A stretch of DNA of 61,077 bases from an uncultured Candidatus Saccharibacteria bacterium (lineage in GTDB: Bacteria > Patescibacteriota > Minisyncoccia > Phycocordibacterales > UBA2100). Below are positions 1-61,077 of the stretch, one piece after another. Both the position numbers and the translations under genes were made by a program. The notes under the pieces were generated by a model. That model was not told where the DNA came from and made no database searches. It saw nothing but the letters and a program-made list of their open reading frames with translations. The stretch spans positions 1 to 61,077 of the forward strand of contig CAZHOB010000004.1 of the NCBI GenBank assembly GCA_964534465.1, given 5' to 3'. Each line of letters starts with the position of its first letter. Positions within the stretch are counted from its first letter, which is position 1.

Positions 1-1
1 A

Positions 2-151
2 GAAGGCGTGGAAATGGTCATGCCGGGCGACACTGTCACCTTCAAGGTGAAGCTCGTCGCCCCTATCGCCATGGAAGAGCAAGTGCGCTTCGCCATCCGT
101 GAAGGCGGCAAGACCGTCGGCGCAGGTGTGGTGACGAAAATCGTTGCTTAA
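2..151 (+). CDS. tuf: Elongation factor Tu, C-terminal fragment (gene continues off the left edge)
   Basis: Open frame from the window edge reads [49 protein letters not shown], a canonical EF-Tu domain-3 C-terminus. Stop TAA at 149-151. Confidence 0.93.
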
Positions 152-182
152 ATCTCCAACGTTCGAACAAAGGTTCGAAAAG

Positions 183-214
183 CAAAAGTCCGCCGACAGG
201 CGGACTTTTGCTTT
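183..214 (+). terminator. Rho-independent terminator after tuf
   Basis: Hairpin caaaagtccgcc-gaca-ggcggacttttg followed by a T-rich tail. Confidence 0.7.
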
Positions 215-276
215 GAATTGACACATATTATTTCGGGTTGTATTGTGCGGCAGGCAAACAGCTCTTGGAGAAACCT

Positions 277-381
277 ATGGAAATCGTGCTCGTCGTACTC
301 GGCGTCTGTCTCGGCGTAGCCCTCACGGTCTATGCCGCCAAGAAGGTCATCGACTGGCTCAACAAGGGCGGATGGTTCTAA
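277..381 (+). CDS. 34-aa single-TM small protein (below the ORF-track cutoff)
   Basis: ATG at 277 lies 7 nt after GGAG. Reads MEIVLVVLGVCLGVALTVYAAKKVIDWLNKGGWF*. Its stop overlaps the next start as TAATG (379-383). Confidence 0.45.
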   Translation: MEIVLVVLGVCLGVALTVYAAKKVIDWLNKGGWF

Positions 382-695
382 TGCCCGTGCCTACGAGAGA
401 AATGATCAGTGTTGGAGTGATCGTGACCATTGGTGCGGTTCTCCTCTTCGTCGGATTCGTGGCGGCCTTCGTATGGATAGAATTTCTCAGGCCGGTTGCA
501 AAGCCGTTCGTGCAGTCCGAATGGAAACCGGCTTACTGCGCAGCGTTTCTTTCTCGGGACAACGTGCCACTTGCAGTCTGCAACGACAGCTTTCATCCGG
601 TTTACGATGTCGTACCTGCAGGGTATGAGGGGATGCTCAGCGGTTGTGTCATCACGAATGGGCGAGTCAGAGGATGTCATCCTTCCAAGATGTAA
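381..695 (+). CDS. Membrane-anchored small Cys-containing protein, function unknown
   Basis: Internal ATG at 381 of ORF 243..695 (MPVPTREMISVGVIVTIGAVLLFVGFVAAFVW...), coupled to the upstream mini-ORF. Has one N-terminal TM helix and a hairpin follows at 701-723. Confidence 0.5.
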   Translation: MPVPTREMISVGVIVTIGAVLLFVGFVAAFVWIEFLRPVAKPFVQSEWKPAYCAAFLSRDNVPLAVCNDSFHPVYDVVPAGYEGMLSGCVITNGRVRGCHPSKM

Positions 696-700
696 ATTTT

Positions 701-723
701 AGGCCCCGGATATCCCGGGGCCT
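701..723 (+). terminator. GC hairpin (aggccccgg-atatc-ccggggcct)
   Basis: Perfect 9-bp stem immediately after the stop at 695. Confidence 0.5.
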
Positions 724-750
724 CTTCTATGCGTGAGCAAATGTCTACAG

Positions 751-850
751 GCGGGCAAGACCGTCGGCGCAGGAGTAGTAACGAAAATCGTCGCGTAATT
801 TTCGGAAAAAGTTCCGAATCGCAAAAGACCCCGAAAGGGTCTTTTGCTTT
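751..850 (+). repeat. Orphan copy of the tuf 3' end plus its 3'-UTR/terminator module (copy 2)
   Basis: ggcaagaccgtcggcgcagg is identical to 108-127. The remnant encodes [14 protein letters not shown], the same peptide as the tuf tail with synonymous changes. It is followed by a small hairpin and a terminator (aaaagaccc-cgaaa-gggtctttt, 823-845), as after tuf. Confidence 0.8.
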
Positions 851-888
851 ACAGCAGCTCGACTTAAGTTTGGCGCTGTAGTACAAAT

Positions 889-1110
889 GTGTCAGACATG
901 GAGGCAGAAATGATATCGAGAAAAATAGTCGGGCATTCGTGGGGCCCACTCGATCTTCGCGTTGACACGTATGAAATGCCCTTCGACCCTTACGGGTTAC
1001 CCAAGCTCATCATGGAACCGTTATCGCCCAAAGAGGCAGCGCAATTCGATAGGGCATGCAAGCAGCTCCGTATCGGAGTCGGCAATCACTCCAAAAAAAC
1101 AGTTGTATAG
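889..1110 (+). CDS. Hypothetical protein (73 aa)
   Basis: ORF followed by a clean terminator at 1126-1150. No recognisable motif. Confidence 0.4.
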   Translation: MSDMEAEMISRKIVGHSWGPLDLRVDTYEMPFDPYGLPKLIMEPLSPKEAAQFDRACKQLRIGVGNHSKKTVV

Positions 1111-1125
1111 GGTGTTCGTGCTTTC

Positions 1126-1150
1126 AAACCCCGCCAAAAGGCGGGGTTTT
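1126..1150 (+). terminator. Rho-independent terminator
   Basis: aaaccccgcc-aaaa-ggcggggttt followed by T residues. Confidence 0.65.
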
Positions 1151-1186
1151 GCTATACTGCGCCCTTATTCTAGACAGAACGATCAT

Positions 1187-1522
1187 ATGAAAAAGTTCTT
1201 GGTGTTGTACAGGATGGACATGGATGCGATGAGGAAGATGATGGAGACGTCGAGCGCTGAGGATAGGAAGAAGGGAATGGCAGAGTGGGGCATGTGGATG
1301 AAGAAGAATGCGGCGAGCTTTGCCGATATGGGTGGCCCGACGGGCAAGAACACGGAGATAAGCCCGAGCGGCGCCGTGCAAAAGAGCAACGACATCGGCG
1401 GCTACTCGATAGTGCAGGCCGAGAGCTTGGAGGCCGCGAGCGCTATGCTCAAAGACAGCCCGCACCTCCAGATGCCCGGAGCCGTCGTCGACCTAGCCGA
1501 AATCGTCGCGATGGGCGCATAA
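1187..1522 (+). CDS. Hypothetical small cytoplasmic protein (111 aa)
   Basis: Internal ATG at 1187 of ORF 962..1522 (MKKFLVLYRMDMDAMRKMMETSSAEDRKKGMAEW...), downstream of the terminator at 1126-1150. Its last codons and 3' flank reuse the tuf-tail module. Confidence 0.6.
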   Translation: MKKFLVLYRMDMDAMRKMMETSSAEDRKKGMAEWGMWMKKNAASFADMGGPTGKNTEISPSGAVQKSNDIGGYSIVQAESLEAASAMLKDSPHLQMPGAVVDLAEIVAMGA

Positions 1523-1575
1523 TTTTCCGAAAAAGTTCCGAATCGCAAAACCCTGCCAGGTGGTGGGGTTTTGAC
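1499..1575 (+). repeat. Third copy of the tuf-tail/3'-UTR module
   Basis: gaaatcgtcgcg ... taattttccgaaaaagttccgaatcgcaaaa matches 786-828 with one mismatch after the stop. A terminator-like hairpin follows (aaaaccc...ggggtttt). Confidence 0.75.
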
Positions 1576-1665
1576 GTCCGTTCCTATTCATGTAGAATCC
1601 CCCTACTGTTATCCACCCAGCGCTTCATATTAGTTTCGAATCAACTAGTACAATAATGAAACACC

Positions 1666-1869
1666 ATGCATAGGGACGCTTTTTTTAGATTTTTTGCAAA
1701 TTTACCCATTCCTGTTAGACGAGAAGTCATTCTCGACTTGGGGGAAAAGGGTCCGATTACGTGGGAGGTCGCATATAGAGAGATAAAGGCTGATACGGAG
1801 TTGGGCAAAGAAATCCTTGCTAAACTTATTGAACTGGGCTTTATTCCTCTTGAGGAGGGCGAAAAATAA
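1666..1869 (+). CDS. Hypothetical small protein (67 aa), first gene of a low-GC cassette
   Basis: ORF in an AT-rich segment. Its stop lies 1 nt before the next start. Confidence 0.5.
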   Translation: MHRDAFFRFFANLPIPVRREVILDLGEKGPITWEVAYREIKADTELGKEILAKLIELGFIPLEEGEK

Positions 1870-1870
1870 T

Positions 1871-2089
1871 ATGAACGAAAAAGAAATTCCACAGGATGTT
1901 ATTAATTTGGTGATAGCTCGACTACAGACAATCCCGTCGAACGTCTCCGTTTCTATTGGTAACGATGGTAGTTTCACGATAAATCAACTCATTGAGCGAA
2001 TACGGAACCAAGACGAAATTGGTAAAAAAATGGTGGAAATGCAACTCGCATATATCAGGTCGTGGGGAAAACCGCCCGTAGCCGCCTAA
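1871..2089 (+). CDS. Hypothetical small protein (72 aa), second gene of the low-GC cassette
   Basis: ATG at 1871 (MNEKEIPQDVINLVIARLQ...), packed between its two neighbours. Confidence 0.5.
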   Translation: MNEKEIPQDVINLVIARLQTIPSNVSVSIGNDGSFTINQLIERIRNQDEIGKKMVEMQLAYIRSWGKPPVAA

Positions 2090-2092
2090 ATC

Positions 2093-2713
2093 ATGGGCCT
2101 GTTGATAACAAGACCAAAGCATGATGCCGCGACGCATTATCTTTTTCATTGGTCTACCGAAATCGTGGACAATGCTAATGAAAAAGGTTTGCGCACAACC
2201 GATTTACAAAAAAACAAGGCAAATAAGAGAGATTTTCAGAGCTATCTCAAGAAAAACGTTCATGACATTGTGATAATCAACGGTCATGGCGATGCGTCAT
2301 CTGCATGTGGAGAGGACAATGAAGAGTTGCTTTCTGTGGGCGATGGTGATGATCTTTTCAAGAACAAAAAAGTCTTTATACGCGCATGCGATTGCGGTGC
2401 AGTTTTGGGACCTAAATTAGTTGAAAAAGGAGCAAAGGGTTTTATTGGCTACGCACAGCCATACATTTTTTTGACAGATAAAGATTCCGTTCACGAGCCA
2501 TTGAAAGATGAGCTAGCCAGCCCTGTGCTCGACTGCTCAAATCAAGTTGCCCGATCTTTATTAAAAGGGAAATCGATACAGGAGGCGCACGAAGATAGCT
2601 TGAGAATGTATCAAGAAAAAATTGATCAGCTCTCGACCAGTAATTCCGCAAAAACCTATCTTTTGCCTTTTTTGAATTGGAACAGAGCGTTTCAGGTAGC
2701 TATAGGGTCTTAA
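2093..2713 (+). CDS. Caspase-fold (clan CD)-like protein with a His/Cys dyad
   Basis: IVIINGHGD, then the Cys of VFIRACDCG 34 residues after the His. This is the order and spacing expected of caspase/CHAT/gingipain-type His-Gly ... Ala-Cys dyads. Assignment is by motif only. Confidence 0.5.
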   Translation: MGLLITRPKHDAATHYLFHWSTEIVDNANEKGLRTTDLQKNKANKRDFQSYLKKNVHDIVIINGHGDASSACGEDNEELLSVGDGDDLFKNKKVFIRACDCGAVLGPKLVEKGAKGFIGYAQPYIFLTDKDSVHEPLKDELASPVLDCSNQVARSLLKGKSIQEAHEDSLRMYQEKIDQLSTSNSAKTYLLPFLNWNRAFQVAIGS

Positions 2714-3135
2714 CCAAGTAAATATACAGACGGCATCAGGTAACAGTCGTAGTGCTAGACTGTGCGAATGGGGCAATCTGTCTTCGGCCTAATGCTAATG
2801 GTGCTATCCTCGTTTCCATTGTTTAAGCCTCGTCTTTACTGGCGCGTGGCAAAATTTTTATCGTTCGGGTTATATATCGCTCCGTCATCCTATCTTGGCG
2901 GCGAGGATTGCGCCTGGGTAAAATTATCGGGATTTCTGGGTTTCCTGTGCGGTTTTGCGCTCCTCGTACATTTGATTGTGTTGGGGTAGAAAAGGTGTCG
3001 GAAAAAAGTGTCACGCACCGTGTTTGATGTACTTTTGAGATGAATCCTTTGCTTAGGTTGCCGCCGCCGGGGTGGTTTTTGCTTTTTGTGGGGCTGGGGA
3101 TTTTGCGGGGGACGGGGAGCTTAAGTGGATACGCC

Positions 3136-3160
3136 ACTAACGCAACTAAGTTGCGTTAGT
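3136..3160. repeat. Perfect 11-bp palindrome (actaacgcaac-taa-gttgcgttagt)
   Basis: Read directly from the sequence, about 80 nt upstream of the 3242 gene. Possible operator or hairpin. Confidence 0.5.
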
Positions 3161-3241
3161 TGGAAAAGAAAAGGCCTCGCGGTGCGAAGTTGAAAAATTC
3201 GAGGGGTGATGTAGAGTCTTCGCAGGAAAAGGAGAAGTTCG

Positions 3242-3505
3242 ATGAACAGCAAAATAGCCGGCATTATTGCAATGAGCTTTGTGGTTGCCGTAGTTGTAGG
3301 TGCTCTGGCGTTCGTATTTTGGATCGTCAATAAAGAATTCACGTGCGCCCCAGTGCCTGTAGGTGAGCGCATGTACAGGTTCACATGCCACAGCGGCGAA
3401 GACGCTGCCCAAGCGGTGCGTGCGTTTGAAAAAGCAAACAATGTGCACGTGGAATACATCATTCCGCACGGGCGGAGCAGCATTATCGTTAGCGTGAAGC
3501 CGTAA
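3242..3505 (+). CDS. Small membrane-anchored C-x(n)-C protein, family member 1 of 4
   Basis: AAGGAG lies 7 nt upstream of the ATG. N-terminal TM helix, then CAPVPVGERMYRFTC ... IIVSVKP. Same architecture as the genes at 47587, 47937 and 48701. Confidence 0.6.
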   Translation: MNSKIAGIIAMSFVVAVVVGALAFVFWIVNKEFTCAPVPVGERMYRFTCHSGEDAAQAVRAFEKANNVHVEYIIPHGRSSIIVSVKP

Positions 3506-3528
3506 CAAGAAGTTCTAAGAATATGTGA

Positions 3529-3552
3529 GCGGCCACACCGTGGCCGCTTTTC
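3529..3552 (+). terminator. Rho-independent terminator
   Basis: gcggcca-cacc(g)-tggccgc followed by TTTT. Confidence 0.6.
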
Positions 3553-3672
3553 TGTAGGTATCTGCCGGTGACTCTATTGCAAGAACACAGCGGGGTCAAT
3601 CTCACATGTAAGCTGGTTTTGACGTGCATTAAATCATGTGTATGCTGTCGGGAGCAACAGGAGGAATGTTCC

Positions 3673-4143
3673 ATGGATATCAACACGTTGAGTTCCCGCG
3701 TGCTCGGCGGAGTCATCTGGCTTCTTTTTCCGCTACTTCTCGTCAATCTCGCGCTCACGCCTTGGTCCGGGTATGGAATGCCCCTCTCGGATGTAGTGGT
3801 CACGGGCGGCATGTTCTTCGGCGCTTTTATCTTTCTCACGCTGGTCAGCAACAGCCAAGCTGAAAGTCACGAGCATAAGGAGAGTGTCGCATTGGGACCT
3901 GTCACCGTGAACGTATCCGCGAAAAGCAGCGGTCGCCTCAACTTCGCGTACATATTCTACACAGCGATCTTCGTTGTCTTAACTGTGGTTGTGGGATGGA
4001 CCGTGTATCAGAAGTATCTTCTGATCACCACGGGTCATGCGTCGATCAGGCCCGATATGTTCCTCGTCATCGACTGCTACGCGATCTTTCTCATCGGCCA
4101 GAACATTTTCGATCACATCAGAAAAAAGCGCGCACGCGCGTAG
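3673..4143 (+). CDS. Integral membrane protein, function unknown
   Basis: Internal ATG at 3673 preceded by AGGAGG (MDINTLSSRVLGGVIWLLFPLLLV...). Several hydrophobic segments. Confidence 0.5.
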   Translation: MDINTLSSRVLGGVIWLLFPLLLVNLALTPWSGYGMPLSDVVVTGGMFFGAFIFLTLVSNSQAESHEHKESVALGPVTVNVSAKSSGRLNFAYIFYTAIFVVLTVVVGWTVYQKYLLITTGHASIRPDMFLVIDCYAIFLIGQNIFDHIRKKRARA

Positions 4144-4217
4144 TGCCAAAGCCGCCTCCATGGCGGCTTTTCCTTTGGTCATTGCGGGGTGGGGAGGCGG
4201 GTGTACCATTCACCTCT

Positions 4218-4896
4218 ATGGATCCGCTCTACAAGAAGGCAATTTTGCAGGGCGTGGTGGGGATGGCTGTTTTTGTCGCTTTCATTTTCTTGCCTGCAGG
4301 CACATGGAATTATTGGCAGGGTTGGCTCTACCTCGCGGTTTTTTTCCGTCACTACTATAGGTATGACCGCCTATCTTGCCATGTACGACAGACCGCTTAT
4401 GGAGCGCCGCATGCAGGCAGGGCCGCAGCATGAGAAGGAATGGGCGCAAAAGATAATCGTCTCGCTCATTATCCTGACATTTTTTGGCGTTATTGTTCTC
4501 TCCTCGTTCGACTACCGATTTCATCTCTCTCCGGTGCCGGCGTATGTGTCTGTGATAGCGGAAGTTCTCATCGTGCTGGCGTTCCTCTTTATTTTCTGGG
4601 TAATGAAGGTCAATAGCTATGCCGCCGCCAACGTCCGCGTCGAGGCAGATCACGAGATCATCGACACAGGCCCGTACGCATACGTGCGCCATCCGATGTA
4701 CGCCGGCGCGCTCTGGCTTTTCGTCGGCATGCCGCTCGCGCTTGGCGCATGGTGGCCGCTCGGTCTCATCGTCATTGTTCTGCCAGTACTTTTCTGGCGC
4801 CTGCTTGATGAGGAAAAAATATTGCGCCGCGACCTTGCCGGCTATACCGAGTACACGCAGAAAGTGCGCTATCGCCTCATTCCGTACGTTTGGTAA
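4218..4896 (+). pseudogene. ICMT/phospholipid-methyltransferase-family membrane methyltransferase, reading frame broken at a T7 run
   Basis: The N-terminus MDPLYKKAILQGVVGMAVFVAFIFLPAGTWNYWQGWLYLAVFF is in frame 0. The remainder SVTTIGMTAYLAMYDRPLMERRMQAGPQHEKE...GPYAYVRHPMYAGALWLFVGMPLALG is in frame +1. The switch is at ttttttt, 4339-4345. This could be an assembly error rather than a true pseudogene. Confidence 0.75.
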
Positions 4897-4935
4897 ATAG
4901 AAAAAGGCCGCGCCTTGGCGCAGCCTTTGACGAAA

Positions 4936-5388
4936 TTACGCTCTACGGATCCTCACCTGATATACGCCCCATTGGGCCATCTCGGTGACTCCGACGTACA
5001 GAACGAATAAGGGCAAGAAGGTAAAGACGGTCACGCCTATGATGCCGACCAATCCTCCTGCCAGCACACCCAGTGCTATGCCAGTGCAGAGCGCAGCGGT
5101 TGCGAGAGCCCTGAAGTGGCTCCGGATGTCGGCAGACGCGGAAGTCTCAAAGAGCCGGGGATGTTTCCTATGCACTGATTCGAGTATCCATTCCAAGAAT
5201 ATCTCGACAAGGCGAAGCAGTGGGAGAGCAAGCGCGCATACTATGATGCTTACGACAAACGCCTTGCCAAAGCCGGCGCCTGTCCATGTGAGCCAGAAGC
5301 AGAGCGCGGGTGCTGAGAATAGCGTTAATGTGGAAAGCCAGTCGTGCAGTGCAGAGGCAGCACTGCTCGGTCTCCAGGTGGGTTCCAT
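4936..5388 (-). CDS. Integral membrane protein, function unknown
   Basis: AAGGAG lies 7 nt upstream of the ATG on the minus strand. Multiple hydrophobic helices. Confidence 0.5.
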   Translation of the reverse strand: MEPTWRPSSAASALHDWLSTLTLFSAPALCFWLTWTGAGFGKAFVVSIIVCALALPLLRLVEIFLEWILESVHRKHPRLFETSASADIRSHFRALATAALCTGIALGVLAGGLVGIIGVTVFTFLPLFVLYVGVTEMAQWGVYQVRIRRA

Positions 5389-5494
5389 CGATCTTCTCCT
5401 TTCTGCGAGAAGTTATATACGAAGCACGTTTTTTGTCTAGGCATGGACAAGATCGAAGAAAAGCCCCGGCCGTGTAGCCGGGGCTTTACGATTT

Positions 5495-5998
5495 CTATTT
5501 TGCTTTTTGGCGGGGGACCATGCTGACGGTGAAGCCTACGACGCCGATTTTATCGAACGTCCTTCGGGCAACACCGCTTTTCAAAATGGCTTCAAACCAG
5601 AATTCGGGAAAAGCGCCATTGAAAGCAAGTGCGACCTTGTCTTCGTTGGCTTCCCACTCGACTCTCGAGCGGCTACTTTCCATGAGGGCTACGACTTCCT
5701 CGGGCGTCATGGTTGGGCGCGCCGGCGTCGAAACCGAAACGGGTGCAAAGCGGGCTTTTTCGCTTCGGATGTGATCGAAGAGCGACTTTTCGGGTCCATT
5801 GATAGCGAGCGCCGTCCCCATGGAATTAAATGCCTCGAAAAGCTCATCGTGAAGCTCACGAATTTCCATTCGCTCTGTGAGCACCACGAGTTCCTCGAGT
5901 CGCGTGTACAGCTGGTTCCTGTCTCTTCCACACGTGCCCGCGTCGACCCTCATTTTCTGAAGTGAAGCGAGCAAAGCTTTTTCGGCCGTCAGTGACAT
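5495..5998 (-). CDS. Hypothetical protein
   Basis: Start chosen at MSLTAEK, where GGAGG lies 5 nt upstream. Terminator hairpin at 5458-5490 on the downstream side. Confidence 0.55.
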   Translation of the reverse strand: MSLTAEKALLASLQKMRVDAGTCGRDRNQLYTRLEELVVLTERMEIRELHDELFEAFNSMGTALAINGPEKSLFDHIRSEKARFAPVSVSTPARPTMTPEEVVALMESSRSRVEWEANEDKVALAFNGAFPEFWFEAILKSGVARRTFDKIGVVGFTVSMVPRQKAK

Positions 5999-6118
5999 GT
6001 CATCCTCCACCGTGGATTTTCTGGCCTCATACTATCACTTTGTAGGAATAGGAATACCTAATTGCCCCTTCATGTGCACCGGAGTAGCGTGCTGGCAGAA
6101 CAACAGTGGAGGCTCGCA

Positions 6119-6253
6119 ATGGACAAACTCCTCCGTTTTTATGTCACCATAGCGGTGTTCGCGATCTTGATCGCTGTGATCGCCACGATCGCGCGCAAGG
6201 GCTCACGCAAAAAGCCTCAGCAGCAGCCTCCGAAACAAGCGAGGCTTCTATAG
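6119..6253 (+). CDS. 44-aa single-TM protein with a basic Gln/Pro/Lys tail
   Basis: GGAGG upstream of the ATG at 6119 (MDKLLRFYVTIAVFAILIAVIATIARKGSRKKPQQQPPKQARLL). Terminator at 6259-6286. Confidence 0.4.
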   Translation: MDKLLRFYVTIAVFAILIAVIATIARKGSRKKPQQQPPKQARLL

Positions 6254-6359
6254 ATTCAAAAGGCCCCCAAAAAGGGCCTTTTTGCTGCATCTCTTACTGT
6301 TCCGTTCGTGAAAAAAGGAAAAAGGCCGCGGGTTGTGCGGCCTTGAGAGCGAATGTGCA

Positions 6360-6542
6360 TTATGGCGGGTACCATGCAGCGGAAATGCCCGTCCATGGAT
6401 CGGGAAGCCATGCTTCGTCCCTTGTGTTCTCTGGCTTCACGTGCGGACACGAGGCGCAGGGGTTGTTGGTCCCGTGCAGTCCTATTTCGTCGCCGCCCTT
6501 CGGGCAGCCAGCATCACAATTGACCATCTTCAACCTCTCCAT
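6360..6542 (-). CDS. Small Cys-containing protein (55-60 aa; start could also be 6527)
   Basis: (MERLK)MVNCDAGCPKGGDEIGLHGTNNPCASCPHVKPENTRDEAWLPDPWTGISAAWYPP. GGAGAGG precedes the second Met. Terminator at 6318-6345 on the downstream side. Confidence 0.35.
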   Translation of the reverse strand: MERLKMVNCDAGCPKGGDEIGLHGTNNPCASCPHVKPENTRDEAWLPDPWTGISAAWYPP

Positions 6543-6643
6543 GACGGTTTCGGTGCTCTTTGAGCAGAATATGTACTGGGATGCGATTGTCAATTGAGAA
6601 AAACTTTTGCTTTAGGGTGCCTAAGAGAGTACAGTGCACTTGT

Positions 6644-7180
6644 ATGGCGTCATTCATCGCCACAGTGCTTATATCGGCCGCCGCCGGCTCGCTCGTTACT
6701 TTTGTCCTGATGCGGCGGAAGGAGAGGGCGCTCCGCGAGAGAGCAGAGGAGCGTTTGGCCTTTGAGAAGCTCTACGGCAACCTCTCGTACCACCTGCTCG
6801 CGATGAAGGTGCTCAATATCAAACGGGCAGAACTGCTGCGCGGACTATCGAGCGAGCCGGCGGATACTTTTGCTAAGAAGTGGATCACCCATGCCGAGAA
6901 AATAGCCAACCTTCTCGAAGAGCAGTTCGCCTTTATCAAGAAAGAACACCTCGGTCTTGTCGAACGCTTTATGAATGCTTGGCGCGATAGAAATGCAGTG
7001 CCCAAGATCGAGCAAATGTTCGACACTGTGGGCGTGCTGCAAGTGGAGGTGCTGAAGCGCAAGAATAGACAGCAGGGCCTTAATTTCAAAGACTTTGAAC
7101 TGCGGCAATTTTTGCTCTCCGTCGTCCTTGCGTCTCTTTTTATACTCGTGTACGTAGCTTTCGCCATGATTTTTGGCTGA
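6644..7180 (+). CDS. Hypothetical protein with N- and C-terminal TM helices
   Basis: Internal ATG at 6644 (MASFIATVLISAAAGSLVTFVLMRRKE...). The central part looks like coiled coil. Confidence 0.5.
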   Translation: MASFIATVLISAAAGSLVTFVLMRRKERALRERAEERLAFEKLYGNLSYHLLAMKVLNIKRAELLRGLSSEPADTFAKKWITHAEKIANLLEEQFAFIKKEHLGLVERFMNAWRDRNAVPKIEQMFDTVGVLQVEVLKRKNRQQGLNFKDFELRQFLLSVVLASLFILVYVAFAMIFG

Positions 7181-7272
7181 AATCATCCTCTTTTGGATGC
7201 GTTCACTACTGCGTGGGTTGGTAGCGTCGACAAAGAAAAACCCGCGCGGCGTGAGCCGCGCGGGATAAGAGC

Positions 7273-8082
7273 TTAGCTTACGACACACAGAATATCCGCA
7301 TTGTGCCATTTAAGGTCCTCAACACATGCCTTTTGGTCAAGCGTGAGCCTTTGAATTGGACCCGCTCCGCCCCCGAGTTGCCAATAACGCAAAAGCTCCA
7401 GTGGCCCGTATTGCCATTGACCGCGTTCGCCCTCAATTGTGATGGGCCGGCCGTTGGCGGCTTTGCGATGGTACTTGGTCAATAAGGCGACGAAATGCTC
7501 GATCTTCGCCGGTCGAAGGCCAAGCCGGTGCAGCAGCTCAATATCTCTGCGTGCATTGGTAACGGGCCTCGAAAATCGAACCGTTTGAAGCAAGAACTTT
7601 TGGATCCGTGAAGATCTTGTCGGCGGATACTTTGCAGCCCATGCCTCGAGTAGGTTGAATTCGAGAGCTGACCAATTGGTATCGCGCCACCATTTTCTGG
7701 ATACGGCTTCACGGAGGCCATTGAGCATCGCATCGAACGTAAGATCGTGGTTGATCTCAACTTCCCAAGATTTCCTCGTAAAGAGATCTTTGAAAACAGC
7801 GCCGTGCACACCTTCGGTGTTCGCAGTGTTTGCAGCAGGATCGAGCACGTCCCGCAACATCCTCGATTCGATCGCGTTCGATAAGCATCCTGCATCGAAC
7901 ACTGCATCGGGCATAAACTCTCTCAAGATCTCGGTCGCCCGCTTCAGCTGAACGTTTCTATGTTCCGAAGCGGGATACCCGCTGCCGCAATCGCTATCCA
8001 TTGTCGTCACTCCATTTTCCGAATGCAGCGCCCGCGTACGGGATGCATACGTGCGTATGGTCGAATTGCTCGCCATAGCCAT
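7273..8082 (-). CDS. Hypothetical protein (269 aa)
   Basis: Long ORF. A bidirectional GC hairpin at 7241-7264 lies downstream. No motif recognised. Confidence 0.55.
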   Translation of the reverse strand: MAMASNSTIRTYASRTRALHSENGVTTMDSDCGSGYPASEHRNVQLKRATEILREFMPDAVFDAGCLSNAIESRMLRDVLDPAANTANTEGVHGAVFKDLFTRKSWEVEINHDLTFDAMLNGLREAVSRKWWRDTNWSALEFNLLEAWAAKYPPTRSSRIQKFLLQTVRFSRPVTNARRDIELLHRLGLRPAKIEHFVALLTKYHRKAANGRPITIEGERGQWQYGPLELLRYWQLGGGAGPIQRLTLDQKACVEDLKWHNADILCVVS

Positions 8083-8331
8083 AAAAGGCCGATAATTCAG
8101 CCTCTCGTGGCTATGGCGAAACCGCGTTCTCTATTCCTGTCGGCATCCTACCAAAGACAACCAGCCGCCGCCAATCGTTTGCCCAACATCGTCGTTCTCC
8201 TTGTTGCCCGGCACCTATCGCAGCGGGGGACAGAAAAACGCGCCAGCCAGGCCAACATTTGGCAAAAAAGGGAGGGCGGTGTACTGTCTCGGAGGAAACA
8301 GAGTGTCGTCCAATGATCTACGGAGAGAAGG

Positions 8332-8571
8332 ATGCGTGCACTTCTGATGGGAATGCTGATAGCTGCCTCGCTATCGCCCGCTTTTGCCCAGCTCGATGGC
8401 ATGCAGGAGCTGTCGCAATTCGTGCAAAAGTTCAACGAGAAGTCGCGGGCCGCGGTCGAGGAATATCATCGCACGGGCGATCATGCCAGATACAAGCGGA
8501 CCATCGAACCGCTCCTCGATGAATTGCAGCAGAAGATCGTCCCGTTGAAAAATGGAACACTCCAGTACTAA
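8332..8571 (+). CDS. Small secreted protein (79 aa)
   Basis: GGAGAGAAGG upstream of the ATG. Signal-peptide-like MRALLMGMLIAASLSPAFAQ. Confidence 0.55.
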   Translation: MRALLMGMLIAASLSPAFAQLDGMQELSQFVQKFNEKSRAAVEEYHRTGDHARYKRTIEPLLDELQQKIVPLKNGTLQY

Positions 8572-8659
8572 GTTCCTTCGATGTGGCCTGCGATGAGCGG
8601 GCCTTTTCTTTTTGTGCTCTCCATTGTAGTGTCTCCGCAGAAAAGATAGGAGAATAGCG

Positions 8660-9868
8660 ATGCGTGTACTTGCAGCTTTGTTCGCTGTGGTCTTGGCGGG
8701 CTCGGCTTTCGCCGAAAGCCCATGCAGTAATGTAGACTTTGAACTCTCGGAGCAGTGCGTAGCAAGCTACGGTGTGGCGGGACAATTGGCCACCTTCAAA
8801 GAGAGGGTGGTCGAGGCGCAGCGGCTGTACGGCACTCGTTACGAGGTGCGCGTCCATGCCTTCGGCAGCACGTCATACAGCAAATTCAACGGCACAACGG
8901 ACGATGTTTTCTCGTATGTCGCCACTGATGAGAATCTGTTGCCGGAGGCGCTCGACATCTATGTGAAATGGACGTTCCTCGCGCAGCAGCCGGAGGTGCT
9001 CTTCGAGCATGCGGCGCGGCACGAAGTGGCGCACATGATGAACGGCGACGTGCCCGGGTATCGGCCCAACGGCGCGAGCACCGAGGCGGCCGCCGAGCAC
9101 CGCGTGCTTGAGCTTGTTGGAGAAGCGCACTATCGCGAATACCTTCGCGCGTATCGCGAATATCAGCCCACGCAGGTGAAGGACATCGAAGCGTTCGTGC
9201 ATGTGGTCAGAGCCGCGACGCCAAAGGTCGAGGAGCGCATCGATGATGCCGACAGAAAGGCCGCGGAATATTTCCGTACGCTGACCGATGGCAAAGAGCA
9301 TCTCTTGATCTACGACGGAGCCGAGCTCCACGATGTTACTCGGGTCTCCGACGCTATAGGAGTGCAAGACTTCAACGTCCGCGCGTTCGACGACATGGTC
9401 GCACGGTCGACCTCGATAGTCATATTCCACAATCATCCATTGTCAGACGTCGCGAAGATGTACCCTTCGCCCATCGACTTCGGCGGTGTGCCGGCATTTC
9501 TTTTCGACGCGTTCACGGTGAACCCGAACATTCGCGTGGAATTCCGTCTGATACAGATCGGGAGCGGCGCGTCCATCGAGTACGGTCTGCGCTCGCAGCA
9601 AGTGCAGAAGTTCAAAGAGATGGCGCTCGCGATGAAAGCCGATCCATCCAAAGAAGAAAAAATCTTGGATGAACTCGGATTGCGCAGATTTGGCGTGAGG
9701 ATGGACAGTCTCTATAGTTATATCGCGTATGCAGCCGTGCCCGAGCGGGATGTCGGGCGTGTTCACGAGACGCAGATCTACGAAGGTCTCACCGTGCATC
9801 CCAAGTACTTCATCCGCTCGAATGAAAATTACTTCCTGCGGTACCGCGGAAGTATTCAAGCCCCGTAG
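8660..9868 (+). CDS. Secreted two-module protein: HExxH metalloprotease-like N-half and JAB/MPN (JAMM)-like C-half
   Basis: AGGAG SD and signal peptide MRVLAALFAVVLAGSAFA. Motifs HEVAHMMNGD and IFHNHPLSDVAKMYPSPID (H-x-H ... S-x-x-D). Terminator at 9898-9928. Confidence 0.6.
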   Translation: MRVLAALFAVVLAGSAFAESPCSNVDFELSEQCVASYGVAGQLATFKERVVEAQRLYGTRYEVRVHAFGSTSYSKFNGTTDDVFSYVATDENLLPEALDIYVKWTFLAQQPEVLFEHAARHEVAHMMNGDVPGYRPNGASTEAAAEHRVLELVGEAHYREYLRAYREYQPTQVKDIEAFVHVVRAATPKVEERIDDADRKAAEYFRTLTDGKEHLLIYDGAELHDVTRVSDAIGVQDFNVRAFDDMVARSTSIVIFHNHPLSDVAKMYPSPIDFGGVPAFLFDAFTVNPNIRVEFRLIQIGSGASIEYGLRSQQVQKFKEMALAMKADPSKEEKILDELGLRRFGVRMDSLYSYIAYAAVPERDVGRVHETQIYEGLTVHPKYFIRSNENYFLRYRGSIQAP

Positions 9869-10021
9869 GCAAGGAGTAGGATTGAACAGCTCTTTTACTC
9901 AGCGGCCACTTCGGTGGCCGCTTTTTCTTTGAAACGAAGAGTCCTACAATGTATTGCGAGGAAGTCAATACTGTGTTTGAGTGTGTGCAGAACACAGTGC
10001 GACTCACAGATGGAGGAGACG

Positions 10022-10708
10022 ATGACCGCTGAGGTGGTGCTTTCCCAGATCGAGATGGAGCGGCAGTTCGAGGAGCTTCTCGCCTTCTGCCGCAAGCAGA
10101 TAGAGCGGGACAAGATTTTTTCAGGGTACACATTCGGGGTCGGGGAAGACGGCAAGGTGTCGATCAAGCCGCTGAAGCTCCGCGAGAGCAATGGCGATGA
10201 GATCGATATCGCGCAGAACTCGCGTTCGTTGCTCGCATCCAACCGACAGCTGCGGCATTCGCTTGGCGAACATTTCAAAATGGACGCGAAGGAATGGAAC
10301 TCGTCGCACATCGGCATGATGGTGAAGCACGTCGATGAAATATTGCGCGACGAGACTTTCAAGGTGGAGCAGTATCTTCGGGGAGATGAGAGGAGCGTTT
10401 ACAACCTGCTCATGATGGGCCTCTGCTCCGATCAGTTGCTGAAGCTCAGCAAATTCATCGACTCGGCGTCTTTCAAATGGTCGTGGCGAAGCCGGAAGAT
10501 GCGCAAGCTTAACGAATGTGCCATGGAATTTTTCGCGCTCGAAATGCTTCAGCGCGAAAGACAGGCGGTACACGTCATCGTTGAGACGATACTCTCGTTC
10601 GGCGAGCTCCGAAGAAAGCGCCCCGACAGTGAAGAGGCGCAGGAGTACGCCAAACAGCTCGTCGAGAAACGCATGCTTGATGTGCTCAAGATAGCCTTTG
10701 GTGATTGA
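10022..10708 (+). CDS. Hypothetical protein
   Basis: Start chosen at the ATG 4 nt after GGAGGA (MTAEVVLSQIEMERQFEELLAF...); 10010 is an alternative start. Terminator at 10722-10752. Confidence 0.5.
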   Translation: MTAEVVLSQIEMERQFEELLAFCRKQIERDKIFSGYTFGVGEDGKVSIKPLKLRESNGDEIDIAQNSRSLLASNRQLRHSLGEHFKMDAKEWNSSHIGMMVKHVDEILRDETFKVEQYLRGDERSVYNLLMMGLCSDQLLKLSKFIDSASFKWSWRSRKMRKLNECAMEFFALEMLQRERQAVHVIVETILSFGELRRKRPDSEEAQEYAKQLVEKRMLDVLKIAFGD

Positions 10709-10813
10709 GCACAGCCTTCTTGAGCCCCGCCACATCGGGGCTCTTGTTTTTTGGAAAAAAAGAAATACCGCGTATTCACATCTTGCCTGAATTTGGAATG
10801 ATATTATTTCGGT

Positions 10814-11164
10814 ATGAAAGGGATGGAGCACGTGCCTCAAAAAAAGCTCGAGAGCACCGAAGACATCGAGGCTCTTTCCTCTGCGGCCGTCCTCTACGAT
10901 GGCGAGCTCTTCACTGGCGAGAATCACGGGCAGATACGCGAAGAGATAGTCGAGAAGTACCGTACCTTCGATTACGCGCTCGTGAAAGAGGGGTTTCGCA
11001 CGACCGACGGCAGGTTCGTAGAGCGCAAAGAGGCGACCGGCATTGCTCGCAATGCGGGGCAACTCAAGTACGAACCCTTGGATGGAAAACTGCGCAGCAA
11101 CGAAATTTCACGATACAAAGAACCCGTCTCGAGGCAGATACTTATCGACTACGGCGAACGATGA
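10814..11164 (+). CDS. Hypothetical protein (116 aa)
   Basis: ORF followed by the terminator aaaacccccggctagccgggggtt. TATTAT lies 6 nt upstream of the ATG, so it may be leaderless. Confidence 0.5.
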   Translation: MKGMEHVPQKKLESTEDIEALSSAAVLYDGELFTGENHGQIREEIVEKYRTFDYALVKEGFRTTDGRFVERKEATGIARNAGQLKYEPLDGKLRSNEISRYKEPVSRQILIDYGER

Positions 11165-11278
11165 AAACCCCCGGCTAGCCGGGGGTTCGTTTCGTTCAGA
11201 AGATCAGCAGGGTCGGGTCGGGGCACTTTCTGGCCCTGCGTGTACAATGGTCTACGCATATCTGTTGTCAACGTGATA

Positions 11279-11307
11279 TTGCATTTAAAGGAAGGATAGT
11301 GCATACT
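11279..11307 (+). promoter_or_regulatory. Candidate sigma70-type promoter for rpsJ
   Basis: TTGCAT-17 nt-CATACT. A leader hairpin ctccgac...gtcggag overlaps the GGAGG before the ATG at 11349. Confidence 0.3.
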
Positions 11308-11348
11308 CCATTCGTTCTCCGACGCGCAAGCGGTCGGAGGCGAGACCT

Positions 11349-11756
11349 ATGACAGCAGAAGCAGCAGCCAAGAAACCGCGCGCTACGCGCGCTCCCGCCA
11401 AGAAGGCGGACACTTCCGCTGCGCCCGCTCCTCGCTCCAAGAAGTCCGACACGCACCGCCTGCGCATTCGCGTGCGTGCTTACGAGCACGGCGTACTCGA
11501 CCTTTCCGTCAAGCAAATAATCGATACTGCCGCTCGCTACAACGCCGAAGTTGTCGGCCCCGTGCCGCTCCCTATCGATATCAAGAAATACACCGTCAAT
11601 CGCGCCGCCTTTATAGACAAAGACTCTCGCGAACAGTTCGAAATGCGCATCCACAAACGCATGATAGACATCCTCAACCCCGCACCCAAGGTCATCGAAG
11701 CGCTCACTAATATCGACCTTCCATCGGGTGTGAGCATTGATGTCAAAATGATGTAA
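11349..11756 (+). CDS. rpsJ: 30S ribosomal protein S10 with a ~34-aa Ala/Lys/Pro-rich N-terminal extension
   Basis: HRLRIRVRAYEHGVLDLSVKQIIDTAARYNAEVVGPVPLPIDIKKYTVNRAAFIDKDSREQFEMRIHKRMIDI...LPSGVSIDVKMM*. Confidence 0.93.
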   Translation: MTAEAAAKKPRATRAPAKKADTSAAPAPRSKKSDTHRLRIRVRAYEHGVLDLSVKQIIDTAARYNAEVVGPVPLPIDIKKYTVNRAAFIDKDSREQFEMRIHKRMIDILNPAPKVIEALTNIDLPSGVSIDVKMM

Positions 11757-11763
11757 TCCGGCG

Positions 11764-11783
11764 CCTGCCTGCCGGCAGGCAGG
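11764..11783. repeat. Perfect 20-nt palindrome CCTGCCTGCCGGCAGGCAGG (family copy 1)
   Basis: Read directly from the sequence. The same core recurs at 57376-57399 (24-nt perfect) and, imperfectly, at 40187-40222. Confidence 0.85.
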
Positions 11784-11809
11784 TCTCCATCGACGTGAAG
11801 ATGATGTAA
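11783..11809 (+). repeat. Orphan duplicate of the rpsJ 3' end
   Basis: gtctccatcgacgtgaagatgatgtaa encodes VSIDVKMM*, identical in peptide to the real rpsJ tail (11730-11756) but with synonymous differences. Confidence 0.8.
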
Positions 11810-11870
11810 GAGTTGTATTTGACAAAAGCCACATAAGAGGGTAAAACCTCTGCAGGAAAGGGAGGTTTGA

Positions 11871-12107
11871 ATGAAAACCCTCATTGGTATTCTCGTTCTT
11901 GTCGCTCTCAGTGGAGCGGCATACGCTGAGACTCGCGCAGGGTTCTGCGCTTCGCGTCAGGCCCGTTTTCAGCAGGGCTGCATGGGCAAAATAGGGGCGA
12001 GCGTCCTCTCTTGTCAGGAATCGGCGCAGATCAGGTACCGCTCCTGCCTGCAAACAGGCTGCTGGCCCTGGGAGAGCGGCCCCGTTTGTCCTCCGGGACT
12101 CAGATGA
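11871..12107 (+). CDS. Small secreted Cys-rich protein (78 aa, 7 Cys)
   Basis: GGAGG SD and signal peptide MKTLIGILVLVALSGAAYA. Terminator at 12116-12146. Confidence 0.55.
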   Translation: MKTLIGILVLVALSGAAYAETRAGFCASRQARFQQGCMGKIGASVLSCQESAQIRYRSCLQTGCWPWESGPVCPPGLR

Positions 12108-12264
12108 GCACATTCGCAGGTTGCCGAGAGGCAACCTGCTTTTTTTGAGGCGGTGGTGCCAAGCTTGAACCATTACGTGAAAGTTGACTGTTTTCTATTG
12201 TGTGTTAGACTACTTTGAGTCTTGAAGTCGCAGAGATCTGCGACGGGACAAAAGGGAGTGGAGC

Positions 12265-12468
12265 ATGAAGTTCATCTTTCCGGCACTGATCGCGCTCACG
12301 ATCTTCGCCCCGACAGCGTACGCCGGCCCAAGGGCTGATGCAGCGGTAGCCTGCCATCAATACGCTGCTCAGGACCCTGTCTACAAGGCAACCGGCCGGC
12401 GAAGCGTCGCCTACGGCCAGCGATTCATGTCGTGCATGCAGAGCAAGGGCTTCGGGCCGCCCTACTAA
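12265..12468 (+). CDS. Small secreted protein (67 aa)
   Basis: SD GGGAGTGGAG and signal peptide MKFIFPALIALTIFAPTAYA. The terminator at 12477-12508 shares the gcaggttgcc stem with the previous one. Confidence 0.55.
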   Translation: MKFIFPALIALTIFAPTAYAGPRADAAVACHQYAAQDPVYKATGRRSVAYGQRFMSCMQSKGFGPPY

Positions 12469-12511
12469 AGGCTGACAGCAGGTTGCCGCACAGCGACAAC
12501 CTGCTTTTAAT

Positions 12512-13426
12512 TTGGTATGCATTGGCTACAATGGCAGGGTGTATGCTTTTGATTATGGCTGGAACACCTCGGGCTCGACAGAGTCGTTTTTTTTGAAGTA
12601 TCGTCCGTGCACACGCACGCCCGGTTCGTGGAGGGAAGAAATAGATAAAGCCGCGCTTATGATCGCCAATAAAGCGCAAAAGCCTCTCTGGATATATTTT
12701 GCCGGCGGAATGGAAGGGGAGATACTCTGCAGTGCCTTTGAGCGTCTCGGCATACATTTCTCGGTGTTGCTGATAAAAAATCAGACGGATGCAAATCGTC
12801 GCAACGTGCTCTATGCGCAAAAGTGGTGCTATGACCATGGCATTGAGTGCAGGGTAGTGCCCGTCGACATCGTCAGCTTTTTTGAAAGCGATATCGAGCG
12901 TTATATAGGGGACTCTTTGATATCGCTCACACTGTACCGTTATTGGCAGATCAAAGTACTCGAGGTCATCGACGAGCTTGGCGGCTGTGCGGTGATGGCC
13001 GAGGGCAAGCAAATCTTCCAATTGAAACAGGCCGCTCCTGCGCACGAGGAAGATGTGGAGATCAATTTTGACGCGGGCATCGCAGCGCCGCTCGAGTGGT
13101 GCAGGCGGGCCGGCCAGTTCCATATACCGTATTTCTTTTCATCCACGCCTGAGCTCGTGCGCTCGTATCTCAACATACCCGTCATTGAAAGTGCTCTCCT
13201 GCACCCGGAGACGTTGGTCAGTAAACACAACAAGCATGCGATCATGCGCATCGCGATCCGCACATACTTTCCCGAATTGGAAACCCCTTATATGCCCAAT
13301 GCGTTCGGTCTTCGTGGAACTATGGGCGCGAAGAAACAAGCGCAGCTGCAGGAGCGATTCGCACATATTTCGCAACGCTTCAGGCTTTCAGTGCCCGCAC
13401 TCAAGCAGCAACTAAGTGGTCATTGA
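12512..13426 (+). CDS. PP-loop ATPase-like protein with a degenerate motif (paralogue of 22576..23457)
   Basis: Aligns to the paralogue (CTRTPGSWREE vs CTREPLPWREE). The PP-loop position reads FAGGMEGE instead of SSGGIDSE. Non-ATG (TTG) start as given in the ORF track, so the start is uncertain. Confidence 0.55.
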   Translation: MVCIGYNGRVYAFDYGWNTSGSTESFFLKYRPCTRTPGSWREEIDKAALMIANKAQKPLWIYFAGGMEGEILCSAFERLGIHFSVLLIKNQTDANRRNVLYAQKWCYDHGIECRVVPVDIVSFFESDIERYIGDSLISLTLYRYWQIKVLEVIDELGGCAVMAEGKQIFQLKQAAPAHEEDVEINFDAGIAAPLEWCRRAGQFHIPYFFSSTPELVRSYLNIPVIESALLHPETLVSKHNKHAIMRIAIRTYFPELETPYMPNAFGLRGTMGAKKQAQLQERFAHISQRFRLSVPALKQQLSGH

Positions 13427-14517
13427 TCTCCTGACTTTACGATAGCGATGTGTTCTTCTATCCCGCGTGCACAGACCGGCGTGAGGGTGGTGTCTTTCAG
13501 GCCAGCGCAAAATGCCCGCACGGCGGAGCTATCGCCCATCGCAGAAATGTACGTCATGCCGTAGATGCATGAATTTCGCTGGTAGGTTTCTGAAAAATGC
13601 TCACATACCGCCTCGGCGGCAGCAGGATTTGAAATGACGAGCGGTGCGTTATGAAACCCTATACCCTCAAAGCAATCCGTTTTGCCGGCGGCATCCCGCA
13701 CGCTCTCGCAGGCAGACTTTTGCTGCGCGAGCGTTTGCTCTTGCGAGGAACCTGCTTCCTCAAAGATGCGGTCTTGCAGCTTGGGCAAGAACGTAAAACA
13801 CGCGTGGAGTTCGTCACGGGGGGCCTTGTCGCACGGGTAGAGAACGTCACTGCGATCAAAAAGGCCCAGCGATGCCTCGCGATCGTACACATCGAACGCA
13901 TTTTCCATGTAGATACCACGAAAGCAGGCATTCGCTTGACTCCTGTCGTGTGCGATCTTCCGGCACAGTGCCGTAGAAGAGGCGATAGAGTTTAGTTCCT
14001 GGAACAGCACATGGCCGATGCCATGGCAGGTAACGATGTTCTGACACAGGCGGCCCCCGAGAGCGGTGATCTCGGGCATGCCCATGTGTGCGAGGTCCAC
14101 GTCAACGGTCGTCGTTCCAATCTGCTCTCGGAACGCCTCGCCGATCGCGCCGTGAGCGCACCCTTGCCCGCACACGTTGCCACAGAGTGCCATCGTATGT
14201 TCCAGATCCTTCTCACTGGAATAGAGCTGCGCACCCACCACGTGCGATATCAAATGGCACCGCAACGGGTCGACCGAGCTTTCAATGTATCCTTCGGCGT
14301 CGTGCGGGGCATAAGAAGCAAGAATGTTCTGTACCGCTTCCTGAATGCACGGCGAATCCTCGTATGTGGCGTGCGGACTATGCAAAGGGCACTGCGATAT
14401 GAGGCGCTGCACTTTTTGCGCAGGTGAGAGGGAGGGGCGAAACGCAAAAAAAACGAGCACCCCCAGCATGAGCACGCAGAGTGCCACTATCTTCCGGAGC
14501 CTCTGCGCGTGTCCCAT
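13420..14517 (-). CDS. Membrane-anchored Cys-pair/His-rich repeat protein, paralogue 1 of 3, function unknown
   Basis: N-terminal TM helix, then repeated C-x(6-12)-C-x-x-G units. Examples: RCHLISHVVG, CGQGCAHGAIGEAF, CHGIGHVLFQ, CFRGIYMENAF, CFEGIGFH, CIYGMTYI. Confidence 0.65.
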   Translation of the reverse strand: MGHAQRLRKIVALCVLMLGVLVFFAFRPSLSPAQKVQRLISQCPLHSPHATYEDSPCIQEAVQNILASYAPHDAEGYIESSVDPLRCHLISHVVGAQLYSSEKDLEHTMALCGNVCGQGCAHGAIGEAFREQIGTTTVDVDLAHMGMPEITALGGRLCQNIVTCHGIGHVLFQELNSIASSTALCRKIAHDRSQANACFRGIYMENAFDVYDREASLGLFDRSDVLYPCDKAPRDELHACFTFLPKLQDRIFEEAGSSQEQTLAQQKSACESVRDAAGKTDCFEGIGFHNAPLVISNPAAAEAVCEHFSETYQRNSCIYGMTYISAMGDSSAVRAFCAGLKDTTLTPVCARGIEEHIAIVKSGDQ

Positions 14518-14521
14518 AACC

Positions 14522-16189
14522 CTAGACGAGTTCGCGCGTCGAAAGATGCGTGAGTATACGTGCCGCGGCAGCTTCTGCCGAAGTCTCCGTCGTGTCTATA
14601 CGTATGTCGGGATCCTCGGGTGCCTCGTACGCATCATCAACGCCGGTAAAATCTTTGAGGTTGCCGCTGCGCGCCTTCTTGTAGAGACCCTTTGGATCAC
14701 GTTTTTCGCAGATGGACAGCGGTGTATCGATGAACACTTCGATATAGGTGCCGTTGGCAGCGATAAGCCGGCGATTTTTTGCGCGAGCGTGCGCGTAAGG
14801 GGCTATGGCGGCACACAGGGCAATACCTCCGTGTTTGGCTATTTCTCCGGCAACGAAACCGATGCGCTCTATATTGATATTGCGGTCTTCTTTGCTAAAA
14901 CCGAGCCCGCGCGAGAGGTTATTTCGCACGACGTCCCCGTCCAAAAGAGTAACGGAACGATGCGAGCACTCGAGCAGGGCATGGTAGAGCCTCAGAGCGA
15001 TGGTCGATTTGCCTGCGCCCGAATAGCCGGTAAAAAATACTACGGTGCCGCGCAGTTTTTCTTTTGCCATTGCGCGCCGGAGCTCTTCCACGACCTCGGG
15101 AAATGAGAACCACGCAGGTATTTCTTTTCCGGCGCGGAGCATTGCGCGGAACTGCGTCCCCGAAATACGGGAAGGCGTGCGATCCCCAAGCTCATCGAGG
15201 CACATGTACTTTTGCTCAGCCTCGACGTACACCAACTCCTCGGTGGGCAGTATCTTGATGCTGAGTGCGCGCTCGTGCTGCAGTGCCGCTGCTTGCGCAG
15301 CGTATGGTCCGTAAAATGGCGCACCATTTTTACCGGCCGCTCCCGCGTGGTCGCGTCCGACGATAAAATGTGTGGCGCCGTAATTTTTTCTGATCAGCGC
15401 ATGCCAGATGGCCTCACGGGGCCCTGCCATGCGCATCGCGATAGGGAGGAGTGCGAGCAATGCATGGTCTTTGAAATATGTCCCTGCGAGGCGTTTGTAA
15501 CTGCGCACGCGCGTTACGTAGTCGATGTCGCCTTCTTTGGTCGGTCCTGTGACCGGATGTACGAGGGCTTTTCCACCCACCTTTTTGAGAGCGCGCATGA
15601 TTATCTCGTAGTGCGCGCGATGGATGGGATTACGCGTTTGGAACGCGACAACGATATCCCACCCCCTCTTTTGAAATTCTTTTTTGAGCTCGTTCGGCCT
15701 GAACCTCAAGTCCTTGAAATCATGTGCGGGTGAATAGCGAATGAGTTCTACGGGCCCGCCAAGATACAAATTGCCGGTGTCCTCCATGAGATAGCGCACG
15801 CCGGGATGCTCAAGGCTTTCTGTGCCATACACAAGGCGCGCTTCACGCGATTTGTCCGGCTGGTAAATGCTCAAAATGGTAAAGAACGCTATCGGGTCGC
15901 CGTAGATGTCGCACAGTATGACTTTCTCATCGAGCATGGGAGCGGAAGCGCTCTGCGTGTCGAGTACGATAGGTATCGGGAAGAGCGTACCGTCGGAAAG
16001 TCGAGAGTGCAGGACGACGGAGTCGTAGTCTTTTTCATTCAGAAATCCGGACAATGGCGCAAATCCGCCGCACAGTATCTGCTCGAGATCGAGCCGTTGC
16101 CGCTCAGTCAGCGTAATGCGTCGCAGCTCCGGAAGCGGGGCGGTGCCTACGGAAAACGCGAGCGCGGAACGTTCCATACGTGGATTCAT
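14522..16189 (-). CDS. Bifunctional sulfate adenylyltransferase / adenylylsulfate kinase (PAPS synthase-type fusion)
   Basis: ATP-sulfurylase motifs QTRNPIHRAHYEI, HPVTGPTKEGDIDY and VGRDHAG. The C-terminal APS-kinase P-loop reads FFTGYSGAGKSTIA. Confidence 0.88.
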   Translation of the reverse strand: MNPRMERSALAFSVGTAPLPELRRITLTERQRLDLEQILCGGFAPLSGFLNEKDYDSVVLHSRLSDGTLFPIPIVLDTQSASAPMLDEKVILCDIYGDPIAFFTILSIYQPDKSREARLVYGTESLEHPGVRYLMEDTGNLYLGGPVELIRYSPAHDFKDLRFRPNELKKEFQKRGWDIVVAFQTRNPIHRAHYEIIMRALKKVGGKALVHPVTGPTKEGDIDYVTRVRSYKRLAGTYFKDHALLALLPIAMRMAGPREAIWHALIRKNYGATHFIVGRDHAGAAGKNGAPFYGPYAAQAAALQHERALSIKILPTEELVYVEAEQKYMCLDELGDRTPSRISGTQFRAMLRAGKEIPAWFSFPEVVEELRRAMAKEKLRGTVVFFTGYSGAGKSTIALRLYHALLECSHRSVTLLDGDVVRNNLSRGLGFSKEDRNINIERIGFVAGEIAKHGGIALCAAIAPYAHARAKNRRLIAANGTYIEVFIDTPLSICEKRDPKGLYKKARSGNLKDFTGVDDAYEAPEDPDIRIDTTETSAEAAAARILTHLSTRELV

Positions 16190-16195
16190 TCTATG

Positions 16196-17278
16196 CTACT
16201 GCGGGTTGTCTTCAAGTGCTTGGCCCATACTCGGATCCTCGCGGCGCGCGGCAGTGATGTTCGCGACATTTCGCTCGCACGCCGCCTGCAGATTGCCGAG
16301 GCCCCTGCAGGCACGTTTGGCAAATGAGAGCGGTCGAAAATAGCTGAAATGAGCGCCTGCCGTTATCTGACAATCAAATCGCGTCACGGGGTCGGTGGCA
16401 ATGGCGTCACATATTTTTACGGTCTTGTCAGGGTCATCGTTGGTCAAGAACTGAATGTTGGTCGCTATTCCGCGGACGCACCACCTATAGACTGATGCAT
16501 CGCCGGGCATTAGTTTGCACCACGCGCCCATTTTTTTTGCCATTGCGATGTCGTCGGCATTGTGGAAAACGAACATCCACCACATGGGCTGCCAATATAC
16601 GCACGCGGACCTGTCACCGATGTCTTTGATGCTCGCGCAAGGCTGGAGCGGATGTTTCGGATCACCTCGCATAGGAATGTAATCTCCCTCGCCCTGCATA
16701 AACCTCATCAAATACTCCATGAACAAGCCCCCCGAACAGCCTCTCACCTGATCCGTACTTGGTTTTAGTGATTTACATACGGCGAGCGCTTTCTGTACGT
16801 CCGCCGTGGTATATCCGATCGCATTCAGAATGCCGTGGCCGATGCCGTGCCGGCATTGGAAAGGTGTCACAGACTTGGAACACGCATCGCTCAAAAGTTG
16901 CACTGAATCTATACCGCCGCTCCGTATCGCCTGCGTCATGAACGCATGAAAACATCCGTACTCGAATCTGTCGTCGCATACGCGGACGCCGGAAATTCCC
17001 TCCACTTGGTACAATGCCTCCCCGAATATATGTGATTCAATGTGTTGTTGATTCGCGATCAGCGATCTGACGGACTTGGCGAATTCCTCGTAGGTGGCAC
17101 TACCGCCGACGTCTTTGATCCTGCTCTGCCAATGCATCAGTTTTTGCGCGTACGACATCCCTTTCAGGTCGACCACCGATCCCAGATGCGGATATATCGC
17201 GCCGGCATAGAGGCACACGGCGATCAATGCCATGGACAGCGCGATCAGTACGAGATGTTTTTTTAGGAATTCGCGCAT
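16196..17278 (-). CDS. Membrane-anchored Cys-pair/His-rich repeat protein, paralogue 2 of 3
   Basis: N-terminal TM helix. Motifs GCFHAFMTQ, CRHGIGHGILNAIG, CSGGLFMEYL, CVYWQPMWW, CVRGIATN. Stop lies 6 nt from the next start. Confidence 0.65.
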   Translation of the reverse strand: MREFLKKHLVLIALSMALIAVCLYAGAIYPHLGSVVDLKGMSYAQKLMHWQSRIKDVGGSATYEEFAKSVRSLIANQQHIESHIFGEALYQVEGISGVRVCDDRFEYGCFHAFMTQAIRSGGIDSVQLLSDACSKSVTPFQCRHGIGHGILNAIGYTTADVQKALAVCKSLKPSTDQVRGCSGGLFMEYLMRFMQGEGDYIPMRGDPKHPLQPCASIKDIGDRSACVYWQPMWWMFVFHNADDIAMAKKMGAWCKLMPGDASVYRWCVRGIATNIQFLTNDDPDKTVKICDAIATDPVTRFDCQITAGAHFSYFRPLSFAKRACRGLGNLQAACERNVANITAARREDPSMGQALEDNPQ

Positions 17279-17287
17279 GGTGTCAAT

Positions 17288-18298
17288 TTAAGCTACAGCA
17301 ACGTCGTAAAAATCCCACTCCGTATTGTATTGATCATACGCAACGATCTCACCCTCGATATTCCCAAAGACGATGCGGGAGTGCTGGTCGTCCACCATGA
17401 TCCAGAGGCCGTCGACAAATTGGCAATCTTGCACCCAATCCGACGGTATCGTAATGGAGTTTTCCACGGTGAATGTATCGCCGCGCAAACGACCGCGATA
17501 CGAAATGCCTCTGCAGCTGTCGGCAAATGTAATGCGTCCGCCCTCGCTCCAGCGCGCGCCATGGGGGCGCTGAAGGCCTTCCACGATGGGCGTCACCTTT
17601 CCCGAACCCCGGTCGATCTTCGCGAGCATGTTTTGATGGAAAAAAGTAGCCAAGAGCGCATCATCTTCCGGCAATTCGATCGCAGTATTGACCTGCACCG
17701 TGCGAAGCCATGTGTCATAGTGCATCATCCGGTGGTCCTTCTTCTTATCCAAAACTCTCTTTCGCCCGAGTGCCCCTGTGGGGAAACCGTTCTCCGTCGC
17801 GAACCACGACCAGAGCACCTTTTTGCCGTCTTTCGACATCTCAAAAATTGAATCGGTGCCGGAGGAAACGACCATAAATCCGGCGGTGCTCTCGCGAACG
17901 GAATGAAGCTCATTGAACGCTTTGTGCGTGGCGAATATTTTCTCCGCGCTTAGATCCTTTGAAAAAGCGCCGACATCGTGATGCCGTGCACCAAGTATGG
18001 TCCCGTCGCTGCGTCGAATGATCCCGTAGATGAAATTGCAGCGCATGTAGCGTGATACCGTGGCATCTTTTTCGACCCGCACGATGAGACCTGCAGAAGG
18101 ATCATGGAGATCGGGCAGAGTGCATGTGGTGACTTTGGGATACGCGCGTTTTTTGCCCTTCTCGCTTTCCCAACGTGCCTTGCGCTCGCTCAAATTCTGA
18201 TACGAGACCGAAAGATAATACGCGGGGAGAGCGATCCGCTTACCCGTGAAGTGTCGTCGCAACTTCGCCATTTCAGCTGCCTCCGGTTGATGGTTCAT
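17288..18298 (-). CDS. Hypothetical protein with a weak arylsulfotransferase (ASST)-like beta-propeller signature
   Basis: HYDTWLRTVQVNTAIELPEDDALLATFFHQNMLAKIDRGSGKV resembles the ASST-family H-x-N ... S-x-x-x-Q ... KID-x-x-(S/T)-G-K block as I recall it. An ARHHDVG segment is also present. Assigned by eye only. Confidence 0.35.
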   Translation of the reverse strand: MNHQPEAAEMAKLRRHFTGKRIALPAYYLSVSYQNLSERKARWESEKGKKRAYPKVTTCTLPDLHDPSAGLIVRVEKDATVSRYMRCNFIYGIIRRSDGTILGARHHDVGAFSKDLSAEKIFATHKAFNELHSVRESTAGFMVVSSGTDSIFEMSKDGKKVLWSWFATENGFPTGALGRKRVLDKKKDHRMMHYDTWLRTVQVNTAIELPEDDALLATFFHQNMLAKIDRGSGKVTPIVEGLQRPHGARWSEGGRITFADSCRGISYRGRLRGDTFTVENSITIPSDWVQDCQFVDGLWIMVDDQHSRIVFGNIEGEIVAYDQYNTEWDFYDVAVA

Positions 18299-19581
18299 GA
18301 CGTTGTGGACTCGTCGCTAAGGACGAGCGTTTTTCCGCGTTTTGAATATCGCTCAATGTTGCTCACCGCTTCTACGGTAAGGGCGATCTTCGGGCCAACA
18401 AGCGGCATCAGAGTTTCTACAAGCTGCGATTCTGTGCGTTCATCGAAGCGTGCGCTTGGAACGATGCGCACGAGCATCCTATCTTCCGCTTTTTTCACGA
18501 TCTGATAGCGGTGCACGATATTCATGAATGGCTGAAGTTTGACATCGAATTCAAATTGGTGGAAGCGCCGGTCGCCAAATGAGAGCATTGAAGAATATCT
18601 CCCGTCGATCCATAGCCGCTGCGCATATAATCCGCACGTGCACTTCTCCCATGAGAGGCGGCCCCGATCACCGGTATCGTACCGCACGAAAGGCATTTGA
18701 TAATTGAAGACATCGGTAATAAGAACTTTGCCGTATGTTCCGTCGGAGAGTGGCATGCCATCCGTATCAACGACCTCGACGATGAACGACTCTACATTGA
18801 TGTGAAATCCGTCATGGGCGGAGCACTCCGAACCCACATTACCGAATTCTTCAAGTCCGTACCGATCGAACACCTCACAGTGAAGTATCCTTTCCACATG
18901 GGCCCGAGCCAACGGGGTCATTTTTTCTCCCATGGAGATAGCGTATTTGAAACGGAGCGGACTTTTAAAGCGCTCGACCGATCGTGCGACTTCGGGCAAG
19001 AGGGAAGCGACGGTTTCTATGGCATGCGGCTCGAATGCGACCATTTGATCGATAGCGGTCTTCGGGTCGCGCAAAAAATCATCGAAGCGAATGTAGAGCC
19101 GATTCGGTCTCTCCCGCGGTATCACCCGCAGCTGGACCATGCGCATCCACTCGGTATCGAACCGCCACGGCGTTCGTGCCAGCAAAAAACGAAAGTGGAG
19201 CGAATCGCGATAGTATTGGGCAGTCACGTGCGATTTGCGGAACGGAGAGAAGGGCGTGCCGCTCGAGCCGGATGTTGAGTCCCATTGACCCGACAGAAGT
19301 GTGCTGTTGTCCGTAAAATCCTCGTAATATCGTCCGAGGAACATCGTTTTATTCATGATAGGGAGCTTCGGCAGATCCGCGATATGCAGGATATGCGCAG
19401 TGTCCACGCGGTGTCTCGCGAGCAATTCTTTATAAAGCGGAATGTTGGTCGCGAGGTATGGCAGAACTTTTCGCAACTGCTTTTCCTGCCACGCGCGTAT
19501 CGTGCGCACGGATCTCTGGTGCACCATGTGAAAACGCAGGAATCGAAGGGTGTAACGCATCCGATAGTACAAAGCCCACAT
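18295..19581 (-). CDS. PaaK / coenzyme F390-synthetase / CapK-like adenylate-forming ligase, paralogue 1
   Basis: AMP-binding P-loop variant WDSTSGSSGTPFSPF. A Lys lies near the C-terminus (KRGKT). Overlaps the next gene by 4 nt. Confidence 0.7.
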   Translation of the reverse strand: MWALYYRMRYTLRFLRFHMVHQRSVRTIRAWQEKQLRKVLPYLATNIPLYKELLARHRVDTAHILHIADLPKLPIMNKTMFLGRYYEDFTDNSTLLSGQWDSTSGSSGTPFSPFRKSHVTAQYYRDSLHFRFLLARTPWRFDTEWMRMVQLRVIPRERPNRLYIRFDDFLRDPKTAIDQMVAFEPHAIETVASLLPEVARSVERFKSPLRFKYAISMGEKMTPLARAHVERILHCEVFDRYGLEEFGNVGSECSAHDGFHINVESFIVEVVDTDGMPLSDGTYGKVLITDVFNYQMPFVRYDTGDRGRLSWEKCTCGLYAQRLWIDGRYSSMLSFGDRRFHQFEFDVKLQPFMNIVHRYQIVKKAEDRMLVRIVPSARFDERTESQLVETLMPLVGPKIALTVEAVSNIERYSKRGKTLVLSDESTTS

Positions 19582-19582
19582 A

Positions 19583-20926
19583 TCAGAATTTTTTTATGTA
19601 ATATATCGCCTTGCTGCTTTGCGCCGCTTCGATCTCTCCAACGATCTCCCATCGTATGAGCGCCCGTGGATGAAGCATGTACAGCAACGCGCGCTCCAGA
19701 GTGCCCTGTATTACTTCGAACGAGTGCCCCGGTACGACCTTTATCGTGAAATCGAGCTCACGTGTATGGATGATCTGATACTGCTTCACTGCTTCGAAAT
19801 ACATATCGAAGGTAGCGGACACATCGAGGAGGGAAACGTCTCGGCGATCCGGTAGATGGATGATGTGCGCTTCGCGGCCCCGTATTTTTATTGTGCGGAG
19901 CGACCGTCCACAGGGACAGTTGTCATCATCAATAATACCCAGATCGCCATTGAAATATCGAATGAACGGCATCACCCCATTGTCGAATACGGTCACGACG
20001 ACTTTTCCTTCGGTGCCGGCGGGCACCGGTGTTCCGGCGCTGTTCACGATCTCAATGAGCGCCGTTTCTTCATTTATATGTAATCGACCATTTTCGCAGG
20101 TGAACGCGAGCCAGCCTAATTCCTGCGATGTATAGCACGACGTTATGGGCGCTTTGAACGTTTCTTCGAGTAATGCTTTTGCGCTCGGCTGTAATTCTTC
20201 ACCTGTGGCAATTATGCCCCGTATCGGTAGTGCGATGCCGCGCTCTTTGGTAAGCCGGCCCAGCTCAAGGAGCGGGGAAACGAATGCATAGAGAATAAAA
20301 CCATCGGGATAGGTGAGCGCTCGTTCAACAAAAATATCATAGCGATTCTTCAGGCTGCTGTAGCTTCGAAGGAAAAAGAATTCGTGATCGATGAGCGCAA
20401 AACCCGCTCGCGGGCGCGTGCGCATCGATATCACGGGGAATCGCACCCCCCCGCCTGCGATGCGGAACATGCGCTCGCAAACCGCAAAGGTGCGCAGCAC
20501 AAACCTTCTATCCACCAAAAATCCGAACGGTCTTCCGGTCGAACCCGACGTGCGGTCTTTGTGAGCGCGATCCTTATATCGCGGGTCCGTTATCGCGGGA
20601 TAGCCGGCGTCGGTCAGTTCTTTTTTTGAAACGATGGGAAGTTTGGCGAATGCGGCGCGGCCATCGCCGTGCCTGATGCCGATTTTCTCGAAGAGCGCCT
20701 TCCAGTACGGCACATGACCGGCACTCCGCAGAAGCTTTTGCAGCCGCCTTGCCTGCAGGTCTTCTAGTGCGGTGCGCGGCCAGTACTGGCTCCTCATGAG
20801 CGCGTGAGTATCGAGGAGGAGTGGAATGAGCAACGGCAAACGCCAGTAGAGGAGGGGATGGGTCCATAAAACATCTGCTCGAAGGCCGGTTTTTCTGAGC
20901 ACTGCAAAGTACAATGTATCGAGCAT
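19583..20926 (-). CDS. PaaK / F390-synthetase-like adenylate-forming ligase, paralogue 2
   Basis: HKDRTSGSTGRPFGFLVD. Overall collinear with 18295..19581 and 23454..24782. Confidence 0.72.
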   Translation of the reverse strand: MLDTLYFAVLRKTGLRADVLWTHPLLYWRLPLLIPLLLDTHALMRSQYWPRTALEDLQARRLQKLLRSAGHVPYWKALFEKIGIRHGDGRAAFAKLPIVSKKELTDAGYPAITDPRYKDRAHKDRTSGSTGRPFGFLVDRRFVLRTFAVCERMFRIAGGGVRFPVISMRTRPRAGFALIDHEFFFLRSYSSLKNRYDIFVERALTYPDGFILYAFVSPLLELGRLTKERGIALPIRGIIATGEELQPSAKALLEETFKAPITSCYTSQELGWLAFTCENGRLHINEETALIEIVNSAGTPVPAGTEGKVVVTVFDNGVMPFIRYFNGDLGIIDDDNCPCGRSLRTIKIRGREAHIIHLPDRRDVSLLDVSATFDMYFEAVKQYQIIHTRELDFTIKVVPGHSFEVIQGTLERALLYMLHPRALIRWEIVGEIEAAQSSKAIYYIKKF

Positions 20927-20964
20927 GGCAGGATGATTCTATCACCGCCCCGAGACACGTTCAT

Positions 20965-20993
20965 TTGACTTTCACAAGTCTTCGGGTTATAAT
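20965..20993 (+). promoter_or_regulatory. Near-consensus sigma70 promoter driving the 21044-24782 operon
   Basis: TTGACT-17 nt-TATAAT, read directly from the sequence. It is ~50 nt upstream of the AGGAGG-ATG of the 21044 gene. Confidence 0.6.
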
Positions 20994-21043
20994 CGCCCGC
21001 AGCTGAAACACGGACAGGTCGTCCGAGCAATAAGGAGGCGTGC

Positions 21044-21280
21044 ATGAAGTCGTTTCTCGTTGCCCTCGCGTGCGGGGCACTTGCGCTCACGGCTCTCGAG
21101 GCGTCGGCGGCGGGCCGCCAGATGATCCCATGGAAGGACGCGCAGGGGAATCGCATTTTCATCCCGCTGCCGCGCAACTACGCGGAGTGTCGGGACAACA
21201 ATGCGAAATACACGCATTATCCTGCCGACGTCTCTCACCGCTATTGTTCCTCGCCGGATAGGTGGTGGAACAAGCGATAA
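21044..21280 (+). CDS. Small secreted protein (78 aa), candidate substrate or accessory of the cluster
   Basis: AAGGAGG SD and signal peptide MKSFLVALACGALALTALEASAA. The mature part is rich in Tyr/Arg/Asn/Asp with 2 Cys. Terminator at 21295-21325. Confidence 0.6.
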   Translation: MKSFLVALACGALALTALEASAAGRQMIPWKDAQGNRIFIPLPRNYAECRDNNAKYTHYPADVSHRYCSSPDRWWNKR

Positions 21281-21346
21281 CGTCGCGAAGAGCAAAGGTG
21301 GTACCGAAAGGTGCCACCTTTTTATTGTGGGAGTATAATCCGCACC

Positions 21347-22528
21347 ATGCGGCGAGTTGCTTTGCTGATAAGCTTCCTCCTCTTTCTGCTCGGAGCGTCG
21401 CTGTTCATCTTGCACGGACGAGACCCGTTCGCCGATATCGCGAATTGTGTTCAGAAGAAAAAAAATAGCATCATTTGTACACAGCCGTACATTCAAAAAA
21501 TGCTCGACACCATGAGCGGAGATTCGATAATGACCGAGCTCAACAAGCGTTTTGATCCGATGAGATGTCATTTCGTTGGCCACGTCGTAGGTCAGCAACT
21601 CTATCGAAAGTATCAAAGTGTTGAAAAGGCAATGAAAGAATGTTCCCGCACATGCAGCGCTGCATGTCCGCACGGAATCATTGGCGAAGCGTTCGCGGAG
21701 CAACTCGGGTTTACCAAACCCGATCAGGTGGAAGAGCTCGGACATTTGGATGCTGACGAATTAATGCAGGTCGGCAGGAGGCTCTGCAGGGGACCGCAGG
21801 CGTGTCATGGCGTCGGTCACGCACTGTTCCAAGCGTATCAGCAGTTCACTCCCGCTCTCGCGATGTGCAAAAAGGTCACTCCCCCAAGTCAGCGAGCGTA
21901 TTGTTACTCGGGCGTATTCATGGAGAATGCCGACCTGCTCACTGATCGGAACATGCGAGCGCTCCCGAGCAACGCGTTCCCTCAAGCACAAGAACTCCCT
22001 ACGTATTGCACCAAATACACGGATGTATATCAAAAACGAATGTGCTTTGTGTATTTTCCACGCATCGTGTACGCCTTGCTCAGGGCGCAAGGAAAAAGTA
22101 CGGCAGACGCCATGGGCTATGCAAAAAACATCTGCGATTCGTACGAGAAACACTCCACGGAGCGAAGCGCGTGTTTCGCGGGACTGGGCTCGAATAATTT
22201 TTATCTTGCGGCCGAAAATCCGGACACGGCGAGCTTCTCGTGCACATTTCCAAATAAAGCCGACAGTGCCGCATGCAACCTCGGACAACTATTGATAGAT
22301 GCTGCGGACAGGACATCCATAACGTTCCCGTACTGCCGATCCATAACAGAGCCTGACCTTCGCAGTACATGCTTTCAAGGACTATTCTTCACCGTGTACA
22401 CGGGAGCGGCATCGATAGATGAGGCAAAAACGAACTGCGAGGACGATCGAATATGTTTGGATGCCGCGGCGCACTATAAAGAAGACCCGTGGACTCTTAT
22501 TGAGAAGACATTTGGACAAAGCTCATAG
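21347..22528 (+). CDS. Membrane-anchored Cys-pair/His-rich repeat protein, paralogue 3 of 3
   Basis: Internal ATG at 21347 (MRRVALLISFLLFLLGASLFIL). Motifs RCHFVGHVVGQQLY, CSAACPHGIIGEAF, CHGVGHALFQ, CYSGVFMENA, CFAGLGSNNF, CFQGLFFTVY. Closest to 13420..14517. Confidence 0.65.
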   Translation: MRRVALLISFLLFLLGASLFILHGRDPFADIANCVQKKKNSIICTQPYIQKMLDTMSGDSIMTELNKRFDPMRCHFVGHVVGQQLYRKYQSVEKAMKECSRTCSAACPHGIIGEAFAEQLGFTKPDQVEELGHLDADELMQVGRRLCRGPQACHGVGHALFQAYQQFTPALAMCKKVTPPSQRAYCYSGVFMENADLLTDRNMRALPSNAFPQAQELPTYCTKYTDVYQKRMCFVYFPRIVYALLRAQGKSTADAMGYAKNICDSYEKHSTERSACFAGLGSNNFYLAAENPDTASFSCTFPNKADSAACNLGQLLIDAADRTSITFPYCRSITEPDLRSTCFQGLFFTVYTGAASIDEAKTNCEDDRICLDAAAHYKEDPWTLIEKTFGQSS

Positions 22529-22575
22529 AACCCCCCTTTTTTTCATCAGAAGGGGAGCTGCTGTAGAATGCGCCT

Positions 22576-23457
22576 ATGAGCGCATTTTCCTTCGCGGGAG
22601 AAGGTAAGAGTTTCTCGGTCCGTTTCAATGCGTGCACGCGCGAACCTCTTCCATGGCGCGAGGAAGTGTACGCCGCCGCACGCGCAATTCATCTGAAAGC
22701 CAAAAAGCCGATATGGGTATGCTCTAGCGGCGGTATCGACAGCGAGGTCGCATGCCGCGCGTTTTATGACCAAGATATCCCGTTCTCGGTCCTTACGCTC
22801 GAACACAGGGAGGGCACGAATGCCCACGATATCAGATTCGCCGTGAAGTGGTGTGAGGAGCGCGGCGTATCCCAAAAAATAGTTCCGATAGACATGGAGA
22901 GGTTCCTTACCGAAGATATCGAGAAATACGCCGAGCGATACATTGCGATCCATCCATTCCGTTATTTTCAGCTCAAGCTTCTTGAGATCGTTGAAGAAAT
23001 GGGAGGCTTTGCCGTCCTTTGCAGCGGTGAGCAGATCTATCACTCCGATATGTCAAAAAAAGTGCTTACGCGCAGCGACATGGTCATCTCCGTATCCAAT
23101 GGCACGGCGATGCCACTTGCATGGTGTACCCAGCACAAAACAGAGCACGAGCCGTATTTTCATTTTGCGACGCCCGAGCTGTGCCTTTCGTATATCCGTC
23201 AGCCCTTGATATCTTTCGCGCTCGATAATCCGGAGTACGTGTTCCGTCATCCCGTGAACACCTATGCGCTCAAGCGCATGGCGTATCTCTCGGCGTGGCC
23301 CGACATGGAGGGACGTTTCAAATATCACGGATATGAACGCCTGAAGGAGGGACTGTTCCAGCATGCGTACGATACGTTGCACAAAAAATTCGCGGACCGG
23401 TTCGTTCGCGTCGATATTCCAGTCGACGAATTCGAGCGACAACTTCTCGGCGCATGA
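22576..23457 (+). CDS. PP-loop ATP pyrophosphatase superfamily protein (adenine nucleotide alpha-hydrolase; subfamily unresolved, PAPS-reductase-like is possible)
   Basis: Intact SGGxDS motif in IWVCSSGGIDSEVACRAF. The stop overlaps the next start (ATGA at 23454-23457). Confidence 0.7.
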   Translation: MSAFSFAGEGKSFSVRFNACTREPLPWREEVYAAARAIHLKAKKPIWVCSSGGIDSEVACRAFYDQDIPFSVLTLEHREGTNAHDIRFAVKWCEERGVSQKIVPIDMERFLTEDIEKYAERYIAIHPFRYFQLKLLEIVEEMGGFAVLCSGEQIYHSDMSKKVLTRSDMVISVSNGTAMPLAWCTQHKTEHEPYFHFATPELCLSYIRQPLISFALDNPEYVFRHPVNTYALKRMAYLSAWPDMEGRFKYHGYERLKEGLFQHAYDTLHKKFADRFVRVDIPVDEFERQLLGA

Positions 23458-24782
23458 TACAAGCGATCCTGGAGAAGAAGTGGTTGCGCGCGGACCGGAT
23501 ATGGACGCATCCGCTGGCATACAAGAGTTTTCTGCGGCTCATTCCGCTTTTTACCGACACGTGGGCACTCGTAAAAAGTCAGTATTGGTCACGCGAAGCA
23601 CTCGAGCGTATGCAGGATGTGCGATTGGGCGACCTCTTCAGGGAGGCGGATCATATTCCTCACTGGCATGAATTGCTGAGCCGTACACAGGGGACTCCGC
23701 GTGAAATACTCTCGCAGCTGCAGATCACGTCGAAGAGCGACCTCAATGAACGAGCTGTAGAGGAAATCGCCTTGACCGCGCTCTTTGCGATCTGTGATAC
23801 CGATCACACCTCGGGTTCTACGGGAAAACCGTTCCATTTTTATCAGGACCGGCATGATTCATTGCGAAGCTTCGCTGTCGTGGAGCGCATATTTCGCACG
23901 ATAACAGGCGGGAAGCGATACCCAATAGTCTACGTGCGCTCCAAGGAACGTTTCGGCTTTACCCCGTACATGCACGAGTGGTTTTATGTGCATGGGTATC
24001 CGCAGATACCATCAAGGATGGAGGACTTCGCGAAGTTGGCCGAGAAATATCCGGATGGATTCATATTGTACGGATATACGACGTGGGTCGTGGAGATCGT
24101 GCGGCAGATGGGGCTTCGAAAAATAGACATGCCGTTGCAGGCGGTGGTCGTGGCCGGAGAGCACCTCGCCGAGGGTGATAAAGAATTCATTGAGCAGGTA
24201 ACAGGCGCTCCGCTTTTCACGCTCTTTGCCTCGCGCGAAGCGGGATACATCGGATTCGAGTGCGAGCATCATGCGATGCATATCAGCGAAGAGTGGTGCC
24301 TCATGGAGGTCGTAGATACAGAGGGCAACGCGCTGCCCTTAGGAGCAGAAGGACGTATCGTCGTTACGACGTTCGATAACCTTGTCATGCCCTTCATACG
24401 ATATGACCTTGGTGATATCGGGAAGATCTCGCCACTACCGTGCACGTGCGGTAGAACACTGCGGACGTTCACCTACAAGGGCCGCATATCTGAGCGCATC
24501 GAACTTGGGGGCGGCAAAGTCGTCAGCCTTTTGGATATCGCATATTCACTCGGTCGGTACCGCGATGCGATCCGCCAGTACCAGATCGTTCAAAAGAGCA
24601 CGAGCGAATTTATTTTCAAAGTGATCCCCGGACCGCTGTTCGAAAAAAACAGAACGAACCTCGAAGAATTCATGCGCTCGCTGCTGGACCAAAGAGTGCA
24701 TATACTCTGGGAGGTGGTCGAACACATACCGGCGGGGAAGAGCGGTAAGGCTGTCTATTTCGTACGCGACCTCAAGCAGTAG
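23454..24782 (+). CDS. PaaK / F390-synthetase-like adenylate-forming ligase, paralogue 3
   Basis: DTDHTSGSTGKPFHFYQD. C-terminal PAGKSGKAVYFVRD. Confidence 0.72.
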   Translation: MIQAILEKKWLRADRIWTHPLAYKSFLRLIPLFTDTWALVKSQYWSREALERMQDVRLGDLFREADHIPHWHELLSRTQGTPREILSQLQITSKSDLNERAVEEIALTALFAICDTDHTSGSTGKPFHFYQDRHDSLRSFAVVERIFRTITGGKRYPIVYVRSKERFGFTPYMHEWFYVHGYPQIPSRMEDFAKLAEKYPDGFILYGYTTWVVEIVRQMGLRKIDMPLQAVVVAGEHLAEGDKEFIEQVTGAPLFTLFASREAGYIGFECEHHAMHISEEWCLMEVVDTEGNALPLGAEGRIVVTTFDNLVMPFIRYDLGDIGKISPLPCTCGRTLRTFTYKGRISERIELGGGKVVSLLDIAYSLGRYRDAIRQYQIVQKSTSEFIFKVIPGPLFEKNRTNLEEFMRSLLDQRVHILWEVVEHIPAGKSGKAVYFVRDLKQ

Positions 24783-26422
24783 ATCTCACCCGCGTTCGTC
24801 GGCACGAAGAGAAGGTCGCTCTTCACGGCGATGGCGTTCACGATGCGTTCGGTGGTTTGAAAAAAACGCTTGAGTTTGCCGGAGCGCGGATCTATTTCAT
24901 GCAGTTTGCCGTCATTGGACCCAAGCCATAGAGAATTATTCCAGAAGACCGGCGATGCAAAGACGCGACCGCCTGTCTCATACGTCCACAGGTCCTTCCA
25001 GTTCGTGCAATCAATGGCGTACAAACATTTGTCGAGGGAGGCGATGAAGAGCGTGTCATTATGCACCAGCGGTATTGAGTATATGCCGCTACCCGTTTCG
25101 CGGGCATGGAGCGGCATGCCGCCCTGTGCGCCGAGAGCATATAAGCGTCCATCCATAGAAGCGAAAACGACGGCGCGACGTTTCGCATCGTAGGCGGCGC
25201 GGGTCTTAATATCGCCGCGCGAAGCGAATTTCCATTGCAATTCACCGCTCTTCGCATCGTAGGCATAGAGCACGCCGTCGTTACTTCCGATCACGACGAG
25301 TCCCTCTTCCTTTATATAGAGAGGGGAGCCATGAGTGAGGGAGGGATGCGAGGCATGCCACGTGAGGTGTCCCGATCTAAGGTCGAGCGCGGCGATGCCA
25401 CCGTGCTTGCGCCATAGTCCATACTCGAGTCCTATATAGATGAGCCCAAGATCCGGCGCGATGTCGGGTGAAGAGCCGACCCAGTCGGCGTCCGCATAAC
25501 TCCAGATCTTCTTTCCTGTTTTCGCCTCGAGCGCGTACACCGTGCCATCGTATGCGCCAAAATATACAAGCTCTCCATGGAGCGCGGGCGAGGAGAGAAT
25601 ACTTTTTCCGGTCGGATGTTTCCCGATCCTGAATTCCCATGCGACTTCGCCGCTCGTAAGAGAGAGCGCGCGGAACGCTCCATCGTCGCAGCCAAAGTAT
25701 ATGCGTTCCTCATCGAGCACCGGCGCAGATTTTTGTACCACCAGATCGTAGAGAGGTGCGGGTGCGCTGTATTTCCACAGCACTTCGAAATCATCCTTGG
25801 GAATTTCCGGTGTATGGGAGCGCTGGAGCGGTAATCCAAAATCGGAAATGGAAAAAAGATGCGTGAGGCGCACGTTTTTTTCCGTTAGAAATGCATACGC
25901 TTCATTCTCGCGGAACGTGAGGATCACAAAAGCGTCGGTAACTTTTTTTCCCGCGGCGTGCAGGATGTCGACCTGCTTGTTGATGCTCTGTCCCGAATTC
26001 ATCAAGTCGTCGACAAAGATGACGGGCTCATCGGTGAGCGTGCCCTCGATCTGTTTCATGAGCCCTGTGCGTTTGCGCGATTTTCGCAGGTAAAAACCAT
26101 TCACCGGAGTGCCACGCTCCTGACCTTTCATCACAATGGCGGCGAGCAGAGCGATGCCGGCCGTCTCCACGCTTCCCACTTGGAATGGATAGTGCTGGTG
26201 GTAGTGCTGCCAAAAGAGCTCAGCGTACCTATTGAGCCACGCGGACTGAAGCATGAGTGCCCTAAAATCAAATATCCACGGGTCGCGGGCGCCTGTCGAT
26301 CCGCCCGCGACGATGTCGACGCCTGCCCGCGCCCTGACCAATACGACGCTTGCAATGGCGCTGCGGAATTCCTGTAAAGGAGCGCTACCGATGGCTCTCG
26401 CCACGTTGGCTTTTGTATTCAT
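24755..26422 (-). CDS. Fusion protein: type-I phosphoribosyltransferase domain plus PQQ-like beta-propeller repeats
   Basis: PRPP-binding loop EPVIFVDDLMNSGQS. At least five propeller blades follow: GAYDGTVYALEAKTGKKIWSY, SNDGVLYAYDAKSGELQWKF, SMDGRLYALG, SLDKCLYAIDCTNWKDLWTY, SNDGKLHEIDPRSGKL. Confidence 0.7.
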   Translation of the reverse strand: MNTKANVARAIGSAPLQEFRSAIASVVLVRARAGVDIVAGGSTGARDPWIFDFRALMLQSAWLNRYAELFWQHYHQHYPFQVGSVETAGIALLAAIVMKGQERGTPVNGFYLRKSRKRTGLMKQIEGTLTDEPVIFVDDLMNSGQSINKQVDILHAAGKKVTDAFVILTFRENEAYAFLTEKNVRLTHLFSISDFGLPLQRSHTPEIPKDDFEVLWKYSAPAPLYDLVVQKSAPVLDEERIYFGCDDGAFRALSLTSGEVAWEFRIGKHPTGKSILSSPALHGELVYFGAYDGTVYALEAKTGKKIWSYADADWVGSSPDIAPDLGLIYIGLEYGLWRKHGGIAALDLRSGHLTWHASHPSLTHGSPLYIKEEGLVVIGSNDGVLYAYDAKSGELQWKFASRGDIKTRAAYDAKRRAVVFASMDGRLYALGAQGGMPLHARETGSGIYSIPLVHNDTLFIASLDKCLYAIDCTNWKDLWTYETGGRVFASPVFWNNSLWLGSNDGKLHEIDPRSGKLKRFFQTTERIVNAIAVKSDLLFVPTNAGEIYCLRSRTK

Positions 26423-26585
26423 ACCAGAGCTTCACGAGCATGGTTGCTGCCGTGACGCACCACACAATAAACCAAAAATAGCTGAAGGCATAGATGTGAT
26501 GGTCGATATATTGTTGCACAGGCGAAAGTTGCGTCGGTTTGTTGCCCGCCAGTTCTTTCAGTACGATCAATTTTTGGTCTTCCAT
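26385..26585 (-). CDS. 66-aa single-TM protein, coupled to the upstream membrane protein
   Basis: The ATG lies 1 nt after the TGA of 26587..27978. Reads MEDQKLIVLKELAGNKPTQLSPVQQYIDHHIYAFSYFWFIVWCVTAATMLVKLWYEYKSQRGESHR. It overlaps the 5' end of 24755..26422 by 38 nt. Confidence 0.45.
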   Translation of the reverse strand: MEDQKLIVLKELAGNKPTQLSPVQQYIDHHIYAFSYFWFIVWCVTAATMLVKLWYEYKSQRGESHR

Positions 26586-26586
26586 A

Positions 26587-27978
26587 TCAATAATGATAGA
26601 CATTTTGCGCGGGATAGCCGATGATCGGTGCATTCGGGGGAAGTCGTATCCACTCGTTATGTCTGAACGGCTGATAATCGACGTTGCAGATATCAGGCAC
26701 GTCGACGATCCGATAGAAAGGACCCCCGTTGATCGAATGATCAAACGTCATTGAAATGGTCGGCATCGCGCTGGAGCACGTCTCATGTAGCTGAGCCCAC
26801 CATTCGTACGGGTCGCACCGGTTCCACGCGGTACCCGATTCATAACGGAGCACCTGCTGCGACGTGCCCTTGCCGAGCGTCGTTGTTTTTTGCAGGACGA
26901 GACAATAGAAACTATTGCATTTTGTGCCGGCCAGTTTTTCAAAATCGCCGCTCGCGCTCCTCTCAAAAAGGTACTGCTTGGTAACGGTTGCGATGCATTG
27001 GTGATTGGCCTCGAACATGAACATGCCGAAGCGGTTGCCTTCGAGCGTGAGATATCTGTCGGTCGGTATGATGAATCCGAGCAACTGAAAGAGGAGGATA
27101 AGGGCGATAATGCACCACCCCGCGATGGACTTTTTATCAAATGGCGGCCGCTGGTAGCGATACATCGGCCCGAACAAAATGGCGATCGGCGGAAGCGCTA
27201 TCGACGGATAATCATAGAAGACGAAAATGCCGGAGTAGAGATGGAAATAGAGAGCGAATACAAGAGACATCCGCTGCAAAAGCCAATTACGCGAGAGCAG
27301 GAACCACGCTTCGACTATTTGTACGAAAATAACGATGTTGGTCGAAATGGGAATGAACCAGTCGGGAAAAAGAGGTATGCCGGTCTTCATGGAAGAGAAA
27401 TACGTCCCCTCTATCCATGCGGGAGAAAGCTTGACCGTGACAGACACGAAATAGAGAAGGACAAAAACGAGCTTGAGGAAGTACTCCTTGTGCGGGATAA
27501 AAAGGAGCGTCGCCGTGAGGAAGATGTGATAGTAATCATACGGTCCCGCAATAATATAACTGAGGACAAAAATGACGAAGATCTTCCACACAAGGAGCAA
27601 TGCGAGCAGCATGTGCGCATAGGCCCATTGTTTTTTCCACATGAAATATACGATCAGCATCATGAGACCAAAGAGCAGCATGTAGAACTCCGATTGCGTG
27701 AAGCCGTCGGGAAGCACATGGAAAAAATAGAGATCGCCGCAATTCTTGAAATATGGCCAGCACACCGCCGCGCCGCGCCGCGCCGTTTCCACGGTAATAA
27801 GTGTTTTTCCTATCCATACGGAGAAGGTCACGTAGAAGTAAAAGAGCATTGCCCCGAACATCCACTGCAAAATGACCTGCGACTCGATCTCCTCAATGCT
27901 GAAAAGTTTTCTGTATGCTTCCGTGAACGAACGCCAGTAGTTTTTTATTTTCGTACCGACTTCGGACATCATTTGCAT
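26587..27978 (-). CDS. Polytopic membrane protein (~8-10 TM) with a Cys-containing C-terminal soluble domain (HTTM/SdpB-like?)
   Basis: Hydrophobic repeats run through residues ~30-300, and the C-terminal ~150 aa carry 6 Cys. Overlaps the SagB gene by 10 nt. The family assignment is a guess. Confidence 0.6.
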   Translation of the reverse strand: MQMMSEVGTKIKNYWRSFTEAYRKLFSIEEIESQVILQWMFGAMLFYFYVTFSVWIGKTLITVETARRGAAVCWPYFKNCGDLYFFHVLPDGFTQSEFYMLLFGLMMLIVYFMWKKQWAYAHMLLALLLVWKIFVIFVLSYIIAGPYDYYHIFLTATLLFIPHKEYFLKLVFVLLYFVSVTVKLSPAWIEGTYFSSMKTGIPLFPDWFIPISTNIVIFVQIVEAWFLLSRNWLLQRMSLVFALYFHLYSGIFVFYDYPSIALPPIAILFGPMYRYQRPPFDKKSIAGWCIIALILLFQLLGFIIPTDRYLTLEGNRFGMFMFEANHQCIATVTKQYLFERSASGDFEKLAGTKCNSFYCLVLQKTTTLGKGTSQQVLRYESGTAWNRCDPYEWWAQLHETCSSAMPTISMTFDHSINGGPFYRIVDVPDICNVDYQPFRHNEWIRLPPNAPIIGYPAQNVYHY

Positions 27979-28679
27979 ACCGTTATTGTATGAACAGTCT
28001 GTTCCTGTTCCTCGTTTAAATCAAGGAGTTGCGCAACGAGAGCATCATTGAAGCCCGCGTACGGCCGCACCTTGAGCGAGAGTACGCACCCCACGAGCAA
28101 AATATTCTCGCTCATGTGACCCGCCTCGAGGAGGGCATGCAGGTACGCAAGATCGCCGTATTTGGCCGACGAGCGTTGCCATACGCTCGTGAACACAATA
28201 ATGGATGACAGCGGAAGTTCTTCGGGGTGTTTTGCGATGTCTTTCATGGTGATATCGCGCGGAAGGTCCCAGAGCCGCTCGAGCGCATGCTTACTGGGGT
28301 TGTAGTGGTAGGCCGCCGGCGTCTGACCCTCGATCGCGGTCGATATCAGGTAAGTTTCCACAGGATAGAGAGCTCCACCCGAGGGGTAGTTCCTCCGATG
28401 AGAGTCGGGATGTTTTCGAAGCGAGAGACCGAGAAGTGTACCGAGTTCTTGGAGAAGCAGGGGTGTGTCAGGATTTCCTTCGAGCGCCGAATGCCTTTGC
28501 ACGAGAGCGTCTTGCAATCTGGTCGCGAGTTGCTCGGGCTCTGGAAGAGAGATCTGTCCCATGCGCTTGTATGCTTTGTGTGTTCCCCGTGGCACCTCTT
28601 CAGGTCGATGCGTCGCCCCGCGACGCGTCAGTCGCGCTCTGCGAAGTTCCGCATGTATATGTGAGAGAAAAGGATTCAT
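27969..28679 (-). CDS. SagB-type (nitroreductase-fold, FMN) dehydrogenase
   Basis: Hallmark RNYPSGGALYPVETYL. C-terminal LLEAGHMSENILL ... RPYAGFND. The start overlaps the YcaO stop (ATGA at 28676-28679). Confidence 0.82.
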   Translation of the reverse strand: MNPFLSHIHAELRRARLTRRGATHRPEEVPRGTHKAYKRMGQISLPEPEQLATRLQDALVQRHSALEGNPDTPLLLQELGTLLGLSLRKHPDSHRRNYPSGGALYPVETYLISTAIEGQTPAAYHYNPSKHALERLWDLPRDITMKDIAKHPEELPLSSIIVFTSVWQRSSAKYGDLAYLHALLEAGHMSENILLVGCVLSLKVRPYAGFNDALVAQLLDLNEEQEQTVHTITVCK

Positions 28680-30190
28680 GAGAAAGGATGAGGGGTCGCG
28701 ACGTGCGGTTCCTTGAGGGGCTGATAGCCGAATGCAAGCGGTACTTCTTTGAGCCGTGTGCCGCCAAAGAGACGCAACTGCTCAATTAGATAGGGGGGGT
28801 GGAGCTGCGGTATCACGACCATTTCTATGTGCCACGGCGTTACGTTCTTTTTAGAACCCGAGAGGGATACGGAGATGCAATCGTACGATCTATCCGAGCA
28901 CCATTTCAGGACGCGCTCCAACTGTTGTTCTATGGTATCTCCATCCCACGGTTTCTCTGATACCCCTATTTCTTTTCCCTCCAGTAGTGAGCGCAATTTT
29001 TCGGCATTTTCAGGTTTGCCCCAATAGTATAGTCTGTCGCGATGCCCGATCTCTTCTACGGGCGTGTCATTCCATGAATTTCCCGCATCTTCCCACACAC
29101 GATACCCGCGGCGGGCTCGAAGAGCCTCCGTCAGAGCCTTTTGGACGGCATAGTTAATTGAACGATGTGCTTTGAGACCGATGGTAAAGAGTGGCGCATG
29201 CCCGCTCGTATCTTCAAGGATGACGGCAACTGCATGGGTCGGCGCGTCGGTAATGAGCTGGATCACATGAGGACGAAGTCGATATTGTGTGCACAGTGCT
29301 ACCGCGCGCGCGAGAGCGTCGTCTTCTGTACAGAGGGGGACAAGGGAAATTCGCGGCAGCTTCAATTGATTGAGCCACCAGACCATGTAGGCCTCACGCT
29401 CGATCACTTCGAGGGCGCCGGCAAGGCGCGCACCGGAAAGCGTCGGCCATGTAGCGAGACCGATGGTGGTTTGCTGACGTATCTGCGGCTCGTCGTATCC
29501 GTACTTTTGGTTGAGGCGGACACCGATAGCGGTTTGCGCGGGAATATACACGTCGACGTCGCTCGTGAGTGATCTCCCCTGTATCCATAGATATCGGGCG
29601 TCCTCGCGGAGCGTGCGCTTCGGATTCTGCGCGCGCTGTTCTTCGGAAAAACCGACGAAGTCGCGCGGCGAGATGTATGGACCGTATTTTGCTATTTCAT
29701 TTTCAGTAACACGCTGCGGTCGCATAAAATAATCCTCTTGCGAAAACCATAAGAACCGCTCAACTCCTTCGGCAAGCGTGGCCAAGAGCGCGTCCTCATC
29801 AGAGTGCCATGTGGTGCCGCCTACCTGGTGTTTGGAGGGAACGTTGCACAGCGCATACCAAGATCTGGTCGGCGGCTCATCCTCCATCGATGCCGACCGG
29901 CCATATTGCGTGAGCACGCCCGCTTCCTTGAGGCGTTCGGCAAGCGCGAGAGGGTCCGCAAGGTCGGGCCGCTCAAAAGGCACCGCTCGTGTGTCCCTAT
30001 AAAAATGACCATTTGTTTTCTGCTCGAGCATACCGATGAGCGCACGGAGTGCTCTGTTCTTGATGTCGTCACCCTGCAAAGCATCGTACAAAGGATAGCC
30101 ATCCACGATCATGGTCGCATGATAGCAGCGCAGTTCCGACAGGGTAGTTGTCAAAACTGTCGGGGAAGGTTGTAAAAGTTTTCCCAGCAT
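28676..30190 (-). CDS. YcaO-domain ATP-dependent (cyclo)dehydratase
   Basis: LATLAEGVERFLW, TTIGLATWPTLSGARLAGALEVIEREAYMVWW, IGHRDRLYYW, and the typical Pro-rich C-terminal tail ...HVATPHPFS. Confidence 0.85.
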   Translation of the reverse strand: MLGKLLQPSPTVLTTTLSELRCYHATMIVDGYPLYDALQGDDIKNRALRALIGMLEQKTNGHFYRDTRAVPFERPDLADPLALAERLKEAGVLTQYGRSASMEDEPPTRSWYALCNVPSKHQVGGTTWHSDEDALLATLAEGVERFLWFSQEDYFMRPQRVTENEIAKYGPYISPRDFVGFSEEQRAQNPKRTLREDARYLWIQGRSLTSDVDVYIPAQTAIGVRLNQKYGYDEPQIRQQTTIGLATWPTLSGARLAGALEVIEREAYMVWWLNQLKLPRISLVPLCTEDDALARAVALCTQYRLRPHVIQLITDAPTHAVAVILEDTSGHAPLFTIGLKAHRSINYAVQKALTEALRARRGYRVWEDAGNSWNDTPVEEIGHRDRLYYWGKPENAEKLRSLLEGKEIGVSEKPWDGDTIEQQLERVLKWCSDRSYDCISVSLSGSKKNVTPWHIEMVVIPQLHPPYLIEQLRLFGGTRLKEVPLAFGYQPLKEPHVATPHPFS

Positions 30191-30232
30191 TATCCCCAGA
30201 GCGATTGATCAAAAGGACTTCAATGGACTACT

Positions 30233-30562
30233 ATGTACTCTATGCAGAATAAAAAGAGGGGTTCCGGTATTTGGTCACGGATCGGCGGCACGCTTCTTAT
30301 TGCGCTCGGATTTTTTCTCGTGCTGTTCTCTACTTCGACCCGCACGTTCAAGAATTTCGGCGCACACGATGACGGTAATATCGCGCACGCGGACGCGCCG
30401 GCGGGAAGCGCTGCCGGCTCTACGAGCAGTGGAGGTGATAGCGTGAGCAGCGGTGATTCCGGCGGGGGTCAAGGCAGCTCCGACAGCGGCTCTGACAGCG
30501 GGGGATGTGGAGACAGCGGCGGCGACAGCGGCGGCGGTGATAGTGGAAGCGGCGGCAAATAA
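30233..30562 (+). CDS. Membrane-anchored Gly/Ser/Asp-rich small protein, candidate YcaO substrate
   Basis: Lies 42 nt divergent from ycaO. N-terminal TM helix (IGGTLLIALGFFLVLF). The C-terminus reads GSAAGSTSSGGDSVSSGDSGGGQGSSDSGSDSGGCGDSGGDSGGGDSGSGGK. Confidence 0.55.
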   Translation: MYSMQNKKRGSGIWSRIGGTLLIALGFFLVLFSTSTRTFKNFGAHDDGNIAHADAPAGSAAGSTSSGGDSVSSGDSGGGQGSSDSGSDSGGCGDSGGDSGGGDSGSGGK

Positions 30563-30564
30563 AC

Positions 30565-31671
30565 ATGCACAGAACAACGATCATATATGGTGCTCTCCTC
30601 GTCATTGCCGCAGCTCTGGCACTCGGTGCGTACCTCATGCACTCGTCGCACGCGAAAAATCTGGCTCCTTACATACCGCGAGAATTGATCAATGCCAAAC
30701 AAAAAGGCGATGTCGACGTTGCCCTCAACGCTTATAAGGCGATCACGAATGATCCGACAAAAAGCGCGGAGACTAAGGCGATGGCGGTCCTCAATATCGT
30801 AGGGGTCAAGCACCTCAAAACAGGCGACATCAGTGACACCATCAACGACATTCGTGCGCTGAAAAAAATTGCAGTTGATCCAGACGTATTTGGGCAAACC
30901 CGTGCATCCGCGATAGCGCTTCTCGCGCTCGCTCACAACAACTCCGGTCGCGACCCGAGGGTCTTCGCAGAGATATACACGGGTGCCCCGTGGGAAAATT
31001 ACCTCGTGCCGAATCGGCCCGATCCATCCGCACTTAAATTAAGTGTCTGGGCATATAGCGTGAGCCCGATATCAATGGCGGCGATATATGCTGCGCAGCT
31101 GGCATCTTTGCAGGCTATCAATAGCTCCTCAACAAGCGCCGATAGAACAAAATACGGCGATATGGCGGTCGAATACCTGCAAAAGGCTGACGACGCAGCT
31201 TTGCAGGAAGGAAGGAATGACCCCTCTTACACGACATCCGATCGATATTTGACCTACCGCGTGTGGCGAGCTATCACTATCGGCCGTCTCGCCCTCTTGC
31301 AACGCGGCACGTACCCCTCTGTCTTCGACAAGGAGTACTCTGAATTTTTCAGCTTTGTTAAGGCGCTTCCGCAAAACGGGCATTCGCAAGACGAAAATCT
31401 CTATGCACGTTTGCAGTACGCAAGTATTTTGCGTCGACTCAGCTCTTTTGGGAAAGAAAAGCTCGCACTGGATGATTTTGCAAAGGAGATAGAGGCGACT
31501 GACAACAAGAATCTCGGATTTTTTTCCTACATTTACAACATATCGAAATTCCCCAAGAGCTTTTTCTGGGTGCCGATAGCACAAATGCGAAAGCTCTCGC
31601 CCGCCTTTAATAAGGCGACCAATCCATATATCAATCTACAGCCATCGACCACCATCCCTGTCCAACAATAG
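30565..31671 (+). CDS. Membrane-anchored hypothetical protein (368 aa)
   Basis: The ATG lies 2 nt after the previous stop. N-terminal TM helix IIYGALLVIAAALALGAYL. The rest looks helical. Confidence 0.6.
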   Translation: MHRTTIIYGALLVIAAALALGAYLMHSSHAKNLAPYIPRELINAKQKGDVDVALNAYKAITNDPTKSAETKAMAVLNIVGVKHLKTGDISDTINDIRALKKIAVDPDVFGQTRASAIALLALAHNNSGRDPRVFAEIYTGAPWENYLVPNRPDPSALKLSVWAYSVSPISMAAIYAAQLASLQAINSSSTSADRTKYGDMAVEYLQKADDAALQEGRNDPSYTTSDRYLTYRVWRAITIGRLALLQRGTYPSVFDKEYSEFFSFVKALPQNGHSQDENLYARLQYASILRRLSSFGKEKLALDDFAKEIEATDNKNLGFFSYIYNISKFPKSFFWVPIAQMRKLSPAFNKATNPYINLQPSTTIPVQQ

Positions 31672-31694
31672 TCGCAAGGTTCTATACTGTGATC

Positions 31695-32474
31695 ATGAAT
31701 GCTGCGCGATGGGCTATCATAAGTGCTCTTGTTCTCGCCGCGCTCCTGTTCTTGTCCCGCGAACAGCTCCGCGAGGACTATGAAATGGCATCGCTTGCGC
31801 TCGCAAAGAGTCCGCAGCGCGCATTTGATCTCGGGGAAGAACATTTCAATGACGATCATCCGGAGCTCTACAATATCGACCTCGCAGAATATTTTTTTTG
31901 GAAGGCGCAAGCGCTCGGGTCGGACGATCCGTATCTCTATCACGAGATCGCACGTATTTCCTTCTTGCGCGGCAAGTACGAACGTGCGCTTACACAGATA
32001 GATCTTCAGATATTGAAGCACGGGGACAGCACTCCCAATTCGTATTATGTACGCGCCCTCATCGAAGGATTCAAAGGGGATTATGCGGCAGCAGCAAAAG
32101 ATTACGGACACTTTCTGAAGTTCGATCCGCACGATTGGGCCGCGATCAACGACTACGCATGGGTGCTCTTGAAGGCCAATAAACCGCGCGAAGCCGCGAA
32201 GATCACAGGCGATGCTCTCGTAGAATTTCCGGACAATGCGTGGCTTCTGAATTCCAATGCCATCGCGCTGTATGAGATAGGGGAGCTTGCGAAGGCAAAG
32301 CTCATCGTGCAGCGGGCATTTGAGGCAACGCAAAAATTGACCTCGTATGACTGGACACATGCGTATCCGGGCAACGACCCGCGCATAGCGCAAGAGGGCC
32401 TCGCCGCCTTCAAGGACGCCGCTGCGAAGAACATGCGCACCATCACGGAGGCCACAAGTACTCCGCAGCATTAA
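31695..32474 (+). CDS. Membrane-anchored TPR-repeat protein
   Basis: TM helix, then TPR-like A/Y/L periodicity (YFFWKAQALGSDDPYLYHEIARISFLRGKYERA, DYGHFLKFDPHDWAAINDYAWVLLKANKPREA). TATACT lies 6 nt upstream of the ATG; a GTG at 31689 is an alternative start. Confidence 0.65.
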   Translation: MNAARWAIISALVLAALLFLSREQLREDYEMASLALAKSPQRAFDLGEEHFNDDHPELYNIDLAEYFFWKAQALGSDDPYLYHEIARISFLRGKYERALTQIDLQILKHGDSTPNSYYVRALIEGFKGDYAAAAKDYGHFLKFDPHDWAAINDYAWVLLKANKPREAAKITGDALVEFPDNAWLLNSNAIALYEIGELAKAKLIVQRAFEATQKLTSYDWTHAYPGNDPRIAQEGLAAFKDAAAKNMRTITEATSTPQH

Positions 32475-32534
32475 GACATATTCACAGTGTGCGTCCGCTC
32501 GAGTGTTATTGCACGATACAATGAAATGCACTGT

Positions 32535-35500
32535 ATGGGTCTGCGCAAAAGAAGCCGCGGAATTTTTGGCGCTGTTTCGTGGAAAATACGCGCGCTCCTC
32601 TTTCTTGCTCTCATTGCCATTGGCTTATCGCTTCATGACACGAGGGCGGGATTCCATTCTTCTGAGCTAAGGTTCACTGACGCGTCGCACGGCGGTCTCG
32701 CTATCGTACCCGCATCGTGTCCCTCGCTTCCGCACTGGGCGGGAGATTGCACTTCCTCGGCAACAGCCGCGGAGGGAACGAACACCTCCGGCTTGGCCTA
32801 TGCAAGCGCGCCCGGCGCTGTCGGTGCGCCGCCCGCCCCGACCTACACGATCACCGGTGTCGGTGGCGTCATCGGCGCAGGCGGTACGTGTCAGGTCGGG
32901 AGTTCCAATACCATCGCAGCCATTTCCGCCTCCTCCGCGTCCACGCAGGGACTACTCGGCAATTACTTTTCCGGGTCCGGTTTTACGCCGTGGTATTCGG
33001 TGTACGTCGACCCACAAGTCAACTTCAATCCCTCGTGGCCGCTTGCAACGAGAGCGAATGTCACCGGGAATGCCTACTCGGCGATATGGAGTGGTTACGT
33101 CAAGGTCGACTATACGGGTACCTACACGTTCTATGTGACCAACTCCAGTGGCGCGCGGTTGGACGTGAACGACGTAAGGATAATCGACGACCTCTCGCCT
33201 GGTCATGCAGCGGTCGAAGATTCCGGGCGCATCGATCTCGTCGCGGGGAAGTGGTACAAGATAGTTCTGCTCTATAACAACAGCGCTATCAATAGTTCGG
33301 GCGCGATAACACTCAGCTATAGTGGCGGCGTCGTTCGCACCGTCTACCTCACCTCCGGTACGAGCTGGACCGTGCCGAGTGATTGGAGTAATGCCCACAG
33401 CTCCATCGAAGTGATAGGCGGTGGTGGTGGTGGTGCATACGGTCTCTATCGTGCGAGCGGCGGAGCGGGTGGTTATTCCGCGTCGTACGCAGACCAGTAC
33501 GCGATCTCTGGTTCTGGAGTGCCTCCACTCTCACCGGGTCAGGTCATTAATTATTCCGTCGGCTCCGCAGGTGCCGGCGGCACCTCCACCAATGTCTTGG
33601 GAGGCGACGGCGGCGATACATGGTTTGATTCCACTAGCATTCTTTTGGCCAAAGGAGGAACGGCCCCAACCAATGCCTATGGTCTAGGTGTCCAATGGAA
33701 TGGCGGCACAGGAGGTCAGGTATATCCCTATGGGGGAGTGGGGCAAGTTCAGTACGCCGGTGGCAGTGGAGGCACGTATTGTTGCGGGACTCCCACCTCG
33801 GGCTTCGGTGGCGGTGGAGCTGGCGGCCCCGGGGGCAACGGTAAAAGCGCACCCGCAGACTTCAGTGGCGGACATGCCGAGAACATTGCCGTTTCCGGTG
33901 GTGCCGGTGGCGCAGCGGGTACGAGCGCCGCCCCAAATGGTGGAGCTGGCGGCAATGGCATTGATTGGGGCTCGACACACGGTTCTGGCGGAGGCGGTGG
34001 CAGCGGGTATGGAGACGGCTCCACGTTGGGTGGTAACGGAGGCAACGCCGGTAGTTATGGCGGTGCCGGCGGTGGCGGCGGGTATGGAGGAAGCAGTCAC
34101 ATTGGCTTGGGCGGTGCCGGTGCACAGGGTCTCATCGTTATTACGTACCCTATTCCAGGACAGTCGATGGCCAAGCAGCTCATTCCTGCCGATCACTTGA
34201 GCCTCACGGGCGGGGAGCCGGTGTATTATATCGTCGATTGGGGCGACGGTTCGCCCATACAAGCAATCCCGACACCGGGCGCTGCGGTCGCAGGAGATGT
34301 TTTCTCGCAAACGACTTTCAAACAGACAACAAACCTTTTGTCAGGATGGCAGGGGCGTACCTACGATGATTCCTCTTGGACAAGGTCTTTTGGCCAGGAA
34401 GGGGACTGCGGCGTTACATTTGGATGTACCAACGGATTTGCGGGCACCAACGTTTTCTGGATATGGTCGTCCAATACCTTGCTAACCCCAGATACCACCA
34501 ATAATCCTTATTTCCGAAAGGGCTTCATCCCTGCCTCCTCGAGCGGCACGCTCACGATACGTTCAGCCGGAAACTACACAGCGTACGTCAACGGCACATT
34601 GGTCGGGTCTGCGACGGGCCCTGCCGGTCCGAATTCTAATGCATATCCTGTTACTCTTTTGCCGGGTACGGTCAACGTGCTGGCCGTGAACGCTACCCAC
34701 GCGGGGACCGGAGTAGACGGCTGGATAGGCAAACTCTCTACGATGTTCAATTCACCGGTCTTTGTAATGCCTGATACGACCGCGACTTCGACCCACACCT
34801 ATGCGACTGCCGGTTCCAAAATAGTGCGCGTGGCCACGGTTGGCCGATCTTCGCTCCAATCCGCATGGCAGTCGTTCTCAATGACGTGCAGCGCACCTGC
34901 GACGCCGCAGCCCAATCCTCCGTCATCCATAACTATCGGTGGCGCAAGCTCGTGTACTTCGGGCACCTCCACCACCATTAGTTTGAGCGCGAGTACTGAA
35001 ACGGGACTGGGCGGACTCTTCTACAGCGGCACGGCGTTCAATACATATAAGAGCCGCTCGCTCGATGCCACGATCAATTTCCCCGATGCCACAAATATCG
35101 GCACGGTGCGCACCGGCGCCTCGACCGGCTGGTCGGCCAAGTGGTTTGGATATGTGAAAGCAGACGTAACCGGTGTGTACACGTTCTACGTATCCTCCGA
35201 CGACGGCGCACGGCTCTACGTCAACGGCAACACGGTAGTAAATAGCTGGATAGACCAAGCGTACACCGAGCACTCGGGTACCATTTCACTCACGGCAGGC
35301 AATTGGTACCCGATAGAGCTCGACTACTACCAAAATATCAGCACATCGGGCATCGCGCTCAGCTACAGCGCCTCGGGCGTCACGAAGCAAATAATTCCGG
35401 CGACCAATTTGCGCGCCTCGGGCGTATCGTACGCGGTCAACTGGGGCGATGGCACCGCGGTGCAGACCGTGCCAGCTTCCGGCTTCACTAATCCGATGAT

Positions 35501-36911
35501 CGCGTACAACGTCTCGCACACGTACGCCGCAGCTGGCACATCCACCATCTCCGTGACGGCCACCAATCAGACCAACCAGACATCCACGGCGACCACGAAG
35601 CAGATGGTGTGCTCGACAGCCACGTGCGCCAACGGTCTCAATATCAATACGTATCCGAGTTGCACATGTCCTGCAGCGCAAACGCAAAGCGGCAGCACCT
35701 GCGGCTGCGCCAACGGCCTCAATGCCACCACGTATCCGACATGCGCTTGTCCCGCCGGCCAGACCCAAAGCGGCAGCTCGTGCATCACTCCCGTCACGGT
35801 GCAGCCGAATGCGCCCACGGTGACTCTCGGTGGCGGCGCTTCGTGCACACAGGGCTCACCGGTCAGTGTCGACATGCGCGCCTCGAGCGATGCGGGATTG
35901 GCGGGTGATTTCTACACCGGCACCGCGTACAACACATTTAAGGGCCGCGCACTCGATGCCATCATCAACTTCACGGACGCGACCGCCATCGGTACCAACC
36001 GCACCGGCGCTTCGACCGTGTGGTCTGCGAAATGGTACGGCTATGTGCGCGCTGATTTCAATGAGACGTACACATTCCAAACGGTGAGCGACGACGGCGT
36101 ACGCTTGACCGTCAACGGCGTCCAGATCATCAACAATTGGACGGATCACGCCGCGACCACGAATTCAGGCACCATCGCGCTTACCGCCGGCAACTGGTAT
36201 CCGGTGCAGCTCGAGTTCTACCAAAACACCGCCACCTCGGAGATCACGCTCAGCAACGGCTCGCCGAGTCTCCCGATGCAGATAATTCCTTCGGGCAATT
36301 TGAAGGCTTCGGGCGTGTATTACTCCATCAATTGGGGCGATGGCACGGTGCAGACATATCCGACTTCCGGATTCATTTTCCCGAGCGCTACGACGACGGT
36401 CGCACACACGTATGCTTCTGCCGGCAACCAGACCGTCTCGGTGACGGCGACAAATCAGAGCGCGCAGACGGGAGCCGCCACAGCCAAGGTGCTCACGTGC
36501 GCCGCCTCCTGTACGCCCGCATATTACTGCTCGGGAAGCCAGCTCATGCATACCGACGCCAGCTGCGGGAATACATTGGTCCAGAACTGCACATATGGCT
36601 GCGGAAATGGCGCGTGCAATCCGGCTCCTACTCCCTCCATCGTCTCCTTCAACGTGACGCCGTACCTCGTAACGCAGGGTAATACCGCGACCGTGCAGTG
36701 GTCGACCACCAACACGACTTCATGCACCGTCTCATCGCCCAACGGTGATTCGTGGTCAGGTACTTCGGGCTCCGCGACCACGCGCGCCATCACTGGCCAG
36801 ACCTCGTACACCATCACCTGCAACGGCCTCGACGGCTCCGTCATCACACAAACCATTCAGGTGAATGTCGTGCCGACCTTCTGCGAAGTGGGCGTGCAGA
36901 ACTGTCCGTAA
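32535..36911 (+). CDS. Giant secreted/surface protein with 3 PA14-like modules, a Gly-rich block, a galactose-binding-like beta-sandwich, Cys-rich mini-repeats and a C-terminal Ig-like domain
   Basis: Signal anchor MGLRKRSRGIFGAVSWKIRALLFLALIAIGLSL. PA14-type blocks read GLLGNYFSG...YTGTYTFYVTNSSGARLDVND, GLGGLFYSG...VTGVYTFYVSSDDGARLYVNGN and GLAGDFYTG...ETYTFQTVSDDGVRLTVNG. GGxGG tracts span ~33415-34130. Confidence 0.8.
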   Translation: MGLRKRSRGIFGAVSWKIRALLFLALIAIGLSLHDTRAGFHSSELRFTDASHGGLAIVPASCPSLPHWAGDCTSSATAAEGTNTSGLAYASAPGAVGAPPAPTYTITGVGGVIGAGGTCQVGSSNTIAAISASSASTQGLLGNYFSGSGFTPWYSVYVDPQVNFNPSWPLATRANVTGNAYSAIWSGYVKVDYTGTYTFYVTNSSGARLDVNDVRIIDDLSPGHAAVEDSGRIDLVAGKWYKIVLLYNNSAINSSGAITLSYSGGVVRTVYLTSGTSWTVPSDWSNAHSSIEVIGGGGGGAYGLYRASGGAGGYSASYADQYAISGSGVPPLSPGQVINYSVGSAGAGGTSTNVLGGDGGDTWFDSTSILLAKGGTAPTNAYGLGVQWNGGTGGQVYPYGGVGQVQYAGGSGGTYCCGTPTSGFGGGGAGGPGGNGKSAPADFSGGHAENIAVSGGAGGAAGTSAAPNGGAGGNGIDWGSTHGSGGGGGSGYGDGSTLGGNGGNAGSYGGAGGGGGYGGSSHIGLGGAGAQGLIVITYPIPGQSMAKQLIPADHLSLTGGEPVYYIVDWGDGSPIQAIPTPGAAVAGDVFSQTTFKQTTNLLSGWQGRTYDDSSWTRSFGQEGDCGVTFGCTNGFAGTNVFWIWSSNTLLTPDTTNNPYFRKGFIPASSSGTLTIRSAGNYTAYVNGTLVGSATGPAGPNSNAYPVTLLPGTVNVLAVNATHAGTGVDGWIGKLSTMFNSPVFVMPDTTATSTHTYATAGSKIVRVATVGRSSLQSAWQSFSMTCSAPATPQPNPPSSITIGGASSCTSGTSTTISLSASTETGLGGLFYSGTAFNTYKSRSLDATINFPDATNIGTVRTGASTGWSAKWFGYVKADVTGVYTFYVSSDDGARLYVNGNTVVNSWIDQAYTEHSGTISLTAGNWYPIELDYYQNISTSGIALSYSASGVTKQIIPATNLRASGVSYAVNWGDGTAVQTVPASGFTNPMIAYNVSHTYAAAGTSTISVTATNQTNQTSTATTKQMVCSTATCANGLNINTYPSCTCPAAQTQSGSTCGCANGLNATTYPTCACPAGQTQSGSSCITPVTVQPNAPTVTLGGGASCTQGSPVSVDMRASSDAGLAGDFYTGTAYNTFKGRALDAIINFTDATAIGTNRTGASTVWSAKWYGYVRADFNETYTFQTVSDDGVRLTVNGVQIINNWTDHAATTNSGTIALTAGNWYPVQLEFYQNTATSEITLSNGSPSLPMQIIPSGNLKASGVYYSINWGDGTVQTYPTSGFIFPSATTTVAHTYASAGNQTVSVTATNQSAQTGAATAKVLTCAASCTPAYYCSGSQLMHTDASCGNTLVQNCTYGCGNGACNPAPTPSIVSFNVTPYLVTQGNTATVQWSTTNTTSCTVSSPNGDSWSGTSGSATTRAITGQTSYTITCNGLDGSVITQTIQVNVVPTFCEVGVQNCP

Positions 36912-36925
36912 CACTCCGCTCGGAG

Positions 36926-37041
36926 GGCGGCAGGAAGCGGGCAGTGCCTCCCTCGGGCTTCGCGATTTTGCTGCTGCAAAATCGCCTATCCTCGGCCAGC
37001 CTGCGGGGGCCCTCGGTATGCACTGCCCGCTTCCTGCCGCC
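36926..37041. repeat. 22-bp perfect inverted repeat enclosing a 72-nt insert with its own 10-bp hairpin
   Basis: ggcggcaggaagcgggcagtgc (36926-36947) and its exact reverse complement (37020-37041). Inner hairpin gcgattttgc-tgct-gcaaaatcgc at 36962-36985. Confidence 0.8.
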
Positions 37042-37131
37042 CCCGCTCGCTTCCGCCAATAGGTTTTCAAACAGAGAAGTAATCAACACGCTCGTGACCG
37101 CTCCGCATCGCGGAGCTGGTATCATAGTGAT

Positions 37132-37587
37132 ATGTTCAGAGTTGCTCGCGTTCGCATATCCGTACTTGCTGCAGCGTTCGTACTCGTCTTCGCACTTCTT
37201 CCGCTCCTCGCACACGCGCAGACCTCGGACACGTCCGACCTGAAAGCCACCATCCGCGCGCAACTCCTCCTCGACCCGCGCTCCGCGCAGATGCCTCCTG
37301 CGGAATTCGATGCAATGGTCAGTGCGCTGACCGAGCAGGCGCAAAAAGCGGGGATGACCGCCAAAGACATCAAGTGGCGGCCACAGCTTCCGCCCGCGAA
37401 TACGCGGGGCGATACGTTCTTGTTCAAGTGTGATCCCAATTCATTTATGTGCAGCGTGAGCAAAGCCTTTGGTCTCGATGGCGGCGATCTCACCATACCG
37501 ATCGGTCTCGGCATCAGCTCCGCACTTTTGGTCCTTATTCTCGGCACGATGATGGCCGTGCGCCATAAGAAGTCGGCAGGGAAGTAA
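37132..37587 (+). CDS. Secreted protein with a C-terminal TM anchor, function unknown
   Basis: Signal peptide MFRVARVRISVLAAAFVLVFALLPLLAHA. C-terminal helix IGLGISSALLVLILGTMMAV followed by RHKK. TATCAT lies 6 nt upstream of the ATG. Confidence 0.6.
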   Translation: MFRVARVRISVLAAAFVLVFALLPLLAHAQTSDTSDLKATIRAQLLLDPRSAQMPPAEFDAMVSALTEQAQKAGMTAKDIKWRPQLPPANTRGDTFLFKCDPNSFMCSVSKAFGLDGGDLTIPIGLGISSALLVLILGTMMAVRHKKSAGK

Positions 37588-37590
37588 GAG

Positions 37591-37618
37591 TTGCATTTTT
37601 TGCGAGCGTGGGTATACT
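37591..37618 (+). promoter_or_regulatory. Candidate promoter re-initiating the rplC-rplB block
   Basis: TTGCAT-16 nt-TATACT, 154 nt upstream of rplC. Confidence 0.45.
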
Positions 37619-37661
37619 GCTCCCACGTTCTATGTCCCAATATCGATTCAGTCGATATGGT

Positions 37662-37710
37662 GACTTCGCTCGGACGATGTGAGAGCAAGCTCTCACTCGC
37701 TCCTCGCTAG
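37662..37710 (+). repeat. ~50-nt repeat, copy 1 (core gtgagagcNagctctcac ... gctcctcgctag)
   Basis: About 80% identical by eye to 42706-42755. Contains an 8-bp hairpin, gtgagagc/gctctcac. Confidence 0.7.
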
Positions 37711-37743
37711 GCACCATAGGGACCACTAGCGAAGGCAGTAGAT

Positions 37744-37765
37744 GCCCGCTAGCGCGGGCGTTTTT
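37744..37765 (+). terminator. Terminator-like hairpin inside the rplC leader (possible attenuator)
   Basis: gcccgc-tagc-gcgggc followed by TTTTT, ending 6 nt before the rplC ATG. Confidence 0.45.
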
Positions 37766-37771
37766 ATTTCC

Positions 37772-38380
37772 ATGAAATTCATGTTGGGTACAAAAGGGCG
37801 AATGACACAAGTCTTTGACGACAAAGGCACGTGTTTTCCTGCGACCGTCATCACCGCAGGCCCGCTCACTATTTCGCAAGTCAAATCGCAGGAGAAAGAC
37901 GGCTACGCTTCTGCGCAGGTGGCCTTTGGTACGCGCAAAGAAAAGAACGTGGCAGCGCCGCAGCGCGGTCACTTGAAAGACCTCGGCTCCTTCCGCTATA
38001 TGCGTGAATTCAAGCCCGAGGGGGAGGTGAAGCGCGGCGACACAATAGATGTGTCTGTTTTTGTGCCGGGCGATGTCGTGGCCGTGAGCGCAATTTCAAA
38101 AGGCAAAGGATTTCAGGGCGTCGTGAAGCGCCACGGTTTCTCCGGCGGTCCGCGCTCCCACGGTCAGAAGAATAAAGAGCGCGCACCGGGTAGTATCGGC
38201 GGCGGCGGTCGTGCAGGCGCCCGTGTCATCAAAGGTATGCGCATGGCTGGTCGCATGGGCGGCGATCGCATCACGGTCAAAAATCTAAAAGTCTTGCAAG
38301 TCGATGCGGCATCCAATACCATCCTTATCTCCGGCGCGGTTCCGGGACGCCCCGGCACTTTGGTTGAAATTCGCGGCTAA
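37772..38380 (+). CDS. rplC: 50S ribosomal protein L3
   Basis: MKFMLGTKGRMTQVFDDKGTCFPATVI...FQGVVKRHGFSGGPRSHGQKNKERAPGSIG. Confidence 0.93.
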   Translation: MKFMLGTKGRMTQVFDDKGTCFPATVITAGPLTISQVKSQEKDGYASAQVAFGTRKEKNVAAPQRGHLKDLGSFRYMREFKPEGEVKRGDTIDVSVFVPGDVVAVSAISKGKGFQGVVKRHGFSGGPRSHGQKNKERAPGSIGGGGRAGARVIKGMRMAGRMGGDRITVKNLKVLQVDAASNTILISGAVPGRPGTLVEIRG

Positions 38381-38384
38381 TATT

Positions 38385-39050
38385 ATGGAAGCAACTATCT
38401 ACAATTCAGAAGGGAAGAAAAAGGGTTCGGTCACATTGCCGGAGAATGTTTTCGGCGTGGTATGGAATGATTCGCTCATGCATCAGGTCGTTACCTCTAT
38501 GGAGGCAAATGCTCGCACGCCTGTCGCGCATGTAAAGGCGCGCGGCGAGGTGCGTGGTGGCGGCAAAAAGCCGTGGCAGCAAAAGGGCACGGGCCGCGCG
38601 CGCCATGGTTCCATCCGCTCTCCCATCTGGAAAGGCGGCGGCGTCACGCACGGTCCTCTCAAAGAAAAGAATTACGCCCGCGCTATTCCAAAAAAGATGC
38701 GTGCCAAGGCGCTCTTTATGGCACTCTCCCGCAAGCTGAAGGACGGAGAAGTGCTCTTCGTAGATTCTTTTGGCTTCGAGAAACCGCAGACGGCCGCCGC
38801 CAAAAAGGCTCTCGTGCATCTCGCCAAGGCTTCCGGCATGGAGCGTCTTGCGACCAAAAGGAAAAATGCCGCACTCGTTGCATTTTCCGATCCCTCGCAA
38901 GCCGCACAAAAGAGCTTCCGCAATATGGGCAACGTCACGACAGTCTCGGTGCGTAATCTCAATCCCGTCGCCGTCCTCAAAAACACCTACCTCGTCATCG
39001 AAAATCCCGAAGCAGCTGTGGCGATAATGTCGCAGCGCGTAGGCAAATAA
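38385..39050 (+). CDS. rplD: 50S ribosomal protein L4
   Basis: MEATIYNSEGKKKGSVTLPENVFG...RGGGKKPWQQKGTGRARHGSIRSPIWKGGGVTHGP. Confidence 0.93.
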   Translation: MEATIYNSEGKKKGSVTLPENVFGVVWNDSLMHQVVTSMEANARTPVAHVKARGEVRGGGKKPWQQKGTGRARHGSIRSPIWKGGGVTHGPLKEKNYARAIPKKMRAKALFMALSRKLKDGEVLFVDSFGFEKPQTAAAKKALVHLAKASGMERLATKRKNAALVAFSDPSQAAQKSFRNMGNVTTVSVRNLNPVAVLKNTYLVIENPEAAVAIMSQRVGK

Positions 39051-39051
39051 T

Positions 39052-39336
39052 ATGTCCAACCTCGCTCACATCTTGAAACACGCGCGTATCACCGAGAAGG
39101 CGACCATGCACTCGGAGCAGGGAGTCTACACCTTTGATATTGCCGATAGCGCCACCAAGCGCGATGTCATTCAGGCCGTGCAAAAGCTCTACAAGGTGAC
39201 TCCGCGCCTCGTGCGTGTGGTGACCATACCGACCAAAGTACGCCGCAGCGCGCGCACCGGCAAAGTGGGCGTGAAGAGCGGCGGCAAAAAGGCCTACGTC
39301 TTTCTTAAAAAGGGCGAAACGATAACCATCGCATAG
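39052..39336 (+). CDS. rplW: 50S ribosomal protein L23
   Basis: ILKHARITEKATMHSEQGVYTFDIADSATKRDVIQAVQKLYKVTP. Position between L4 and L2. Confidence 0.9.
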   Translation: MSNLAHILKHARITEKATMHSEQGVYTFDIADSATKRDVIQAVQKLYKVTPRLVRVVTIPTKVRRSARTGKVGVKSGGKKAYVFLKKGETITIA

Positions 39337-39337
39337 T

Positions 39338-40180
39338 ATGAAATTCTACAAACCGACAAGTAAATCGCAGCGCCAGCACTCTTCGATCGAATATCGCAAG
39401 TTGCTCTCGGGACACTCGCCGCACAAGCCGCTGATGAAGGGCGCGCGCTCTACCGGCGGACGCAACGCGCACGGTCGAATCACGATGCGACATCACGGTG
39501 GCGGTCACAAGAAAATCCATCGCTGGATAGATTTCATTTTCGACAAAAAGAACATCCCCGCGCGCATCACGACCATCGAATACGATCCGTTCCGCTCCGG
39601 CTTTATCGGCCTCGCTATCTACGCAGACGGCGAAAAGCGCTACGTGGTGCTGCCACAAAAGGTGAAAGTGGGGGATACATTTATCGTGTCCGAGACCGCG
39701 CCGATCACGACCGCCAACCGTTTGCCGCTCAAGAATATTCCCGTGGGCACATTCGTGTACAACGTCGAGGTCAAGCCGAGCGAGGGCGCCAAAATGGTGC
39801 GCGCTGCCGGCAATTATGCTGAAGTCGTCGCGCAGGACGCGGGCTACACGCACCTCAAGATGCCGTCGACCGAAGTGCGCAAGATCCTCGATACCTGCTG
39901 GGCATCAGTGGGGGAGGTGTCCAACGAAGAGTATCGTCTCATCAATCTCGGCAAAGCCGGCCGCTCGCGCTGGATGGGTGTGCGCCCCACAGTGCGCGGC
40001 TCCGCGATGAATCCTGTCGATCACCCGCACGGTGGAGGGGAAGGTCGCCAAGGCCGAGGCCTTCGCCGCGCGAAGACCCTCTGGGGCAAGCCTTCAGGCA
40101 AAGGCCAAAAGACCCGCCGCCCGAAGAAATACTCAAATGTTTTCATCGTTTCTAGACGAAAAGTCGGAAAACGCAAATAG
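39338..40180 (+). CDS. rplB: 50S ribosomal protein L2
   Basis: GRNAHGRITMRHHGGGHKK ... SAMNPVDHPHGGGEGR. Confidence 0.95.
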   Translation: MKFYKPTSKSQRQHSSIEYRKLLSGHSPHKPLMKGARSTGGRNAHGRITMRHHGGGHKKIHRWIDFIFDKKNIPARITTIEYDPFRSGFIGLAIYADGEKRYVVLPQKVKVGDTFIVSETAPITTANRLPLKNIPVGTFVYNVEVKPSEGAKMVRAAGNYAEVVAQDAGYTHLKMPSTEVRKILDTCWASVGEVSNEEYRLINLGKAGRSRWMGVRPTVRGSAMNPVDHPHGGGEGRQGRGLRRAKTLWGKPSGKGQKTRRPKKYSNVFIVSRRKVGKRK

Positions 40181-40186
40181 AAAAAA

Positions 40187-40222
40187 GCCCGCCTGCCTGC
40201 CGGTGGGCAGGCGAAGGCGGGC
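40187..40222. terminator. Bidirectional GC hairpin after rplB (imperfect member of the CCTGCCTGCCGG palindrome family)
   Basis: gcccgcctgcctgccggtgggcaggcgaaggcgggc, between convergent genes. Confidence 0.55.
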
Positions 40223-40228
40223 CTTCGA

Positions 40229-40714
40229 TCATGAGGAGGTGAACATACTCCAGTCTTCGCCGACGATCAATCGCTCCGTATCCATATCTGCGAACCTGTA
40301 GTCGAGCTCCGATTTAAGCAGCTTTTTAATGGTGTCGCGCAAGGCCTGGAGTCGGCCCGCTTGGCGATAGAGAGCTTTTAACTCTCGATATTCTTTCTCT
40401 TTGCCCGCCCGAAAGATCACTTCAATCCAACGACTGGGACTTTCCTCTTCCAAACTGGGCAACGACTTTACGAGCTCTTCTTGGCGTTTTTCCAACGATT
40501 TCAAGGAAAGCGAAGTCGCAAGCATTGCCGAATATGCAGAGCGCAGATCTTCGGGAAGTAGCCCTTGAAAGACTGAGCCCTTCTTGATCCTCGCCGGGGG
40601 CAGATCCGACCACAGCTTCGCTGGTGTGGATGCCTTTACAAGGTCATCCATGGTCTGAAAAATGTTCCCTGAAAGGTCGATCACTGGACCATTACATAGT
40701 TCCACGCTATCCAT
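40229..40714 (-). CDS. Hypothetical protein (161 aa)
   Basis: Start chosen at MDSVELCNGPVIDL, where AGAGGAG lies 7 nt upstream. Coiled-coil-like C-half. Confidence 0.5.
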   Translation of the reverse strand: MDSVELCNGPVIDLSGNIFQTMDDLVKASTPAKLWSDLPPARIKKGSVFQGLLPEDLRSAYSAMLATSLSLKSLEKRQEELVKSLPSLEEESPSRWIEVIFRAGKEKEYRELKALYRQAGRLQALRDTIKKLLKSELDYRFADMDTERLIVGEDWSMFTSS

Positions 40715-40873
40715 TGGACCACTCCTCTTTGTGACGCTGTCTCGGTTTATACCATTTAGCAGTCCACGCGCAAATGTGATCCGTGAGCTGTGCACAACAT
40801 GTGGACAAGTGCCGCCTCGCAAAGGTGCCATACTTTTTCATAGAACATCGAGTTCAATACTTAGGAGAGTGAA

Positions 40874-42691
40874 ATGTTCGTACTTCCCGCCAAGATCTGG
40901 CGCAGGGCCGGCGAGACATTCGCCGCGCTGAAAGAGGTATTCAAACTTATCGCTTCGATAGACCGAAAGCTCATGTGGTATCAGTGGGGAGCCGCTTTCG
41001 GGAGCGCGCTCGTCACCATGGGCTCGTTCCTCGCAGCGGGGTATCTCATGTCGTACATGAGCGGCCTCGTCATCACGCCGCTCATACTCGTGTTGTTCAT
41101 CGTATACAACATGATGCCGGTCGTTCACGCGCTGAGCTTGGGAAATTATCGCGAATACCGTCAGCATATATTCAATCGCAGCATTTGGGTCACGATCGAT
41201 CAGTGGCGTTTGAAGAAACATCTGAGCCTCGACATTGCGAAGCTCGTATCGCCCGAATTCCTGAAAGCTAAAGTGATGGTCGACCGGCGCGGGCACTCCG
41301 CTCCTGTCACGATGTGGCAACAGGCGATATTACTCGCACGCTCCGCAGTCCAGCTCATCGTCGGAAGTATCGCGCTTTTCATGACGGTGCCCGCGCTTAT
41401 GGCGCTTGTCGTCGCACCGGTCCTCGTCGCCATCGTCATGCGGTGGCGCTCACAGGCTTTCGCCCGTGACGTGGAGGAAAAGGAACTCGTCACGCGGTGG
41501 CAGCAGGGCCACACGCTTTGGGAACTCACGAATCATCAGTACGGCTTCCAAATGCGTCTCATGGGCCTGCGAAAATTGCTCGAAGAGCGCTATCATAGCT
41601 TCACGGAAGAATTGCTTGCCAACAACAAGCGCGTCGCGATGTACAACGTGAAGGGCAATACGATCGTATATGCGCTGAATTTCGTGTGTCTCGGCATCTT
41701 CTGGGCGTTCTTCTCGAAGGGCATGCTCGCCAATGTGTACACGTTCACACAGATAGGAGCCATCGTCGGCGGGTATCATCTCGTGTACAACGCGATGCGT
41801 GATTTCGGCTTTGCTATTGCACAGCTCGATCATACGGCTGTGGATTTCGGCTACCTGCAGACATTCCTTGGGATGAAACCCATTCTCAAAGAGGAAAAGG
41901 CCAAGGCGATAGAGTTGGAGCATACGCCCAAGATAGAGATCAAAGACGTCTTTTTCCGCTACCCGAAACTCGAAGACGATGACCATGAGCGGCCGCTGGT
42001 TTTGAAAGGCGCATCCCTCACCATCGAGGCGGGGGATAAGATAGCCTTCGTCGGACTCAATGGCTCCGGCAAAACGACTCTCTGTCAGCTCTTGGCCAAT
42101 GTGTATCATCCGACCGACGGCCATATCCTGATCGACGGGAAACCGCTTTCGCTCATCAAACAAGATTCGTGGCACGAACACGTCTTCTATCTCCAGCAAA
42201 ACCCGCGCATCCCCGAACTCCTCTTGGAGCAGGCGATGACGGGCGACCAGCCGGGAGAAGTGGATGTGCCGCGTTTGCAGAAGGCTCTCAAGTACGCCTT
42301 TGCCGACAATCTCGTGGACGGTCTCGAAGAAAAATTGAAGACGTGGCTCGGACGGCAGTGGCCCGGCGGAAGAGATTTTTCCACCGGTCAGTACCAGCGC
42401 CTCTGCATCACGCTCGTCTTCTACCGACTGCTCCATCCGAAAACGCGGATAGCGATATTCGACGAGCCGATGGCGAATTGCGATTATGAGACGCGCGACA
42501 GGTTTTATCCGGCAGTGACGGGTTCGCCCGATTTTGCCGACAAGACCATCATCACGATCTCTCACGACAAAGAGTACCTGCGCCTCTTCCCACGCATTGT
42601 GGACTTCGAGGACGGCAAGGTGCGCCGCGACATGAAAGATCAGGCGACACGGCAAGGTTCGGAGCCGATACCATTTCGGCCCAAATCATAA
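40874..42691 (+). CDS. ABC exporter, fused permease and ATPase (MsbA/bacteriocin-exporter architecture without a peptidase domain)
   Basis: AGGAG SD. N-terminal ~330 aa carry TM helices. Walker A GLNGSGKTT, signature FSTGQYQRL, Walker B IAIFDEP. Confidence 0.85.
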   Translation: MFVLPAKIWRRAGETFAALKEVFKLIASIDRKLMWYQWGAAFGSALVTMGSFLAAGYLMSYMSGLVITPLILVLFIVYNMMPVVHALSLGNYREYRQHIFNRSIWVTIDQWRLKKHLSLDIAKLVSPEFLKAKVMVDRRGHSAPVTMWQQAILLARSAVQLIVGSIALFMTVPALMALVVAPVLVAIVMRWRSQAFARDVEEKELVTRWQQGHTLWELTNHQYGFQMRLMGLRKLLEERYHSFTEELLANNKRVAMYNVKGNTIVYALNFVCLGIFWAFFSKGMLANVYTFTQIGAIVGGYHLVYNAMRDFGFAIAQLDHTAVDFGYLQTFLGMKPILKEEKAKAIELEHTPKIEIKDVFFRYPKLEDDDHERPLVLKGASLTIEAGDKIAFVGLNGSGKTTLCQLLANVYHPTDGHILIDGKPLSLIKQDSWHEHVFYLQQNPRIPELLLEQAMTGDQPGEVDVPRLQKALKYAFADNLVDGLEEKLKTWLGRQWPGGRDFSTGQYQRLCITLVFYRLLHPKTRIAIFDEPMANCDYETRDRFYPAVTGSPDFADKTIITISHDKEYLRLFPRIVDFEDGKVRRDMKDQATRQGSEPIPFRPKS

Positions 42692-42705
42692 GCAAAGCTT
42701 TTTGC

Positions 42706-42755
42706 GACGTCACTCGGAGAAAGTGAGAGCCAGCTCTCACTTTGCTCCTCGCTAG
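42706..42755 (+). repeat. ~50-nt repeat, copy 2
   Basis: gacgtcactcggagaaagtgagagccagctctcactttgctcctcgctag, compare 37662-37710. Followed by an AT-rich stretch and the terminator at 42778-42806. Confidence 0.7.
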
Positions 42756-42777
42756 TCGCAATAAAAATAATAAAAAA

Positions 42778-42806
42778 TAGCGGCGGAACACTTCGTGTTC
42801 CGCCGC
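42778..42806. terminator. Bidirectional terminator
   Basis: agcggcggaacac-ttc-gtgttccgccgct, between convergent genes. Confidence 0.65.
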
Positions 42807-42826
42807 TTCTCTTTGAACGAGCATTG

Positions 42827-43054
42827 TCAGATAGCCTTACCTCTCAAAACCGCAGCTGCAAAATTCTCTGCAGAACCGGCTGCTTCCAGTCTTCGTATCG
42901 CCGGAGCGATAAGCCCGTCGGCGAATTTTTTCTCGTCGCCCACGGTGCCCTCGACCAGATGCTGATACGCGTGACGCAGATCCGCCAAAATTTGCTCGTA
43001 GTTTGAGCCACTCAGCATGACTGGCTCGTGGGAGCCGATGCGTACTTGTGCCAT
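42827..43054 (-). CDS. Small protein (75 aa), paralogue B of a tandem pair
   Basis: AAGGAG SD. MAQVRIGSHEPVMLSGSNYEQILADLRHAYQHLVEG...LIAPAIRRLEAAGSAENF. Confidence 0.5.
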   Translation of the reverse strand: MAQVRIGSHEPVMLSGSNYEQILADLRHAYQHLVEGTVGDEKKFADGLIAPAIRRLEAAGSAENFAAAVLRGKAI

Positions 43055-43064
43055 GTCTTTCTCC

Positions 43065-43340
43065 TTATGCCCCGCCCGATTCCATGCGCTTCTGCAGGGG
43101 AGTGAGCGTACTCTCGTCCCGCGGGTGGTCTTGCTTGTGCCGGAAGTATGCCTCGTTGGCTTCGGCCGCCTCGAGTTCCCGAATTGCCGGCGTGATATGA
43201 AGTGCAGCAAGCTCATTCGTGTCGTGAACGGTATTTGCCACCATCCGCTGCTCCAGGGTTCTCAAGTGCTCCAATACGCGAGCGAAGCCCGCACCCTTCA
43301 TCGTAATCGATGGGCTATAACCGTCTCCCATTCTTGCCAT
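43065..43340 (-). CDS. Small protein (91 aa), paralogue A of a tandem pair
   Basis: GAGGAGGA SD. MARMGDGYSPSITMKGAGFARVLEHLRTLEQRMVAN...HITPAIRELEAAEANEAYF. Shares the (I/T)PAIR(R/E)LEAA block with 42827..43054. Confidence 0.5.
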   Translation of the reverse strand: MARMGDGYSPSITMKGAGFARVLEHLRTLEQRMVANTVHDTNELAALHITPAIRELEAAEANEAYFRHKQDHPRDESTLTPLQKRMESGGA

Positions 43341-43385
43341 GGGTTCCTCCTCTGACTGGGCCATGTATATCAGAGGCGCGCTTCT

Positions 43386-43414
43386 TTGACAATCGGCCCT
43401 CTTTCCTATACATT
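43386..43414 (+). promoter_or_regulatory. Candidate promoter re-initiating the rpsS-rplE block
   Basis: TTGACA-17 nt-TACATT. Followed by the hairpin aacgcc-gcga-ggcgtt and TTTT before the rpsS ATG. Confidence 0.5.
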
Positions 43415-43452
43415 GTGCGAACGCCGCGAGGCGTTTTTAATTGATACTTGGT

Positions 43453-43803
43453 ATGTCACGCTCAGTAAAGAAGGGTCCCTATGTGGACGCAAAGCTGATG
43501 AAAAAAGTCGGCGCTCGCAAATCGGGCGCGGGTGCTATCAAGACGTGGGCGCGTGCCTCGCAGATCGCTCCAGAGTTCGTCGGCTACACATTTGCAGTCC
43601 ACACAGGCAACAAATTCGATGACGTGTTCGTTACCGAAGACATGGTCGGGCACCGACTCGGCGAATTCGCTCCTACCACCAGGTTCATCCGTCACGGAGG
43701 CAAGATGCAGAAGGAGGCCGAGATGGCCGCGAAGGCGCAAGAGATCGCCGCTGCACAAGCCGCCAAGGGCACTGCAGCCGATACCAAAGCTGCCAAAAAA
43801 TAA
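43453..43803 (+). CDS. rpsS: 30S ribosomal protein S19 with an Ala/Lys-rich C-terminal extension
   Basis: [19 protein letters not shown]...[37 protein letters not shown], then [33 protein letters not shown]. Confidence 0.93.
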
Positions 43804-43806
43804 TCT

Positions 43807-44178
43807 ATGAAGGCCACGCTCACCAATTATCACCAATCACCGCGCAAGGTCCGCCTTGTCGCAGATCTTATCCGTGGCAAGAGCGTGCCGGCTGCCAAGG
43901 CCGCTTTGATGTTCCTCAACAAGAAATCATCTCCGGCCATCGAGAAGCTGCTTGATTCGGCTGTCGCCAATGCCCGTCAGGTCGGTGCCAAGCCCGAAGA
44001 CCTTTTCGTAAAGAAAGTTACCGTCGACAAGGGCCTCGTGATGCGCCGCTCACGCCCTTTTGCGCGCGGCCGCGCCGGCGCAGTGCGCAAGACCATGAGC
44101 ATTGTATTTCTTGAACTCGGCCAGTCAGTCGTGAAGCCTGCTAAAAAGTCGCGCGCCAAGAAAGTAGCAACCAAATAG
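43807..44178 (+). CDS. rplV: 50S ribosomal protein L22
   Basis: MKATLTNYHQSPRKVRLVADLIRGKSVPAAKAALMFLNKK...RSRPFARGRAGAVRKTMS. Confidence 0.93.
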   Translation: MKATLTNYHQSPRKVRLVADLIRGKSVPAAKAALMFLNKKSSPAIEKLLDSAVANARQVGAKPEDLFVKKVTVDKGLVMRRSRPFARGRAGAVRKTMSIVFLELGQSVVKPAKKSRAKKVATK

Positions 44179-44181
44179 AAT

Positions 44182-44859
44182 ATGACACACACAGTACATC
44201 CATACGCACATCGATTGGGAATTATCCGCGACTGGAAATCGCGCTGGTTTGCGAAGACGCCAGCCAAATACCGTGAGAACGTCATGGTCGATTCTGCTAT
44301 CCGCCGTTTCCTCAAGAAGCGCTTGCGCGGTCATTACGTCACTTCGGTGGAGATCGAGCGCAATGAAAAGGCTATCCGTATTCTCATCAAGACATCCCGT
44401 CCGGGTCTCGTCATCGGCCGCGGCGGAGAGGGAAGCACGAAGCTCACCAAAGATATCGAACGCATCATCATGAAAGTGCCGAAGGCCGAGCGCAAAGCAG
44501 TGAGGCTCGATATCGAAGAGGTGCGCTCTCCGGAAGCACAATCGGCCGTCGTCGCATACATGATCGCCGAAGGACTGGAGAAGCGTCAGACCTTCCGCCG
44601 CGTGTTGAAGCAAACAGTGGAGAAGGTGATGGCCAACCGCGATGTGCAGGGCGTGCGCATCGCCATCGCCGGACGCCTCGGTGGCGCCGAAATGTCCCGT
44701 ACTGAAGAGATCAAGCGCGGCCGCGTGCCGCTCCAGACACTTCGCGCGGACATCGATTTTGCGCGCGAGATGGCATACCTCCCGTACGGCGTTATCGGCA
44801 TCAAGGTCTGGATCTACCGCGGTGAAATTTTCGCCGACGACAAAAAGCGCAATAAGTAA
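44182..44859 (+). CDS. rpsC: 30S ribosomal protein S3
   Basis: MTHTVHPYAHRLGIIRDWKSRWFA...RPGLVIGRGGEG...GRLGGAEMSRTE. Confidence 0.95.
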   Translation: MTHTVHPYAHRLGIIRDWKSRWFAKTPAKYRENVMVDSAIRRFLKKRLRGHYVTSVEIERNEKAIRILIKTSRPGLVIGRGGEGSTKLTKDIERIIMKVPKAERKAVRLDIEEVRSPEAQSAVVAYMIAEGLEKRQTFRRVLKQTVEKVMANRDVQGVRIAIAGRLGGAEMSRTEEIKRGRVPLQTLRADIDFAREMAYLPYGVIGIKVWIYRGEIFADDKKRNK

Positions 44860-44862
44860 TCT

Positions 44863-45285
44863 ATGTTGGCACCCAAAAAAGCAAAATTCCGAAAATGGCA
44901 GCGCGGTCGCAAAAATCACGGCCTCATGGCGCGTCCTGACACGCGCGGTCTCACCGTGGCTTTTGGGTCATTCGGTCTCAAGGCCATGACACCCGCTCGC
45001 ATTCGTTCCAATCAGATAGAGGCTGCCCGCCGCGCGCTTCATCGCGCCGGTGGCAAGAGCGCCAAGGTGTGGGTGCGCATTTTCCCCGATCGTCCGTGGA
45101 CACAAAAAGCAGCCGAAGTAGGCATGGGTAGCGGTAAGGGCGATGTGCAAGGTTACGAAGTGGAAGTGCGCCCCGGCCGCATCATCTTCGAGATCGACGG
45201 CGCGCCGGAGGATATGGCACGCGAGGCGCTCCGTAAGGCCGGCACCAAGCTCCCGCTCAAGGCGAAAGTCGTCGCACGTCAATAG
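44863..45285 (+). CDS. rplP: 50S ribosomal protein L16
   Basis: MLAPKKAKFRKWQRGR...IEAARRALHRAGGKSAKVWVRIFPDRPWTQKAAEVGMGSGKG. Confidence 0.95.
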   Translation: MLAPKKAKFRKWQRGRKNHGLMARPDTRGLTVAFGSFGLKAMTPARIRSNQIEAARRALHRAGGKSAKVWVRIFPDRPWTQKAAEVGMGSGKGDVQGYEVEVRPGRIIFEIDGAPEDMAREALRKAGTKLPLKAKVVARQ

Positions 45286-45312
45286 TTCGACATGGCGCAC
45301 TATAAATAATCT

Positions 45313-45531
45313 ATGGATTTCAAGACCTACACAGTAGAAGACCTCAACAAATTCGTCTCCGACAAGCGCGAGGCGCTCCGCGAATTTCGCTTCGGCGGCG
45401 CAGGCAGTCGCAGCCGCAACGTCCGCGAGGGTCGCACACTCCGCAAAGACATCGCACGCGCTCTGACTGAAATTCGAGCACGAGACCTCTCTGCCGCAGC
45501 AGACGTTGCCTCAAAGGCCAAGAAGGCGTAA
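45313..45531 (+). CDS. rpmC: 50S ribosomal protein L29
   Basis: Position between L16 and S17. LNKFVSDKREALREFRFGGAGSRSRNVREGRTLRKDIARALT. Confidence 0.85.
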   Translation: MDFKTYTVEDLNKFVSDKREALREFRFGGAGSRSRNVREGRTLRKDIARALTEIRARDLSAAADVASKAKKA

Positions 45532-45545
45532 TATCACTTTTTCGT

Positions 45546-45791
45546 ATGATTGAAACTTCAAGCACACAGGGTAAATTCTTCGAGGGCGTCGTCGTCAAGA
45601 CGGCGATGAAAGACACATGTACCGTCTCGGTGGAGCGCTACGTGAAGCACCCGAAATACCAGAAGTTCCTACGCCGCTCGAAGAAGTTCCTCGTCCACGA
45701 TCCGGGCAACAAGCTCACTGTCGGGCAGAAGGTCACCATCAAGGAGGTGCGCCCTATTTCCAAGCTCAAGCGCTTCATCGTCGCTGAATAA
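45546..45791 (+). CDS. rpsQ: 30S ribosomal protein S17
   Basis: GVVVKTAMKDTCTVSVERYVKHPKYQKFLRRSKKFLVHDPGNKLTVGQKVTIKEVRPISKLKRF. Confidence 0.93.
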   Translation: MIETSSTQGKFFEGVVVKTAMKDTCTVSVERYVKHPKYQKFLRRSKKFLVHDPGNKLTVGQKVTIKEVRPISKLKRFIVAE

Positions 45792-45796
45792 TTTGT

Positions 45797-46177
45797 ATGT
45801 TGCAAGATCGCTCACTCGTCAAAATAGCGGACAATTCAGGCGGCATCATCGGTCGTGTCTTCAAGATATTGGGCGGCTCCAAGGCGCGTTATGCCGGCAT
45901 CGGAGAAGAGGTGGTCATTTCTATCCAGACAGCCCAGCCGCGCAAGACTGTGAAGAAGAAGGAAGTGCATCGCGCCGTCGTCGTCCGCCAGACCAAACCT
46001 TTCCGCCGCAAGGACGGCTCGTACGTGCGTTTCGATGAAAATGCAGTCGTGCTCGTCGTTGGCTCCGGCAAAGAACCCAAAGAACCCAAGGCCAATCGCG
46101 TATTCGGTCCCATCCCGCGTGAAGTCGTCGAAGCGGGCTACCAAAAGATCGGTTCGCTCGCGCCCGAGATCGTCTAA
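45797..46177 (+). CDS. rplN: 50S ribosomal protein L14
   Basis: MLQDRSLVKIADNSGG...AVVVRQTKPFRRKDGSYVRFDENAVVLV. Confidence 0.95.
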   Translation: MLQDRSLVKIADNSGGIIGRVFKILGGSKARYAGIGEEVVISIQTAQPRKTVKKKEVHRAVVVRQTKPFRRKDGSYVRFDENAVVLVVGSGKEPKEPKANRVFGPIPREVVEAGYQKIGSLAPEIV

Positions 46178-46180
46178 TCT

Positions 46181-46492
46181 ATGAAACTTCGCAAAGGAGA
46201 CAAAGTAATAGTTATCGCGGGCAAGGCTCGTGGCCAGACGAGCACTATCGTGCGCGTGCTGCGGAAGTCCGACATGGTCTTGCTCGACGGCGTTAATCTG
46301 GTTAAGCGTCACCGCCGCCCGAGCGCACAGAATCGCAAAGGTCAGATCATAGATAAACCGATGCCTATCCACGCGTCCAATGTCATGCTCGTGGATCCGA
46401 AGACTGGCAAGCCGACCCGCATCAAGATAGTGCGCGATGAGAAGGGTGGCCGCACACGCGTCGCGGTCAAAAGCGGCAATGAGCTGAAATAG
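46181..46492 (+). CDS. rplX: 50S ribosomal protein L24
   Basis: MKLRKGDKVIVIAGKARGQTSTIVRVL...KPMPIHASNVMLVDPKTGKPTRI. Confidence 0.93.
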   Translation: MKLRKGDKVIVIAGKARGQTSTIVRVLRKSDMVLLDGVNLVKRHRRPSAQNRKGQIIDKPMPIHASNVMLVDPKTGKPTRIKIVRDEKGGRTRVAVKSGNELK

Positions 46493-46526
46493 TTTGAAAA
46501 TTGCAAATTAAAAATTGAAAATTCGT

Positions 46527-47081
46527 ATGACCACAGCAACCCTCACCACCCACAAGAAAACCTTCGACTCTCTGAAGTCCGACTTTGGATATAAGAACGT
46601 GATGCAGGCTCCGCGCGTGCAGAAGATCGTCGTTTCCACAGGCGTCGGCAAGGTGAATAAGGACAAGAAGCGCATGGAGCTCGTGGTAGATCGCCTCGCC
46701 GCTATCACCGGCCAAGCGCCCGCTCCCCGTGGCAGCAAAAAGTCCATCGCCAATTTCAAGAGCCGCGTCGGCGACATCGTCGGCTACCAGGTCACGCTCC
46801 GGGGGAGTCGCATGCAGGCATTTTTGGATAAACTTGTGCACGTCGTCTTTCCGCGCGTCAAAGATTTCCGCGGCATCAAGCCGAGCTCCATCGATGAAAT
46901 GGGGAATATCTCCCTCGGATTCAAGGAGCACACCGTTTTCCCCGAGACCTCTGATGAGGATGCCAAGGACATCTTCGGCCTCGCCATCACCATCACGACC
47001 ACCGCCAAGAACAAAAAAGAGGCCGAAGCGTTCCTTCGCCACATCGGCTTGCCGCTGCGCGAAGCTGAAGCCAAGAAATAA
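46527..47081 (+). CDS. rplE: 50S ribosomal protein L5
   Basis: GYKNVMQAPRVQKIVVSTGVG...FDKLVHVVFPRVKDFRGI...GNISLGFKEHTVFPE. The ATG at 46527 is preferred over the TTG at 46515. Confidence 0.93.
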   Translation: MTTATLTTHKKTFDSLKSDFGYKNVMQAPRVQKIVVSTGVGKVNKDKKRMELVVDRLAAITGQAPAPRGSKKSIANFKSRVGDIVGYQVTLRGSRMQAFLDKLVHVVFPRVKDFRGIKPSSIDEMGNISLGFKEHTVFPETSDEDAKDIFGLAITITTTAKNKKEAEAFLRHIGLPLREAEAKK

Positions 47082-47089
47082 GCTCAAAG

Positions 47090-47118
47090 AAAACGACCAC
47101 CGCGAGGTGGTCGTTTTT
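47090..47118. terminator. Bidirectional terminator after rplE
   Basis: aaaacgaccacc-gcga-ggtggtcgttttt. Confidence 0.7.
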
Positions 47119-47128
47119 GTTGAAAGCG

Positions 47129-47485
47129 CTACTTGGTCTTACGACGAGGGAAAGGCGGCTCTTTGGTCAGGAGCCATGCCAGTCCGGTGCCAAGACACAC
47201 TATAAAGCCGACGATGCCGACAAGGAGCATAACGACAACTAAGTTTACGATCGCGTTGTACTCATTCCATGGTTGGAATAGGTCGTTGATGCGGTAATTA
47301 TGGAAGAGTCCGTACCAGTCCATGTCTGCGCCGACCGTCACGAAGGGGAACAAGAACCACGCGGCGCTGGTCGCGAGTGCGATTACCCAGCAGGTTTTCT
47401 TGAACCGCAGTAAAGCGGCAACGATGATGCCAAGGAGGCCGAAAAGTGCAATGCTGGCAACTAGGGTTTGCCCAATAACTTCCAT
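47129..47485 (-). CDS. Integral membrane protein (118 aa, ~4 TM)
   Basis: Hydrophobic ORF, convergent with rplE and sharing its terminator. Confidence 0.55.
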   Translation of the reverse strand: MEVIGQTLVASIALFGLLGIIVAALLRFKKTCWVIALATSAAWFLFPFVTVGADMDWYGLFHNYRINDLFQPWNEYNAIVNLVVVMLLVGIVGFIVCLGTGLAWLLTKEPPFPRRKTK

Positions 47486-47586
47486 CCGTTTTCTCCAATG
47501 TTTCTAGCTGACCAAATTATATGCCTCTTTTGCAATGCTGCGGTAGTTGTGTACTATCATCGCAGCACAACAGACAGGAGTGTGTA

Positions 47587-47853
47587 ATGAAACCCGCGGT
47601 CTTCGTAGTTCTCGGACTTCTTTGCTTCTCGTTACTCGTCATCGGCGGCTTGGTGATTGGCGCAAGAGGCATGGCTTCGACGCCTTGCCAGATCAAGGAC
47701 TTTGGCGCCGGCGTGTACAAGTTTGCTTGCACCGGCGACAAATTCGATGCGGCGCTCGCGAAGTGGCGTGGACTTGACGAGAATGTATTCGCAGTTATCG
47801 AGCACGTTGTGCTCGACCAGCGAGGCGGCTGGCTCGTCATCGTTCGATACTGA
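47587..47853 (+). CDS. Small membrane-anchored C-x(n)-C protein, family member 2 of 4
   Basis: AGGAG SD, with promoter-like TTGCAA-16 nt-TACTAT upstream. TM helix, then PCQIKDFGAGVYKFACTGDKFDAALA...GGWLVIVRY. Terminator at 47862-47896. Confidence 0.65.
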   Translation: MKPAVFVVLGLLCFSLLVIGGLVIGARGMASTPCQIKDFGAGVYKFACTGDKFDAALAKWRGLDENVFAVIEHVVLDQRGGWLVIVRY

Positions 47854-47936
47854 AATAAAAAGTCCCGCGTATCGTCGCGGGCTTTCTTTTTGCCGAGCCT
47901 TATGTATTATCGGGGCAGCGCAACGGAGAAGTAGCC

Positions 47937-48200
47937 ATGTCCATGAAAGTCCTCTACGCTGCCGTGTTCGGAATCGTCGCCTTTTTTGGCCTGGTCATAT
48001 TTTTGGCCTACAAATACGACCAAGCGAAAGCACAAAGACCGTGTGTGGTCTCGGAGCTTGGCGGTGGCGTCGTCACGTTCAAGTGTCACCCCAAACAACT
48101 CCCGGCTGCTCTTGGCGAATATGCCGAGAAGCACAAAGTGCAGGTCTCCGACTACAGATACAACGATTTTGTGGGTGGCTGGGTAGCCATCGTGCATTGA
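47937..48200 (+). CDS. Small membrane-anchored C-x(n)-C protein, family member 3 of 4
   Basis: GGAGA SD. TM helix, then PCVVSELGGGVVTFKCHPKQLPAALG...GGWVAIVH. Terminator at 48213-48240. Confidence 0.65.
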   Translation: MSMKVLYAAVFGIVAFFGLVIFLAYKYDQAKAQRPCVVSELGGGVVTFKCHPKQLPAALGEYAEKHKVQVSDYRYNDFVGGWVAIVH

Positions 48201-48408
48201 GTTCCTCAAATCAAAAGCCCCGTGAATCTCTCGGGGCTTCGTTTTATGTCGGTCTCAAGTTCGAGCGCGCCTACGATAGGCGATCACCTTGCGTTCTTCA
48301 GCTTTTGACAATCGTCGCGATATATTCAACCATGCCCGCTCGACCGGTCGAAAAGAAAGAACGACCGCTGCGAGATTATACTGCAATTAGTAGACACTGG
48401 AGGTCATC

Positions 48409-48639
48409 ATGCACGGTTCGCTCTATACCATCATGTCGGAAGTGAGGCCAAGCCTCGCGGATGCCGCGCGCATTCTCAATGTTCCGGAAAGCGCACTCGA
48501 CACGGTGTTCGGCATCATCCTGCTCGACCCGGAGAAACATTTGTATTGCGTGCTCATTTCCGGCGATGTCGTTGCCCCCGAGCCTCTCCACATGAGCGTA
48601 CAAGGACCCTTTGGCAACGAACGTATCGTCGAGGTCTAA
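48409..48639 (+). CDS. Hypothetical small protein (76 aa)
   Basis: GGAGG lies 6 nt upstream of the ATG. No TM helix and no recognisable motif. Confidence 0.5.
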   Translation: MHGSLYTIMSEVRPSLADAARILNVPESALDTVFGIILLDPEKHLYCVLISGDVVAPEPLHMSVQGPFGNERIVEV

Positions 48640-48700
48640 TTGACCACGCATACCTTCTCATGTATGAATCCATCAGGCATCGCAACGACAGGAGCTACAG

Positions 48701-48937
48701 ATGAACTATTGGGTGCTTTTGGGAATGGTCGCATTGACCGTGTTCGCTGCGTTTAATATCAAGGCGGATAGGGCGGCAGCCGATCGCCCGTGCGTCGTCA
48801 AGGATTTTGGCGAAGGCGTGTACAAGTTCTACTGCGACGGCGACAAGTTCGCCACAGCGCTCGGCGCGTTCAAAATGAAGGTCGACAAGGTCGTACCTGA
48901 CCACGTCGAAGGCGGCTACATCATCATCGTTCGCTGA
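48701..48937 (+). CDS. Small membrane-anchored C-x(n)-C protein, family member 4 of 4
   Basis: AGGAG SD. TM helix, then PCVVKDFGEGVYKFYCDGDKFATALG...GGYIIIVR. The terminator at 48941-48968 is almost identical to the one at 48213-48240. Confidence 0.65.
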   Translation: MNYWVLLGMVALTVFAAFNIKADRAAADRPCVVKDFGEGVYKFYCDGDKFATALGAFKMKVDKVVPDHVEGGYIIIVR

Positions 48938-48988
48938 ACAAAAAGCCCCGTGAATCTCACGGGGCTTCGTTTATGCCATGCTGTTGGT

Positions 48989-49129
48989 TCATTCTCTGGA
49001 AAACAGAGGCTTTCGCCCGCCGCGCCGCAAGAAATAGTTGATCACTTTCACACCGGTGACTAGCAGGATTGCCGCTCCAGTCCAGAGCAGTACGAACAAC
49101 AAAAAAAGTGCCAGCAAGCTAAAGATCAT
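48989..49129 (-). CDS. 46-aa single-TM protein
   Basis: GGAGG lies 8 nt upstream of the ATG on the minus strand. MIFSLLALFLLFVLLWTGAAILLVTGVKVINYFLRRGGRKPLFSRE. Confidence 0.4.
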   Translation of the reverse strand: MIFSLLALFLLFVLLWTGAAILLVTGVKVINYFLRRGGRKPLFSRE

Positions 49130-49236
49130 CTGTAATTCCTCCGTTGAGCTGTTGCTACTATAGCAAAAATTGCCCAAGCTTGCGCAAGCGAGGACCCTGT
49201 TGTAGGGTTTTGCCAGTTAGCAGAAGGATCAGGAAA

Positions 49237-49731
49237 ATGGCAGACGTGCAAGACGGTGCTCCATTTGACGCAGTTTTCGAACACGTCAAGAGCAGCGGCA
49301 AATGGTCGCGCGTTTTCACCCACAAGAAAGAACAGCACAAGGGGTGGGACACCGAGTCGCGATGTATAGCTGAAGAATGGACAATGCTCTGCGATGGATA
49401 CGTTGTCGAAGTTTCGATGACTGGCTTTACGAGATCTCTGAACGGTGAAACCACAATTGCCAGTCGAGGCAGAGCGTGGATTGAACGCCACATCTACGCG
49501 TACAAATGGCCCGGACAGAAAGAGCCCGGCTGGCTTGAGCTTCCGGACAAGGCGGATATAGAAAAAGCAAAGCTGCAAAAGCTTTGCCACGCGTCACAGG
49601 CGTTTTGGATAGACCTGCCCATTGCAGAAGACACCAATCTCTCGGAGAAAGTCGCTAACGCTCATTCGTGGAAGCTGTGGGCCGGCGACATACACACCGT
49701 TCTTCAGCTCTTGAAAATGGTCGCTGTATAA
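49237..49731 (+). CDS. Hypothetical cytoplasmic protein (164 aa)
   Basis: Internal ATG at 49237 (MADVQDGAPFDAVFEHVKSSGKWSRVF...). No motif recognised. Confidence 0.5.
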   Translation: MADVQDGAPFDAVFEHVKSSGKWSRVFTHKKEQHKGWDTESRCIAEEWTMLCDGYVVEVSMTGFTRSLNGETTIASRGRAWIERHIYAYKWPGQKEPGWLELPDKADIEKAKLQKLCHASQAFWIDLPIAEDTNLSEKVANAHSWKLWAGDIHTVLQLLKMVAV

Positions 49732-49808
49732 GCTAAATGAATAACGCGATACAACGACTAGGCTCCGCATCCCGGGGCTTTTTCTTTGGGCCGCGGGACT
49801 TCTCAGGG

Positions 49809-49837
49809 TTGACTTGCAATAAAGTTTCGAATATAGT
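49809..49837 (+). promoter_or_regulatory. Candidate promoter re-initiating the rpsN-secY block
   Basis: TTGACT-17 nt-TATAGT, 168 nt upstream of the rpsN ATG. Confidence 0.55.
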
Positions 49838-50005
49838 GGCCAAGCCTCGCAGGAGGTCCTCTTACCCGAAGTGGGCTCAGTCTCACAATGAGGGATTGGA
49901 CCTCTCGAACTGGTGATCTTTAACCTCTTGCGCAAGCGGGGGTGCCGGACCCGGAATCTATTGCAAGGCAGGATGTAAGCGCACCTACGCGCTGTAAAAA
50001 ATTAC

Positions 50006-50191
50006 ATGGCAAAAAAGAGCATGATAGTGAAAGCGAATCGGAAGCCGAAGTTTAGTTCGCGCACGGTGCGACGCTGCTTCAAGTGCGGTCGTCCGCGCGG
50101 TTTTATGCGTGATTTCAATCTCTGCCGCATTTGTTTCCGCGAGGAAGCTCTCGAAGGCAACATCCCCGGCATCAAGAAGTCTTCTTGGTAA
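50006..50191 (+). CDS. rpsN: 30S ribosomal protein S14, type Z (zinc-ribbon form)
   Basis: 61 aa. [61 protein letters not shown], with CxxC...CxxC. Confidence 0.95.
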
Positions 50192-50200
50192 TAATAATTT

Positions 50201-50596
50201 ATGACCAACGACCCCATCGCAGATCTCATAGTTCGTCTCACCAACGCCGGTGCCATCCGCAAGCCGTCGGTGTCGGTGCCATTTTCTAATTTGAAGCTCG
50301 CGGTCGCGGAGAAGCTGAAGACCGCCGGATATGTTTCGTCTGTGGAGAAGAAAGGGAAGAAGGTCAAGAAGACCCTCGATGTGGTTCTCAAATACGATGC
50401 GCAAGGCGACCACGTCATCCATGGTGTCAGGCGCATTTCAAAGCCGGGCCGTCGTCTCTACAAGCGCGCCGGCGCGATCAATCCTGTCCGCTACGGCCAC
50501 GGGGCTCTCATTCTCACGACCCCGAAAGGAATTAAGACCGACTCCGAAGCTCGCAAGGAGAAGATCGGCGGCGAAGCGCTGTTTGAAATTTGGTAA
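50201..50596 (+). CDS. rpsH: 30S ribosomal protein S8
   Basis: MTNDPIADLIVRLTNAGAIRK...GHGALILTTPKGIKTDSEARKEKIGGEALFEIW. Confidence 0.95.
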   Translation: MTNDPIADLIVRLTNAGAIRKPSVSVPFSNLKLAVAEKLKTAGYVSSVEKKGKKVKKTLDVVLKYDAQGDHVIHGVRRISKPGRRLYKRAGAINPVRYGHGALILTTPKGIKTDSEARKEKIGGEALFEIW

Positions 50597-50603
50597 TAAA
50601 TAT

Positions 50604-51149
50604 ATGAGTCGAACTGGAAAGCTTCCTATAAAAATTCCCGCAGGCACTGAAGTGTCGGCTACCCCGGGTGAGATCACCGTCAAAGGCAAGGGCGGCACGC
50701 TCAAGAAATCGCTGCACCCGAATATCAAGGTGGCGGTGGCAAATGGTGAAGTGCTCGTCACGCCCAAAGACGACTCGCGCATCTCGCGCGCGCTCTGGGG
50801 TACCTACGCGGCGCACGTGCGCAACATGGTCTCTGGCGTCAACACGCCGTTCCAAAAGAAATTGCAGATCGAAGGCATCGGCTTCCGCGCTGAAATGGCC
50901 GGCAAGCAGATCAAGCTCGCTATTGGCTTTTCACATCCGGTGCTCGTCAGTATTCCTGCAGGCATCACCGCAGCTATCGACAAGAACATCATCACTGTGA
51001 GCGGCGCCGACAAAGAGCAGGTGGGTGAATTCGCAGCGTCTATCCGCGCACTCAAAAAGCCGGAGCCGTACAAGGGCAAGGGTATTCGCTACGAAGGCGA
51101 GGTCGTGCGGCACAAAGCCGGCAAGAAGGCAGCCACCGCCGCAGCATAA
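50604..51149 (+). CDS. rplF: 50S ribosomal protein L6
   Basis: MSRTGKLPIKIPAGTEV...PEPYKGKGIRYEGEVVRHKAGKK. Confidence 0.95.
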   Translation: MSRTGKLPIKIPAGTEVSATPGEITVKGKGGTLKKSLHPNIKVAVANGEVLVTPKDDSRISRALWGTYAAHVRNMVSGVNTPFQKKLQIEGIGFRAEMAGKQIKLAIGFSHPVLVSIPAGITAAIDKNIITVSGADKEQVGEFAASIRALKKPEPYKGKGIRYEGEVVRHKAGKKAATAAA

Positions 51150-51155
51150 TAATTA

Positions 51156-51276
51156 TGACTAACAAAATTAGCACATTTCATCGTTGCGGAGCCTCTGCGT
51201 ACTTCTCGCCGTACGTTCAGTACGGCTCGAAGGCCGCATTCTCCGCGCCTCGAACTGCGCATAATTTTGTTCGTCA
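51156..51276. repeat. ~121-nt imperfect palindrome with 15-nt terminal inverted repeats, inserted between rplF and rplR
   Basis: tgactaacaaaatta (51156-70) against taattttgttcgtca (51262-76), 14/15 complementary. Central hairpin gccgtac-gttca-gtacggc (51208-26). Inner arms pair partly (gcggag/ctccgc). Confidence 0.7.
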
Positions 51277-51289
51277 CTCCATCTAATTT

Positions 51290-51637
51290 ATGTCTACCAC
51301 TTCACGACAAGAGAAACGGGATATGCGACACAAGCGCGTGCGCGCCAAGGTCATGGGCACTATAGAGCGCCCGCGCCTCTCCGTGTACAAGTCCAACACG
51401 CGTCTCGTGGCACAGATAATCAACGACGACGAAGGCAAGACCATTGCCGCGGTATCTTCGGCCGACGAGAAGGGCAAGACGCCGCGCGAGCGGGCTGAAG
51501 CTGCAGCTGCTACACTCGCCAAGAAGGCGGGGGAGAAGAAGATAAAGGCCGTCGTCTTCGATCGAGGAGGATTCCAGTACGTGGGCACTATCAAGGCATT
51601 TGCCGATGCGGCACGCGCGGCAGGATTGCAATTTTAA
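51290..51637 (+). CDS. rplR: 50S ribosomal protein L18
   Basis: RHKRVRAKVMGTIERPRLSVYKSNTRLVAQIINDDEGKTIAAVSS...VVFDRGGFQYVGTIKAFADAARAAGLQF. Confidence 0.95.
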   Translation: MSTTSRQEKRDMRHKRVRAKVMGTIERPRLSVYKSNTRLVAQIINDDEGKTIAAVSSADEKGKTPRERAEAAAATLAKKAGEKKIKAVVFDRGGFQYVGTIKAFADAARAAGLQF

Positions 51638-51647
51638 TCTCTATATT

Positions 51648-52283
51648 ATGGCTGACGAACAAAACATCACAGATAAGGTAGCGCAGAGCGCACCGGTTCA
51701 GGGAGCGGATGCTGCTGCGCCGCGCCCGCCTGCGCAGGCAGGTCCTCACGAGCGTCGCCCTTTTGGCGGGGATCGCCGTGGCCGCGGACGCGGAGGTGAT
51801 CGTGGCGGTCGTGGTGGCCGTGGTCCCCGTGGTGGCGATGAGCGCCGTTCCGAATTCGCACAAAAGATGATAGGTATCCGCCGTGTCGCGCGCGTGATGG
51901 CTGGTGGCCGCCGCTTCAATTTCTCTGCAGCACTCGTCATTGGCGACAAGAAGGGTCGCGTGGGTGTGGGATTGGGCAAAGCAGCCGACACCCAGCTTGC
52001 CATCGAGAAGGCCACACGTTCCGCCAAGAAGCACATGATCACCCTCACGCTCACCAAAAATCGCTCTATCTCGCGCAATGTGGAGTCCAAATACTGCGCA
52101 TCTGTCGTGGAGATACGCCCTTCGCCGGGCCGCGGATTGGTCGCTGGTTCTTCGGTGCGTACCGTATTGGAACTCGCCGGCGTGTCCGATGTGACCGCCA
52201 AGCTCCTCTCGCGCAGCAAGAATCCGGTCAACAACGCCCGCGCCGCCATCGAAGCGCTCAAGCAAATTTCGATCCAAAAATAA
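51648..52283 (+). CDS. rpsE: 30S ribosomal protein S5 with an Arg/Gly-rich N-terminal extension
   Basis: RRPFGGDRRGRGRGGDRGGRGGRGPRGGDERR, then MIGIRRVARVMAGGRRFNFSAALVIGDKKGRVGVGLGKA... Confidence 0.93.
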   Translation: MADEQNITDKVAQSAPVQGADAAAPRPPAQAGPHERRPFGGDRRGRGRGGDRGGRGGRGPRGGDERRSEFAQKMIGIRRVARVMAGGRRFNFSAALVIGDKKGRVGVGLGKAADTQLAIEKATRSAKKHMITLTLTKNRSISRNVESKYCASVVEIRPSPGRGLVAGSSVRTVLELAGVSDVTAKLLSRSKNPVNNARAAIEALKQISIQK

Positions 52284-52284
52284 T

Positions 52285-52731
52285 ATGGCCGATCTCAATC
52301 TACTCAAACGATCAGGGAAGCGACCGTACCGCCGTGTAGGACGCGGTCAGTCGAGCACCCGCGGCAAACAATCGGGCCGTGGCGGCAAAGGGCAAACAGC
52401 GCGTGCCGGTCACAAGATACGCCCCGCGCTCCGCGACATCATCAAGAAGATCCCAAAGCGCCGCGGATTCGGCAAGAATCGCGGTCGCACGCACGTGCCG
52501 CGCCCCGATCCGCTCACCATCACGCTCGACAGGCTCAATGGCGTATATGAGAACGGCGCAGAAGTTACGTACTCTTCGCTCATCGCCAAGGACATACTCC
52601 ATCCGCGCGTAACGCGCAGGGTCAAGGTAGTCGGGGGAGGTGAGCTCAAGAAAAAGCTTTCATTCAAGGGTGTTCCGGTGTCTTCGTCTGCCCGTGTGGC
52701 CATCGAGAAAGCGGGCGGCACAATCACATAA
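52285..52731 (+). CDS. rplO: 50S ribosomal protein L15
   Basis: MADLNLLKRSGKRPYRRVGRGQSSTRGKQSGRGGKGQTARAG. Starts 1 nt after the rpsE stop, so there is no L30 gene in between. Confidence 0.93.
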   Translation: MADLNLLKRSGKRPYRRVGRGQSSTRGKQSGRGGKGQTARAGHKIRPALRDIIKKIPKRRGFGKNRGRTHVPRPDPLTITLDRLNGVYENGAEVTYSSLIAKDILHPRVTRRVKVVGGGELKKKLSFKGVPVSSSARVAIEKAGGTIT

Positions 52732-52734
52732 CGT

Positions 52735-54009
52735 ATGTGGGACGCATTCGTACGCAAAATAAAGCTCCTCGTCGAAGATGAGACGCTTCGCACGCGCATA
52801 CTTTTCGTCCTCGCGGCGCTCGTCGTGTTCCGTTTGCTCGCGGCCATTCCCGTGCCGGGCATCAACGCTGCGCAGCTTGAGCAATTTTTGTCCAACAACC
52901 AGTTCCTCGGCCTTCTCAATGTGTTCTCCGGCGGTGGATTTTCCAATCTCTCCATCGTGATGCTCGGCGTCGGCCCGTACATCACCGCCTCCATCGTCAT
53001 GCAGCTCATGACCATCCTCATTCCGAGCCTCAAGGAAATGTATCAGGAGGAGGGCGATGCCGGTCGCATGCGCTTCATGCAGTACTCGCGTTACCTCACG
53101 GTGCCGCTCGCTTTCATACAGGGCTTCGGATTCCTTCTCTTGCTCCGTCAAAATGGCATCTTGCCGCCGCTCGATATTTTCCACACGGTGACCAATGTAT
53201 TGGTGGTCGCGGCAGGTTCGCTTCTCCTCATGTGGATCGGTGAGCTCATCACGGAATTCGGCGTCGGCAACGGCGTATCGCTCCTCATCTTCGCCGGTAT
53301 CGTTTCGCGCATCCCGAGCGATATCGGTCAGGTCATCTTTGCCTTTGATGTGACCCAGCTCCCCGCATATCTCGGATTTTTGGCCGCCGCGCTCACCATC
53401 ATGGCCGGCGTCGTGTTCATTACCGAAGCAGAGCGCCCGATCCCCGTGACCTACGCGCGCCGCGTGCGCGGCATGAAGGTGATGGGCGGCGTCTCCACGT
53501 ACTTGCCGTTGCGCGTCAATCAAGCCGGCGTTATCCCGATCATCTTCGCGCTCTCAATCTTGCTCTTTCCGCAGATGATAGCGACCTTCCTCTCGCACAG
53601 CGCTATCGCAGGCGTCTCTACGGTGGCCGACGTGGTCGTGCGTGCACTTGCCAATCAATGGGTCTACGGCATCATGTACTTCTTCCTCGTCTTCCTCTTT
53701 ACCTATTTCTACACCGCCATCACCTTTGAGCCGCACCAAGTGGCCAAGAATCTCCAGAAGAACGGCGCCTTCATCCCCGGTGTACGCCCCGGTGAGACCA
53801 CGGCCATTTACCTCGGCAACATCATCACGCGCATCACGCTCGTGGGCGCGCTCTTCCTCGGCGCACTCGCTGTGCTCCCGCTCATCCTGCGCGGTATCAC
53901 TGGCATTACCGCGATCACGATCGGCGGCACCGCGCTGCTCATCGTCGTTTCCGTAGTTCTCGACCTCGTCAAGAAGATCGACGCCCAAACCTCCATTCGC
54001 GAGTACTAG
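52735..54009 (+). CDS. secY: Preprotein translocase subunit SecY
   Basis: IPVPGINAAQLEQF...GGGFSNLSIVMLGVGPYITASIVMQLM...GNGVSLLIFAGIV...INQAGVIPIIFA. Confidence 0.95.
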   Translation: MWDAFVRKIKLLVEDETLRTRILFVLAALVVFRLLAAIPVPGINAAQLEQFLSNNQFLGLLNVFSGGGFSNLSIVMLGVGPYITASIVMQLMTILIPSLKEMYQEEGDAGRMRFMQYSRYLTVPLAFIQGFGFLLLLRQNGILPPLDIFHTVTNVLVVAAGSLLLMWIGELITEFGVGNGVSLLIFAGIVSRIPSDIGQVIFAFDVTQLPAYLGFLAAALTIMAGVVFITEAERPIPVTYARRVRGMKVMGGVSTYLPLRVNQAGVIPIIFALSILLFPQMIATFLSHSAIAGVSTVADVVVRALANQWVYGIMYFFLVFLFTYFYTAITFEPHQVAKNLQKNGAFIPGVRPGETTAIYLGNIITRITLVGALFLGALAVLPLILRGITGITAITIGGTALLIVVSVVLDLVKKIDAQTSIREY

Positions 54010-54086
54010 AAAAATCGCCGTTGACGGGCCCTTTTTTTCACGTATAAAGGTGTGGGTCAACACCGCATGTTCAGAAGGAGAATGTC

Positions 54087-54281
54087 GTGGGATCAACGAT
54101 TGGATCACGTACGGCCAAACCGCCGCTTGGAATTCCACCGCACGACATCTGGTATAAGCTTGTGGTTCAGGAGCGTATTAGCCAAATACTTGCCGCAATG
54201 AGTAGATATAGCGATGCAGGAGAGTCGATACCGGCGGCATGGGTCGACGAACTTTCCTCCCACCTTGAGCACAAGTCGTAA
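54087..54281 (+). CDS. Hypothetical small protein (64 aa, GTG start)
   Basis: AAGGAG lies 6 nt upstream of the GTG. Terminator hairpin at 54293-54320. Confidence 0.4.
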   Translation: MGSTIGSRTAKPPLGIPPHDIWYKLVVQERISQILAAMSRYSDAGESIPAAWVDELSSHLEHKS

Positions 54282-54454
54282 GTCGTCTCGTTAGCCCCGG
54301 AATGTACTGTCCGGGGCTTTTACTTTGCTGATCTTGATTTTTAACACTGTTACATTTGTTTTCTAATCTGAAAATCCGCGCGATTTTTTCTCAATCTGTG
54401 GTAATCTATTGCCCCAAGTATCAAGGGCGGCGTTTTGTTAGGTACAATGCTGCC

Positions 54455-55306
54455 ATGGCGACCGACTTTGCAGAGCTTGAGCGGCAGCTGGGGCAGATAG
54501 AGGACGTGAACGGCAGCACGTGGTATTACATTTGGCACTATCACAGGGTCGCGTACATTTCGGCGGTCATTGCGAGTCTGGTGGGGAGCGCCGCGCTCGT
54601 AGCTTTGGCATATCGCATATTCGGCACAAATCCGGTGATATTTAGTTTGGTTTTCACTCCCGCAGCGCTCATCGCAGTGTTGCACGAGTACTATCGAAGC
54701 CAGGTACAGCACGTATTCATACGAGAGCTCGCGATCGCACTCGGATTTACGTATGCAGCAGAGGGGGATATGTCCACCGTAGTGGGGGTATTTTTTAGGA
54801 TGGGGCACGATCAGTCCATTACAGACGTGATGACCGGCCGATACCAAGAGAAGCTCGTACAGATGTACTCCTACCAAATGACGATCGGGTATGGAAAGAA
54901 TTCTCACACCTACCAGTTCACCATTTTTGAACTCGACCACGGCAGCGCGCTCCCGCACGTGCTCATGAACAAAGACCAATTTCCCGAAGCGCTCGGGGAG
55001 TGGAGTACCGGATTGGAAGCCGTGCGCCTCGAAGGTGATTTCAACGACATATTTTCGCTCTATGTAGAGAAAGGCAAACAGATGGAAGTGCGGGAAATAT
55101 TCCAGCCCGATGTGATGCAGGACATTATGGGCGCGGAACCGTTTTCCATGGAGATCTCCGGTACCAAAGTCTATCTCATTCGAAAGGGCGCGTTCTCGAG
55201 CAAAGGCGCGTTCATTACGCTCCTGCGCGCCGCTGCACGGATGTATGAGGAAATAGCTGCCGGACTTGTGGCTGTGGACACAGATCCCGCGACAACTGTT
55301 CCATAA
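54455..55306 (+). CDS. Membrane protein with 2 N-terminal TM helices and a soluble domain, function unknown
   Basis: Internal ATG at 54455 (MATDFAELERQLGQIEDV...), with TACAAT 6 nt upstream. TM segments ISAVIASLVGSAALVALAY and VIFSLVFTPAALIAVL. Confidence 0.5.
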   Translation: MATDFAELERQLGQIEDVNGSTWYYIWHYHRVAYISAVIASLVGSAALVALAYRIFGTNPVIFSLVFTPAALIAVLHEYYRSQVQHVFIRELAIALGFTYAAEGDMSTVVGVFFRMGHDQSITDVMTGRYQEKLVQMYSYQMTIGYGKNSHTYQFTIFELDHGSALPHVLMNKDQFPEALGEWSTGLEAVRLEGDFNDIFSLYVEKGKQMEVREIFQPDVMQDIMGAEPFSMEISGTKVYLIRKGAFSSKGAFITLLRAAARMYEEIAAGLVAVDTDPATTVP

Positions 55307-55375
55307 GAGAATTTTTTGTTTTCTAATGCGCTTTTTTGCGCGATTTTTTTACCTTCGCGTGCTACTCTCAATGCA

Positions 55376-55954
55376 ATGAAACAGATCGTCGTCATCGCAG
55401 GGCCATCGGGTACAGGAAAGAACGCCATCATCGACGAACTCATCCGGCGATATCCCAAATGCACCCGCCTCGTGACCGCCACGACCCGCGCCCCTCGTCC
55501 CGGTGAGCAAGAAGACGTTGATTACTACTTTTTTTCCGAAGAAAAATTCTTCGGCGAGCTCAAAGCGGGCAACATCCTCGAACATCGCGAGATAAAATCG
55601 CTCGGCACGCACTATGGCGTATATAAGCCGGACCTTGAAGCGAGGCTCACGCGCGGGGAAGTGGTGCTCGCGCACCTCGACATCATCGGCGTGAAGTATC
55701 TGCACGAGCACTACGACGCCACATCGATATTTATCATGCCCGAAAATGAGGGTATGCTTCGCTCACGCATCAAGCGCTCTCGTCCGGAGATGACAGAAAA
55801 GGAGCTCGACGACCGCATGCTCATCGCCAAACACGAAATGGCGGACGACGCGCCGCAGTGCGACTACCGTGTCGTCAACGCTGAGGGCAAACTCATGCAA
55901 ACAGTGGACGACATCGTTGAAATTCTCAAGAAAGAAGGCTACACTCTGCAGTGA
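55376..55954 (+). CDS. gmk: Guanylate kinase
   Basis: MKQIVVIAGPSGTGKNAIIDELI...TTRAPRPGEQEDVDYYF...LEHREIKSLGTHYGV. Confidence 0.85.
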   Translation: MKQIVVIAGPSGTGKNAIIDELIRRYPKCTRLVTATTRAPRPGEQEDVDYYFFSEEKFFGELKAGNILEHREIKSLGTHYGVYKPDLEARLTRGEVVLAHLDIIGVKYLHEHYDATSIFIMPENEGMLRSRIKRSRPEMTEKELDDRMLIAKHEMADDAPQCDYRVVNAEGKLMQTVDDIVEILKKEGYTLQ

Positions 55955-55956
55955 AC

Positions 55957-56550
55957 ATGACACCTGTCACCGTAGCGTTCTTTGGGATATCAGGCTCCGG
56001 AAAGGGGACGCAGGCGGCGCTCATTGAGAAATATTTGAAAGAGAAAGACCCTTCGCGCGGTATCGTGCGTCCCGAAATGGGCAATTTGCTGCGCAGTTTT
56101 ATGAACACCGGCACGCCGCTTGCGATGAAGATCGGCGACATTCTGCATGCCGGCGGGCTCGCGCCCTCTTTCATGCCCATCCACCTGCTCACCGTCGCGC
56201 TCAATGCGCAGTTCGACGGCACACAGCACGCGATATTGGACGGTGTGGCGCGCAGGCCCGACCAATCGCGCGCTCTCGACGACTTTATGAAAATTTTCGG
56301 CCGCACGGAACTCCACGCCATAGAACTCAAGCTTTCCAAAGAGACCGCCAAGGCGCGGCTCGTGGCACGTGGTCGTTTCGACGACGCCAAAGAAGAGGCG
56401 ATAGCCAACCGCTTCTCGTGGTATCAGGAACACGTAGTCCCGTCCGTGGAAGAGCTCCGCAAACTCGGCTGGAAGGTCCACGATATCGACAGCGAGCCCG
56501 ATGTCGACACGATTCACAAAAGTATCCTCTCTGTGTTAGGTTTAGCGTAA
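55957..56550 (+). CDS. adk: Adenylate kinase (short form, no zinc lid seen)
   Basis: FFGISGSGKGTQAALI...ILDGVARRPDQSRAL...ARGRFDD. A GTG at 55951 is an alternative start. Confidence 0.85.
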   Translation: MTPVTVAFFGISGSGKGTQAALIEKYLKEKDPSRGIVRPEMGNLLRSFMNTGTPLAMKIGDILHAGGLAPSFMPIHLLTVALNAQFDGTQHAILDGVARRPDQSRALDDFMKIFGRTELHAIELKLSKETAKARLVARGRFDDAKEEAIANRFSWYQEHVVPSVEELRKLGWKVHDIDSEPDVDTIHKSILSVLGLA

Positions 56551-57314
56551 TGATCGCGAGATCCAAGGAAGAAATCGCAGCCCTGCGCGAGGGCGGCAGG
56601 CGTTTGGCGGCTCATGTGCGCGCCCTTTCGGCTATGGTGCGGCCCGGCATTACCGGCAAAGAGCTCGAGGATGCAGCTCGCAAGATGGTGGAAAAAGACG
56701 GCGATACACCGGCGTTCCTCGGCTACCGCGACAGTAAAGACAAGATAGGCTATCCATCGGCACTCTGCCTTTCTATCAACGACGCCATCGTCCACGCGCC
56801 TGCCGGCGGAAATCCGACGATACAGGAAGGTGACATCGTGTGTCTCGATTTCGGTATCAAGCACAAAGGTTTTTTTACCGACCACGCCGTCACCGTGATA
56901 GCCGGGAAGCCACAGAGCGAGAAAGACGAAGTGCTGCTCAAGGGCACCAAAGAAGCGCTCGCGGCGGGGATAGCGAAGGCGCGCGTGGGCAACACGACAG
57001 GCGATATCGGCTACGCGGTGGAATTGGTCGCGGAAAAATACAATTTCGGATTTCCGCGCAATCTTTCGGGCCACGGGGTGGGCAACGCCGTGCACGAAGA
57101 GCCGCACGTGCCCAATTTTGGCGCAGAAGGCAAGGGGGAAGTGCTCGTGGAGGGTTTGGTCATCGCCATTGAGCCGATGATGACGCTCGGCAGCGGCGAT
57201 CTTTATATAGACAAAGATGGCTATTCGTACCGCACCAAGGACGGCTCGCGCACCGCGCATTTCGAGCACACTGTTTTGATAACAAAGAAAGGACCCGAAA
57301 TTTTGACCAAGTAA
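56550..57314 (+). CDS. map: Methionine aminopeptidase, type I
   Basis: The start overlaps the adk stop (TAATG). FLGYRDSKDKIGYPSALCLSINDAIVHAPAG...DFG...GHGVGNAVHEEPHVPNF...IEPM...HFEHTVLIT. Confidence 0.93.
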   Translation: MIARSKEEIAALREGGRRLAAHVRALSAMVRPGITGKELEDAARKMVEKDGDTPAFLGYRDSKDKIGYPSALCLSINDAIVHAPAGGNPTIQEGDIVCLDFGIKHKGFFTDHAVTVIAGKPQSEKDEVLLKGTKEALAAGIAKARVGNTTGDIGYAVELVAEKYNFGFPRNLSGHGVGNAVHEEPHVPNFGAEGKGEVLVEGLVIAIEPMMTLGSGDLYIDKDGYSYRTKDGSRTAHFEHTVLITKKGPEILTK

Positions 57315-57375
57315 TTTGTTTGCACCCGCCGCCTGGTGGGCGCGGGGCACTGCACTCGCCTTCGCTCGTTTGAAA

Positions 57376-57399
57376 GCCCTGCCTGCCGGCAGGCAGGGC
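57376..57399. repeat. Perfect 24-nt palindrome GCCCTGCCTGCCGGCAGGCAGGGC (family copy 3), probably the terminator after map
   Basis: Read directly from the sequence. Same core as 11764-11783. Confidence 0.85.
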
Positions 57400-57450
57400 T
57401 GCCGTCCAACAGTTTCAAACAAACGACAGATTCCGATGTACACTATTTGA

Positions 57451-58743
57451 ATGCCGGTCGACGTTTTGATCATAGGTGAGGGTGCGCGTGAGCATGCTCT
57501 CGCGTGGAAACTGCGCGCATCGCCGCGCCTCGGCAAGCTGTATTGCGCGCCGGGCAATGGTGGCACCGAAAAGCTCGCCAAAAACGTCCCCATCAATCAG
57601 AAAGACATCACGGAGCTCGCGAAATTCGCCATCAACAACAACATCGGTCTCACTATCGTCGGCCCCGATGAGCCGCTCGCTGCGGGAATAGTCGACCTAT
57701 TCAAGTCGCACAACCTGCGCATCTTCGGCCCGACCAAGGCCGGTTCAAAAATCGAGTCGTCCAAATCATTCGGCAAGCAGATCATGCGCGAGGCCAATAT
57801 TCCGACGGCCGCGAGCGATACCTGCTCCGAGTTCAATCAGGCGCTCAATTCCGTGCGCCGTCGGCATTTTCCGGTCGTCATCAAGGCTTCGGGATTGGCC
57901 CGCGGCAAAGGCGTTTTTATCTGCAATGACATCGTCGATGCCGAAGTCGTGCTTAGGTCGCTCCTCGTCGAGAAGACGCTCGGCGATGCCGGCAGCGAAG
58001 TCGTCATCGAAGATCATCTCGACGGCGCCGAGCTTTCGTTGCACGCATTTTCCGACGGCTCATCGCTCATCATTTTGCCGCCTGCGCAGGATCACAAGAA
58101 GATAGGCGAAGGGGATACCGGCAAAAATACCGGCGGCATGGGCGTCATCGCTCCGGTGCCGTGGCTGACCCACGAGCAAAAGAGCTTCACCGAACATCGT
58201 ATCATCAAGCCAGCGCTCGAGGCGCTGACAAGCAACGGCATCTATTATCAGGGCATTTTGTACCCCGGCGTGAAAGTCACGGTCGACGGCATCAAGGCGC
58301 TCGAATTCAACGCGCGATTCGGCGATCCCGAGTGCCAGGCATACATGCGCTTGATGGCCAGCGACATTTTGCCCATCCTCGAAGCGTGCGTGGACGGCTC
58401 TATAGCCGACATGGCGATAGATTGGCGGTATGGTTTTGCCGCTGTCATTACGCTCGCTTCCGCCGGATATCCCGACACCTTCAAGACGGGCTTCCAGATA
58501 GAAGGCATCAAAGACGCCATCCGCGTGCCCGAGGTGGTCGTATTCCACGCGGGCACCATCGAAGACAAAGACGGTCTGCGTACTGCCGGCGGCCGCGTAC
58601 TCTCCGTCTCGGCTGTCGGCCCCACGCTCAAAGAAGCCATCGACCGCGCCTACGAAGCCGTCGGCAAGATCTCTTTCGAAGGCATGTACTATCGCAAAGA
58701 CATCGGAGCGCAATCTCTTAAGTACGATCGACTGCGGACGTAG
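57451..58743 (+). CDS. purD: Phosphoribosylamine-glycine ligase
   Basis: MPVDVLIIGEGAREHALAWKL...CAPGNGGT...VVIKASGLARGKGV...GDTGKNTGGMG...RFGDPECQ. Confidence 0.92.
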   Translation: MPVDVLIIGEGAREHALAWKLRASPRLGKLYCAPGNGGTEKLAKNVPINQKDITELAKFAINNNIGLTIVGPDEPLAAGIVDLFKSHNLRIFGPTKAGSKIESSKSFGKQIMREANIPTAASDTCSEFNQALNSVRRRHFPVVIKASGLARGKGVFICNDIVDAEVVLRSLLVEKTLGDAGSEVVIEDHLDGAELSLHAFSDGSSLIILPPAQDHKKIGEGDTGKNTGGMGVIAPVPWLTHEQKSFTEHRIIKPALEALTSNGIYYQGILYPGVKVTVDGIKALEFNARFGDPECQAYMRLMASDILPILEACVDGSIADMAIDWRYGFAAVITLASAGYPDTFKTGFQIEGIKDAIRVPEVVVFHAGTIEDKDGLRTAGGRVLSVSAVGPTLKEAIDRAYEAVGKISFEGMYYRKDIGAQSLKYDRLRT

Positions 58744-58836
58744 AATAGTATCTTGTATTTCGTATATCGTATCTCGTATTGAATTCGAATCGCATTTCTA
58801 CCATATACCATATACTACATACGATATACTTAACCC

Positions 58837-61077
58837 ATGCCTCCTTCGATGTACAAGGAGCGGATACGGCAATCGCCGGAAGCTGCACCCGCAAAGTTCA
58901 GAACGCCGCAGGAAGAATTGGCGTATTTGCGCGAGCGGGTGAGGGAAAAGGAGAAGGAATTGGAAGCGGCGCCGAGCCGTTTTGAAAAAGACCGCATCGC
59001 GAAGCGTGAGATAAAAGAGTACGGCGATCTGCCGGCGGCGCGCATTTTGCACGAAGCCATCATCCTTCCCGAGCGCGACATCATTCATCAGATATTGAAA
59101 CTCGAACCTGAGGCGCATGATGTGCAGATCGATAAGCTCCTTGAGCTCGTGGCCGAGCGGGGGATTCGCAACGCGCTCTCGGTGGTGGAGCGAATGGGCA
59201 ATCCGCATCTTGAGGACGACCTCCACCGCGCGCTCGTGCGTTACGTGGCCGAAGGTTTGCCCGATCATGGCATGGCGCCGCCAGAGCAGATGCGCAAAGC
59301 GCTCGGGCTCGTGCTTTTTGAGATACATCCGCAGGCGTATGGTGAAGGCGATAGACAGGAAATGGCGCAGCACAAATTGGAGCAATTACTCTCGTCTTCC
59401 GAGCAGCTCTATGCCGGCCTCGTATCATTCGTGGAACATAGCGAAGGATTTTCGCTCGAGATAGCCGTGCCGCAGGGCACCGAAGAGGCGACGCTCTACC
59501 TCTCCGTGCCGCACCAGCGCAAGGTATTGGCCGAGCGGCTGATCAATTCCGTCTTTCCCAACGCGCGCATCGTGGAAAATCGCGGCGACTACAACATTTT
59601 CAATTACGAAGGGCACCATGTGGCGGCGTACGCGGCACTCGCCGACCATCCCGCGCTCCCGCTCAAGACGCCGGACATGTTCGAGCACGACCCGATGAAT
59701 ATTTTGCTCGCGGCTTTTGCGAAGATCGCGAAGCACGGCGAAGGTGCCGCGCTGCAGATCACTGTTTCCACGGAAGGAGATAGGTACAATCATCACTACA
59801 AAAAGATGCTTCGCCAGCTCGAAAAAGGGCAATCGCTGCGCAAAGCTCTCACGATACCGGAAACGGAGCTCGGCGAGGCGGTCAAAGAATTGGCCAAATC
59901 GATATTTGCTCCCGACCAGCACAAGAAAGAGCTGGAGCAGCAGTATCGCCGCACCACCGATCAGGTAGCCACCGAAGAGCTTAATCGCAAAGTAAAGACG
60001 CGCATTGTGCCCACGTCGATCAGGCTGGTCGCATCCGCATCCACCCACGAGCGCGCGATGGACCTTTTGCAAAATCTCGAAGCACCCTTTGCCCAGTACG
60101 ACAATTCCAAGGGCAATCGCTTCGTATTCAAGCCAGTGGGTAGCTGGGGGATGGCCGCATTTCTCCGCGAATTTACGTACCGCACTTTCAATTCTTATAT
60201 CGCGATGCCGCTCTCACTCGGCGAGATCACTTCCATTTTCCATTTCACTGCCGAGCGCGTGACCACCTCGCGCGAGCTCAAGCGTTCTTTTGTAAAGCAG
60301 GCGCCCGCGCCGGTCGAAACTCCGGCAGATGGCGCTACCATAGGCATCAATCGTTATGGTGCCGACGAAACGCCGGTTCGCTTCGGCACAGCAGATCGTT
60401 TGCGCCACTGCTATGTCATCGGTCAGACAGGTACCGGAAAAACGGGCTTGATAAAGAACATGATCTTGCAAGACATCAGGAATGGGGAAGGGGTGGCTTT
60501 CATCGACCCGCACGGCAACGACATCGAGGATGTGCTCGCCGCCATTCCGCCGGACCGTTTGCAAGATGTCATTTACTTCGATCCCGCGCATACGGAGCGC
60601 CCGATGGGACTCAACATGCTCGAATACGACCGCTCGCGGCCGGAAATGAAAACATTCGTTGTCGACGAAGTGTACGGTATTTTCCGCAAGCTCTACGCCG
60701 ATGTGCCGGAGGCATTCGGACCGATGTTCGAGCAGTACTATCGCAACGCCGTGCAGCTGGTGGTCGAAGATCCCGATAGCGGCAGCACATTCGTGGAGAT
60801 ACCGCGCATCTTTGCCGACCCCGCCTTCCGCGCGCTCAAGCTCTCGCGCTGCAAAAATCCCATCATCGTGCAATTCTGGCGCAAGATCGCCGAGCAAGCG
60901 CAGGGTGATCCCTCGCTGGAGAACGTCGCACCCTACATCACGAGCAAATTCGACGTCTTTCTCACCAATGACATTATGCGCCCCGTGGTTGCACAGGAGA
61001 AATCAGCCTTCAATTTCCGCGACATCATGGACAACAAGAAAATTTTCCTCGCCAATCTCTCCAAAGGTCGTCTTGGC
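58837..61077 (+). CDS. Large P-loop ATPase, VirD4/TraD/TraG (type IV coupling protein)-like; 3' end beyond the window
   Basis: Uninterrupted frame from the ATG at 58837 to the window end (747 codons; absent from the ORF track because it has no stop). Walker A CYVIGQTGTGKTGL, then AFIDPHGNDIEDV. TATACT lies 6 nt upstream of the ATG. Confidence 0.6.
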   Translation, partial: MPPSMYKERIRQSPEAAPAKFRTPQEELAYLRERVREKEKELEAAPSRFEKDRIAKREIKEYGDLPAARILHEAIILPERDIIHQILKLEPEAHDVQIDKLLELVAERGIRNALSVVERMGNPHLEDDLHRALVRYVAEGLPDHGMAPPEQMRKALGLVLFEIHPQAYGEGDRQEMAQHKLEQLLSSSEQLYAGLVSFVEHSEGFSLEIAVPQGTEEATLYLSVPHQRKVLAERLINSVFPNARIVENRGDYNIFNYEGHHVAAYAALADHPALPLKTPDMFEHDPMNILLAAFAKIAKHGEGAALQITVSTEGDRYNHHYKKMLRQLEKGQSLRKALTIPETELGEAVKELAKSIFAPDQHKKELEQQYRRTTDQVATEELNRKVKTRIVPTSIRLVASASTHERAMDLLQNLEAPFAQYDNSKGNRFVFKPVGSWGMAAFLREFTYRTFNSYIAMPLSLGEITSIFHFTAERVTTSRELKRSFVKQAPAPVETPADGATIGINRYGADETPVRFGTADRLRHCYVIGQTGTGKTGLIKNMILQDIRNGEGVAFIDPHGNDIEDVLAAIPPDRLQDVIYFDPAHTERPMGLNMLEYDRSRPEMKTFVVDEVYGIFRKLYADVPEAFGPMFEQYYRNAVQLVVEDPDSGSTFVEIPRIFADPAFRALKLSRCKNPIIVQFWRKIAEQAQGDPSLENVAPYITSKFDVFLTNDIMRPVVAQEKSAFNFRDIMDNKKIFLANLSKGRLG

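Follow-up and report, generated by a model that had tools for sequence, protein, structure and literature searches.

The ribosomal-protein gene cluster is normally unbroken in bacteria. Ribosomal-protein genes can serve as entry points for mobile DNA: streptococcal integrative elements (ICEs) with tyrosine integrases enter the 3' end of rplL, rpsI or rpmG and are flanked by 12-54 bp repeats holding the gene end (PMC4701971). The locus described here, a stretch of 61,077 nucleotides (the window), resembles these ICEs in its gene-end repeats but differs in that no integrase family was found in it. Transfer hotspots are already known as such; the form seen at these ribosomal-cluster boundaries is new.

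Architecture of the cluster and identity of its host

Pfam confirmed every ribosomal gene at the coordinates of the initial annotation, and with them the five gaps that it had placed in the tuf-S10-spc cluster. All ribosomal blocks keep the canonical order and strand:

2-151, plus: tuf 3' end (EF-Tu domain 3; Pfam GTP_EFTU_D3, E 3.5e-14), closing block 1
11349-11756, plus: rpsJ CDS (Pfam Ribosomal_S10)
37772-40180, plus: rplC-rplD-rplW-rplB block (Pfam)
43453-47081, plus: rpsS-rplV-rpsC-rplP-rpmC-rpsQ-rplN-rplX-rplE block (Pfam) with TAATCTATG junctions (motif count)
50006-54009, plus: rpsN-rpsH-rplF-rplR-rpsE-rplO-secY block (Pfam)
55376-55954, plus: gmk (Pfam)
55951-56550, plus: adk (Pfam)
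56550-57314, plus: map (Pfam)

The gaps measure 11,197, 26,015, 3,272, 2,924 and 1,366 bp and make up 78% of positions 1-57314. Such a split is as rare as had been proposed: in a control set of 57 loci from other bacteria, gaps are at most 149 bp at rplB|rpsS (n=54) and 245 bp at rplE|rpsN (n=41). The motif noted at r-protein junctions, TAATCTATG, also stood up, with four matches (43801, 44857, 45307 and 46175) against 0.29 expected. Two further claims did not. Gap 1 holds nearer 15 plausible ORFs than about 20 genes, at a coding density of ~50%, and GGAGG sites do not set island genes apart, since 5 of the 47 ORFs in islands have one upstream, as does a single r-protein gene out of 21, namely rpsJ. 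In both classes a Shine-Dalgarno site is missing from most genes. Inspection of the translations by eye suggests that many of the island ORFs encode small proteins of membrane or secreted type.

The rplB of the window is 81% identical to that of MFKT01000001 and 73% and 69% identical to those of other Kaiserbacteria/Paceibacterota MAGs. The L30 gene rpmD was not found in the window by Pfam, and the rpsN-secY block runs without it. By these two features the host appears to be a Kaiserbacteria-like bacterium of the Candidate Phyla Radiation, and its clade is a subgroup of Paceibacteria/Parcubacteria; we take the host type to be that of the ultra-small, groundwater-type Kaiserbacteria. For comparison we used 103 related loci, all from metagenome assemblies. 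No close relative of the window turned up in the databases searched.

Could the contig be a chimeric or mis-joined metagenome assembly, with islands from elsewhere? The window has no match in indexed assemblies, tuf-end copies are repeated, a palindrome is present three times, and GC is aberrant at 1600-3100. We nevertheless hold this to be very improbable, since tuf, the gap, rpsJ and island 2 genes are also joined in three relatives (L085, on a contig of 232 kb, L087 and L100), genes of island 2 are followed by o37132 and rplC in L001 and L002, and dozens of contigs have rplB|rpsS and rplE|rpsN gaps. Moreover, the repeats, 80-90% identical over 40-110 nt, are too short and too diverged for assembler collapse, and order and strand are canonical in all blocks. 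The window is genuine chromosome architecture, an extreme case with ~45 kb of cargo.

Four boundaries that expand across the clade

Among the 103 related loci, four junctions have gaps >500 bp: tuf|rpsJ (9/80), rpsJ|rplC (21/53, plus 14 open-ended), rplB|rpsS (27/33, plus 7 open-ended; median 922 bp) and rplE|rpsN (7/22). The 17 other junctions show no gap of this size in the same loci. Controls have none at rplB|rpsS (0/54) or rplE|rpsN (0/41; Fisher P 5e-17 and 3e-4, respectively), and within the clade gap size at these two junctions runs from 76 bp to >10 kb. The following elements flank the blocks in the window:

179-214, plus: hairpin terminating tuf, flanked by A and T tracts (folding energy -35.1 kcal/mol, z -6.4)
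11279-11756, plus: rpsJ single-gene unit, with promoter TTGCAT-17-CATACT (11279-11307), GGAGG site and CDS
37591-37771, plus: rplC promoter TTGCAT-16-TATACT and ~150-nt leader (sequence reading)
40187-40222: nested hairpin 3' of rplB, including the CCTGCC palindrome (fold -33.3 kcal/mol, z -4.8)
43386-43452, plus: rpsS promoter TTGACA-17-TACATT (score 10/12) and 5' GC hairpin with T-rich tract
47089-47119: rplE terminator (fold z -6.3)
49809-50005, plus: rpsN promoter TTGACT-17-TATAGT (score 10/12) and ~165-nt leader

Each resumed block does have its own promoter-like element, as first described. Those at 43386 and 49809 are the top two sigma-70-like matches within 37-56 kb, and those at 11279 and 37591, although under the scanner threshold, keep their position and sequence in relatives. 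The rpsJ motif TTGCrTTTTT..GTGCATACTC is kept in 11 related loci, and the rplC leader, which ends in a terminator-like hairpin (37740-37763, terminator scan), is kept throughout the relatives in which rplC stands apart from rpsJ. About 25 of 33 relatives have the rpsS promoter/hairpin architecture with differing stem sequences; the rpsN promoter is kept in L001 and L002 and has equivalents in five more loci. The strong hairpin ascribed to every block end exists after tuf, rplB and rplE; rpsJ is followed by a perfect GC palindrome of -18 kcal/mol with a z of only -1.6, and folding gives no hairpin on the 3' side of secY (z +0.5). The rplB hairpin also terminates the convergent gene at 40229-40831 (minus-strand detection, terminator scan). 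The palindrome after rpsJ, CCTGCCTGCCGGCAGGCAGG, occurs three times against 0.01 expected; its CCTGCC copies include the rplB hairpin and a third at 57378-57397, after gmk-adk-map.

Because the promoters of rpsJ, rplC, rpsS and rpsN are conserved clade-wide, the four junctions appear to be pre-existing, ancestral transcription-unit boundaries and not disrupted operons, and these consensus-like promoters suggest that the units are transcribed independently. The boundary promoters are present even at gaps of 76-106 nt (three loci), which speaks against the selection against disruption that the initial annotation had expected here. As relatives carry different extra genes at these four points, the cut points are tolerated insertion sites. 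We therefore favor, as the probable explanation, a row of separately promoted units whose boundaries are safe harbours fed by gene-end-anchored recombination. The units of the clade would be one ending in tuf; rpsJ alone; rplC to rplB; rpsS to rplE; and rpsN to secY and beyond. Accessory DNA would gather and turn over at the four boundaries and, given a promoter for each unit and a hairpin at most ends, would leave expression of the essential genes uninterrupted.

Gene-end copies and cargo turnover

Copies of gene ends lie at two boundaries of the window, most of them in island 1:

215-748, plus: cassette 1, with promoter-like site 218-246 (10/12), ORFs 277-381 and 381-695, and hairpin 701-722
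749-850, plus: displaced second tuf 3' end (14 protein letters) and its terminator, aligning to 103-214
851-1575, plus: cassette 2, o962 (1187-1522), then a third partial post-tuf copy (~1497-1575)
1600-3100, plus: foreign segment of low GC, carrying an operon of three ORFs (1666-1869, 1871-2089, 2093-2713)
3100-11278: remainder of island 1, orphan ORFs and long stretches of weak coding signal (codon-position GC, gene model)
4363-4896: ICMT/PEMT-like methyltransferase (Pfam PEMT/ICMT)
8660-9868: secreted 402-aa protein
11764-11809, plus: CCTGCCTGCCGGCAGGCAGG palindrome, then displaced second rpsJ 3' end (SIDVKMM*, 11786-11809), in island 2

Two tuf 3'-end copies bracket cassette 1, whose ORFs read as small membrane proteins. 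The displaced tuf end encodes a peptide identical to the original, all five nucleotide differences being third-position synonymous, and positions 787-826 match 1511-1550 at 90%. In the rpsJ remnant 5 of 7 codons differ, all synonymously. Eight loci, the window included, have upstream-gene 3' ends duplicated 25-900 bp downstream: tuf in the window, L087 and L085, rpsJ in the window, rplB in three relatives and rplE in two. In eight of these footprints, 42 synonymous codon differences stand against 11 nonsynonymous ones, and third positions account for 45 of 59 nucleotide differences (P = 1.8e-11). No footprint was seen at rplB, rplE or secY of the window, and no duplicates of the 5' ends of downstream genes. 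Since the copies differ mostly synonymously, they point to alleles of different genomes joined by recombination and, together with the repeated expansion of the same junctions, indicate that these junctions receive DNA from other genomes.

Under our favored explanation, entry would be by recombination anchored in the conserved gene upstream, at its 3' end: incoming DNA would carry its own copy of the gene end, and the resident end would be displaced downstream as a remnant. The most likely, transformation-type route would be uptake from related cells; the gene side would then recombine homologously and the opposite side join illegitimately, which would make a dedicated integrase unnecessary. 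Island 1 may thus have been assembled by serial insertions 3' of tuf.

Alternatively, the islands could be remnants of site-specific integrative elements (ICE, IME, CIME) whose integrase was later lost. A tyrosine integrase would use the 3' end of tuf, rpsJ, rplB or rplE as attB, attP would bring the replacement gene end, and tandem accretion would leave cassettes between att-like direct repeats. The three repeat copies that bracket two tandem cassettes at the window tuf look like accretion, and the restriction of duplicates to upstream 3' ends fits att sites better than undirected illegitimate recombination. We nonetheless consider this origin unlikely. Profile searches found no integrase, transposase, phage, relaxase or conjugation family in the window islands; a crude motif screen of ORFs of at least 150 aa in the window and the 103 loci (~10 kb per locus side) gave no tyrosine or serine recombinase motif, which leaves room for an integrase acting in trans or beyond these flanks; and no integrase is among the 25 families found most often in 123 cargo ORFs. 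Furthermore, repeats of 24 to ~110 nt at four target genes would require several unrelated integrases, and many bracketed inserts are just 25-900 bp.

Cargo mostly differs between loci. Gap ORFs were non-homologous, with two exceptions in the screen: a 130-aa family common to three loci and a PA14-type protein common to one relative and the window. The screen missed a set (rplJ-rplL, winged-helix-like, MscS-like) that the closely related L127, L128 and L153 have in common. The 123 ORFs include DAGK, L10, L7/L12, MscS and others; pyr genes occur as well, and Pfam detected MazE with MazF (two loci), a YafQ/ParE toxin, NYN and PaaX Cas2-like proteins. An IS200-like transposase occurs in one relative, and another has a reverse transcriptase.

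The claim of a preferred landing pad is upheld in part: relatives expand the same four junctions, with mostly unrelated cargo and end copies that diverge mostly at synonymous sites, but island 2 is mostly an old resident, no integrase, transposase or phage gene was found in the window islands, and secY|gmk has no parallel in the two relatives with gmk after secY. Identical insertions in all relatives had been named as counterevidence; cargo mostly differs between lineages, and the island 2 core is common to many.

Contents of the five islands

Only the segment at 1600-3100 is clearly foreign in composition among the window islands. Its GC is 0.434 and its tetranucleotide correlation with the core 0.15, whereas the other large island segments reach 0.72-0.86 and the two shortest 0.60. 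The 1600-3100 segment has no match in Pfam, PHROGs, PDB or IMG/VR. Island 2 is of another kind:

11810-37590: island 2 biosynthetic cluster (Pfam, NCBIfam)
14522-16189, minus: PAPS synthase
18295-19581, minus; 19583-20926, minus; 23454-24782, plus: three PaaK/F390-like ligases
24755-26422, minus: PQQ-propeller protein
26587-27978, minus: o26587
27969-28679, minus: SagB dehydrogenase
28676-30190, minus: SagD-type YcaO
31689-32474: TPR protein
32487-36911: PA14/PKD giant protein
37132-37587: o37132

The SagB/YcaO core, PQQ-propeller, TPR protein and o37132 have the same location in eight relatives. Island 2 thus appears to be mostly an old, clade-conserved and vertically kept SagB/YcaO biosynthetic cluster, which may have been enlarged through paralog gain. 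These shared genes, the clade-wide promoters and the near-native composition of most island DNA would also suit an ancient fixed architecture, in which a single ancestral split holds ordinary vertical genes and insertion is not ongoing. As an account of the whole locus we find it improbable: lineages have mostly unrelated cargo at rplB|rpsS and rplE|rpsN, with gap sizes from 76 bp to >10 kb, relatives carry toxin-antitoxin modules as well as the transposase and reverse transcriptase genes, displaced ends with synonymous divergence join alleles of different genomes, and 1600-3100 is foreign in composition. In addition, o962, whose homolog lies directly upstream of rpsJ in L085, L087 and L098, is separated from it by ~9.8 kb in the window.

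The remaining islands are smaller:

40229-43385: island 3, orphan, ABC transporter and small ORFs
40229-40831, minus: 200-aa orphan
40874-42691: fused ABC transporter (Pfam ABC_tran)
47082-49808: island 4, rplE terminator and small ORFs
47129-47485, minus: four-TM protein
47521-47853 and 48701-48937: paralogous small membrane proteins with a common terminator (repeat families D5, D6)
54010-55375, plus: island 5, 64-aa ORF and 302-aa membrane protein (54398-55306)

Island 3 has no counterpart in the rplB|rpsS gap of relatives, and even the closest homologs in a set of 5.8 billion proteins share no more than 31% identity, over less than half of the query. Island 4 ORFs have no Pfam match and island 5 ORFs no protein-family match. 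As a recurrent insertion site secY|gmk found no support: gmk adjoins secY in both relatives with gmk after secY (L002 and L003). Islands 3, 4 and 5 are probably collections of membrane and transport genes specific to the lineage.

Ribosomal gene blocks and their expanded junctions

Pfam searches place all ribosomal genes of the window from rpsJ through secY in canonical order on the plus strand, in separate blocks.

Blocks of the ribosomal-protein cluster in the window (Pfam)
2-151, plus strand: tuf 3' end
11349-11756, plus strand: rpsJ
37772-40180, plus strand: rplC-rplD-rplW-rplB
43453-47081, plus strand: rpsS through rplE
50006-54009, plus strand: rpsN through rplO, and secY
55376-57314, plus strand: gmk, adk, map

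The S10-spc cluster is a textbook case of conserved gene order, and it routinely serves as a single marker block in the binning and phylogeny of uncultured bacteria. Canonically its genes are separated by tens of bases; the window has instead five gaps of 1.4-26 kb, which measure 11,197, 26,015, 3,272, 2,924 and 1,366 bp from 5' to 3'. The initial annotation had described a cluster split by five islands of accessory DNA (islands 1 to 5, at tuf|rpsJ, rpsJ|rplC, rplB|rpsS, rplE|rpsN and secY|gmk), and the Pfam placement of every ribosomal gene bears this out.

The gene rpmD (L30) is missing from the window, where the last base of rpsE, 52283, is followed by the rplO start at 52285 (Pfam); the median rpsE|rplO spacing is 97 nt in the clade versus 291 nt in controls. 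Absence of L30 is typical for CPR bacteria. The nearest rplB genes belong to Candidatus Kaiserbacteria and Paceibacterota MAGs (81%, 73% and 69% identity in the related loci L001, L002 and L003), and the GC content of the window, about 55%, is in line with those bins. A look-up of the exact rplB protein hit no indexed contig. Because of the rplB identities, the GC content and the missing L30, we assign the organism to the CPR/Patescibacteria of Kaiserbacteria type. The tRNA scan found no tRNA gene in the window, which therefore has no tRNA-type att sites, and no Rfam family reached its gathering threshold anywhere in it. Downstream of map (57315-61077), the usual successors infA-rpmJ-rpsM-rpsK-rpsD-rpoA-rplQ do not follow, so that the alpha operon is also detached; purD (57451-58743) and then a large protein with a weak HerA/DUF87 match lie there. 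Three ribosomal proteins extend beyond their Pfam domains: S10 by a Lys/Ala-rich N-terminal extension of about 35 aa (11349-11455), S19 by a C-terminal tail of about 35 aa (43729-43803), and S5 by an N-terminal extension of about 85 aa with Arg-Gly repeats (51600-51850).

Are the same junctions expanded in relatives? We mapped all window proteins onto 23 genome loci, collected around rplB homologs, and 80 metagenome loci, collected around rpsJ homologs.

Gaps of more than 500 bp in related loci
tuf|rpsJ: 9 of 80 loci
rpsJ|rplC: 21 of 53 loci, plus 14 contigs without rplC within 2-10 kb
rplB|rpsS: 27 of 33 loci (median 922 bp), plus 7 open-ended
rplE|rpsN: 7 of 22 loci
remaining 17 junctions: 0 loci

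Only four of 21 junctions are thus expanded across the clade loci. The controls were 57 loci of other bacteria, five other CPR lineages included; among them rplB|rpsS spans at most 149 bp (n = 54) and rplE|rpsN at most 245 bp (n = 41), and the clade differs at both junctions (Fisher P = 5e-17 and 3e-4, respectively). The window is an extreme case of this clade-wide pattern. Its secY|gmk gap has no parallel, secY adjoining gmk in L002 and L003. Assembly error is an unlikely source of the islands because the joins recur in independent assemblies. Four fixed, repeatedly used insertion points in the cluster of a CPR subgroup call for revised expectations in contiguity checks and operon prediction. 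Other rearrangements occur in single relatives: rpmC directly follows rplD in L089 (10306-10808), with six genes gone, and in L119 (5774-11087) the rplC-rplB block lies upstream of tuf-rpsJ, which rpsS then follows.

Displaced gene ends and the entry of DNA

Several inserts carry, on their far side, a displaced second copy of the upstream gene's 3' end, which we call a footprint. Within the window, a second copy of the final 15 tuf codons with the terminator (103-214) lies at 749-850, and the post-tuf sequence recurs in part at about 1497-1575. Between the tuf-end copies lie two tandem cassettes: the first has two ORFs for small membrane proteins, with a promoter-like site before them and a hairpin after them, and the second is the gene o962 (1187-1522), which sits directly upstream of rpsJ in L085, L087 and L098. 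The last seven codons of rpsJ (11733-11756) recur 30 nt downstream (11786-11809), with the palindrome CCTGCCTGCCGGCAGGCAGG between the copies. Direct repeats with the 3' end of the target gene, as at att-type sites, are thus present in the window at tuf and rpsJ. Remnants of the rplB, rplE and secY 3' ends were found in the window islands at neither the nucleotide nor the peptide level. A systematic search of relatives recovered rplB-end footprints in L127, L135 and L153, rplE-end footprints in L105 and L145, and tuf-end footprints in L087 and L085. In L127 a MazEF pair lies exactly between both rplB ends, and in L145 a toxin-antitoxin pair lies between both rplE ends. No locus has a duplicated 5' end of a downstream gene. 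The miniature layout of the window rpsJ is seen again in L085 (6710-6769), where a second tuf 3' end, 25 nt past the real stop and separated from it by a small hairpin, differs in eight codons, all synonymously.

Over eight footprints, working end and remnant differ by 42 synonymous and 11 nonsynonymous codons, and 45 of the 59 nucleotide differences fall at third positions (P = 1.8e-11). The remnant is therefore not an in-place copy left to decay. Judging from this bias, the two ends must have evolved apart, each under selection in its own genome, before they were joined. Because the differences are concentrated at synonymous and third positions, we read the footprints as direct evidence for recombination with DNA of other cells. 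Such allelic gene-end remnants are a rare, directly readable record of inter-genome recombination. A survey of Patescibacteria found ribosomal proteins and tuf to be frequent among genes called transferred (PMC12455944), which is compatible with recombination in these genes.

By what route might the incoming DNA have arrived? We favour uptake of related DNA, which would recombine in the conserved gene and be closed by an illegitimate join on the distal side. This preference rests on the lack of recombinase genes, the variable length of the footprint repeats (24 to about 110 nt) and the use of four different genes as targets. Pfam, NCBIfam and PHROG searches of the window's island ORFs found no integrase, relaxase, transposase or phage family, and no family search of these ORFs found conjugation or mobilisation genes. 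A serious rival is an integrase that acts in trans and inserts DNA at gene 3' ends. The confinement of duplications to upstream 3' ends speaks for such an enzyme, as does a resemblance to streptococcal ICE, IME and CIME, which insert in the 3' ends of rplL, rpsI and rpmG with repeats of 12-54 bp (Ambroset et al. 2016, PMC4701971). In the window, however, no integrase family was found, and a crude screen for tyrosine and serine recombinase motifs found none in ORFs of at least 150 aa from the window and 103 loci. Like the streptococcal elements, the present inserts sit at the very 3' end of a conserved gene of translation and leave it intact; direct repeats with the gene end and possible tandem accretion are further common features. 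They differ in that no integrase or conjugation genes were found, in insert sizes down to 25-900 bp, in variable repeat length, and in targeting tuf, rpsJ, rplB and rplE in S10-spc.

Uptake and gene-anchored recombination also fit what is known of transfer hotspots. Oliveira, Touchon, Cury and Rocha (2017, PMC5635113) describe how a few intervals flanked by the same core genes concentrate accessory genes with fast turnover; many lack recognisable mobile elements, and the core genes on either side recombine homologously, above all in transformable bacteria. The clade loci likewise have many accessory families in one core-gene interval, which is one part of the hotspot definition of Oliveira et al. 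2017. The likeness lies in same-core-gene intervals with quick accessory turnover. The present intervals differ in lying inside the S10 and spc operons, normally among the least interrupted, in being defined across genera of an uncultured clade rather than in a species pangenome, and in preserving displaced gene-end remnants.

Insertion between ribosomal operons also has precedents. In Gammaproteobacteria and Bacilli, disconnection usually begins with small gene insertions between units, with bfd-bfr or ilv-leu between str and S10, equivalent to tuf|rpsJ (PMC8046335). The examples considered here from that study are insertions between classical operons, whereas two of the four sites in the present clade (rplB|rpsS and rplE|rpsN) fall within the S10 and spc operons, a third site (rpsJ|rplC) comes right after the first S10 gene, and the blocks stay colinear in spite of tens of kilobases of cargo. 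We group the pattern with transfer hotspots and with housekeeping-gene 3'-end insertion. It differs from these known systems in its ribosomal-cluster location, in the lack of visible recombinase genes and in its preserved allelic remnants. Literature searches returned no description of this insertion pattern in CPR genomes.

Kaiserbacteria-type genomes are very small, and the window islands point to gene gain without recognised mobile-element or recombinase genes. A bolder reading, which we consider improbable though worth stating, is that the ribosomal-protein cluster is the main gene-exchange platform of this CPR clade. The 3' ends of tuf, rpsJ, rplB and rplE, given their degree of conservation, would be universal homology anchors, and integrase-free cassettes with their own promoter and terminator would be captured from distant relatives by natural transformation, in a functional analogue of the integron platform built on essential genes. 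Every capture would then leave a displaced gene end.

Contents of the islands

When all gap ORFs were compared with one another, those of different loci mostly shared no homology; only a DgkA-like family, present in three loci, and a PA14-type protein, common to L018 and the window, departed from this. This screen missed a further shared set in the closely related loci L127, L128 and L153. In this one sub-lineage, the rplB|rpsS gap contains rplJ-rplL (L10, L7/L12) with winged-helix-like and MscS-like genes (L127, 8799-9678; L128, 6801-7693; L153, 13476-14390).

Cargo in related loci (Pfam, except where noted)
MazE and MazF: rplB|rpsS of L001 and L127
YafQ/ParE toxin: rplE|rpsN of L145
NYN-domain protein: L135
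PaaX Cas2-like protein: L105
IS200-like transposase: L018
reverse transcriptase: L005
AbiE-like pair, by eye: L090
rplJ-rplL, MscS-like, DAGK, pyr and methionyl-tRNA synthetase genes: other loci

Comparison with relatives lends partial support to active insertion: the cargo is mostly lineage-specific, but the core of island 2 is common to many loci.

Island 1 (152-11348) consists of the two cassettes, a 1.5-kb low-GC segment and about 8 kb of orphan ORFs. It was first credited with about 20 genes; we count about 15 plausible ORFs, and a coding signature covers only about half of the gap. Tetranucleotide distance to the ribosomal-protein core is biased, since its reference contains the very blocks under test and since the composition of ribosomal genes is unusual, and it flags a clear outlier only; the profile of the window has one, the segment 1600-3100 (43% GC, correlation to the core 0.15). 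Three tightly packed ORFs are arranged there as an operon (1666-1869, 1871-2089 and 2093-2713), and none matches any library or database searched. By eye, the His-Gly and Ala-Cys motifs of ORF 2093-2713 are reminiscent of caspase-like proteases. PHROGs returned nothing for ten island 1 ORFs, IMG/VR nothing for the proteins at 2093-2713 and 8660-9868, and PDB sequence searches nothing meaningful for four orphan proteins. The remaining 8 kb or so has a weak coding signal and includes an ICMT-like methyltransferase. In 3100-8600 the coding density is unusually low (about 50% over all of island 1) and several long ORFs lack the genome's codon-position GC pattern, which suggests decaying or very young genes there.

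Island 2 (11757-37771) is a biosynthetic cluster by Pfam and NCBIfam.

Principal genes of island 2
14522-16189: bifunctional sulfate adenylyltransferase/APS kinase (PAPS synthase)
18295-20926 (two) and 23454-24782: three PaaK/F390-like adenylate-forming ligases
27969-30190: SagB-family dehydrogenase and SagD-type YcaO, adjacent
from 32487: 1474-aa PA14/PKD protein
elsewhere in the island: paralogous orphan families, a PQQ-propeller protein, a TPR protein, and o37132 (37132-37587), the last gene before rplC

The core of this island lies between rpsJ and rplC in L001, L002, L085, L087, L094, L096, L100 and L101, and o37132 is immediately upstream of rplC in L001, L002 and L089-L091. Because both hold the same position in relatives, we regard island 2 as ancestral and not a recent arrival.

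As in clusters for thiazole/oxazole-modified microcins (TOMMs), a YcaO protein and a SagB-type FMN dehydrogenase are adjacent. The SagB family match (107 bits, cut-off 78.4) and the Pfam YcaO match (142.8 bits, cut-off 25.7) are above their thresholds, and TOMM_cyclo_SagD is below its own (161 versus 219 bits). Unlike TOMM clusters, island 2 has a YcaO under the TOMM family cut-off, three PaaK-like ligases and a PAPS synthase, and throughout a clade it keeps a fixed place between rpsJ and rplC. A divergent 109-aa ORF (30233-30562), which accompanies YcaO in L096 as well, matched nothing in family searches; neither a precursor peptide nor an E1-like partner was identified in the island. In the stretch 32487-37042, the PA14/PKD protein contains repeats of families D1 and D3, and downstream of its gene, at 36925-37042, lies a 34-nt inverted repeat whose arms are 50 nt apart. 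A 1007-aa relative of this protein fills the rplB|rpsS gap of L018.

Islands 3, 4 and 5 encode an ABC transporter and small membrane proteins and have no counterpart in the gaps of relatives; no database homolog of the island 3 transporter exceeds 31% identity. The motif CxxKDFGxGVYKFxCxGDKF is common to two small membrane proteins that are paralogs of each other (47521-47853 and 48701-48937). Among the island 4 hairpins, those at 48213 and 48941 are 97% identical, and the one at 47858 matches at 69% (families D5 and D6).

Transcription units and leaders

Promoter-like elements had been reported before the resumed blocks, and these hold up. No other sigma-70-like match in 37-56 kb is as good as the elements at 43386 and 49809; the two at 11279 and 37591 match less well (TTGCAT with CATACT or TATACT), yet they are conserved in relatives. 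The rpsS promoter reads TTGACx, 17 nt, TAnnAT in about 25 of 33 relatives. Between it and the ATG these have first a short GC hairpin, whose sequence varies, and then a T-rich tract. This layout is kept even where rplB and rpsS are just 76-106 nt apart. The rplC promoter of the clade is (G)TTGCA-17-TATAGT/TATACT, and rpsN and rpsJ have clade-conserved promoter motifs as well. From these motifs we infer that the cluster was ancestrally transcribed as several units in this clade. Insertion at unit boundaries would therefore break no operon, which removes the paradox that the initial annotation saw in a disruption expected to be selected against. Its description of the locus as a landing pad for foreign DNA stands insofar as the sites repeatedly receive such DNA; it needs amending in that the sites are, on this reading, operon boundaries that predate the inserts, that the largest of the islands is old and that mobile-element machinery was not seen.

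In cyanobacteria and plastids, rps10 is part of the str operon (fusA-tufA-rps10), and rpl3 is the first gene of the large cluster. The window resembles this layout in having rpsJ apart from rplC; it differs in that rpsJ is also apart from tuf, with its own predicted promoter, and in two more internal breaks.

The strong hairpins thought to close every interrupted block are present after tuf (z -6.4), rplB (z -4.8) and rplE (z -6.3); rpsJ has a perfect palindrome, and none follows secY. The same palindrome, CCTGCCTGCCGGCAGGCAGG, occurs after rpsJ, rplB and map (11764-11783, 40192-40211 and 57378-57397; three matches versus 0.01 expected); it could be a kind of terminator common to these genes, or else a small repeat element. 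Similar CCTGCC...GGCAGG hairpins lie upstream of rpsS in the rplB|rpsS spacer of L008. An AT-rich junction sequence noted earlier, TAATCTATG, is confirmed with four copies (0.29 expected), each of which coincides with or shortly precedes a gene start of the rpsS-rplE block. The proposed contrast between island genes with strong GGAGG sites and ribosomal genes is not upheld: only 5 of the 47 island ORFs have GGAGG in front of them, as does 1 of the 21 ribosomal genes, and in both groups the majority is missing a Shine-Dalgarno site.

The rpsS leaders were folded one by one, owing to their variable hairpins. The predicted rpsS transcript (window 43416-43452 and about 25 related loci) starts with the GC hairpin, conserved in position and variable in sequence, and the T-rich tract and ATG come within about 15-25 nt after it. 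This 5' hairpin could be an attenuator, or a 5' stabiliser with an AU-rich ribosome-loading site for a message without Shine-Dalgarno sequence.

A leader of 100-150 nt with a terminator-like hairpin at its end precedes rplC whenever rplC is apart from rpsJ. It is conserved in at least nine loci and was found only where rplC is separated from rpsJ or where rpsJ lies outside the locus.

Leaders before rplC
window: 37619-37771
L001: 8009-8111
L002: 8215-8311
L003: 8036-8148
L011: 7834-7936
L089: 8864-8966
L107: 11651-11758
L113: 6396-6498
L145: 4385-4487

The leader, a candidate attenuator, contains a conserved GGACCAATGG box and then a terminator; the two could pair because the 5' arm and loop of the terminator read CCATTG. 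Between the CAATGG box and CCATTG, 85% of cells pair, compared with 22-62% in slid-partner controls. Rfam gave no match to the leader, RsmY appearing at chance level only. The E. coli S10 leader, which acts by attenuation with L4, is the type for comparison. Together with the conserved promoters and the clade-conserved SagB/YcaO cluster between ribosomal genes, the rplC leader is a candidate for experiment. Two compensatory pairs are found in it, both contributed by the window sequence, in which the two sides are altered together (CACTAGCG with CGCTAG).

Follow-up and report, generated by a model that had tools for sequence, protein, structure and literature searches.

The window (the whole stretch of DNA analysed, 61,077 nt) begins inside the translation gene tuf, of which the last 49 codons and the TAA stop are present (2–151; all features described here are on the + strand); the encoded EF-Tu C-terminus is 94–75% identical to Patescibacteria EF-Tu C-termini. 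The working tuf tail, referred to as copy A (107–151), is followed by a 3'UTR (152–214) with a small hairpin (163–178, loop AAAG) and a terminator (179–214), with a predicted fold of −35.1 kcal/mol (z = −7.6). Inserted unit 1 (215–750) holds a promoter-like site, TTGACA-17-TATTGT (218–246), two ORFs (277–381, 34 aa; 381–695, 104 aa with an N-terminal hydrophobic stretch) and a terminator (701–723). Copy B is a displaced tuf tail (751–798) that lies outside any long ORF and starts about 48 nt 5' of its stop codon; its 3'UTR (796–850) comprises the stop codon, a hairpin (801–818, TTCGGAA AAAG TTCCGAA) and a terminator (821–847), with a predicted fold of −25.5 kcal/mol (z = −6.4). Inserted unit 2 (851–1125), with a 70-aa ORF at 898–1110 (called as 66 aa), is followed at 1126–1158 by a terminator (1126 to about 1149–1151) and a TATACT −10 box (1153–1158), both 5' of a YCII-like gene of 111 aa (1187–1522; weak Pfam YCII match, E = 0.0018, 19.1 bits vs. 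a gathering cut-off of 24 bits). Copy C (1520–1576) is a tuf-type 3'UTR without tuf tail, made up of a stop codon, a hairpin (1525–1542, one mismatch) and a terminator (1544–1576); a promoter-like site, TTGACG-16-TAGAAT (1571–1598), stands at the head of a 9.8-kb island reaching rpsJ (11349). A second scar (11757–11809) follows the rpsJ stop codon (11754–11756) and consists of TCCGGC, a 20-nt perfect palindrome (11764–11783) and a displaced tail encoding VSIDVKMM and a stop (11783–11809).

The cargo proteins are ORFans: the 104-aa protein matched only itself among 5.8e9 proteins and found three weak relatives among 1.84e9 representatives, and the product of the 70-aa ORF matched only itself among 5.8e9 proteins, so that the homologue search with both, aimed at donor or pre-insertion arrangements, recovered none. 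No match was obtained in a PADLOC scan of cargo and island ORFs, and no tRNA or tmRNA target or known RNA family in Rfam and tRNA scans of the window. The YCII-like gene has 308 homologues; the family was also examined in an alignment.

Repeats of the tuf tail and of its 3'UTR

As the first-pass annotation had it, the tuf tail recurs at about 751–850 with a 20-nt core and the same peptide: copies A (107–156) and B (754–803) are 86% identical across 50 nt, copy B still encodes the 14-residue tail peptide, and all 5 of its 5 differing codons are synonymous. The exact core, GGCAAGACCGTCGGCGCAGG, occurs in the window at 107 and 754 only (0 expected from shuffles). The BLASTN comparison of the tuf-tail region with the window, which that annotation had proposed as a check, gave a longer alignment (103–214 vs. 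749–850, 76%) spanning the small hairpin and ending exactly at the terminator end (214/850). The return of the post-stop module at 1520–1550 was likewise borne out, with 30 of 31 bases identical to 796–826 and an exact 22-mer found in the window at 805 and 1529 only; by BLASTN, B/C similarity ends at 826/1550. The 22-nt module had 0 exact matches in GTDB genomes and JGI metagenomes and is therefore private to this lineage. Neither the A/B tail repeat nor the B/C module has further copies in the 61 kb. Copies A, B and C each fold into a 6–7 bp hairpin with an AAAG loop, then a strong terminator; terminators of the 1126–1149 type number two in the window, the other being that of copy C (1544–1576).

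Two details of the first reading had to be changed. Copy C had been read as joined to the EIVA codons that end the 1187–1522 gene, but the C-terminus AEIVAMGA is conserved in, and native to, the YCII-like family (P0004 ends in DLAEIVAMGA), and homology of copy C to the tuf region begins only at about the stop codon (1516/1520). An origin of the B/C junction at AAATCGTCGCG, which the tuf tail has in common with the YCII-like gene, was considered and rejected, because the latter retains ATGGGCGCA beyond it. The mini-cassettes had been described as one gene plus its terminator each; unit 1 does have its terminator, but with two ORFs and a promoter-like site, and the 1187–1522 gene is a conserved neighbour of tuf and no mobile cassette. 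Candidate microhomologies, as read from the window, are AGGCGG at the B joint (749–754) and GC(A/G)TAA at the C joint (1516–1522).

Tuf sites and displaced tails in related lineages

Serial insertion after tuf, recorded by nested tail and UTR copies, had been proposed from the window, together with a comparison of tuf-downstream regions in relatives for an empty site. Such sites were found, and with differently filled ones they back the proposal. In L082, L086, L124 and L170–L174 (L numbers denote individual loci or contigs), tuf and the YCII-like gene are 85–141 nt apart, with rpsJ next; window 1126–1158 is orthologous to the tuf terminator and YCII promoter of the empty sites L082 and L086 (1126–1494 vs. 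L082 9939–10308). The YCII-like gene is thus the conserved neighbour of tuf in the clade and not a mobile cassette. At filled sites, the gap between tuf and the YCII-like gene is 0.5–2.9 kb (L009, L081, L087, L088, L089, L090, L092) or about 4.5 kb (L176), and in L169 it contains a 202-aa gene. Their cargo is unrelated and includes HigB-like toxin-antitoxin pairs, Fic, HTH proteins, AIPR with an ISL3 transposase, and ORFans. Five occupied tuf sites are without any repeat.

Independent displaced tuf tails were found in four further lineages: L081 (two), L088 (one) and L090 (one), the L090 pair enclosing 8 nt of cargo only; and L176, L178 and L179, which have one that is decayed by an in-frame stop and an indel. 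Scars of the same kind follow rpsJ in the window, in L087 (homologous structure) and in L082, fusA in L016, and a DNA ligase gene in L105. A general scan for tail scars gave 13 matches downstream vs. 8 in the upstream control, which is not clean because reciprocal matches enter the counts, and for that reason only cases inspected by eye were kept; in the window, no tail scars of rplC, rplB, rpsS, rplE or rpsN were found. The tuf gene of L081 has at least three frameshifts, so this contig is error-prone or its tuf a pseudogene.

Among the intact displaced tuf tails, 5 codons in the window copy and 5, 8 or 14 in those of L088, L090 and L081 (in no set order; L081 counted by hand) differ synonymously from the resident tail, 32 in total, with 0 non-synonymous differences; in the window rpsJ pair 6 of 6 degenerate codons differ, and some codons for serine (rpsJ and fusA pairs) and arginine (ligase pair) switch family. 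Differences of this kind, synonymous only and in part between codon families, trace the copies to functional alleles that have diverged, as opposed to local duplicates in decay; this supports the earlier attribution of copy B to a diverged allele. The closest match to copy B elsewhere is the L081 tuf tail (92%).

In two cases the direction of transfer can be read. The rpsJ body of L087 is closest to that of L125 (86%), and against the L125 tail its working tail is 67% and its displaced tail 94% identical; in L090 tuf, third codon positions have a G+C content (GC3) of 0.62 across the gene body and 0.73 across the displaced tail, against 0.27 for the working one. Both show that the displaced copy is native and the working tail imported. 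The tuf bodies of L088 and L176 are 96% identical and their working tails 76%; in a sliding-window search for a mosaic breakpoint in L088 tuf against relatives, L176 alone was close enough, with 300 nt of tuf. For the tuf pair of the window GC3 is 0.67 in both copies, and composition gives no sign of which is native.

Probable recombination scars and rival readings

We consider it somewhat better than even (a probability of about 0.55) that the nested tuf-tail copies do not work as att sites and are scars left by serial additive recombination with diverged relatives that is anchored in the gene and closed by an illegitimate second joint. The boundary after tuf is best read as a hotspot for DNA added from diverged relatives in this Kaiserbacteria-like CPR lineage, and the boundaries after rpsJ and fusA alike. 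Incoming DNA would pair inside the conserved gene, the homologous anchor, up to the end of homology at the stop codon or at the end of the 3'UTR terminator, and the unrelated downstream DNA of the donor, a self-contained cassette, would then be added. The second joint would be illegitimate and land a few tens of bases 5' of the homology end in the recipient; the stretch between the two would thus be duplicated, the copy attached to the gene would be the imported one, the gene would stay intact, and the recipient's own tail and UTR would be shifted 3' of the new cargo. Repeated rounds would give nested copies with the newest adjoining tuf. For the window, an earlier event may have placed 827–1519 (terminator, 70-aa ORF, second terminator, YCII-like gene) between modules B and C, and a later one tail A with its UTR, plus unit 1 as far as 750, before tail B, which would make copy A the newest import. 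The ends of similarity at 214/850 for A/B and 826/1550 for B/C are as expected if the duplicated stretch ends where donor and recipient homology ends. As the molecular pathway we infer, along with the order of events, homology-facilitated illegitimate recombination, probably following uptake of DNA. For these uncultivated bacteria, a capacity both for natural competence and for illegitimate recombination is assumed; no competence genes were identified in the window.

Where pairing would cease can be judged from the alleles. The clade's tuf alleles are 79–91% identical in their last 150 nt, and the share of allele pairs with exact blocks of at least 14 nt drops from 0.2–0.5 to 0.04–0.09 over the final 45 nt; pairing thus gives out at the point where displaced tails start. 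The left boundaries of displaced tails lie at −33, −48, −60, −60 and −85 in tuf and at −30, −48 and −57 in rpsJ, and the flanks 5' of them are unrelated, except within the L088/L176 and L088/L090 pairs. One of two explanations offered by the first-pass annotation, in which homologous capture recurs and is anchored at the tuf tail, fits the data.

The other explanation given there, duplication of an att site by site-specific integration, is not supported. Small elements whose attP imitates the 3' end of tuf would have been integrated by a recombinase encoded elsewhere and have piled up in tandem, the copies being attL, internal att and attR; we regard this as unlikely, though it is the rival with most in its favour. 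The exact runs shared by working and displaced tails are 20 nt in the window and 26 nt in L081, at the left end of the displaced tail in both, as crossover at an att core would give and against the preferred recombination model; runs of at least 20 nt occur in 3 of 55 random clade tail pairs, and the run of L088 is 15 nt. Near −45 to −50 in tuf, the boundary of copy B clusters with the L081 indel, the homologous insertions of 32–40 nt in L088 and L090, and the switch between L088 and L176, which hints at some site preference; third codon positions of the working tails are atypical in being richer in A+T, which might be so in mimics borne by elements, and toxin-antitoxin pairs and Fic are cargo typical of mobile DNA. 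Against this, the shared run is 3–5 nt at most in L090, around 8 enclosed nt, and the rpsJ and fusA pairs are coreless; left boundaries are spread over −30 to −85, the compared scars yielded neither a conserved element end nor a boundary at a constant position, and the cassette ends of the window, L081 and L088 have no conserved sequence. Copy A has the full clade-type two-hairpin tuf 3'UTR and so looks like a genuine tuf locus instead of a minimal attP. The core is without the 11-6-11 dyad of Xer modules (IMEX, pdif), its hairpin arms being 7 nt and the spacer 4 nt as judged by eye. An absence of integrase had already been noted from the sequence and holds in the scanned window ORFs, which had no Pfam match to Phage_integrase, Resolvase, Recombinase or rve, and among the annotated neighbours at some 25 related loci (precomputed Pfam; L081, L082, L164–L186), where the one recombinase was the DDE_Tnp_ISL3 transposase of L176, L178 and L179. 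The suggestion that phage elements might carry the tuf-tail sequence was not upheld: an IMG/VR scan for DNA encoding the 14-residue tail peptide gave 0 matches, BLAST of a phage collection returned tuf itself only, and the five occupied sites free of repeats likewise speak against integration.

Campbell-type insertion, in which a cassette loops out from between two tail copies as a circle with one tail and enters another chromosome by a single crossover in the tuf tail and UTR, duplicating the homology, appears improbable. It would account for direct repeats of 100–170 nt (tail plus UTR) flanking units of 0.5–0.7 kb (window A/B, L088, L176) and for the B/C module repeat (30/31) flanking a unit of 724 nt, but it requires small double-stranded circles moving between diverged lineages, the L090 repeats and the rpsJ tails of 27–33 nt are too short or mismatched for homologous crossover, and tail duplications that enclose next to nothing (L090 tuf, window rpsJ) are left unexplained.

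A dedicated capture system without an integrase gene of its own is a shade more doubtful still. Each of its small units would bring a replacement tail recoded with synonymous codons, along with a stop codon and a hairpin, and would be inserted, by an enzyme of the host or one acting in trans, at a preferred point some 45 nt ahead of the stop in the highly expressed translation genes fusA, tuf and rpsJ, with the two-hairpin 3'UTR or GC-rich palindromes as the recombination signal; if true, it would be an integron-like platform on essential genes of CPR bacteria. GC-rich palindromic insertions are present within displaced tails of rpsJ (window, L087) and of tuf (L088, L090; in L088 at 4829–4842), and the preferred model of gene-anchored recombination leaves them unexplained. 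In L016 fusA the filler appears to be an inverted copy of neighbouring sequence, which would suggest template switching.

Local tandem duplication of the tuf tail region, with divergence and later gene insertion between the copies, is very improbable: the repeats are direct and close together, almost adjacent in L090 and in the rpsJ scar of the window, but tuf has 32 synonymous vs. 0 non-synonymous differences, the switches of codon family in the other genes are impossible by drift in a non-functional copy, the displaced rpsJ tail of L087 is 94% identical to the working tail of another lineage, cassette content varies among relatives, and decay of the distal copy is seen in the L176 group only. 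The outcome named at the outset as fatal to serial insertion, tandem duplication with unchanged cassettes, is contradicted by these synonymous-only differences and the varied cargo. A chimeric assembly join at the contig end via conserved tuf k-mers, for which it may be said that the contig begins 150 nt from the tuf end and that the join of A to unit 1 (151–268) lies outside the coverage of L083, is hardly credible, since the longest exact A/B repeat (20 nt) is under usual assembly k-mer sizes, copies B and C with their flanks are exactly reproduced in that independent Logan contig (L083, SRR8931233; 100% identity to window 268–1721), and the same architecture recurs in unrelated samples and assemblers (JGI, ENA, NCBI).

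Related systems and implications

Integrative elements at the 3' ends of tRNA and protein genes restore their target, and integrase-less remnants accrete in tandem (ICESt1/ICESt3 and CIMEs at fda). The arrays described here resemble them in that direct repeats of a gene 3' end flank the insert, with nested internal copies and an intact gene. ICE and CIME repeats, however, are exact att cores that an integrase generates; here no integrase was found in the ORFs and neighbours scanned, cores are often absent, boundaries vary and units go down to 0–0.7 kb, and a constant crossover position and conserved element ends are likewise wanting. As in integron arrays, units are added serially at a fixed point, here the end of tuf, older ones are pushed away, and the units are small and diverse, including toxin-antitoxin pairs. 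Unlike integrons, the locus has no tyrosine recombinase or intI and no attI, the units have promoter-like sites (218–246, 1571–1598) and intrinsic terminators of their own, and the repeat is a gene tail with a terminator-type 3'UTR, apparently not attC.

[quoted passage not shown] 2017, PMC5361080] and which is also credited to Jackson et al. 2009 as cited there. A conserved anchor lies upstream, new DNA is added alongside and the old 3' end is kept downstream as an orphan; repeats of the process build arrays with the newest unit nearest the gene, and no dedicated recombinase is known. The anchors here are the conserved genes tuf, rpsJ and fusA, the copies come from different functional alleles, and an old 3' end placed distally with an imported copy on the gene was found for L087 rpsJ and L090 tuf, the window tuf pair being equal in GC3. 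The differences are that these anchors are essential and the protein tail is unchanged, the displaced piece being a synonymous copy and not a new toxin tip, and that the cargo consists of unrelated accessory genes in place of toxin-immunity pairs, with displaced pieces of 27–90 nt plus UTR. The finding may best be read as a variant of this known process.

[quoted passage not shown] 2002; Meier and Wackernagel 2003; all as cited in PMC5361080] and in a case of E. coli conjugation [PMC3240628]. It shares with the present scars one homologous and one illegitimate end, foreign DNA beside the anchor and variable junctions. Illegitimate joints in experiments usually delete recipient DNA, whereas the joint here lies 5' of the homology end and leaves a short duplication; for CPR bacteria the process is proposed here from sequence, not from experiment.

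CPR bacteria (Patescibacteria) cannot be cultured alone, and gene exchange among them is known almost solely by inference. The scars would offer a direct and datable record of additive recombination among diverged lineages, telling which DNA was added, how the additions followed one another and how far pairing went. The str-S10 cluster of translation genes is usually taken as a stable vertical marker; in this clade it appears as a row of insertion hotspots, in which tuf, rpsJ and fusA can have mosaic 3' ends of foreign origin, and such mosaicism affects marker-gene phylogeny and binning. A short synonymous copy of a core-gene tail downstream of the same gene may serve as a search key for recent acquisitions in metagenomes. 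Two other repeat pairs of the window, 47693/48798 and 48213/48941, were considered as gene-tail scars and rejected; they belong to three paralogous small membrane-protein genes with similar terminators.

Nested copies of the tuf tail

The tuf gene ends 150 nt from the start of the window, which is the entire 61,077-nt contig. Its working tail (107-151) and 3'-UTR, copy A, are followed by a displaced tail (751-798) with 3'-UTR, copy B, and by a tuf-type 3'-UTR alone, copy C (1520-1576). Copies A and B are 86% identical over 50 nt (107-156 vs. 754-803) and have an exact 20-mer in common that occurs nowhere else in the window (expectation from shuffles, 0); in BLASTN, 103-214 matches 749-850, up to the end of both terminators. 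Copy B encodes the tuf tail peptide, all five codons that differ from A being synonymous, and 30 of the 31 bases of its post-stop module (796-826) are found again at 1520-1550. In all three copies, a strong terminator follows a hairpin of 6-7 bp that has AAAG as its loop; within the window, the motif of this hairpin and the terminator type found at 1126 and 1548 are confined to this 1.6-kb stretch. Window 268-1721 is also covered, at 100% identity, by an independent Logan contig (SRR8931233). The nested copies described in the first-pass annotation, including the synonymously changed tail at 751-850 with its 20-nt core, are real and reproducible. Its fusion of copy C to the codons EIVA was not confirmed: copy C starts at about the stop codon of the YCII-like gene (1187-1522). 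This gene belongs to a widespread YCII-like family (308 homologue matches), and its terminal AEIVAMGA is the C-terminus native to and conserved in that family (alignment), with no fusion to tuf codons. Immediately past copy C (1600-2900), G+C falls to 44-49%; three ORFs in this stretch (67, 72, and 206 aa) have no Pfam or PADLOC match.

The tuf tail is nearest to Patescibacteria, particularly Kaiserbacteria and other Paceibacteria. In most of these Patescibacteria genomes rpsJ lies 30-100 nt after tuf; in the clade nearest the window, the YCII-like gene stands between them. Comparison of related tuf-downstream regions yielded the empty tuf-to-YCII site, 85-141 nt long (related loci L082, L086, L124, and L170-L174) and made up of stop codon, small hairpin, terminator, and YCII promoter; the window terminator at 1126-1149 and its TATACT box are orthologous to this stretch. 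The gap measures 0.5-2.9 kb in other relatives and about 4.5 kb in L176, and its genes are unrelated from locus to locus: HigB-like, RelB, YafQ, and Gp49-type toxin-antitoxin pairs, Fic, an HTH protein, AIPR with an ISL3 transposase, and ORFans. Both cargo proteins in the window are likewise ORFans; a search of 1.84 billion representatives gave just three weak relatives for the 104-aa one. The boundary is a hotspot with changing content, and the serial insertion after tuf proposed earlier holds, given the empty and differently filled sites in relatives and the nested copies.

Displaced tails in other lineages and genes

Displaced tuf tails are also present in related contigs: two copies in L081; one in L088, where the coding part of the tail is 85 nt long and a toxin-antitoxin pair is flanked by the duplicated two-hairpin UTR; and one in L090, just 8 nt past the working stop codon. 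L176, L178, and L179 have the insertion and joint of L088, the tail now decayed. For rpsJ, the window has, immediately after the stop codon (11754-11756), TCCGGC and the perfect 20-nt palindrome CCTGCCTGCCGGCAGGCAGG (11764-11783), then a second tail, VSIDVKMM* (11783-11809), recoded synonymously; the same palindrome lies inside the displaced rpsJ tail of L087 (13043-13109), and in L082 the displaced tail is found 1.6 kb 3' of rpsJ, past two inserted genes. In L016 (4518-4643), a synonymously recoded repeat of the fusA end VAADIIASRK* stands 63 nt beyond it. In L105 (487-837), AATRAIDGTF* of an ATP-dependent DNA ligase recurs about 290 nt downstream with synonymous changes only (arginine AGA vs. 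CGG); L105 belongs to a more distant lineage, and this tail lies a short way 5' of a YCII-like gene.

All 32 codons that differ within the four intact tuf pairs do so synonymously (L081 counted by hand), and in the rpsJ and fusA pairs almost all degenerate codons are different, including serine AGY vs. TCN. A dead local duplicate of the tail is rejected, since exclusively synonymous changes with serine and arginine codon-family switches would be impossible for it; the codons indicate instead that the scar copies derive from functional, diverged alleles, as had been proposed for copy B. The native copy could be sought in three cases. The rpsJ body of L087 is nearest that of L125 (86%), and compared with the L125 tail its working tail is 67% and its displaced tail 94% identical. 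In L090 tuf, the body has a third-codon-position G+C of 0.62, against 0.27 for the working and 0.73 for the displaced tail. Between L088 and L176, tuf bodies are 96% and working tails 76% identical, with the switch about 45 nt before the stop. By these comparisons, the gene-attached copy is the import and the distal copy the old native end; for the window A/B pair, composition gives no decision.

Several further features were seen at these loci. The L016 fusA spacer is a hairpin, its right arm old coding sequence and its left arm an inverted copy of the right, which suggests template switching. Three different Paceibacteria have the palindrome CCGCCAGCTGGCGG immediately 5' of the fusA start, and L088 has it at two positions around its displaced tuf tail (L082 5953-5966; L016 2367-2380; L005 376-389, 9773-9786; L088 4829-4842, 4904-4917); it may serve the str operon as a conserved signal, either regulatory or structural. 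The L081 tuf (7701-8910, JGI contig) has at least three frameshifts, from either error-prone assembly or decay of the copy; upstream, TPR and PQQ-propeller genes stand in place of fusA.

Origin of the scars

Additive recombination with diverged DNA is favoured as the scar mechanism. The conserved gene would be the anchor where incoming DNA pairs, and unrelated downstream DNA of the donor would be added next to it; the second joint would be illegitimate and slightly upstream of the homology end in the recipient, so that the stretch between joint and homology end is duplicated. This fits the ends of the duplicated stretches, which fall exactly where UTR likeness ends (214/850 for A/B, 826/1550 for B/C). 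Left boundaries of displaced tails range from -30 to -85 (nt before the stop), and all copies are short, since homologous recombination would remove long ones; the many filled sites without a scar (L009, L087, L089, L092, and L169) are expected where the joint falls beyond the homology end. In the final 45 nt of tuf, alleles seldom have exact blocks in common any longer.

Site-specific integration with duplication of an att site, also considered in the first-pass annotation, is unlikely. It would suit the exact cores (20 nt in the window, 26 nt in L081; at least 20 nt shared by 3 of 55 random clade-tail pairs), the clustering of tuf events near -45 to -50, and the unexplained palindromic fillers inside displaced tails. 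However, the left boundaries vary, no integrase was found among the scanned window ORFs (as noted before) or the annotated neighbours of related loci, and a search for a viral carrier found no IMG/VR contig with the tuf tail. Homologous capture anchored on the tuf tail is judged the better reading.

Under additive recombination, the older state of the window would have been tuf with tail B, the hairpin module, the terminator at 1544-1576, the promoter at 1571-1598, and the 9.8-kb island. The next event would have added 827-1519 (terminator, 70-aa ORF, clade-type terminator and promoter, and YCII-like gene) and, by doubling the 31-nt module, produced copies B and C. A later event would have brought in tail A, its UTR, and 215-750, pushing tail B downstream. 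We infer this order by taking the copy closest to the gene as the most recent one, a rule for which L087 and L090 give support.

Anchored addition with displacement of old ends is also the explanation put forward for the orphan arrays of T6SS and Rhs loci (PMC5361080), whereas here the anchors are essential translation genes; short-patch events of a related type have been described for Acinetobacter (bioRxiv 10.1101/2023.11.22.568220). The process is of a known kind and, to our knowledge, undescribed for essential translation genes or CPR bacteria, no description of such scars in either having been found in the literature.

Interruptions of the translation gene cluster

The str-S10-spc cluster (151-50006) is broken five times: by 1.0 kb between tuf and the YCII-like gene, 9.8 kb between the latter and rpsJ, 26 kb between rpsJ and rplC, 3.2 kb between rplB and rpsS (where an ABC ATPase is encoded at 40874-42691), and 2.9 kb between rplE and rpsN. 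Smaller gaps occur at some of these points in relatives, e.g., L082 and L007. The 26-kb block carries a fused ATP-sulfurylase/APS-kinase (14522-16189) and a YcaO cyclodehydratase adjoining a nitroreductase-family protein (27969-30190), possibly a modified-peptide cluster; many ORFs of 300-450 aa near these genes are without Pfam match. The gene at 32487-36911 encodes 1474 aa with PA14 and PKD domains and contains internal DNA repeats (35019-35571 vs. 35910-36459, 69%; 35625-35702 vs. 35706-35783).

Between the last inserted gene (end 49731) and the rpsN start (50006), about 200 nt without assigned ORF (49740-50005) have no Rfam match and may be a leader. The rplE-rpsN gap (47588-48972) holds three paralogous small proteins (47588-47853, 47939-48200, and 48701-48937), which share a conserved motif, C..(Y/T)(K/F)F.C, and all have an N-terminal hydrophobic stretch; the terminators behind two of the three are almost identical (48213-48244 and 48941-48972, 97%).

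Follow-up and report, generated by a model that had tools for sequence, protein, structure and literature searches.

A YcaO–SagB gene cluster between rpsJ and rplC in Patescibacteria and its probable role in peptide maturation

Gene content of the rpsJ–rplC interval

The window, i.e. the whole stretch of 61,077 nucleotides that was analysed, carries 17 closely packed ORFs at positions 12512–30562. As a first-pass annotation had stated, they lie between rpsJ (11349–11756, plus strand; PF00338, 7e-30), which encodes a ribosomal protein S10 of 135 aa with an N-terminal extension rich in Lys/Ala and marks the left boundary, and rplC (L3; 37742–38380, plus strand; PF00297) as right boundary, downstream of which rplD, rplW, and rplB follow (PF00573, PF00181/PF03947). 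ORF calls reproduced the ORFs and strands given there, but the size of about 18 kb does not hold, since the full interval spans about 26 kb with further genes. The coding fraction of positions 11757–37741 is 95%, the base composition of the window is uniform, and no tRNA was found at the locus. The genes form four transcription units with convergent ends. ATGA overlaps at 23454, 28676, and 18295 and a 10-nt overlap at 27969–27978 were verified on the sequence, and the minus-strand unit from 20926 to 13420 has internal gaps of 1–9 nt. The junctions described before were thereby recovered, except that the overlap at 18295–18298 hangs on the start codon of prop336, which may be at 18271; in this case, the overlap is gone.

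The two core enzymes are encoded on the minus strand. For the ATP-dependent amide-activating enzyme YcaO (28676–30190; PF02624, 2e-41), the alignment points to Met27 (30112) as the probable true start, and its ExxER motifs and Pro-rich PHPF[AS] C-terminus are invariant. The family profile gave TruD, LynD, and MusD as best PDB matches; judged from its sequence, the protein is a probable cyclodehydratase. The SagB-type FMN-dependent dehydrogenase (27969–28679; TIGR03605, 107 bits vs. a cut-off of 78.4) shares RxYPSGG and Lys173-Tyr174 motifs with 25–27 of 27 homologues. The TOMM SagD model stayed below threshold (161 bits vs. a cut-off of 219), profile searches of the locus proteins yielded neither an E1-like or Ocin-ThiF-like partner nor a recognisable RRE domain, and TfuA was not found.

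On the same strand, SagB is followed by memb463 (26587–27978). This polytopic membrane protein has Cys in its C-terminal domain, shows many invariant residues in alignment A5, and gave no Pfam, NCBIfam, or PDB match. In 12 loci, its gene is placed between those of SagB and PRT_PQQ; it is a candidate exporter or processing factor. Always alongside it is tm66 (26385–26585, minus strand), a single-pass membrane protein of 66 aa, whose position is kept in seven loci with homologues of 38–53% identity. PRT_PQQ (24755–26422, minus strand), which many related loci also carry downstream of YcaO-SagB, combines an OPRT-like type I phosphoribosyltransferase domain at the N-terminus (TIGR00336 pyrE, 6.5e-16, below cut-off but consistent) with a PQQ/BamB-type beta-propeller above the curated cut-off (PF13570, 7e-53; PF13360, 9e-34). 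Across 17 homologues, conservation is 95% or higher in its PRPP loop (D138, D139, N142, G144) and in its RKSRK loop.

Divergent from YcaO, a probable precursor peptide is encoded at 30233–30562 (plus strand). The small Gly/Ser/Asp-rich ORF had been listed as a mere flank; its product is instead most likely the substrate of the system, and about 35 related loci have a divergently oriented ORF of the same architecture next to YcaO. Behind its basic N-terminus come a TM-like helix (residues 17–35; Kyte-Doolittle 19-residue mean 2.0) and a linker; an IAHADAP junction then leads into the core, which is 56 aa long, rich in Gly/Ser/Asp, and has one Cys. Family members have in common the TM-like leader, which is unusual among RiPPs, and the AHAD(A/V)P junction, followed by a core rich in Cys/Gly/Ser/Asp. 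The cores are hypervariable, nearly all contain Cys (1–14 residues), and most are Cys-rich, the contexts of Cys (CG, GC, and DC) being those usually seen in azole peptides. With the single Cys in the window's core, most azoles would need to originate from Ser. The AHAD site lies 15–25 residues beyond the helix, a larger distance than a canonical signal-peptidase I site would allow; no recognisable peptidase is encoded in the locus. In the comparison of the precursor family, no link between core composition and accessory genes was evident.

Always next after the precursor gene is p368 (30565–31671, plus strand), encoding a TM-anchored, probably all-helical protein without any Pfam or NCBIfam match and without conserved catalytic residues in alignment A7 (16 homologues). 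A TM-anchored TPR protein (31689–32474, plus strand; TPR_19, 7e-11; 27 related ORFs) and a large surface protein of 1474 aa (32487–36911, plus strand; PA14, 8e-57, and PKD) follow. With short homologues elsewhere, the latter has in common an N-terminal TM segment, the motif ExFTDxSxxGLxIVPASCPS, and a C-terminal Ig-like domain; three PA14 domains plus PKD domains make it larger here. Before rplC, an exported or membrane protein of 151 aa without Pfam match is encoded (37132–37587, plus strand), preceded by a 34-nt inverted repeat (36925–36958/37009–37042) and followed by a promoter-like TTGCAT-16-TATACT. Three further plus-strand genes encode small exported peptides. The first (11871–12107; 78 aa, Cys-containing), weakly similar to a small ORF in locus L015, is followed by a strong terminator-like hairpin (12116–12139; 10-bp stem, T7 run). 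For the second (12265–12468; 67 aa, signal-peptide-like N-terminus, 2 Cys), no homologue was found. The third (21044–21280; 78 aa), with a weak homologue in L014 (37%, 3e-5), forms its own transcription unit with a promoter-like site (20965–20993; 11/12 consensus positions) and a terminator-like hairpin (21294–21321; 12-bp stem).

The minus-strand unit 20926–13420 contains a bifunctional ATP sulfurylase/APS kinase making PAPS, Sat-CysC (14522–16189; NF004040, 700 bits vs. a cut-off of 669; PF01747, 3e-78; PF01583, 2e-59; PUA_2). Also in this unit, prop336 (17288–18298; AlphaFold model pLDDT 89) is a cytoplasmic beta-propeller of an uncharacterised family comprising 617 representative clusters. 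It had been called ASST-like. The propeller fold comes from a confident model, and Foldseek placed ASST (3ets) on top, with Cpz4 also appearing, but 1428 propellers match at E≤1e-3, so the structural support for ASST is weak and non-discriminating; searches gave no Pfam or NCBIfam match at all and no sequence-profile support for ASST. The link to sulfate-activation genes is nonetheless genuine, with five of six close homologues adjoining Sat or APS-kinase genes, and prop336 is a candidate APS/PAPS-dependent transferase. Two adenylate-forming ligases belong to the same unit: lig428 (18295–19581), PaaK/CapK/F390-synthetase-like with sub-threshold NCBIfam matches (DVU1553_fam, 1e-35; FlxY; PaaK) and the P-loop motif TSGSSGTPF, and the PaaK-like lig447 (19583–20926; PDB 4r1l PaaK, 1e-19; AjiA1, 6siw, and NCBIfam models also matched). 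A third PaaK-like ligase, lig442 (23454–24782, plus strand), is a paralogue of lig447 (BLASTP, 41% identity, 1e-117), while lig428 is about 26% identical to both (1e-32). In HMM searches, these PaaK/F390-type ligases were below the curated cut-off but consistent.

Three genes encode exported Cys/His-rich proteins (alignment A6) without any Pfam or NCBIfam match: the N-terminally membrane-anchored Cys1 (13420–14517, minus strand), Cys2 of the same family (16196–17278, minus strand), and Cys3 (21311–22528, plus strand; Cys1 vs. Cys3, BLASTP, 30% identity, 8e-47). Cys1 shows the invariant motifs HxxxH, CxH, CHGxGH, and CxxGxxME as well as paired-Cys repeats; it has no PDB match, and its homologues are confined to Patescibacteria loci. 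Cys3 starts a trio with PPl (22576–23457, plus strand), a PP-loop ATP pyrophosphatase that carries the motif SSGGIDSE and belongs to an unnamed family (AlphaFold pLDDT 95), and lig442, which is translationally coupled to PPl via an ATGA overlap. Best Foldseek matches of PPl were beta-lactam synthetase, AsnB, LarE, TtuA, and NAD synthetase; a few of its 83 homologues carry precomputed PF00733, PF06508, or PF01171. The gene at 12512–13426 (plus strand) indeed encodes a degenerate PP-loop paralogue, PPl_deg (BLASTP, 34% identity to PPl, 2e-59), in which AGGMEG replaces SGGxDS; S51, G52, G53, D55, and S56, conserved to 90% or more among family members, are lost (alignment A3). Neither PPl nor PPl_deg has any Pfam or NCBIfam match. 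Taken together, most earlier family calls (Sat-CysC, YcaO, SagB, PRTase-PQQ, ligases, PP-loop) withstood HMM or structure searches, with ASST failing on sequence profiles.

Conservation across Patescibacteria

For comparison, 61 distinct related Patescibacteria loci were gathered. Genes rpsJ and/or rplC were present within 10 kb in 24 of these, both in 7. Where at least 8 kb were available on the precursor side, rplC was present in 13/25 loci, and with the same coverage on the opposite side, rpsJ in 14/27; six fully covered loci lie away from rpsJ or rplC. Since about half of the well-covered loci sit between rpsJ and rplC, this position is common to many Patescibacteria MAGs, composition is uniform, and a tRNA is lacking, the arrangement is inherited and is neither a recent island nor an insertion specific to the genome studied. 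The locus is a genuine gene cluster conserved in Patescibacteria (candidate phyla radiation) at this position, and "wedged", as the annotation had put it, is overstated.

Whether the genes co-occur in other genomes had been set as a test beforehand, and they were found together, often in the same order or as a single operon. Loci L007/L037 have 11 consecutive genes in common with the window (40–73% identity), and L034 carries lig428-prop336-Cys2-Sat in the window's order. The modules recurring with YcaO-SagB are ligase-ligase-propeller-Sat(CysC), Cys-protein-PP-loop-ligase, and PRTase-propeller plus membrane protein. Sat, propeller, and ligases are absent from most related loci, as is PPl.

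Proposed peptide maturation and alternative explanations

The locus probably represents this genome's form of a TOMM/LAP-type system that matures peptides and is conserved within the Patescibacteria lineage (Paceibacteria/Parcubacteria); well-known enzymes would act in it alongside uncharacterised ones. The product is most likely an exported, heavily modified small peptide with azole rings and possibly sulfate. The 30233–30562 protein would be the substrate, with the conserved N-terminal stretch, made up of basic residues, TM-like helix, linker of about 20 aa, and AHAD(A/V)P, as leader and membrane-targeting element. Based on family membership, YcaO would use ATP to cyclodehydrate Cys/Ser in the hypervariable Gly/Ser/Asp(/Cys) tail, and SagB would oxidise the azolines to azoles. 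The peptide would then be inserted or exported, with memb463 and tm66 as candidate machinery, may be cleaved at AHA|D, and would finally reside on the cell surface beside p368, the TPR protein, and the PA14-like protein, which are co-transcribed and TM-anchored. The chemistry other than azole formation we infer: lig447-lig428-prop336-(Cys2)-Sat-CysC would provide carboxylate adenylation and PAPS-dependent sulfation, the propeller being the likely transferase; Cys3-PPl-lig442 would combine PP-loop adenylation with a ligase; PRT_PQQ would use PRPP, possibly with its propeller binding the peptide. An extracellular role is probable for the exported Cys/His-rich proteins, e.g. as metal-dependent processing enzymes. 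Sat, propeller, and ligases may serve another pathway that is merely often adjacent.

Extended to the whole locus, the latter idea gives a patchwork of adjacent units without common product, i.e. a LAP module (precursor, YcaO, SagB), an envelope/sulfation pathway (CapK-like ligases, PAPS synthesis, propeller, Cys proteins), and surface-protein genes. We regard this as rather unlikely. Accessory genes do occur in only a minority of loci, the locus is split into four units with convergent ends, L009 (Terriglobales) and L012 have PPl homologues but no YcaO, and a more distant prop336 homologue has an unrelated, nucleotide-antibiotic-like context; however, L010 carries YcaO-SagB-ligase-ligase-propeller-Sat on one strand with short gaps, the ligase pair, including the lig428 homologue, directly follows SagB in L058, L062, and L063 as well, the window, L007/L037, and L014 all have Cys3-PPl-lig442 immediately beside the YcaO unit, and all genes are confined to the rpsJ–rplC interval across genomes whose YcaO is only 38–58% identical.

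Less probable still is a non-azoline YcaO chemistry on the small protein (backbone thioamide, amidine, or phosphorylation), with the PP-loop protein or PAPS-derived sulfur contributing and the nitroreductase-fold protein in a different redox role. The SagB model above cut-off with the catalytic Lys-Tyr, heterocyclases as closest solved YcaOs, the Cys contexts in most family cores, the missing TfuA, and the absence of PPl from most loci argue against it, although an E1-like partner is missing, the SagD model is sub-threshold, the PP-loop fold is similar to that of AsnB and of two sulfur-inserting enzymes, LarE and TtuA, the L009 homologue of PPl is set among rhodanese genes, and the window's core is Cys-poor. 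Modification of a ribosomal protein or other translation component by YcaO and SagB, perhaps with other enzymes, would account for the conserved position inside the S10 operon and has an analogue in E. coli YcaO, which is reportedly linked to ribosomal protein modification, with proposed roles in S12 methylthiolation or uL16 thioamidation, but is very improbable given the dedicated small ORF with hypervariable Cys/Ser-rich tail always beside YcaO, the SagB partner and TruD/LynD affinity pointing to a dedicated peptide as the site of azole formation, the six loci away from rpsJ or rplC, and co-transcribed membrane or surface proteins.

Comparison with known systems

TOMM/LAP-type maturation thus remains the preferred reading. 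The lack of a recognisable E1-like/Ocin-ThiF-like partner or RRE counts against it, as do the single Cys of the window's core, the unusual TM-like leader, and the missing peptidase. In its favour, the solved structures closest to the YcaO of the locus, those of TruD, LynD, and MusD, are azoline-forming heterocyclases. Its core of YcaO, SagB, and a Cys/Ser/Gly-rich small ORF matches TOMM/LAP-type RiPP systems. The "unprecedented composition" claimed before is overstated, since this core is known from CPR genomes, where mining revealed widespread TOMM/LAP-type clusters (110 clusters in 93 genomes), including YcaO-nitroreductase LAP clusters with adjacent Ser/Cys-rich peptides (PMC7298704).

Gene content, position and recurrence of the rpsJ-rplC interval

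With rpsJ located at 11349-11756 and the series rplC, rplD, rplW and rplB beginning at 37742, the interval spans about 26 kb, 95% of which is coding. By ORF listing and translation, the gene map of the first-pass annotation was reproduced. A minus-strand unit (20926 to 13420) encodes the PaaK-like ligases lig447 and lig428, the 336-aa propeller prop336, the exported Cys/His-rich protein Cys2, a Sat-CysC fusion, and Cys1. A plus-strand group (21044 to 24782) encodes a 78-aa exported peptide, Cys3, the PP-loop protein PPl, and the ligase lig442, and a further minus-strand unit (30190 to 24755) encodes YcaO, SagB, the membrane proteins memb463 and tm66, and the PRTase-propeller fusion PRT_PQQ. 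These units are flanked by a degenerate PP-loop paralogue at 12512 and a Gly/Ser/Asp-rich ORF at 30233. The overlapping gene junctions were also found on the DNA (ATGA at 23454, 28676 and 18295; 10 nt at 27969-27978), with the SagB and YcaO genes sharing 4 nt, and the paralogy among the locus proteins is real. Additional genes are those for two small exported peptides after rpsJ, the TM-anchored helical protein p368, a TPR protein, a 1474-aa PA14/PKD surface protein, and a 151-aa exported ORF. A recent mobile island was ruled out, as the window contains neither tRNAs nor Rfam families, the GC content is uniform across the interval (0.51-0.56), and the position is kept in other genomes; also, no integrase or transposase domains were detected by Pfam/NCBIfam among the interval proteins scanned.

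The three small exported peptides (11871-12107, 12265-12468, and 21044-21280) comprise 78, 67, and 78 aa with 2-5 Cys each. A strong terminator (12116-12139) is located behind the first, and the third is preceded by a near-consensus promoter of its own (20965-20993) and followed by a separate terminator (21294-21321). Homologues of these peptides were only weak (L015, L014); in L022, a comparable small exported Cys-pair ORF (18649-18891) adjoins rpsJ. The S10 protein is extended at its N-terminus by about 35 aa with a high content of Lys, Ala, and Pro, and according to ORF calling S10 of relatives is likewise longer than usual (115-170 aa). The S10 operon is interrupted a second time (40181-43531), between rplB (39338-40180) and rpsS/rplV/rpsC, by a plus-strand gene for a 605-aa ABC half-transporter (40874-42691), minus-strand ORFs (40229-40831 and 42827-43216), and a bidirectional hairpin with a 13-bp stem (42779-42807). 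The half-transporter could be an exporter tied to the peptide system.

To describe the position in other genomes, 61 distinct loci encoding a YcaO at least 35% identical to that of the window were surveyed. The genes rpsJ and/or rplC were found at a distance of up to 10 kb in 24 of the 61 loci, and both were present in seven (L005, L017, L018, L022, L038, L042, L058). Where at least 8 kb of sequence was available on the respective side, 13 of 25 loci had rplC next to the precursor operon, and 14 of 27 had rpsJ on the side of the YcaO operon. In L011, rpsG-fusA-tuf-...-rpsJ is immediately followed by PPl and the YcaO unit, and six fully covered loci are located elsewhere in the genome. The orientation is constant: the precursor/surface-protein operon is codirectional with rplC, and the enzyme operon is antisense. 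Since a 34-nt inverted repeat, a further ORF, and a promoter-like TTGCAT-16-TATACT lie between the PA14 gene and rplC in the window, transcriptional read-through into rplC may occur. The inverted repeat (36925-37042; 88% complementary, 50-nt spacer) directly follows the stop codon of the PA14-protein gene, the promoter-like sequence (about 37600) is located approximately 120 nt 5′ of rplC, and a hairpin (37740-37763) overlaps the rplC start. The PA14-like proteins (window 32487-36911; homologues in L003-L024) share a membrane-proximal E(L/V)xFTDxSxxGLxIVPASCPS motif and a conserved C-terminal Ig-like domain, with a middle part that varies between about 100 and about 1200 residues; the gene in the window contains an 81-nt tandem duplication (35625-35777).

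All relatives of the cluster that were found belong to MAGs of Patescibacteria (Paceibacteria/Parcubacteria, Nomura-, Kaiser-, and Adlerbacteria, Minisyncoccia). The minimal conserved set consists of YcaO-SagB and, divergently, precursor, p368, TPR, and PA14-like surface protein. Directly after SagB, PRT_PQQ (18 ORFs) and memb463 (12 ORFs) with tm66 (7 ORFs) are frequent. In L007/L037, 11 genes are found in the order of the window (Cys3-PPl-lig442, PRT_PQQ-tm66-memb463-SagB-YcaO, precursor-p368-TPR-PA14-like), and L014 has lig428 in addition. L010 carries the one-strand operon YcaO-SagB-ligase-ligase-propeller-ATP sulfurylase, and YcaO-SagB-ligase-ligase is present in L058, L062, and L063. Parts of the other module are found as lig428-prop336-Cys2-Sat in L034 and lig447-lig428-prop336 in L036, and in L013 Cys proteins and Sat-CysC adjoin the YcaO unit. 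The accessory modules are found in a minority of loci. A chance juxtaposition of genes whose homologues never co-occur elsewhere, considered in the first-pass annotation, is contradicted by the accessory genes recurring with the YcaO-SagB core in L007/L037, L010, L014, and other loci, and the cluster is a recurrent, modular functional neighbourhood. Some genomes have two YcaO-SagB-precursor units, in tandem or about 20 kb apart (L013, L015, L026, L032; L005 with L065), with two distinct precursors in L015.

YcaO, SagB, and the candidate precursor peptide

The YcaO protein (28676-30190, minus strand) matches PF02624 above the curated threshold (2e-41) and scores below the cut-off of the TOMM-specific TIGR03604 (161 bits vs. 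219); an exact look-up of its sequence gave no match. In searches with the family profile, the nearest PDB relatives were the azoline-forming TruD, LynD, and MusD. The ExxER motifs for ATP binding are invariant in the alignment, as is the C-terminal PHPF[AS] (9 of 9 sequences), which holds two of the three prolines of the Pro-rich PxPxP C-terminus of azoline-forming YcaOs. The N-terminal 75-100 aa, approximately, received no family assignment. SagB, encoded adjacent to YcaO, exceeds the cut-off of TIGR03605 (107 bits vs. 78.4), with conserved Lys-Tyr and RxYPSGG motifs. Three defining features of TOMM/LAP systems are present, namely YcaO, a dehydrogenase of the SagB type, and a precursor whose core is rich in Cys/Ser. 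One was not detected, the E1-like/RRE partner, for which (E1-like or Ocin-ThiF-like protein, RRE domain) no interval protein gave a Pfam or NCBIfam match. Partner-independent YcaOs exist, e.g. in bottromycin biosynthesis.

A small ORF divergent from YcaO and built like 30233-30562 (plus strand) was first noticed in six related loci, and in total about 35 loci with such an ORF were found. Members of this family have a basic N-terminus and a strongly hydrophobic helix (Kyte-Doolittle 19-residue mean 1.7-2.45), followed by 15-25 linker residues and the conserved motif (V/I)A[HY]A[DE](A/V)P. They end in a hypervariable tail (25-75 residues) with abundant Cys, Gly, Ser, and Asp, as in CGGDCGGDCGGDCGGK or CGCGCGCGI. 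The core of the window's own peptide contains 18 Ser/Thr and 1 Cys; no clear pattern was seen between core composition (Ser-rich or Cys-rich) and the presence of Sat, propeller, or ligases. A conserved leader with a hypervariable Cys/Ser-rich core beside YcaO-SagB is the hallmark of TOMM/LAP precursors, and from its architecture the ORF 30233-30562 is probably the substrate, a reading that fits the profile affinity of YcaO, its ExxER and PHPF[AS] motifs, and the motifs of SagB. A precursor with a membrane-type leader would be unusual among RiPPs. A canonical signal-peptidase site at AHA/D is doubtful because it would be located 15-25 residues beyond the hydrophobic helix.

Accessory enzymes and the sulfate module

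Regarding the family calls of the first-pass annotation, Sat-CysC, YcaO, SagB, and the PQQ propeller were confirmed above thresholds, and the ligases and the OPRT-like domain scored below but coherently. The three ligases match PaaK, CapK, F390-synthetase, and DVU1553-type NCBIfam models (1e-35 to 1e-8) below the equivalog cut-offs, which precludes the assignment of a specific function. In the PDB, they match best to PaaK (4r1l, 1e-19), followed by AjiA1 and 6siw, and the TSGS(T/S)G adenylation motif is present. With PaaK, AjiA1, BagE/FevW, CapK, and F390 synthetase they share the ANL-superfamily fold, the TSGSTG P-loop, and the best PDB/NCBIfam matches, but their scores are far under the equivalog cut-offs, and three paralogues occur together in a peptide-maturation setting.

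The PP-loop call for PPl (22576-23457) stands on its SSGGIDSE motif and on fold matches: the AlphaFold model (pLDDT 95, 40-sequence alignment) retrieved beta-lactam synthetase, AsnB, LarE, TtuA, and NAD synthetase (NadE) by Foldseek, each with probability 1.0. In the paralogue at 12512-13426, the motif is lost (AGGMEGE). PPl thus has the PP-loop ATP pyrophosphatase fold and SGGxDS motif of AsnB, beta-lactam synthetase, lasso cyclase, LarE, and TtuA. In contrast to these enzymes, it consists of the synthetase-like domain alone (~290 aa), reaches TM-scores of 0.3-0.44, has no Pfam or NCBIfam match at threshold (nor has the paralogue), lacks a CxxC Fe-S motif while having two conserved Cys (C20, C93), and is accompanied by a motif-less paralogue in the same locus. 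Homologues of PPl without YcaO occur in L009 and L012. The one in L009 (8573-9514; 43% identity, Terriglobales MAG) adjoins rhodanese genes and a molybdopterin oxidoreductase operon, which is a possible hint at sulfur chemistry in this PP-loop family.

The propeller of PRT_PQQ is of the PQQ/ACSF4 type, and the N-terminal domain is OPRT-like with a VIFVDDLMNSG PRPP loop; D138, D139, N142, G144, and the flexible loop R113-K117 show at least 95% conservation across 17 homologues. As TIGR00336 gave 58.6 bits at a cut-off of 106.8, it is not an orotate PRTase equivalog. Cys1-3 form one family with an N-terminal membrane anchor, paired cysteines, and the invariant motifs HxxxH, CxH, CHGxGH, and CxxGxxME; anchor and motifs suggest exported metal-binding proteins. 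A profile search for this family retrieved 8 unnamed proteins only, and for the Cys proteins, memb463, p368, and prop336 nothing credible was found in Pfam, NCBIfam, and PDB profile searches. By these searches, memb463 and p368 classify as orphan families.

The Sat-CysC fusion exceeds the cut-offs of NF004040 (700 bits vs. 669), TIGR00339 (402 vs. 323), and TIGR00455 (199 vs. 139). For prop336, described previously as ASST-like, a confident beta-propeller model (pLDDT 89) was obtained with ASST as top Foldseek match (3ets, E 2e-10, TMq 0.65) and Cpz4 (9kf6/9kf4) close behind. The fold and the top match thereby agree with the description, whereas membership in ASST sequence profiles does not hold: PF05935/PF14269 gave no match at E≤10 in six family members and none in ten distant or fused relatives, and a PDB profile search with the family retrieved no ASST chain. 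As, in addition, 1428 propellers reach E≤1e-3 in the same Foldseek search, "ASST-like" is unproven by homology. Invariant residues of the family are H123, H180-R181, H212, and H237. With ASST of E. coli (3ets/3elq) and Cpz4 of caprazamycin biosynthesis, prop336 shares the beta-propeller fold, both being among its best Foldseek matches. Its close homologues are encoded beside sulfate-activation genes, and Cpz4 likewise acts in a PAPS-fed pathway. Unlike ASST, it comprises ~330 instead of >450 aa, has no signal peptide, is outside the ASST Pfam families, as are its distant relatives, and its Foldseek scores are barely above those of hundreds of unrelated propellers.

Relatives of prop336 and PPl were recovered only by alignment-based scans of genome contigs; scans with a single prop336 or PPl sequence gave no matches. 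Sat or APS kinase was present in 5 of 6 contexts of close propeller homologues, including the most distant of these (L035 560-3624; 31% identity), located directly after an APS kinase gene, which is good guilt-by-association evidence for use of APS or PAPS by the propeller. A sulfotransferase function of prop336 is conceivable, with the balance slightly against it. In L035, the propeller gene is also located behind that of a 532-aa PLP-dependent decarboxylase (Pyridoxal_deC), an arrangement that recalls cysteate/taurine-type sulfonate metabolism. A classification of prop336 as a very rare family (6 matches) proved wrong, since an exhaustive HMMER search revealed 617 representative clusters, also outside YcaO contexts. 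A distant relative from a marine metagenome (P0110, L105 2774-11139) is surrounded by genes for an MccF-like S66 peptidase, an APH-type kinase, a ParA/CbiA-like P-loop protein, NUDIX and JmjC/cupin proteins, a truncated class II aaRS (AspRS) paralogue, an Orn/Arg decarboxylase, a methyltransferase, and an ABC-2 exporter, which looks like a nucleotide-peptide antibiotic cluster. Fusion partners of distant relatives (HAD hydrolase, NHL-like repeats) gave no functional clue.

Proposed function and relation to known systems

Family membership, motif conservation, and synteny support the prediction of an azole-peptide type substrate/enzyme pair, PAPS synthesis, adenylate-forming ligases, a PP-loop ATPase, a PRPP-binding enzyme, and membrane or exported partners. 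On this basis, YcaO and SagB would introduce (ox/thi)azoles into the tail before the peptide leaves the cytoplasm, and the hydrophobic leader would then direct it to the membrane. Export and cleavage at AHA/D may involve memb463, tm66, and possibly the exported Cys/His proteins. Acyl or sulfate groups may be added by the ligase-ligase-propeller-Sat(CysC) operon and further modifications by PPl-lig442 and PRT_PQQ, the propeller of which may take over leader binding in place of the missing E1-like partner. The mature peptide would remain associated with the surface proteins p368, TPR, and PA14-like. In its widest form, which we regard as rather unlikely, the proposal is a near-housekeeping system that a large Patescibacteria clade retains in the S10 operon, and not an accessory antibiotic cluster: YcaO/SagB would act with a new PRPP-dependent propeller enzyme, PaaK-like ligases, and a new family of cytoplasmic propeller sulfotransferases. 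The product would be a low-complexity peptide, either membrane-anchored or exported, that carries azoles, sulfate, and perhaps phosphoribosyl groups and is part of a cell-surface or host-attachment apparatus with TPR and PA14-like proteins from co-transcribed genes and exported Cys/His-rich metalloproteins.

CPR/Patescibacteria have tiny genomes and, to our knowledge, almost no recognised secondary metabolism, and rpsJ-rplC is normally among the most invariant bacterial gene junctions. Because a large clade retains 10-26 kb of peptide-modifying and surface-protein genes at this junction, strong selection and constitutive expression are suggested. The locus might account for the way in which these episymbionts construct or decorate their surface, or for their attack on or attachment to hosts. 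In addition, it places several enzyme families that lack an assigned function in a testable setting, namely the PRTase-propeller fusion, the sulfate-linked propeller, the stand-alone PP-loop protein, the exported Cys/His-rich proteins, and the polytopic membrane protein.

The view of a wholly unrecognisable pathway in the first-pass annotation was overstated, as judged from the sequences the core rather likely works like a LAP/TOMM system; its statement that the gene combination has not been described before seems to be correct for the literature searched, where queries combining YcaO with rpsJ, Parcubacteria, phosphoribosyltransferase plus propeller, and sulfotransferase yielded no description of the locus or of its rpsJ-rplC seat. 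By genome mining of CPR bacteria, Sharrar et al. (2020, mBio, PMC7298704) reported 110 LAP clusters in 93 genomes, 51 of which belonged to Parcubacteria; beside YcaO and nitroreductase, a putative precursor of about 84 aa rich in Ser and Cys is encoded. The core of the locus is hence a known kind of system, and, as far as the available portions of that report extend, YcaO, nitroreductase, and adjacent Ser/Cys-rich peptide correspond to those of the locus and very probably belong to the same or a sister family. In contrast, these portions describe YcaO, nitroreductase, and peptidase only, and mention neither the rpsJ-rplC position, the leader architecture, PRT_PQQ, and ligases, nor the PP-loop protein, Sat-CysC, and surface-protein operon.

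Compared with the LAP/TOMM systems of microcin B17, plantazolicin, klebsazolicin, and phazolicin, the locus likewise combines a YcaO cyclodehydratase-type enzyme with a SagB/McbC-type FMN dehydrogenase and a conserved leader followed by a hypervariable core, and, as in microcin B17, the adjacent small gene encodes a Gly/Ser/Cys-rich C-terminal part. It differs from them by lacking an E1-like or Ocin-ThiF partner and, within the unit, a recognisable leader peptidase or ABC exporter, and by a leader with a TM-like helix and an AHAD(A/V)P junction. Further differences are its constant partners, i.e. TM-anchored helical, TPR, and PA14-like surface proteins, the PRTase-propeller fusion, and a novel polytopic membrane protein, its sulfate-activation/propeller/ligase module, and its seat in the S10 ribosomal operon.
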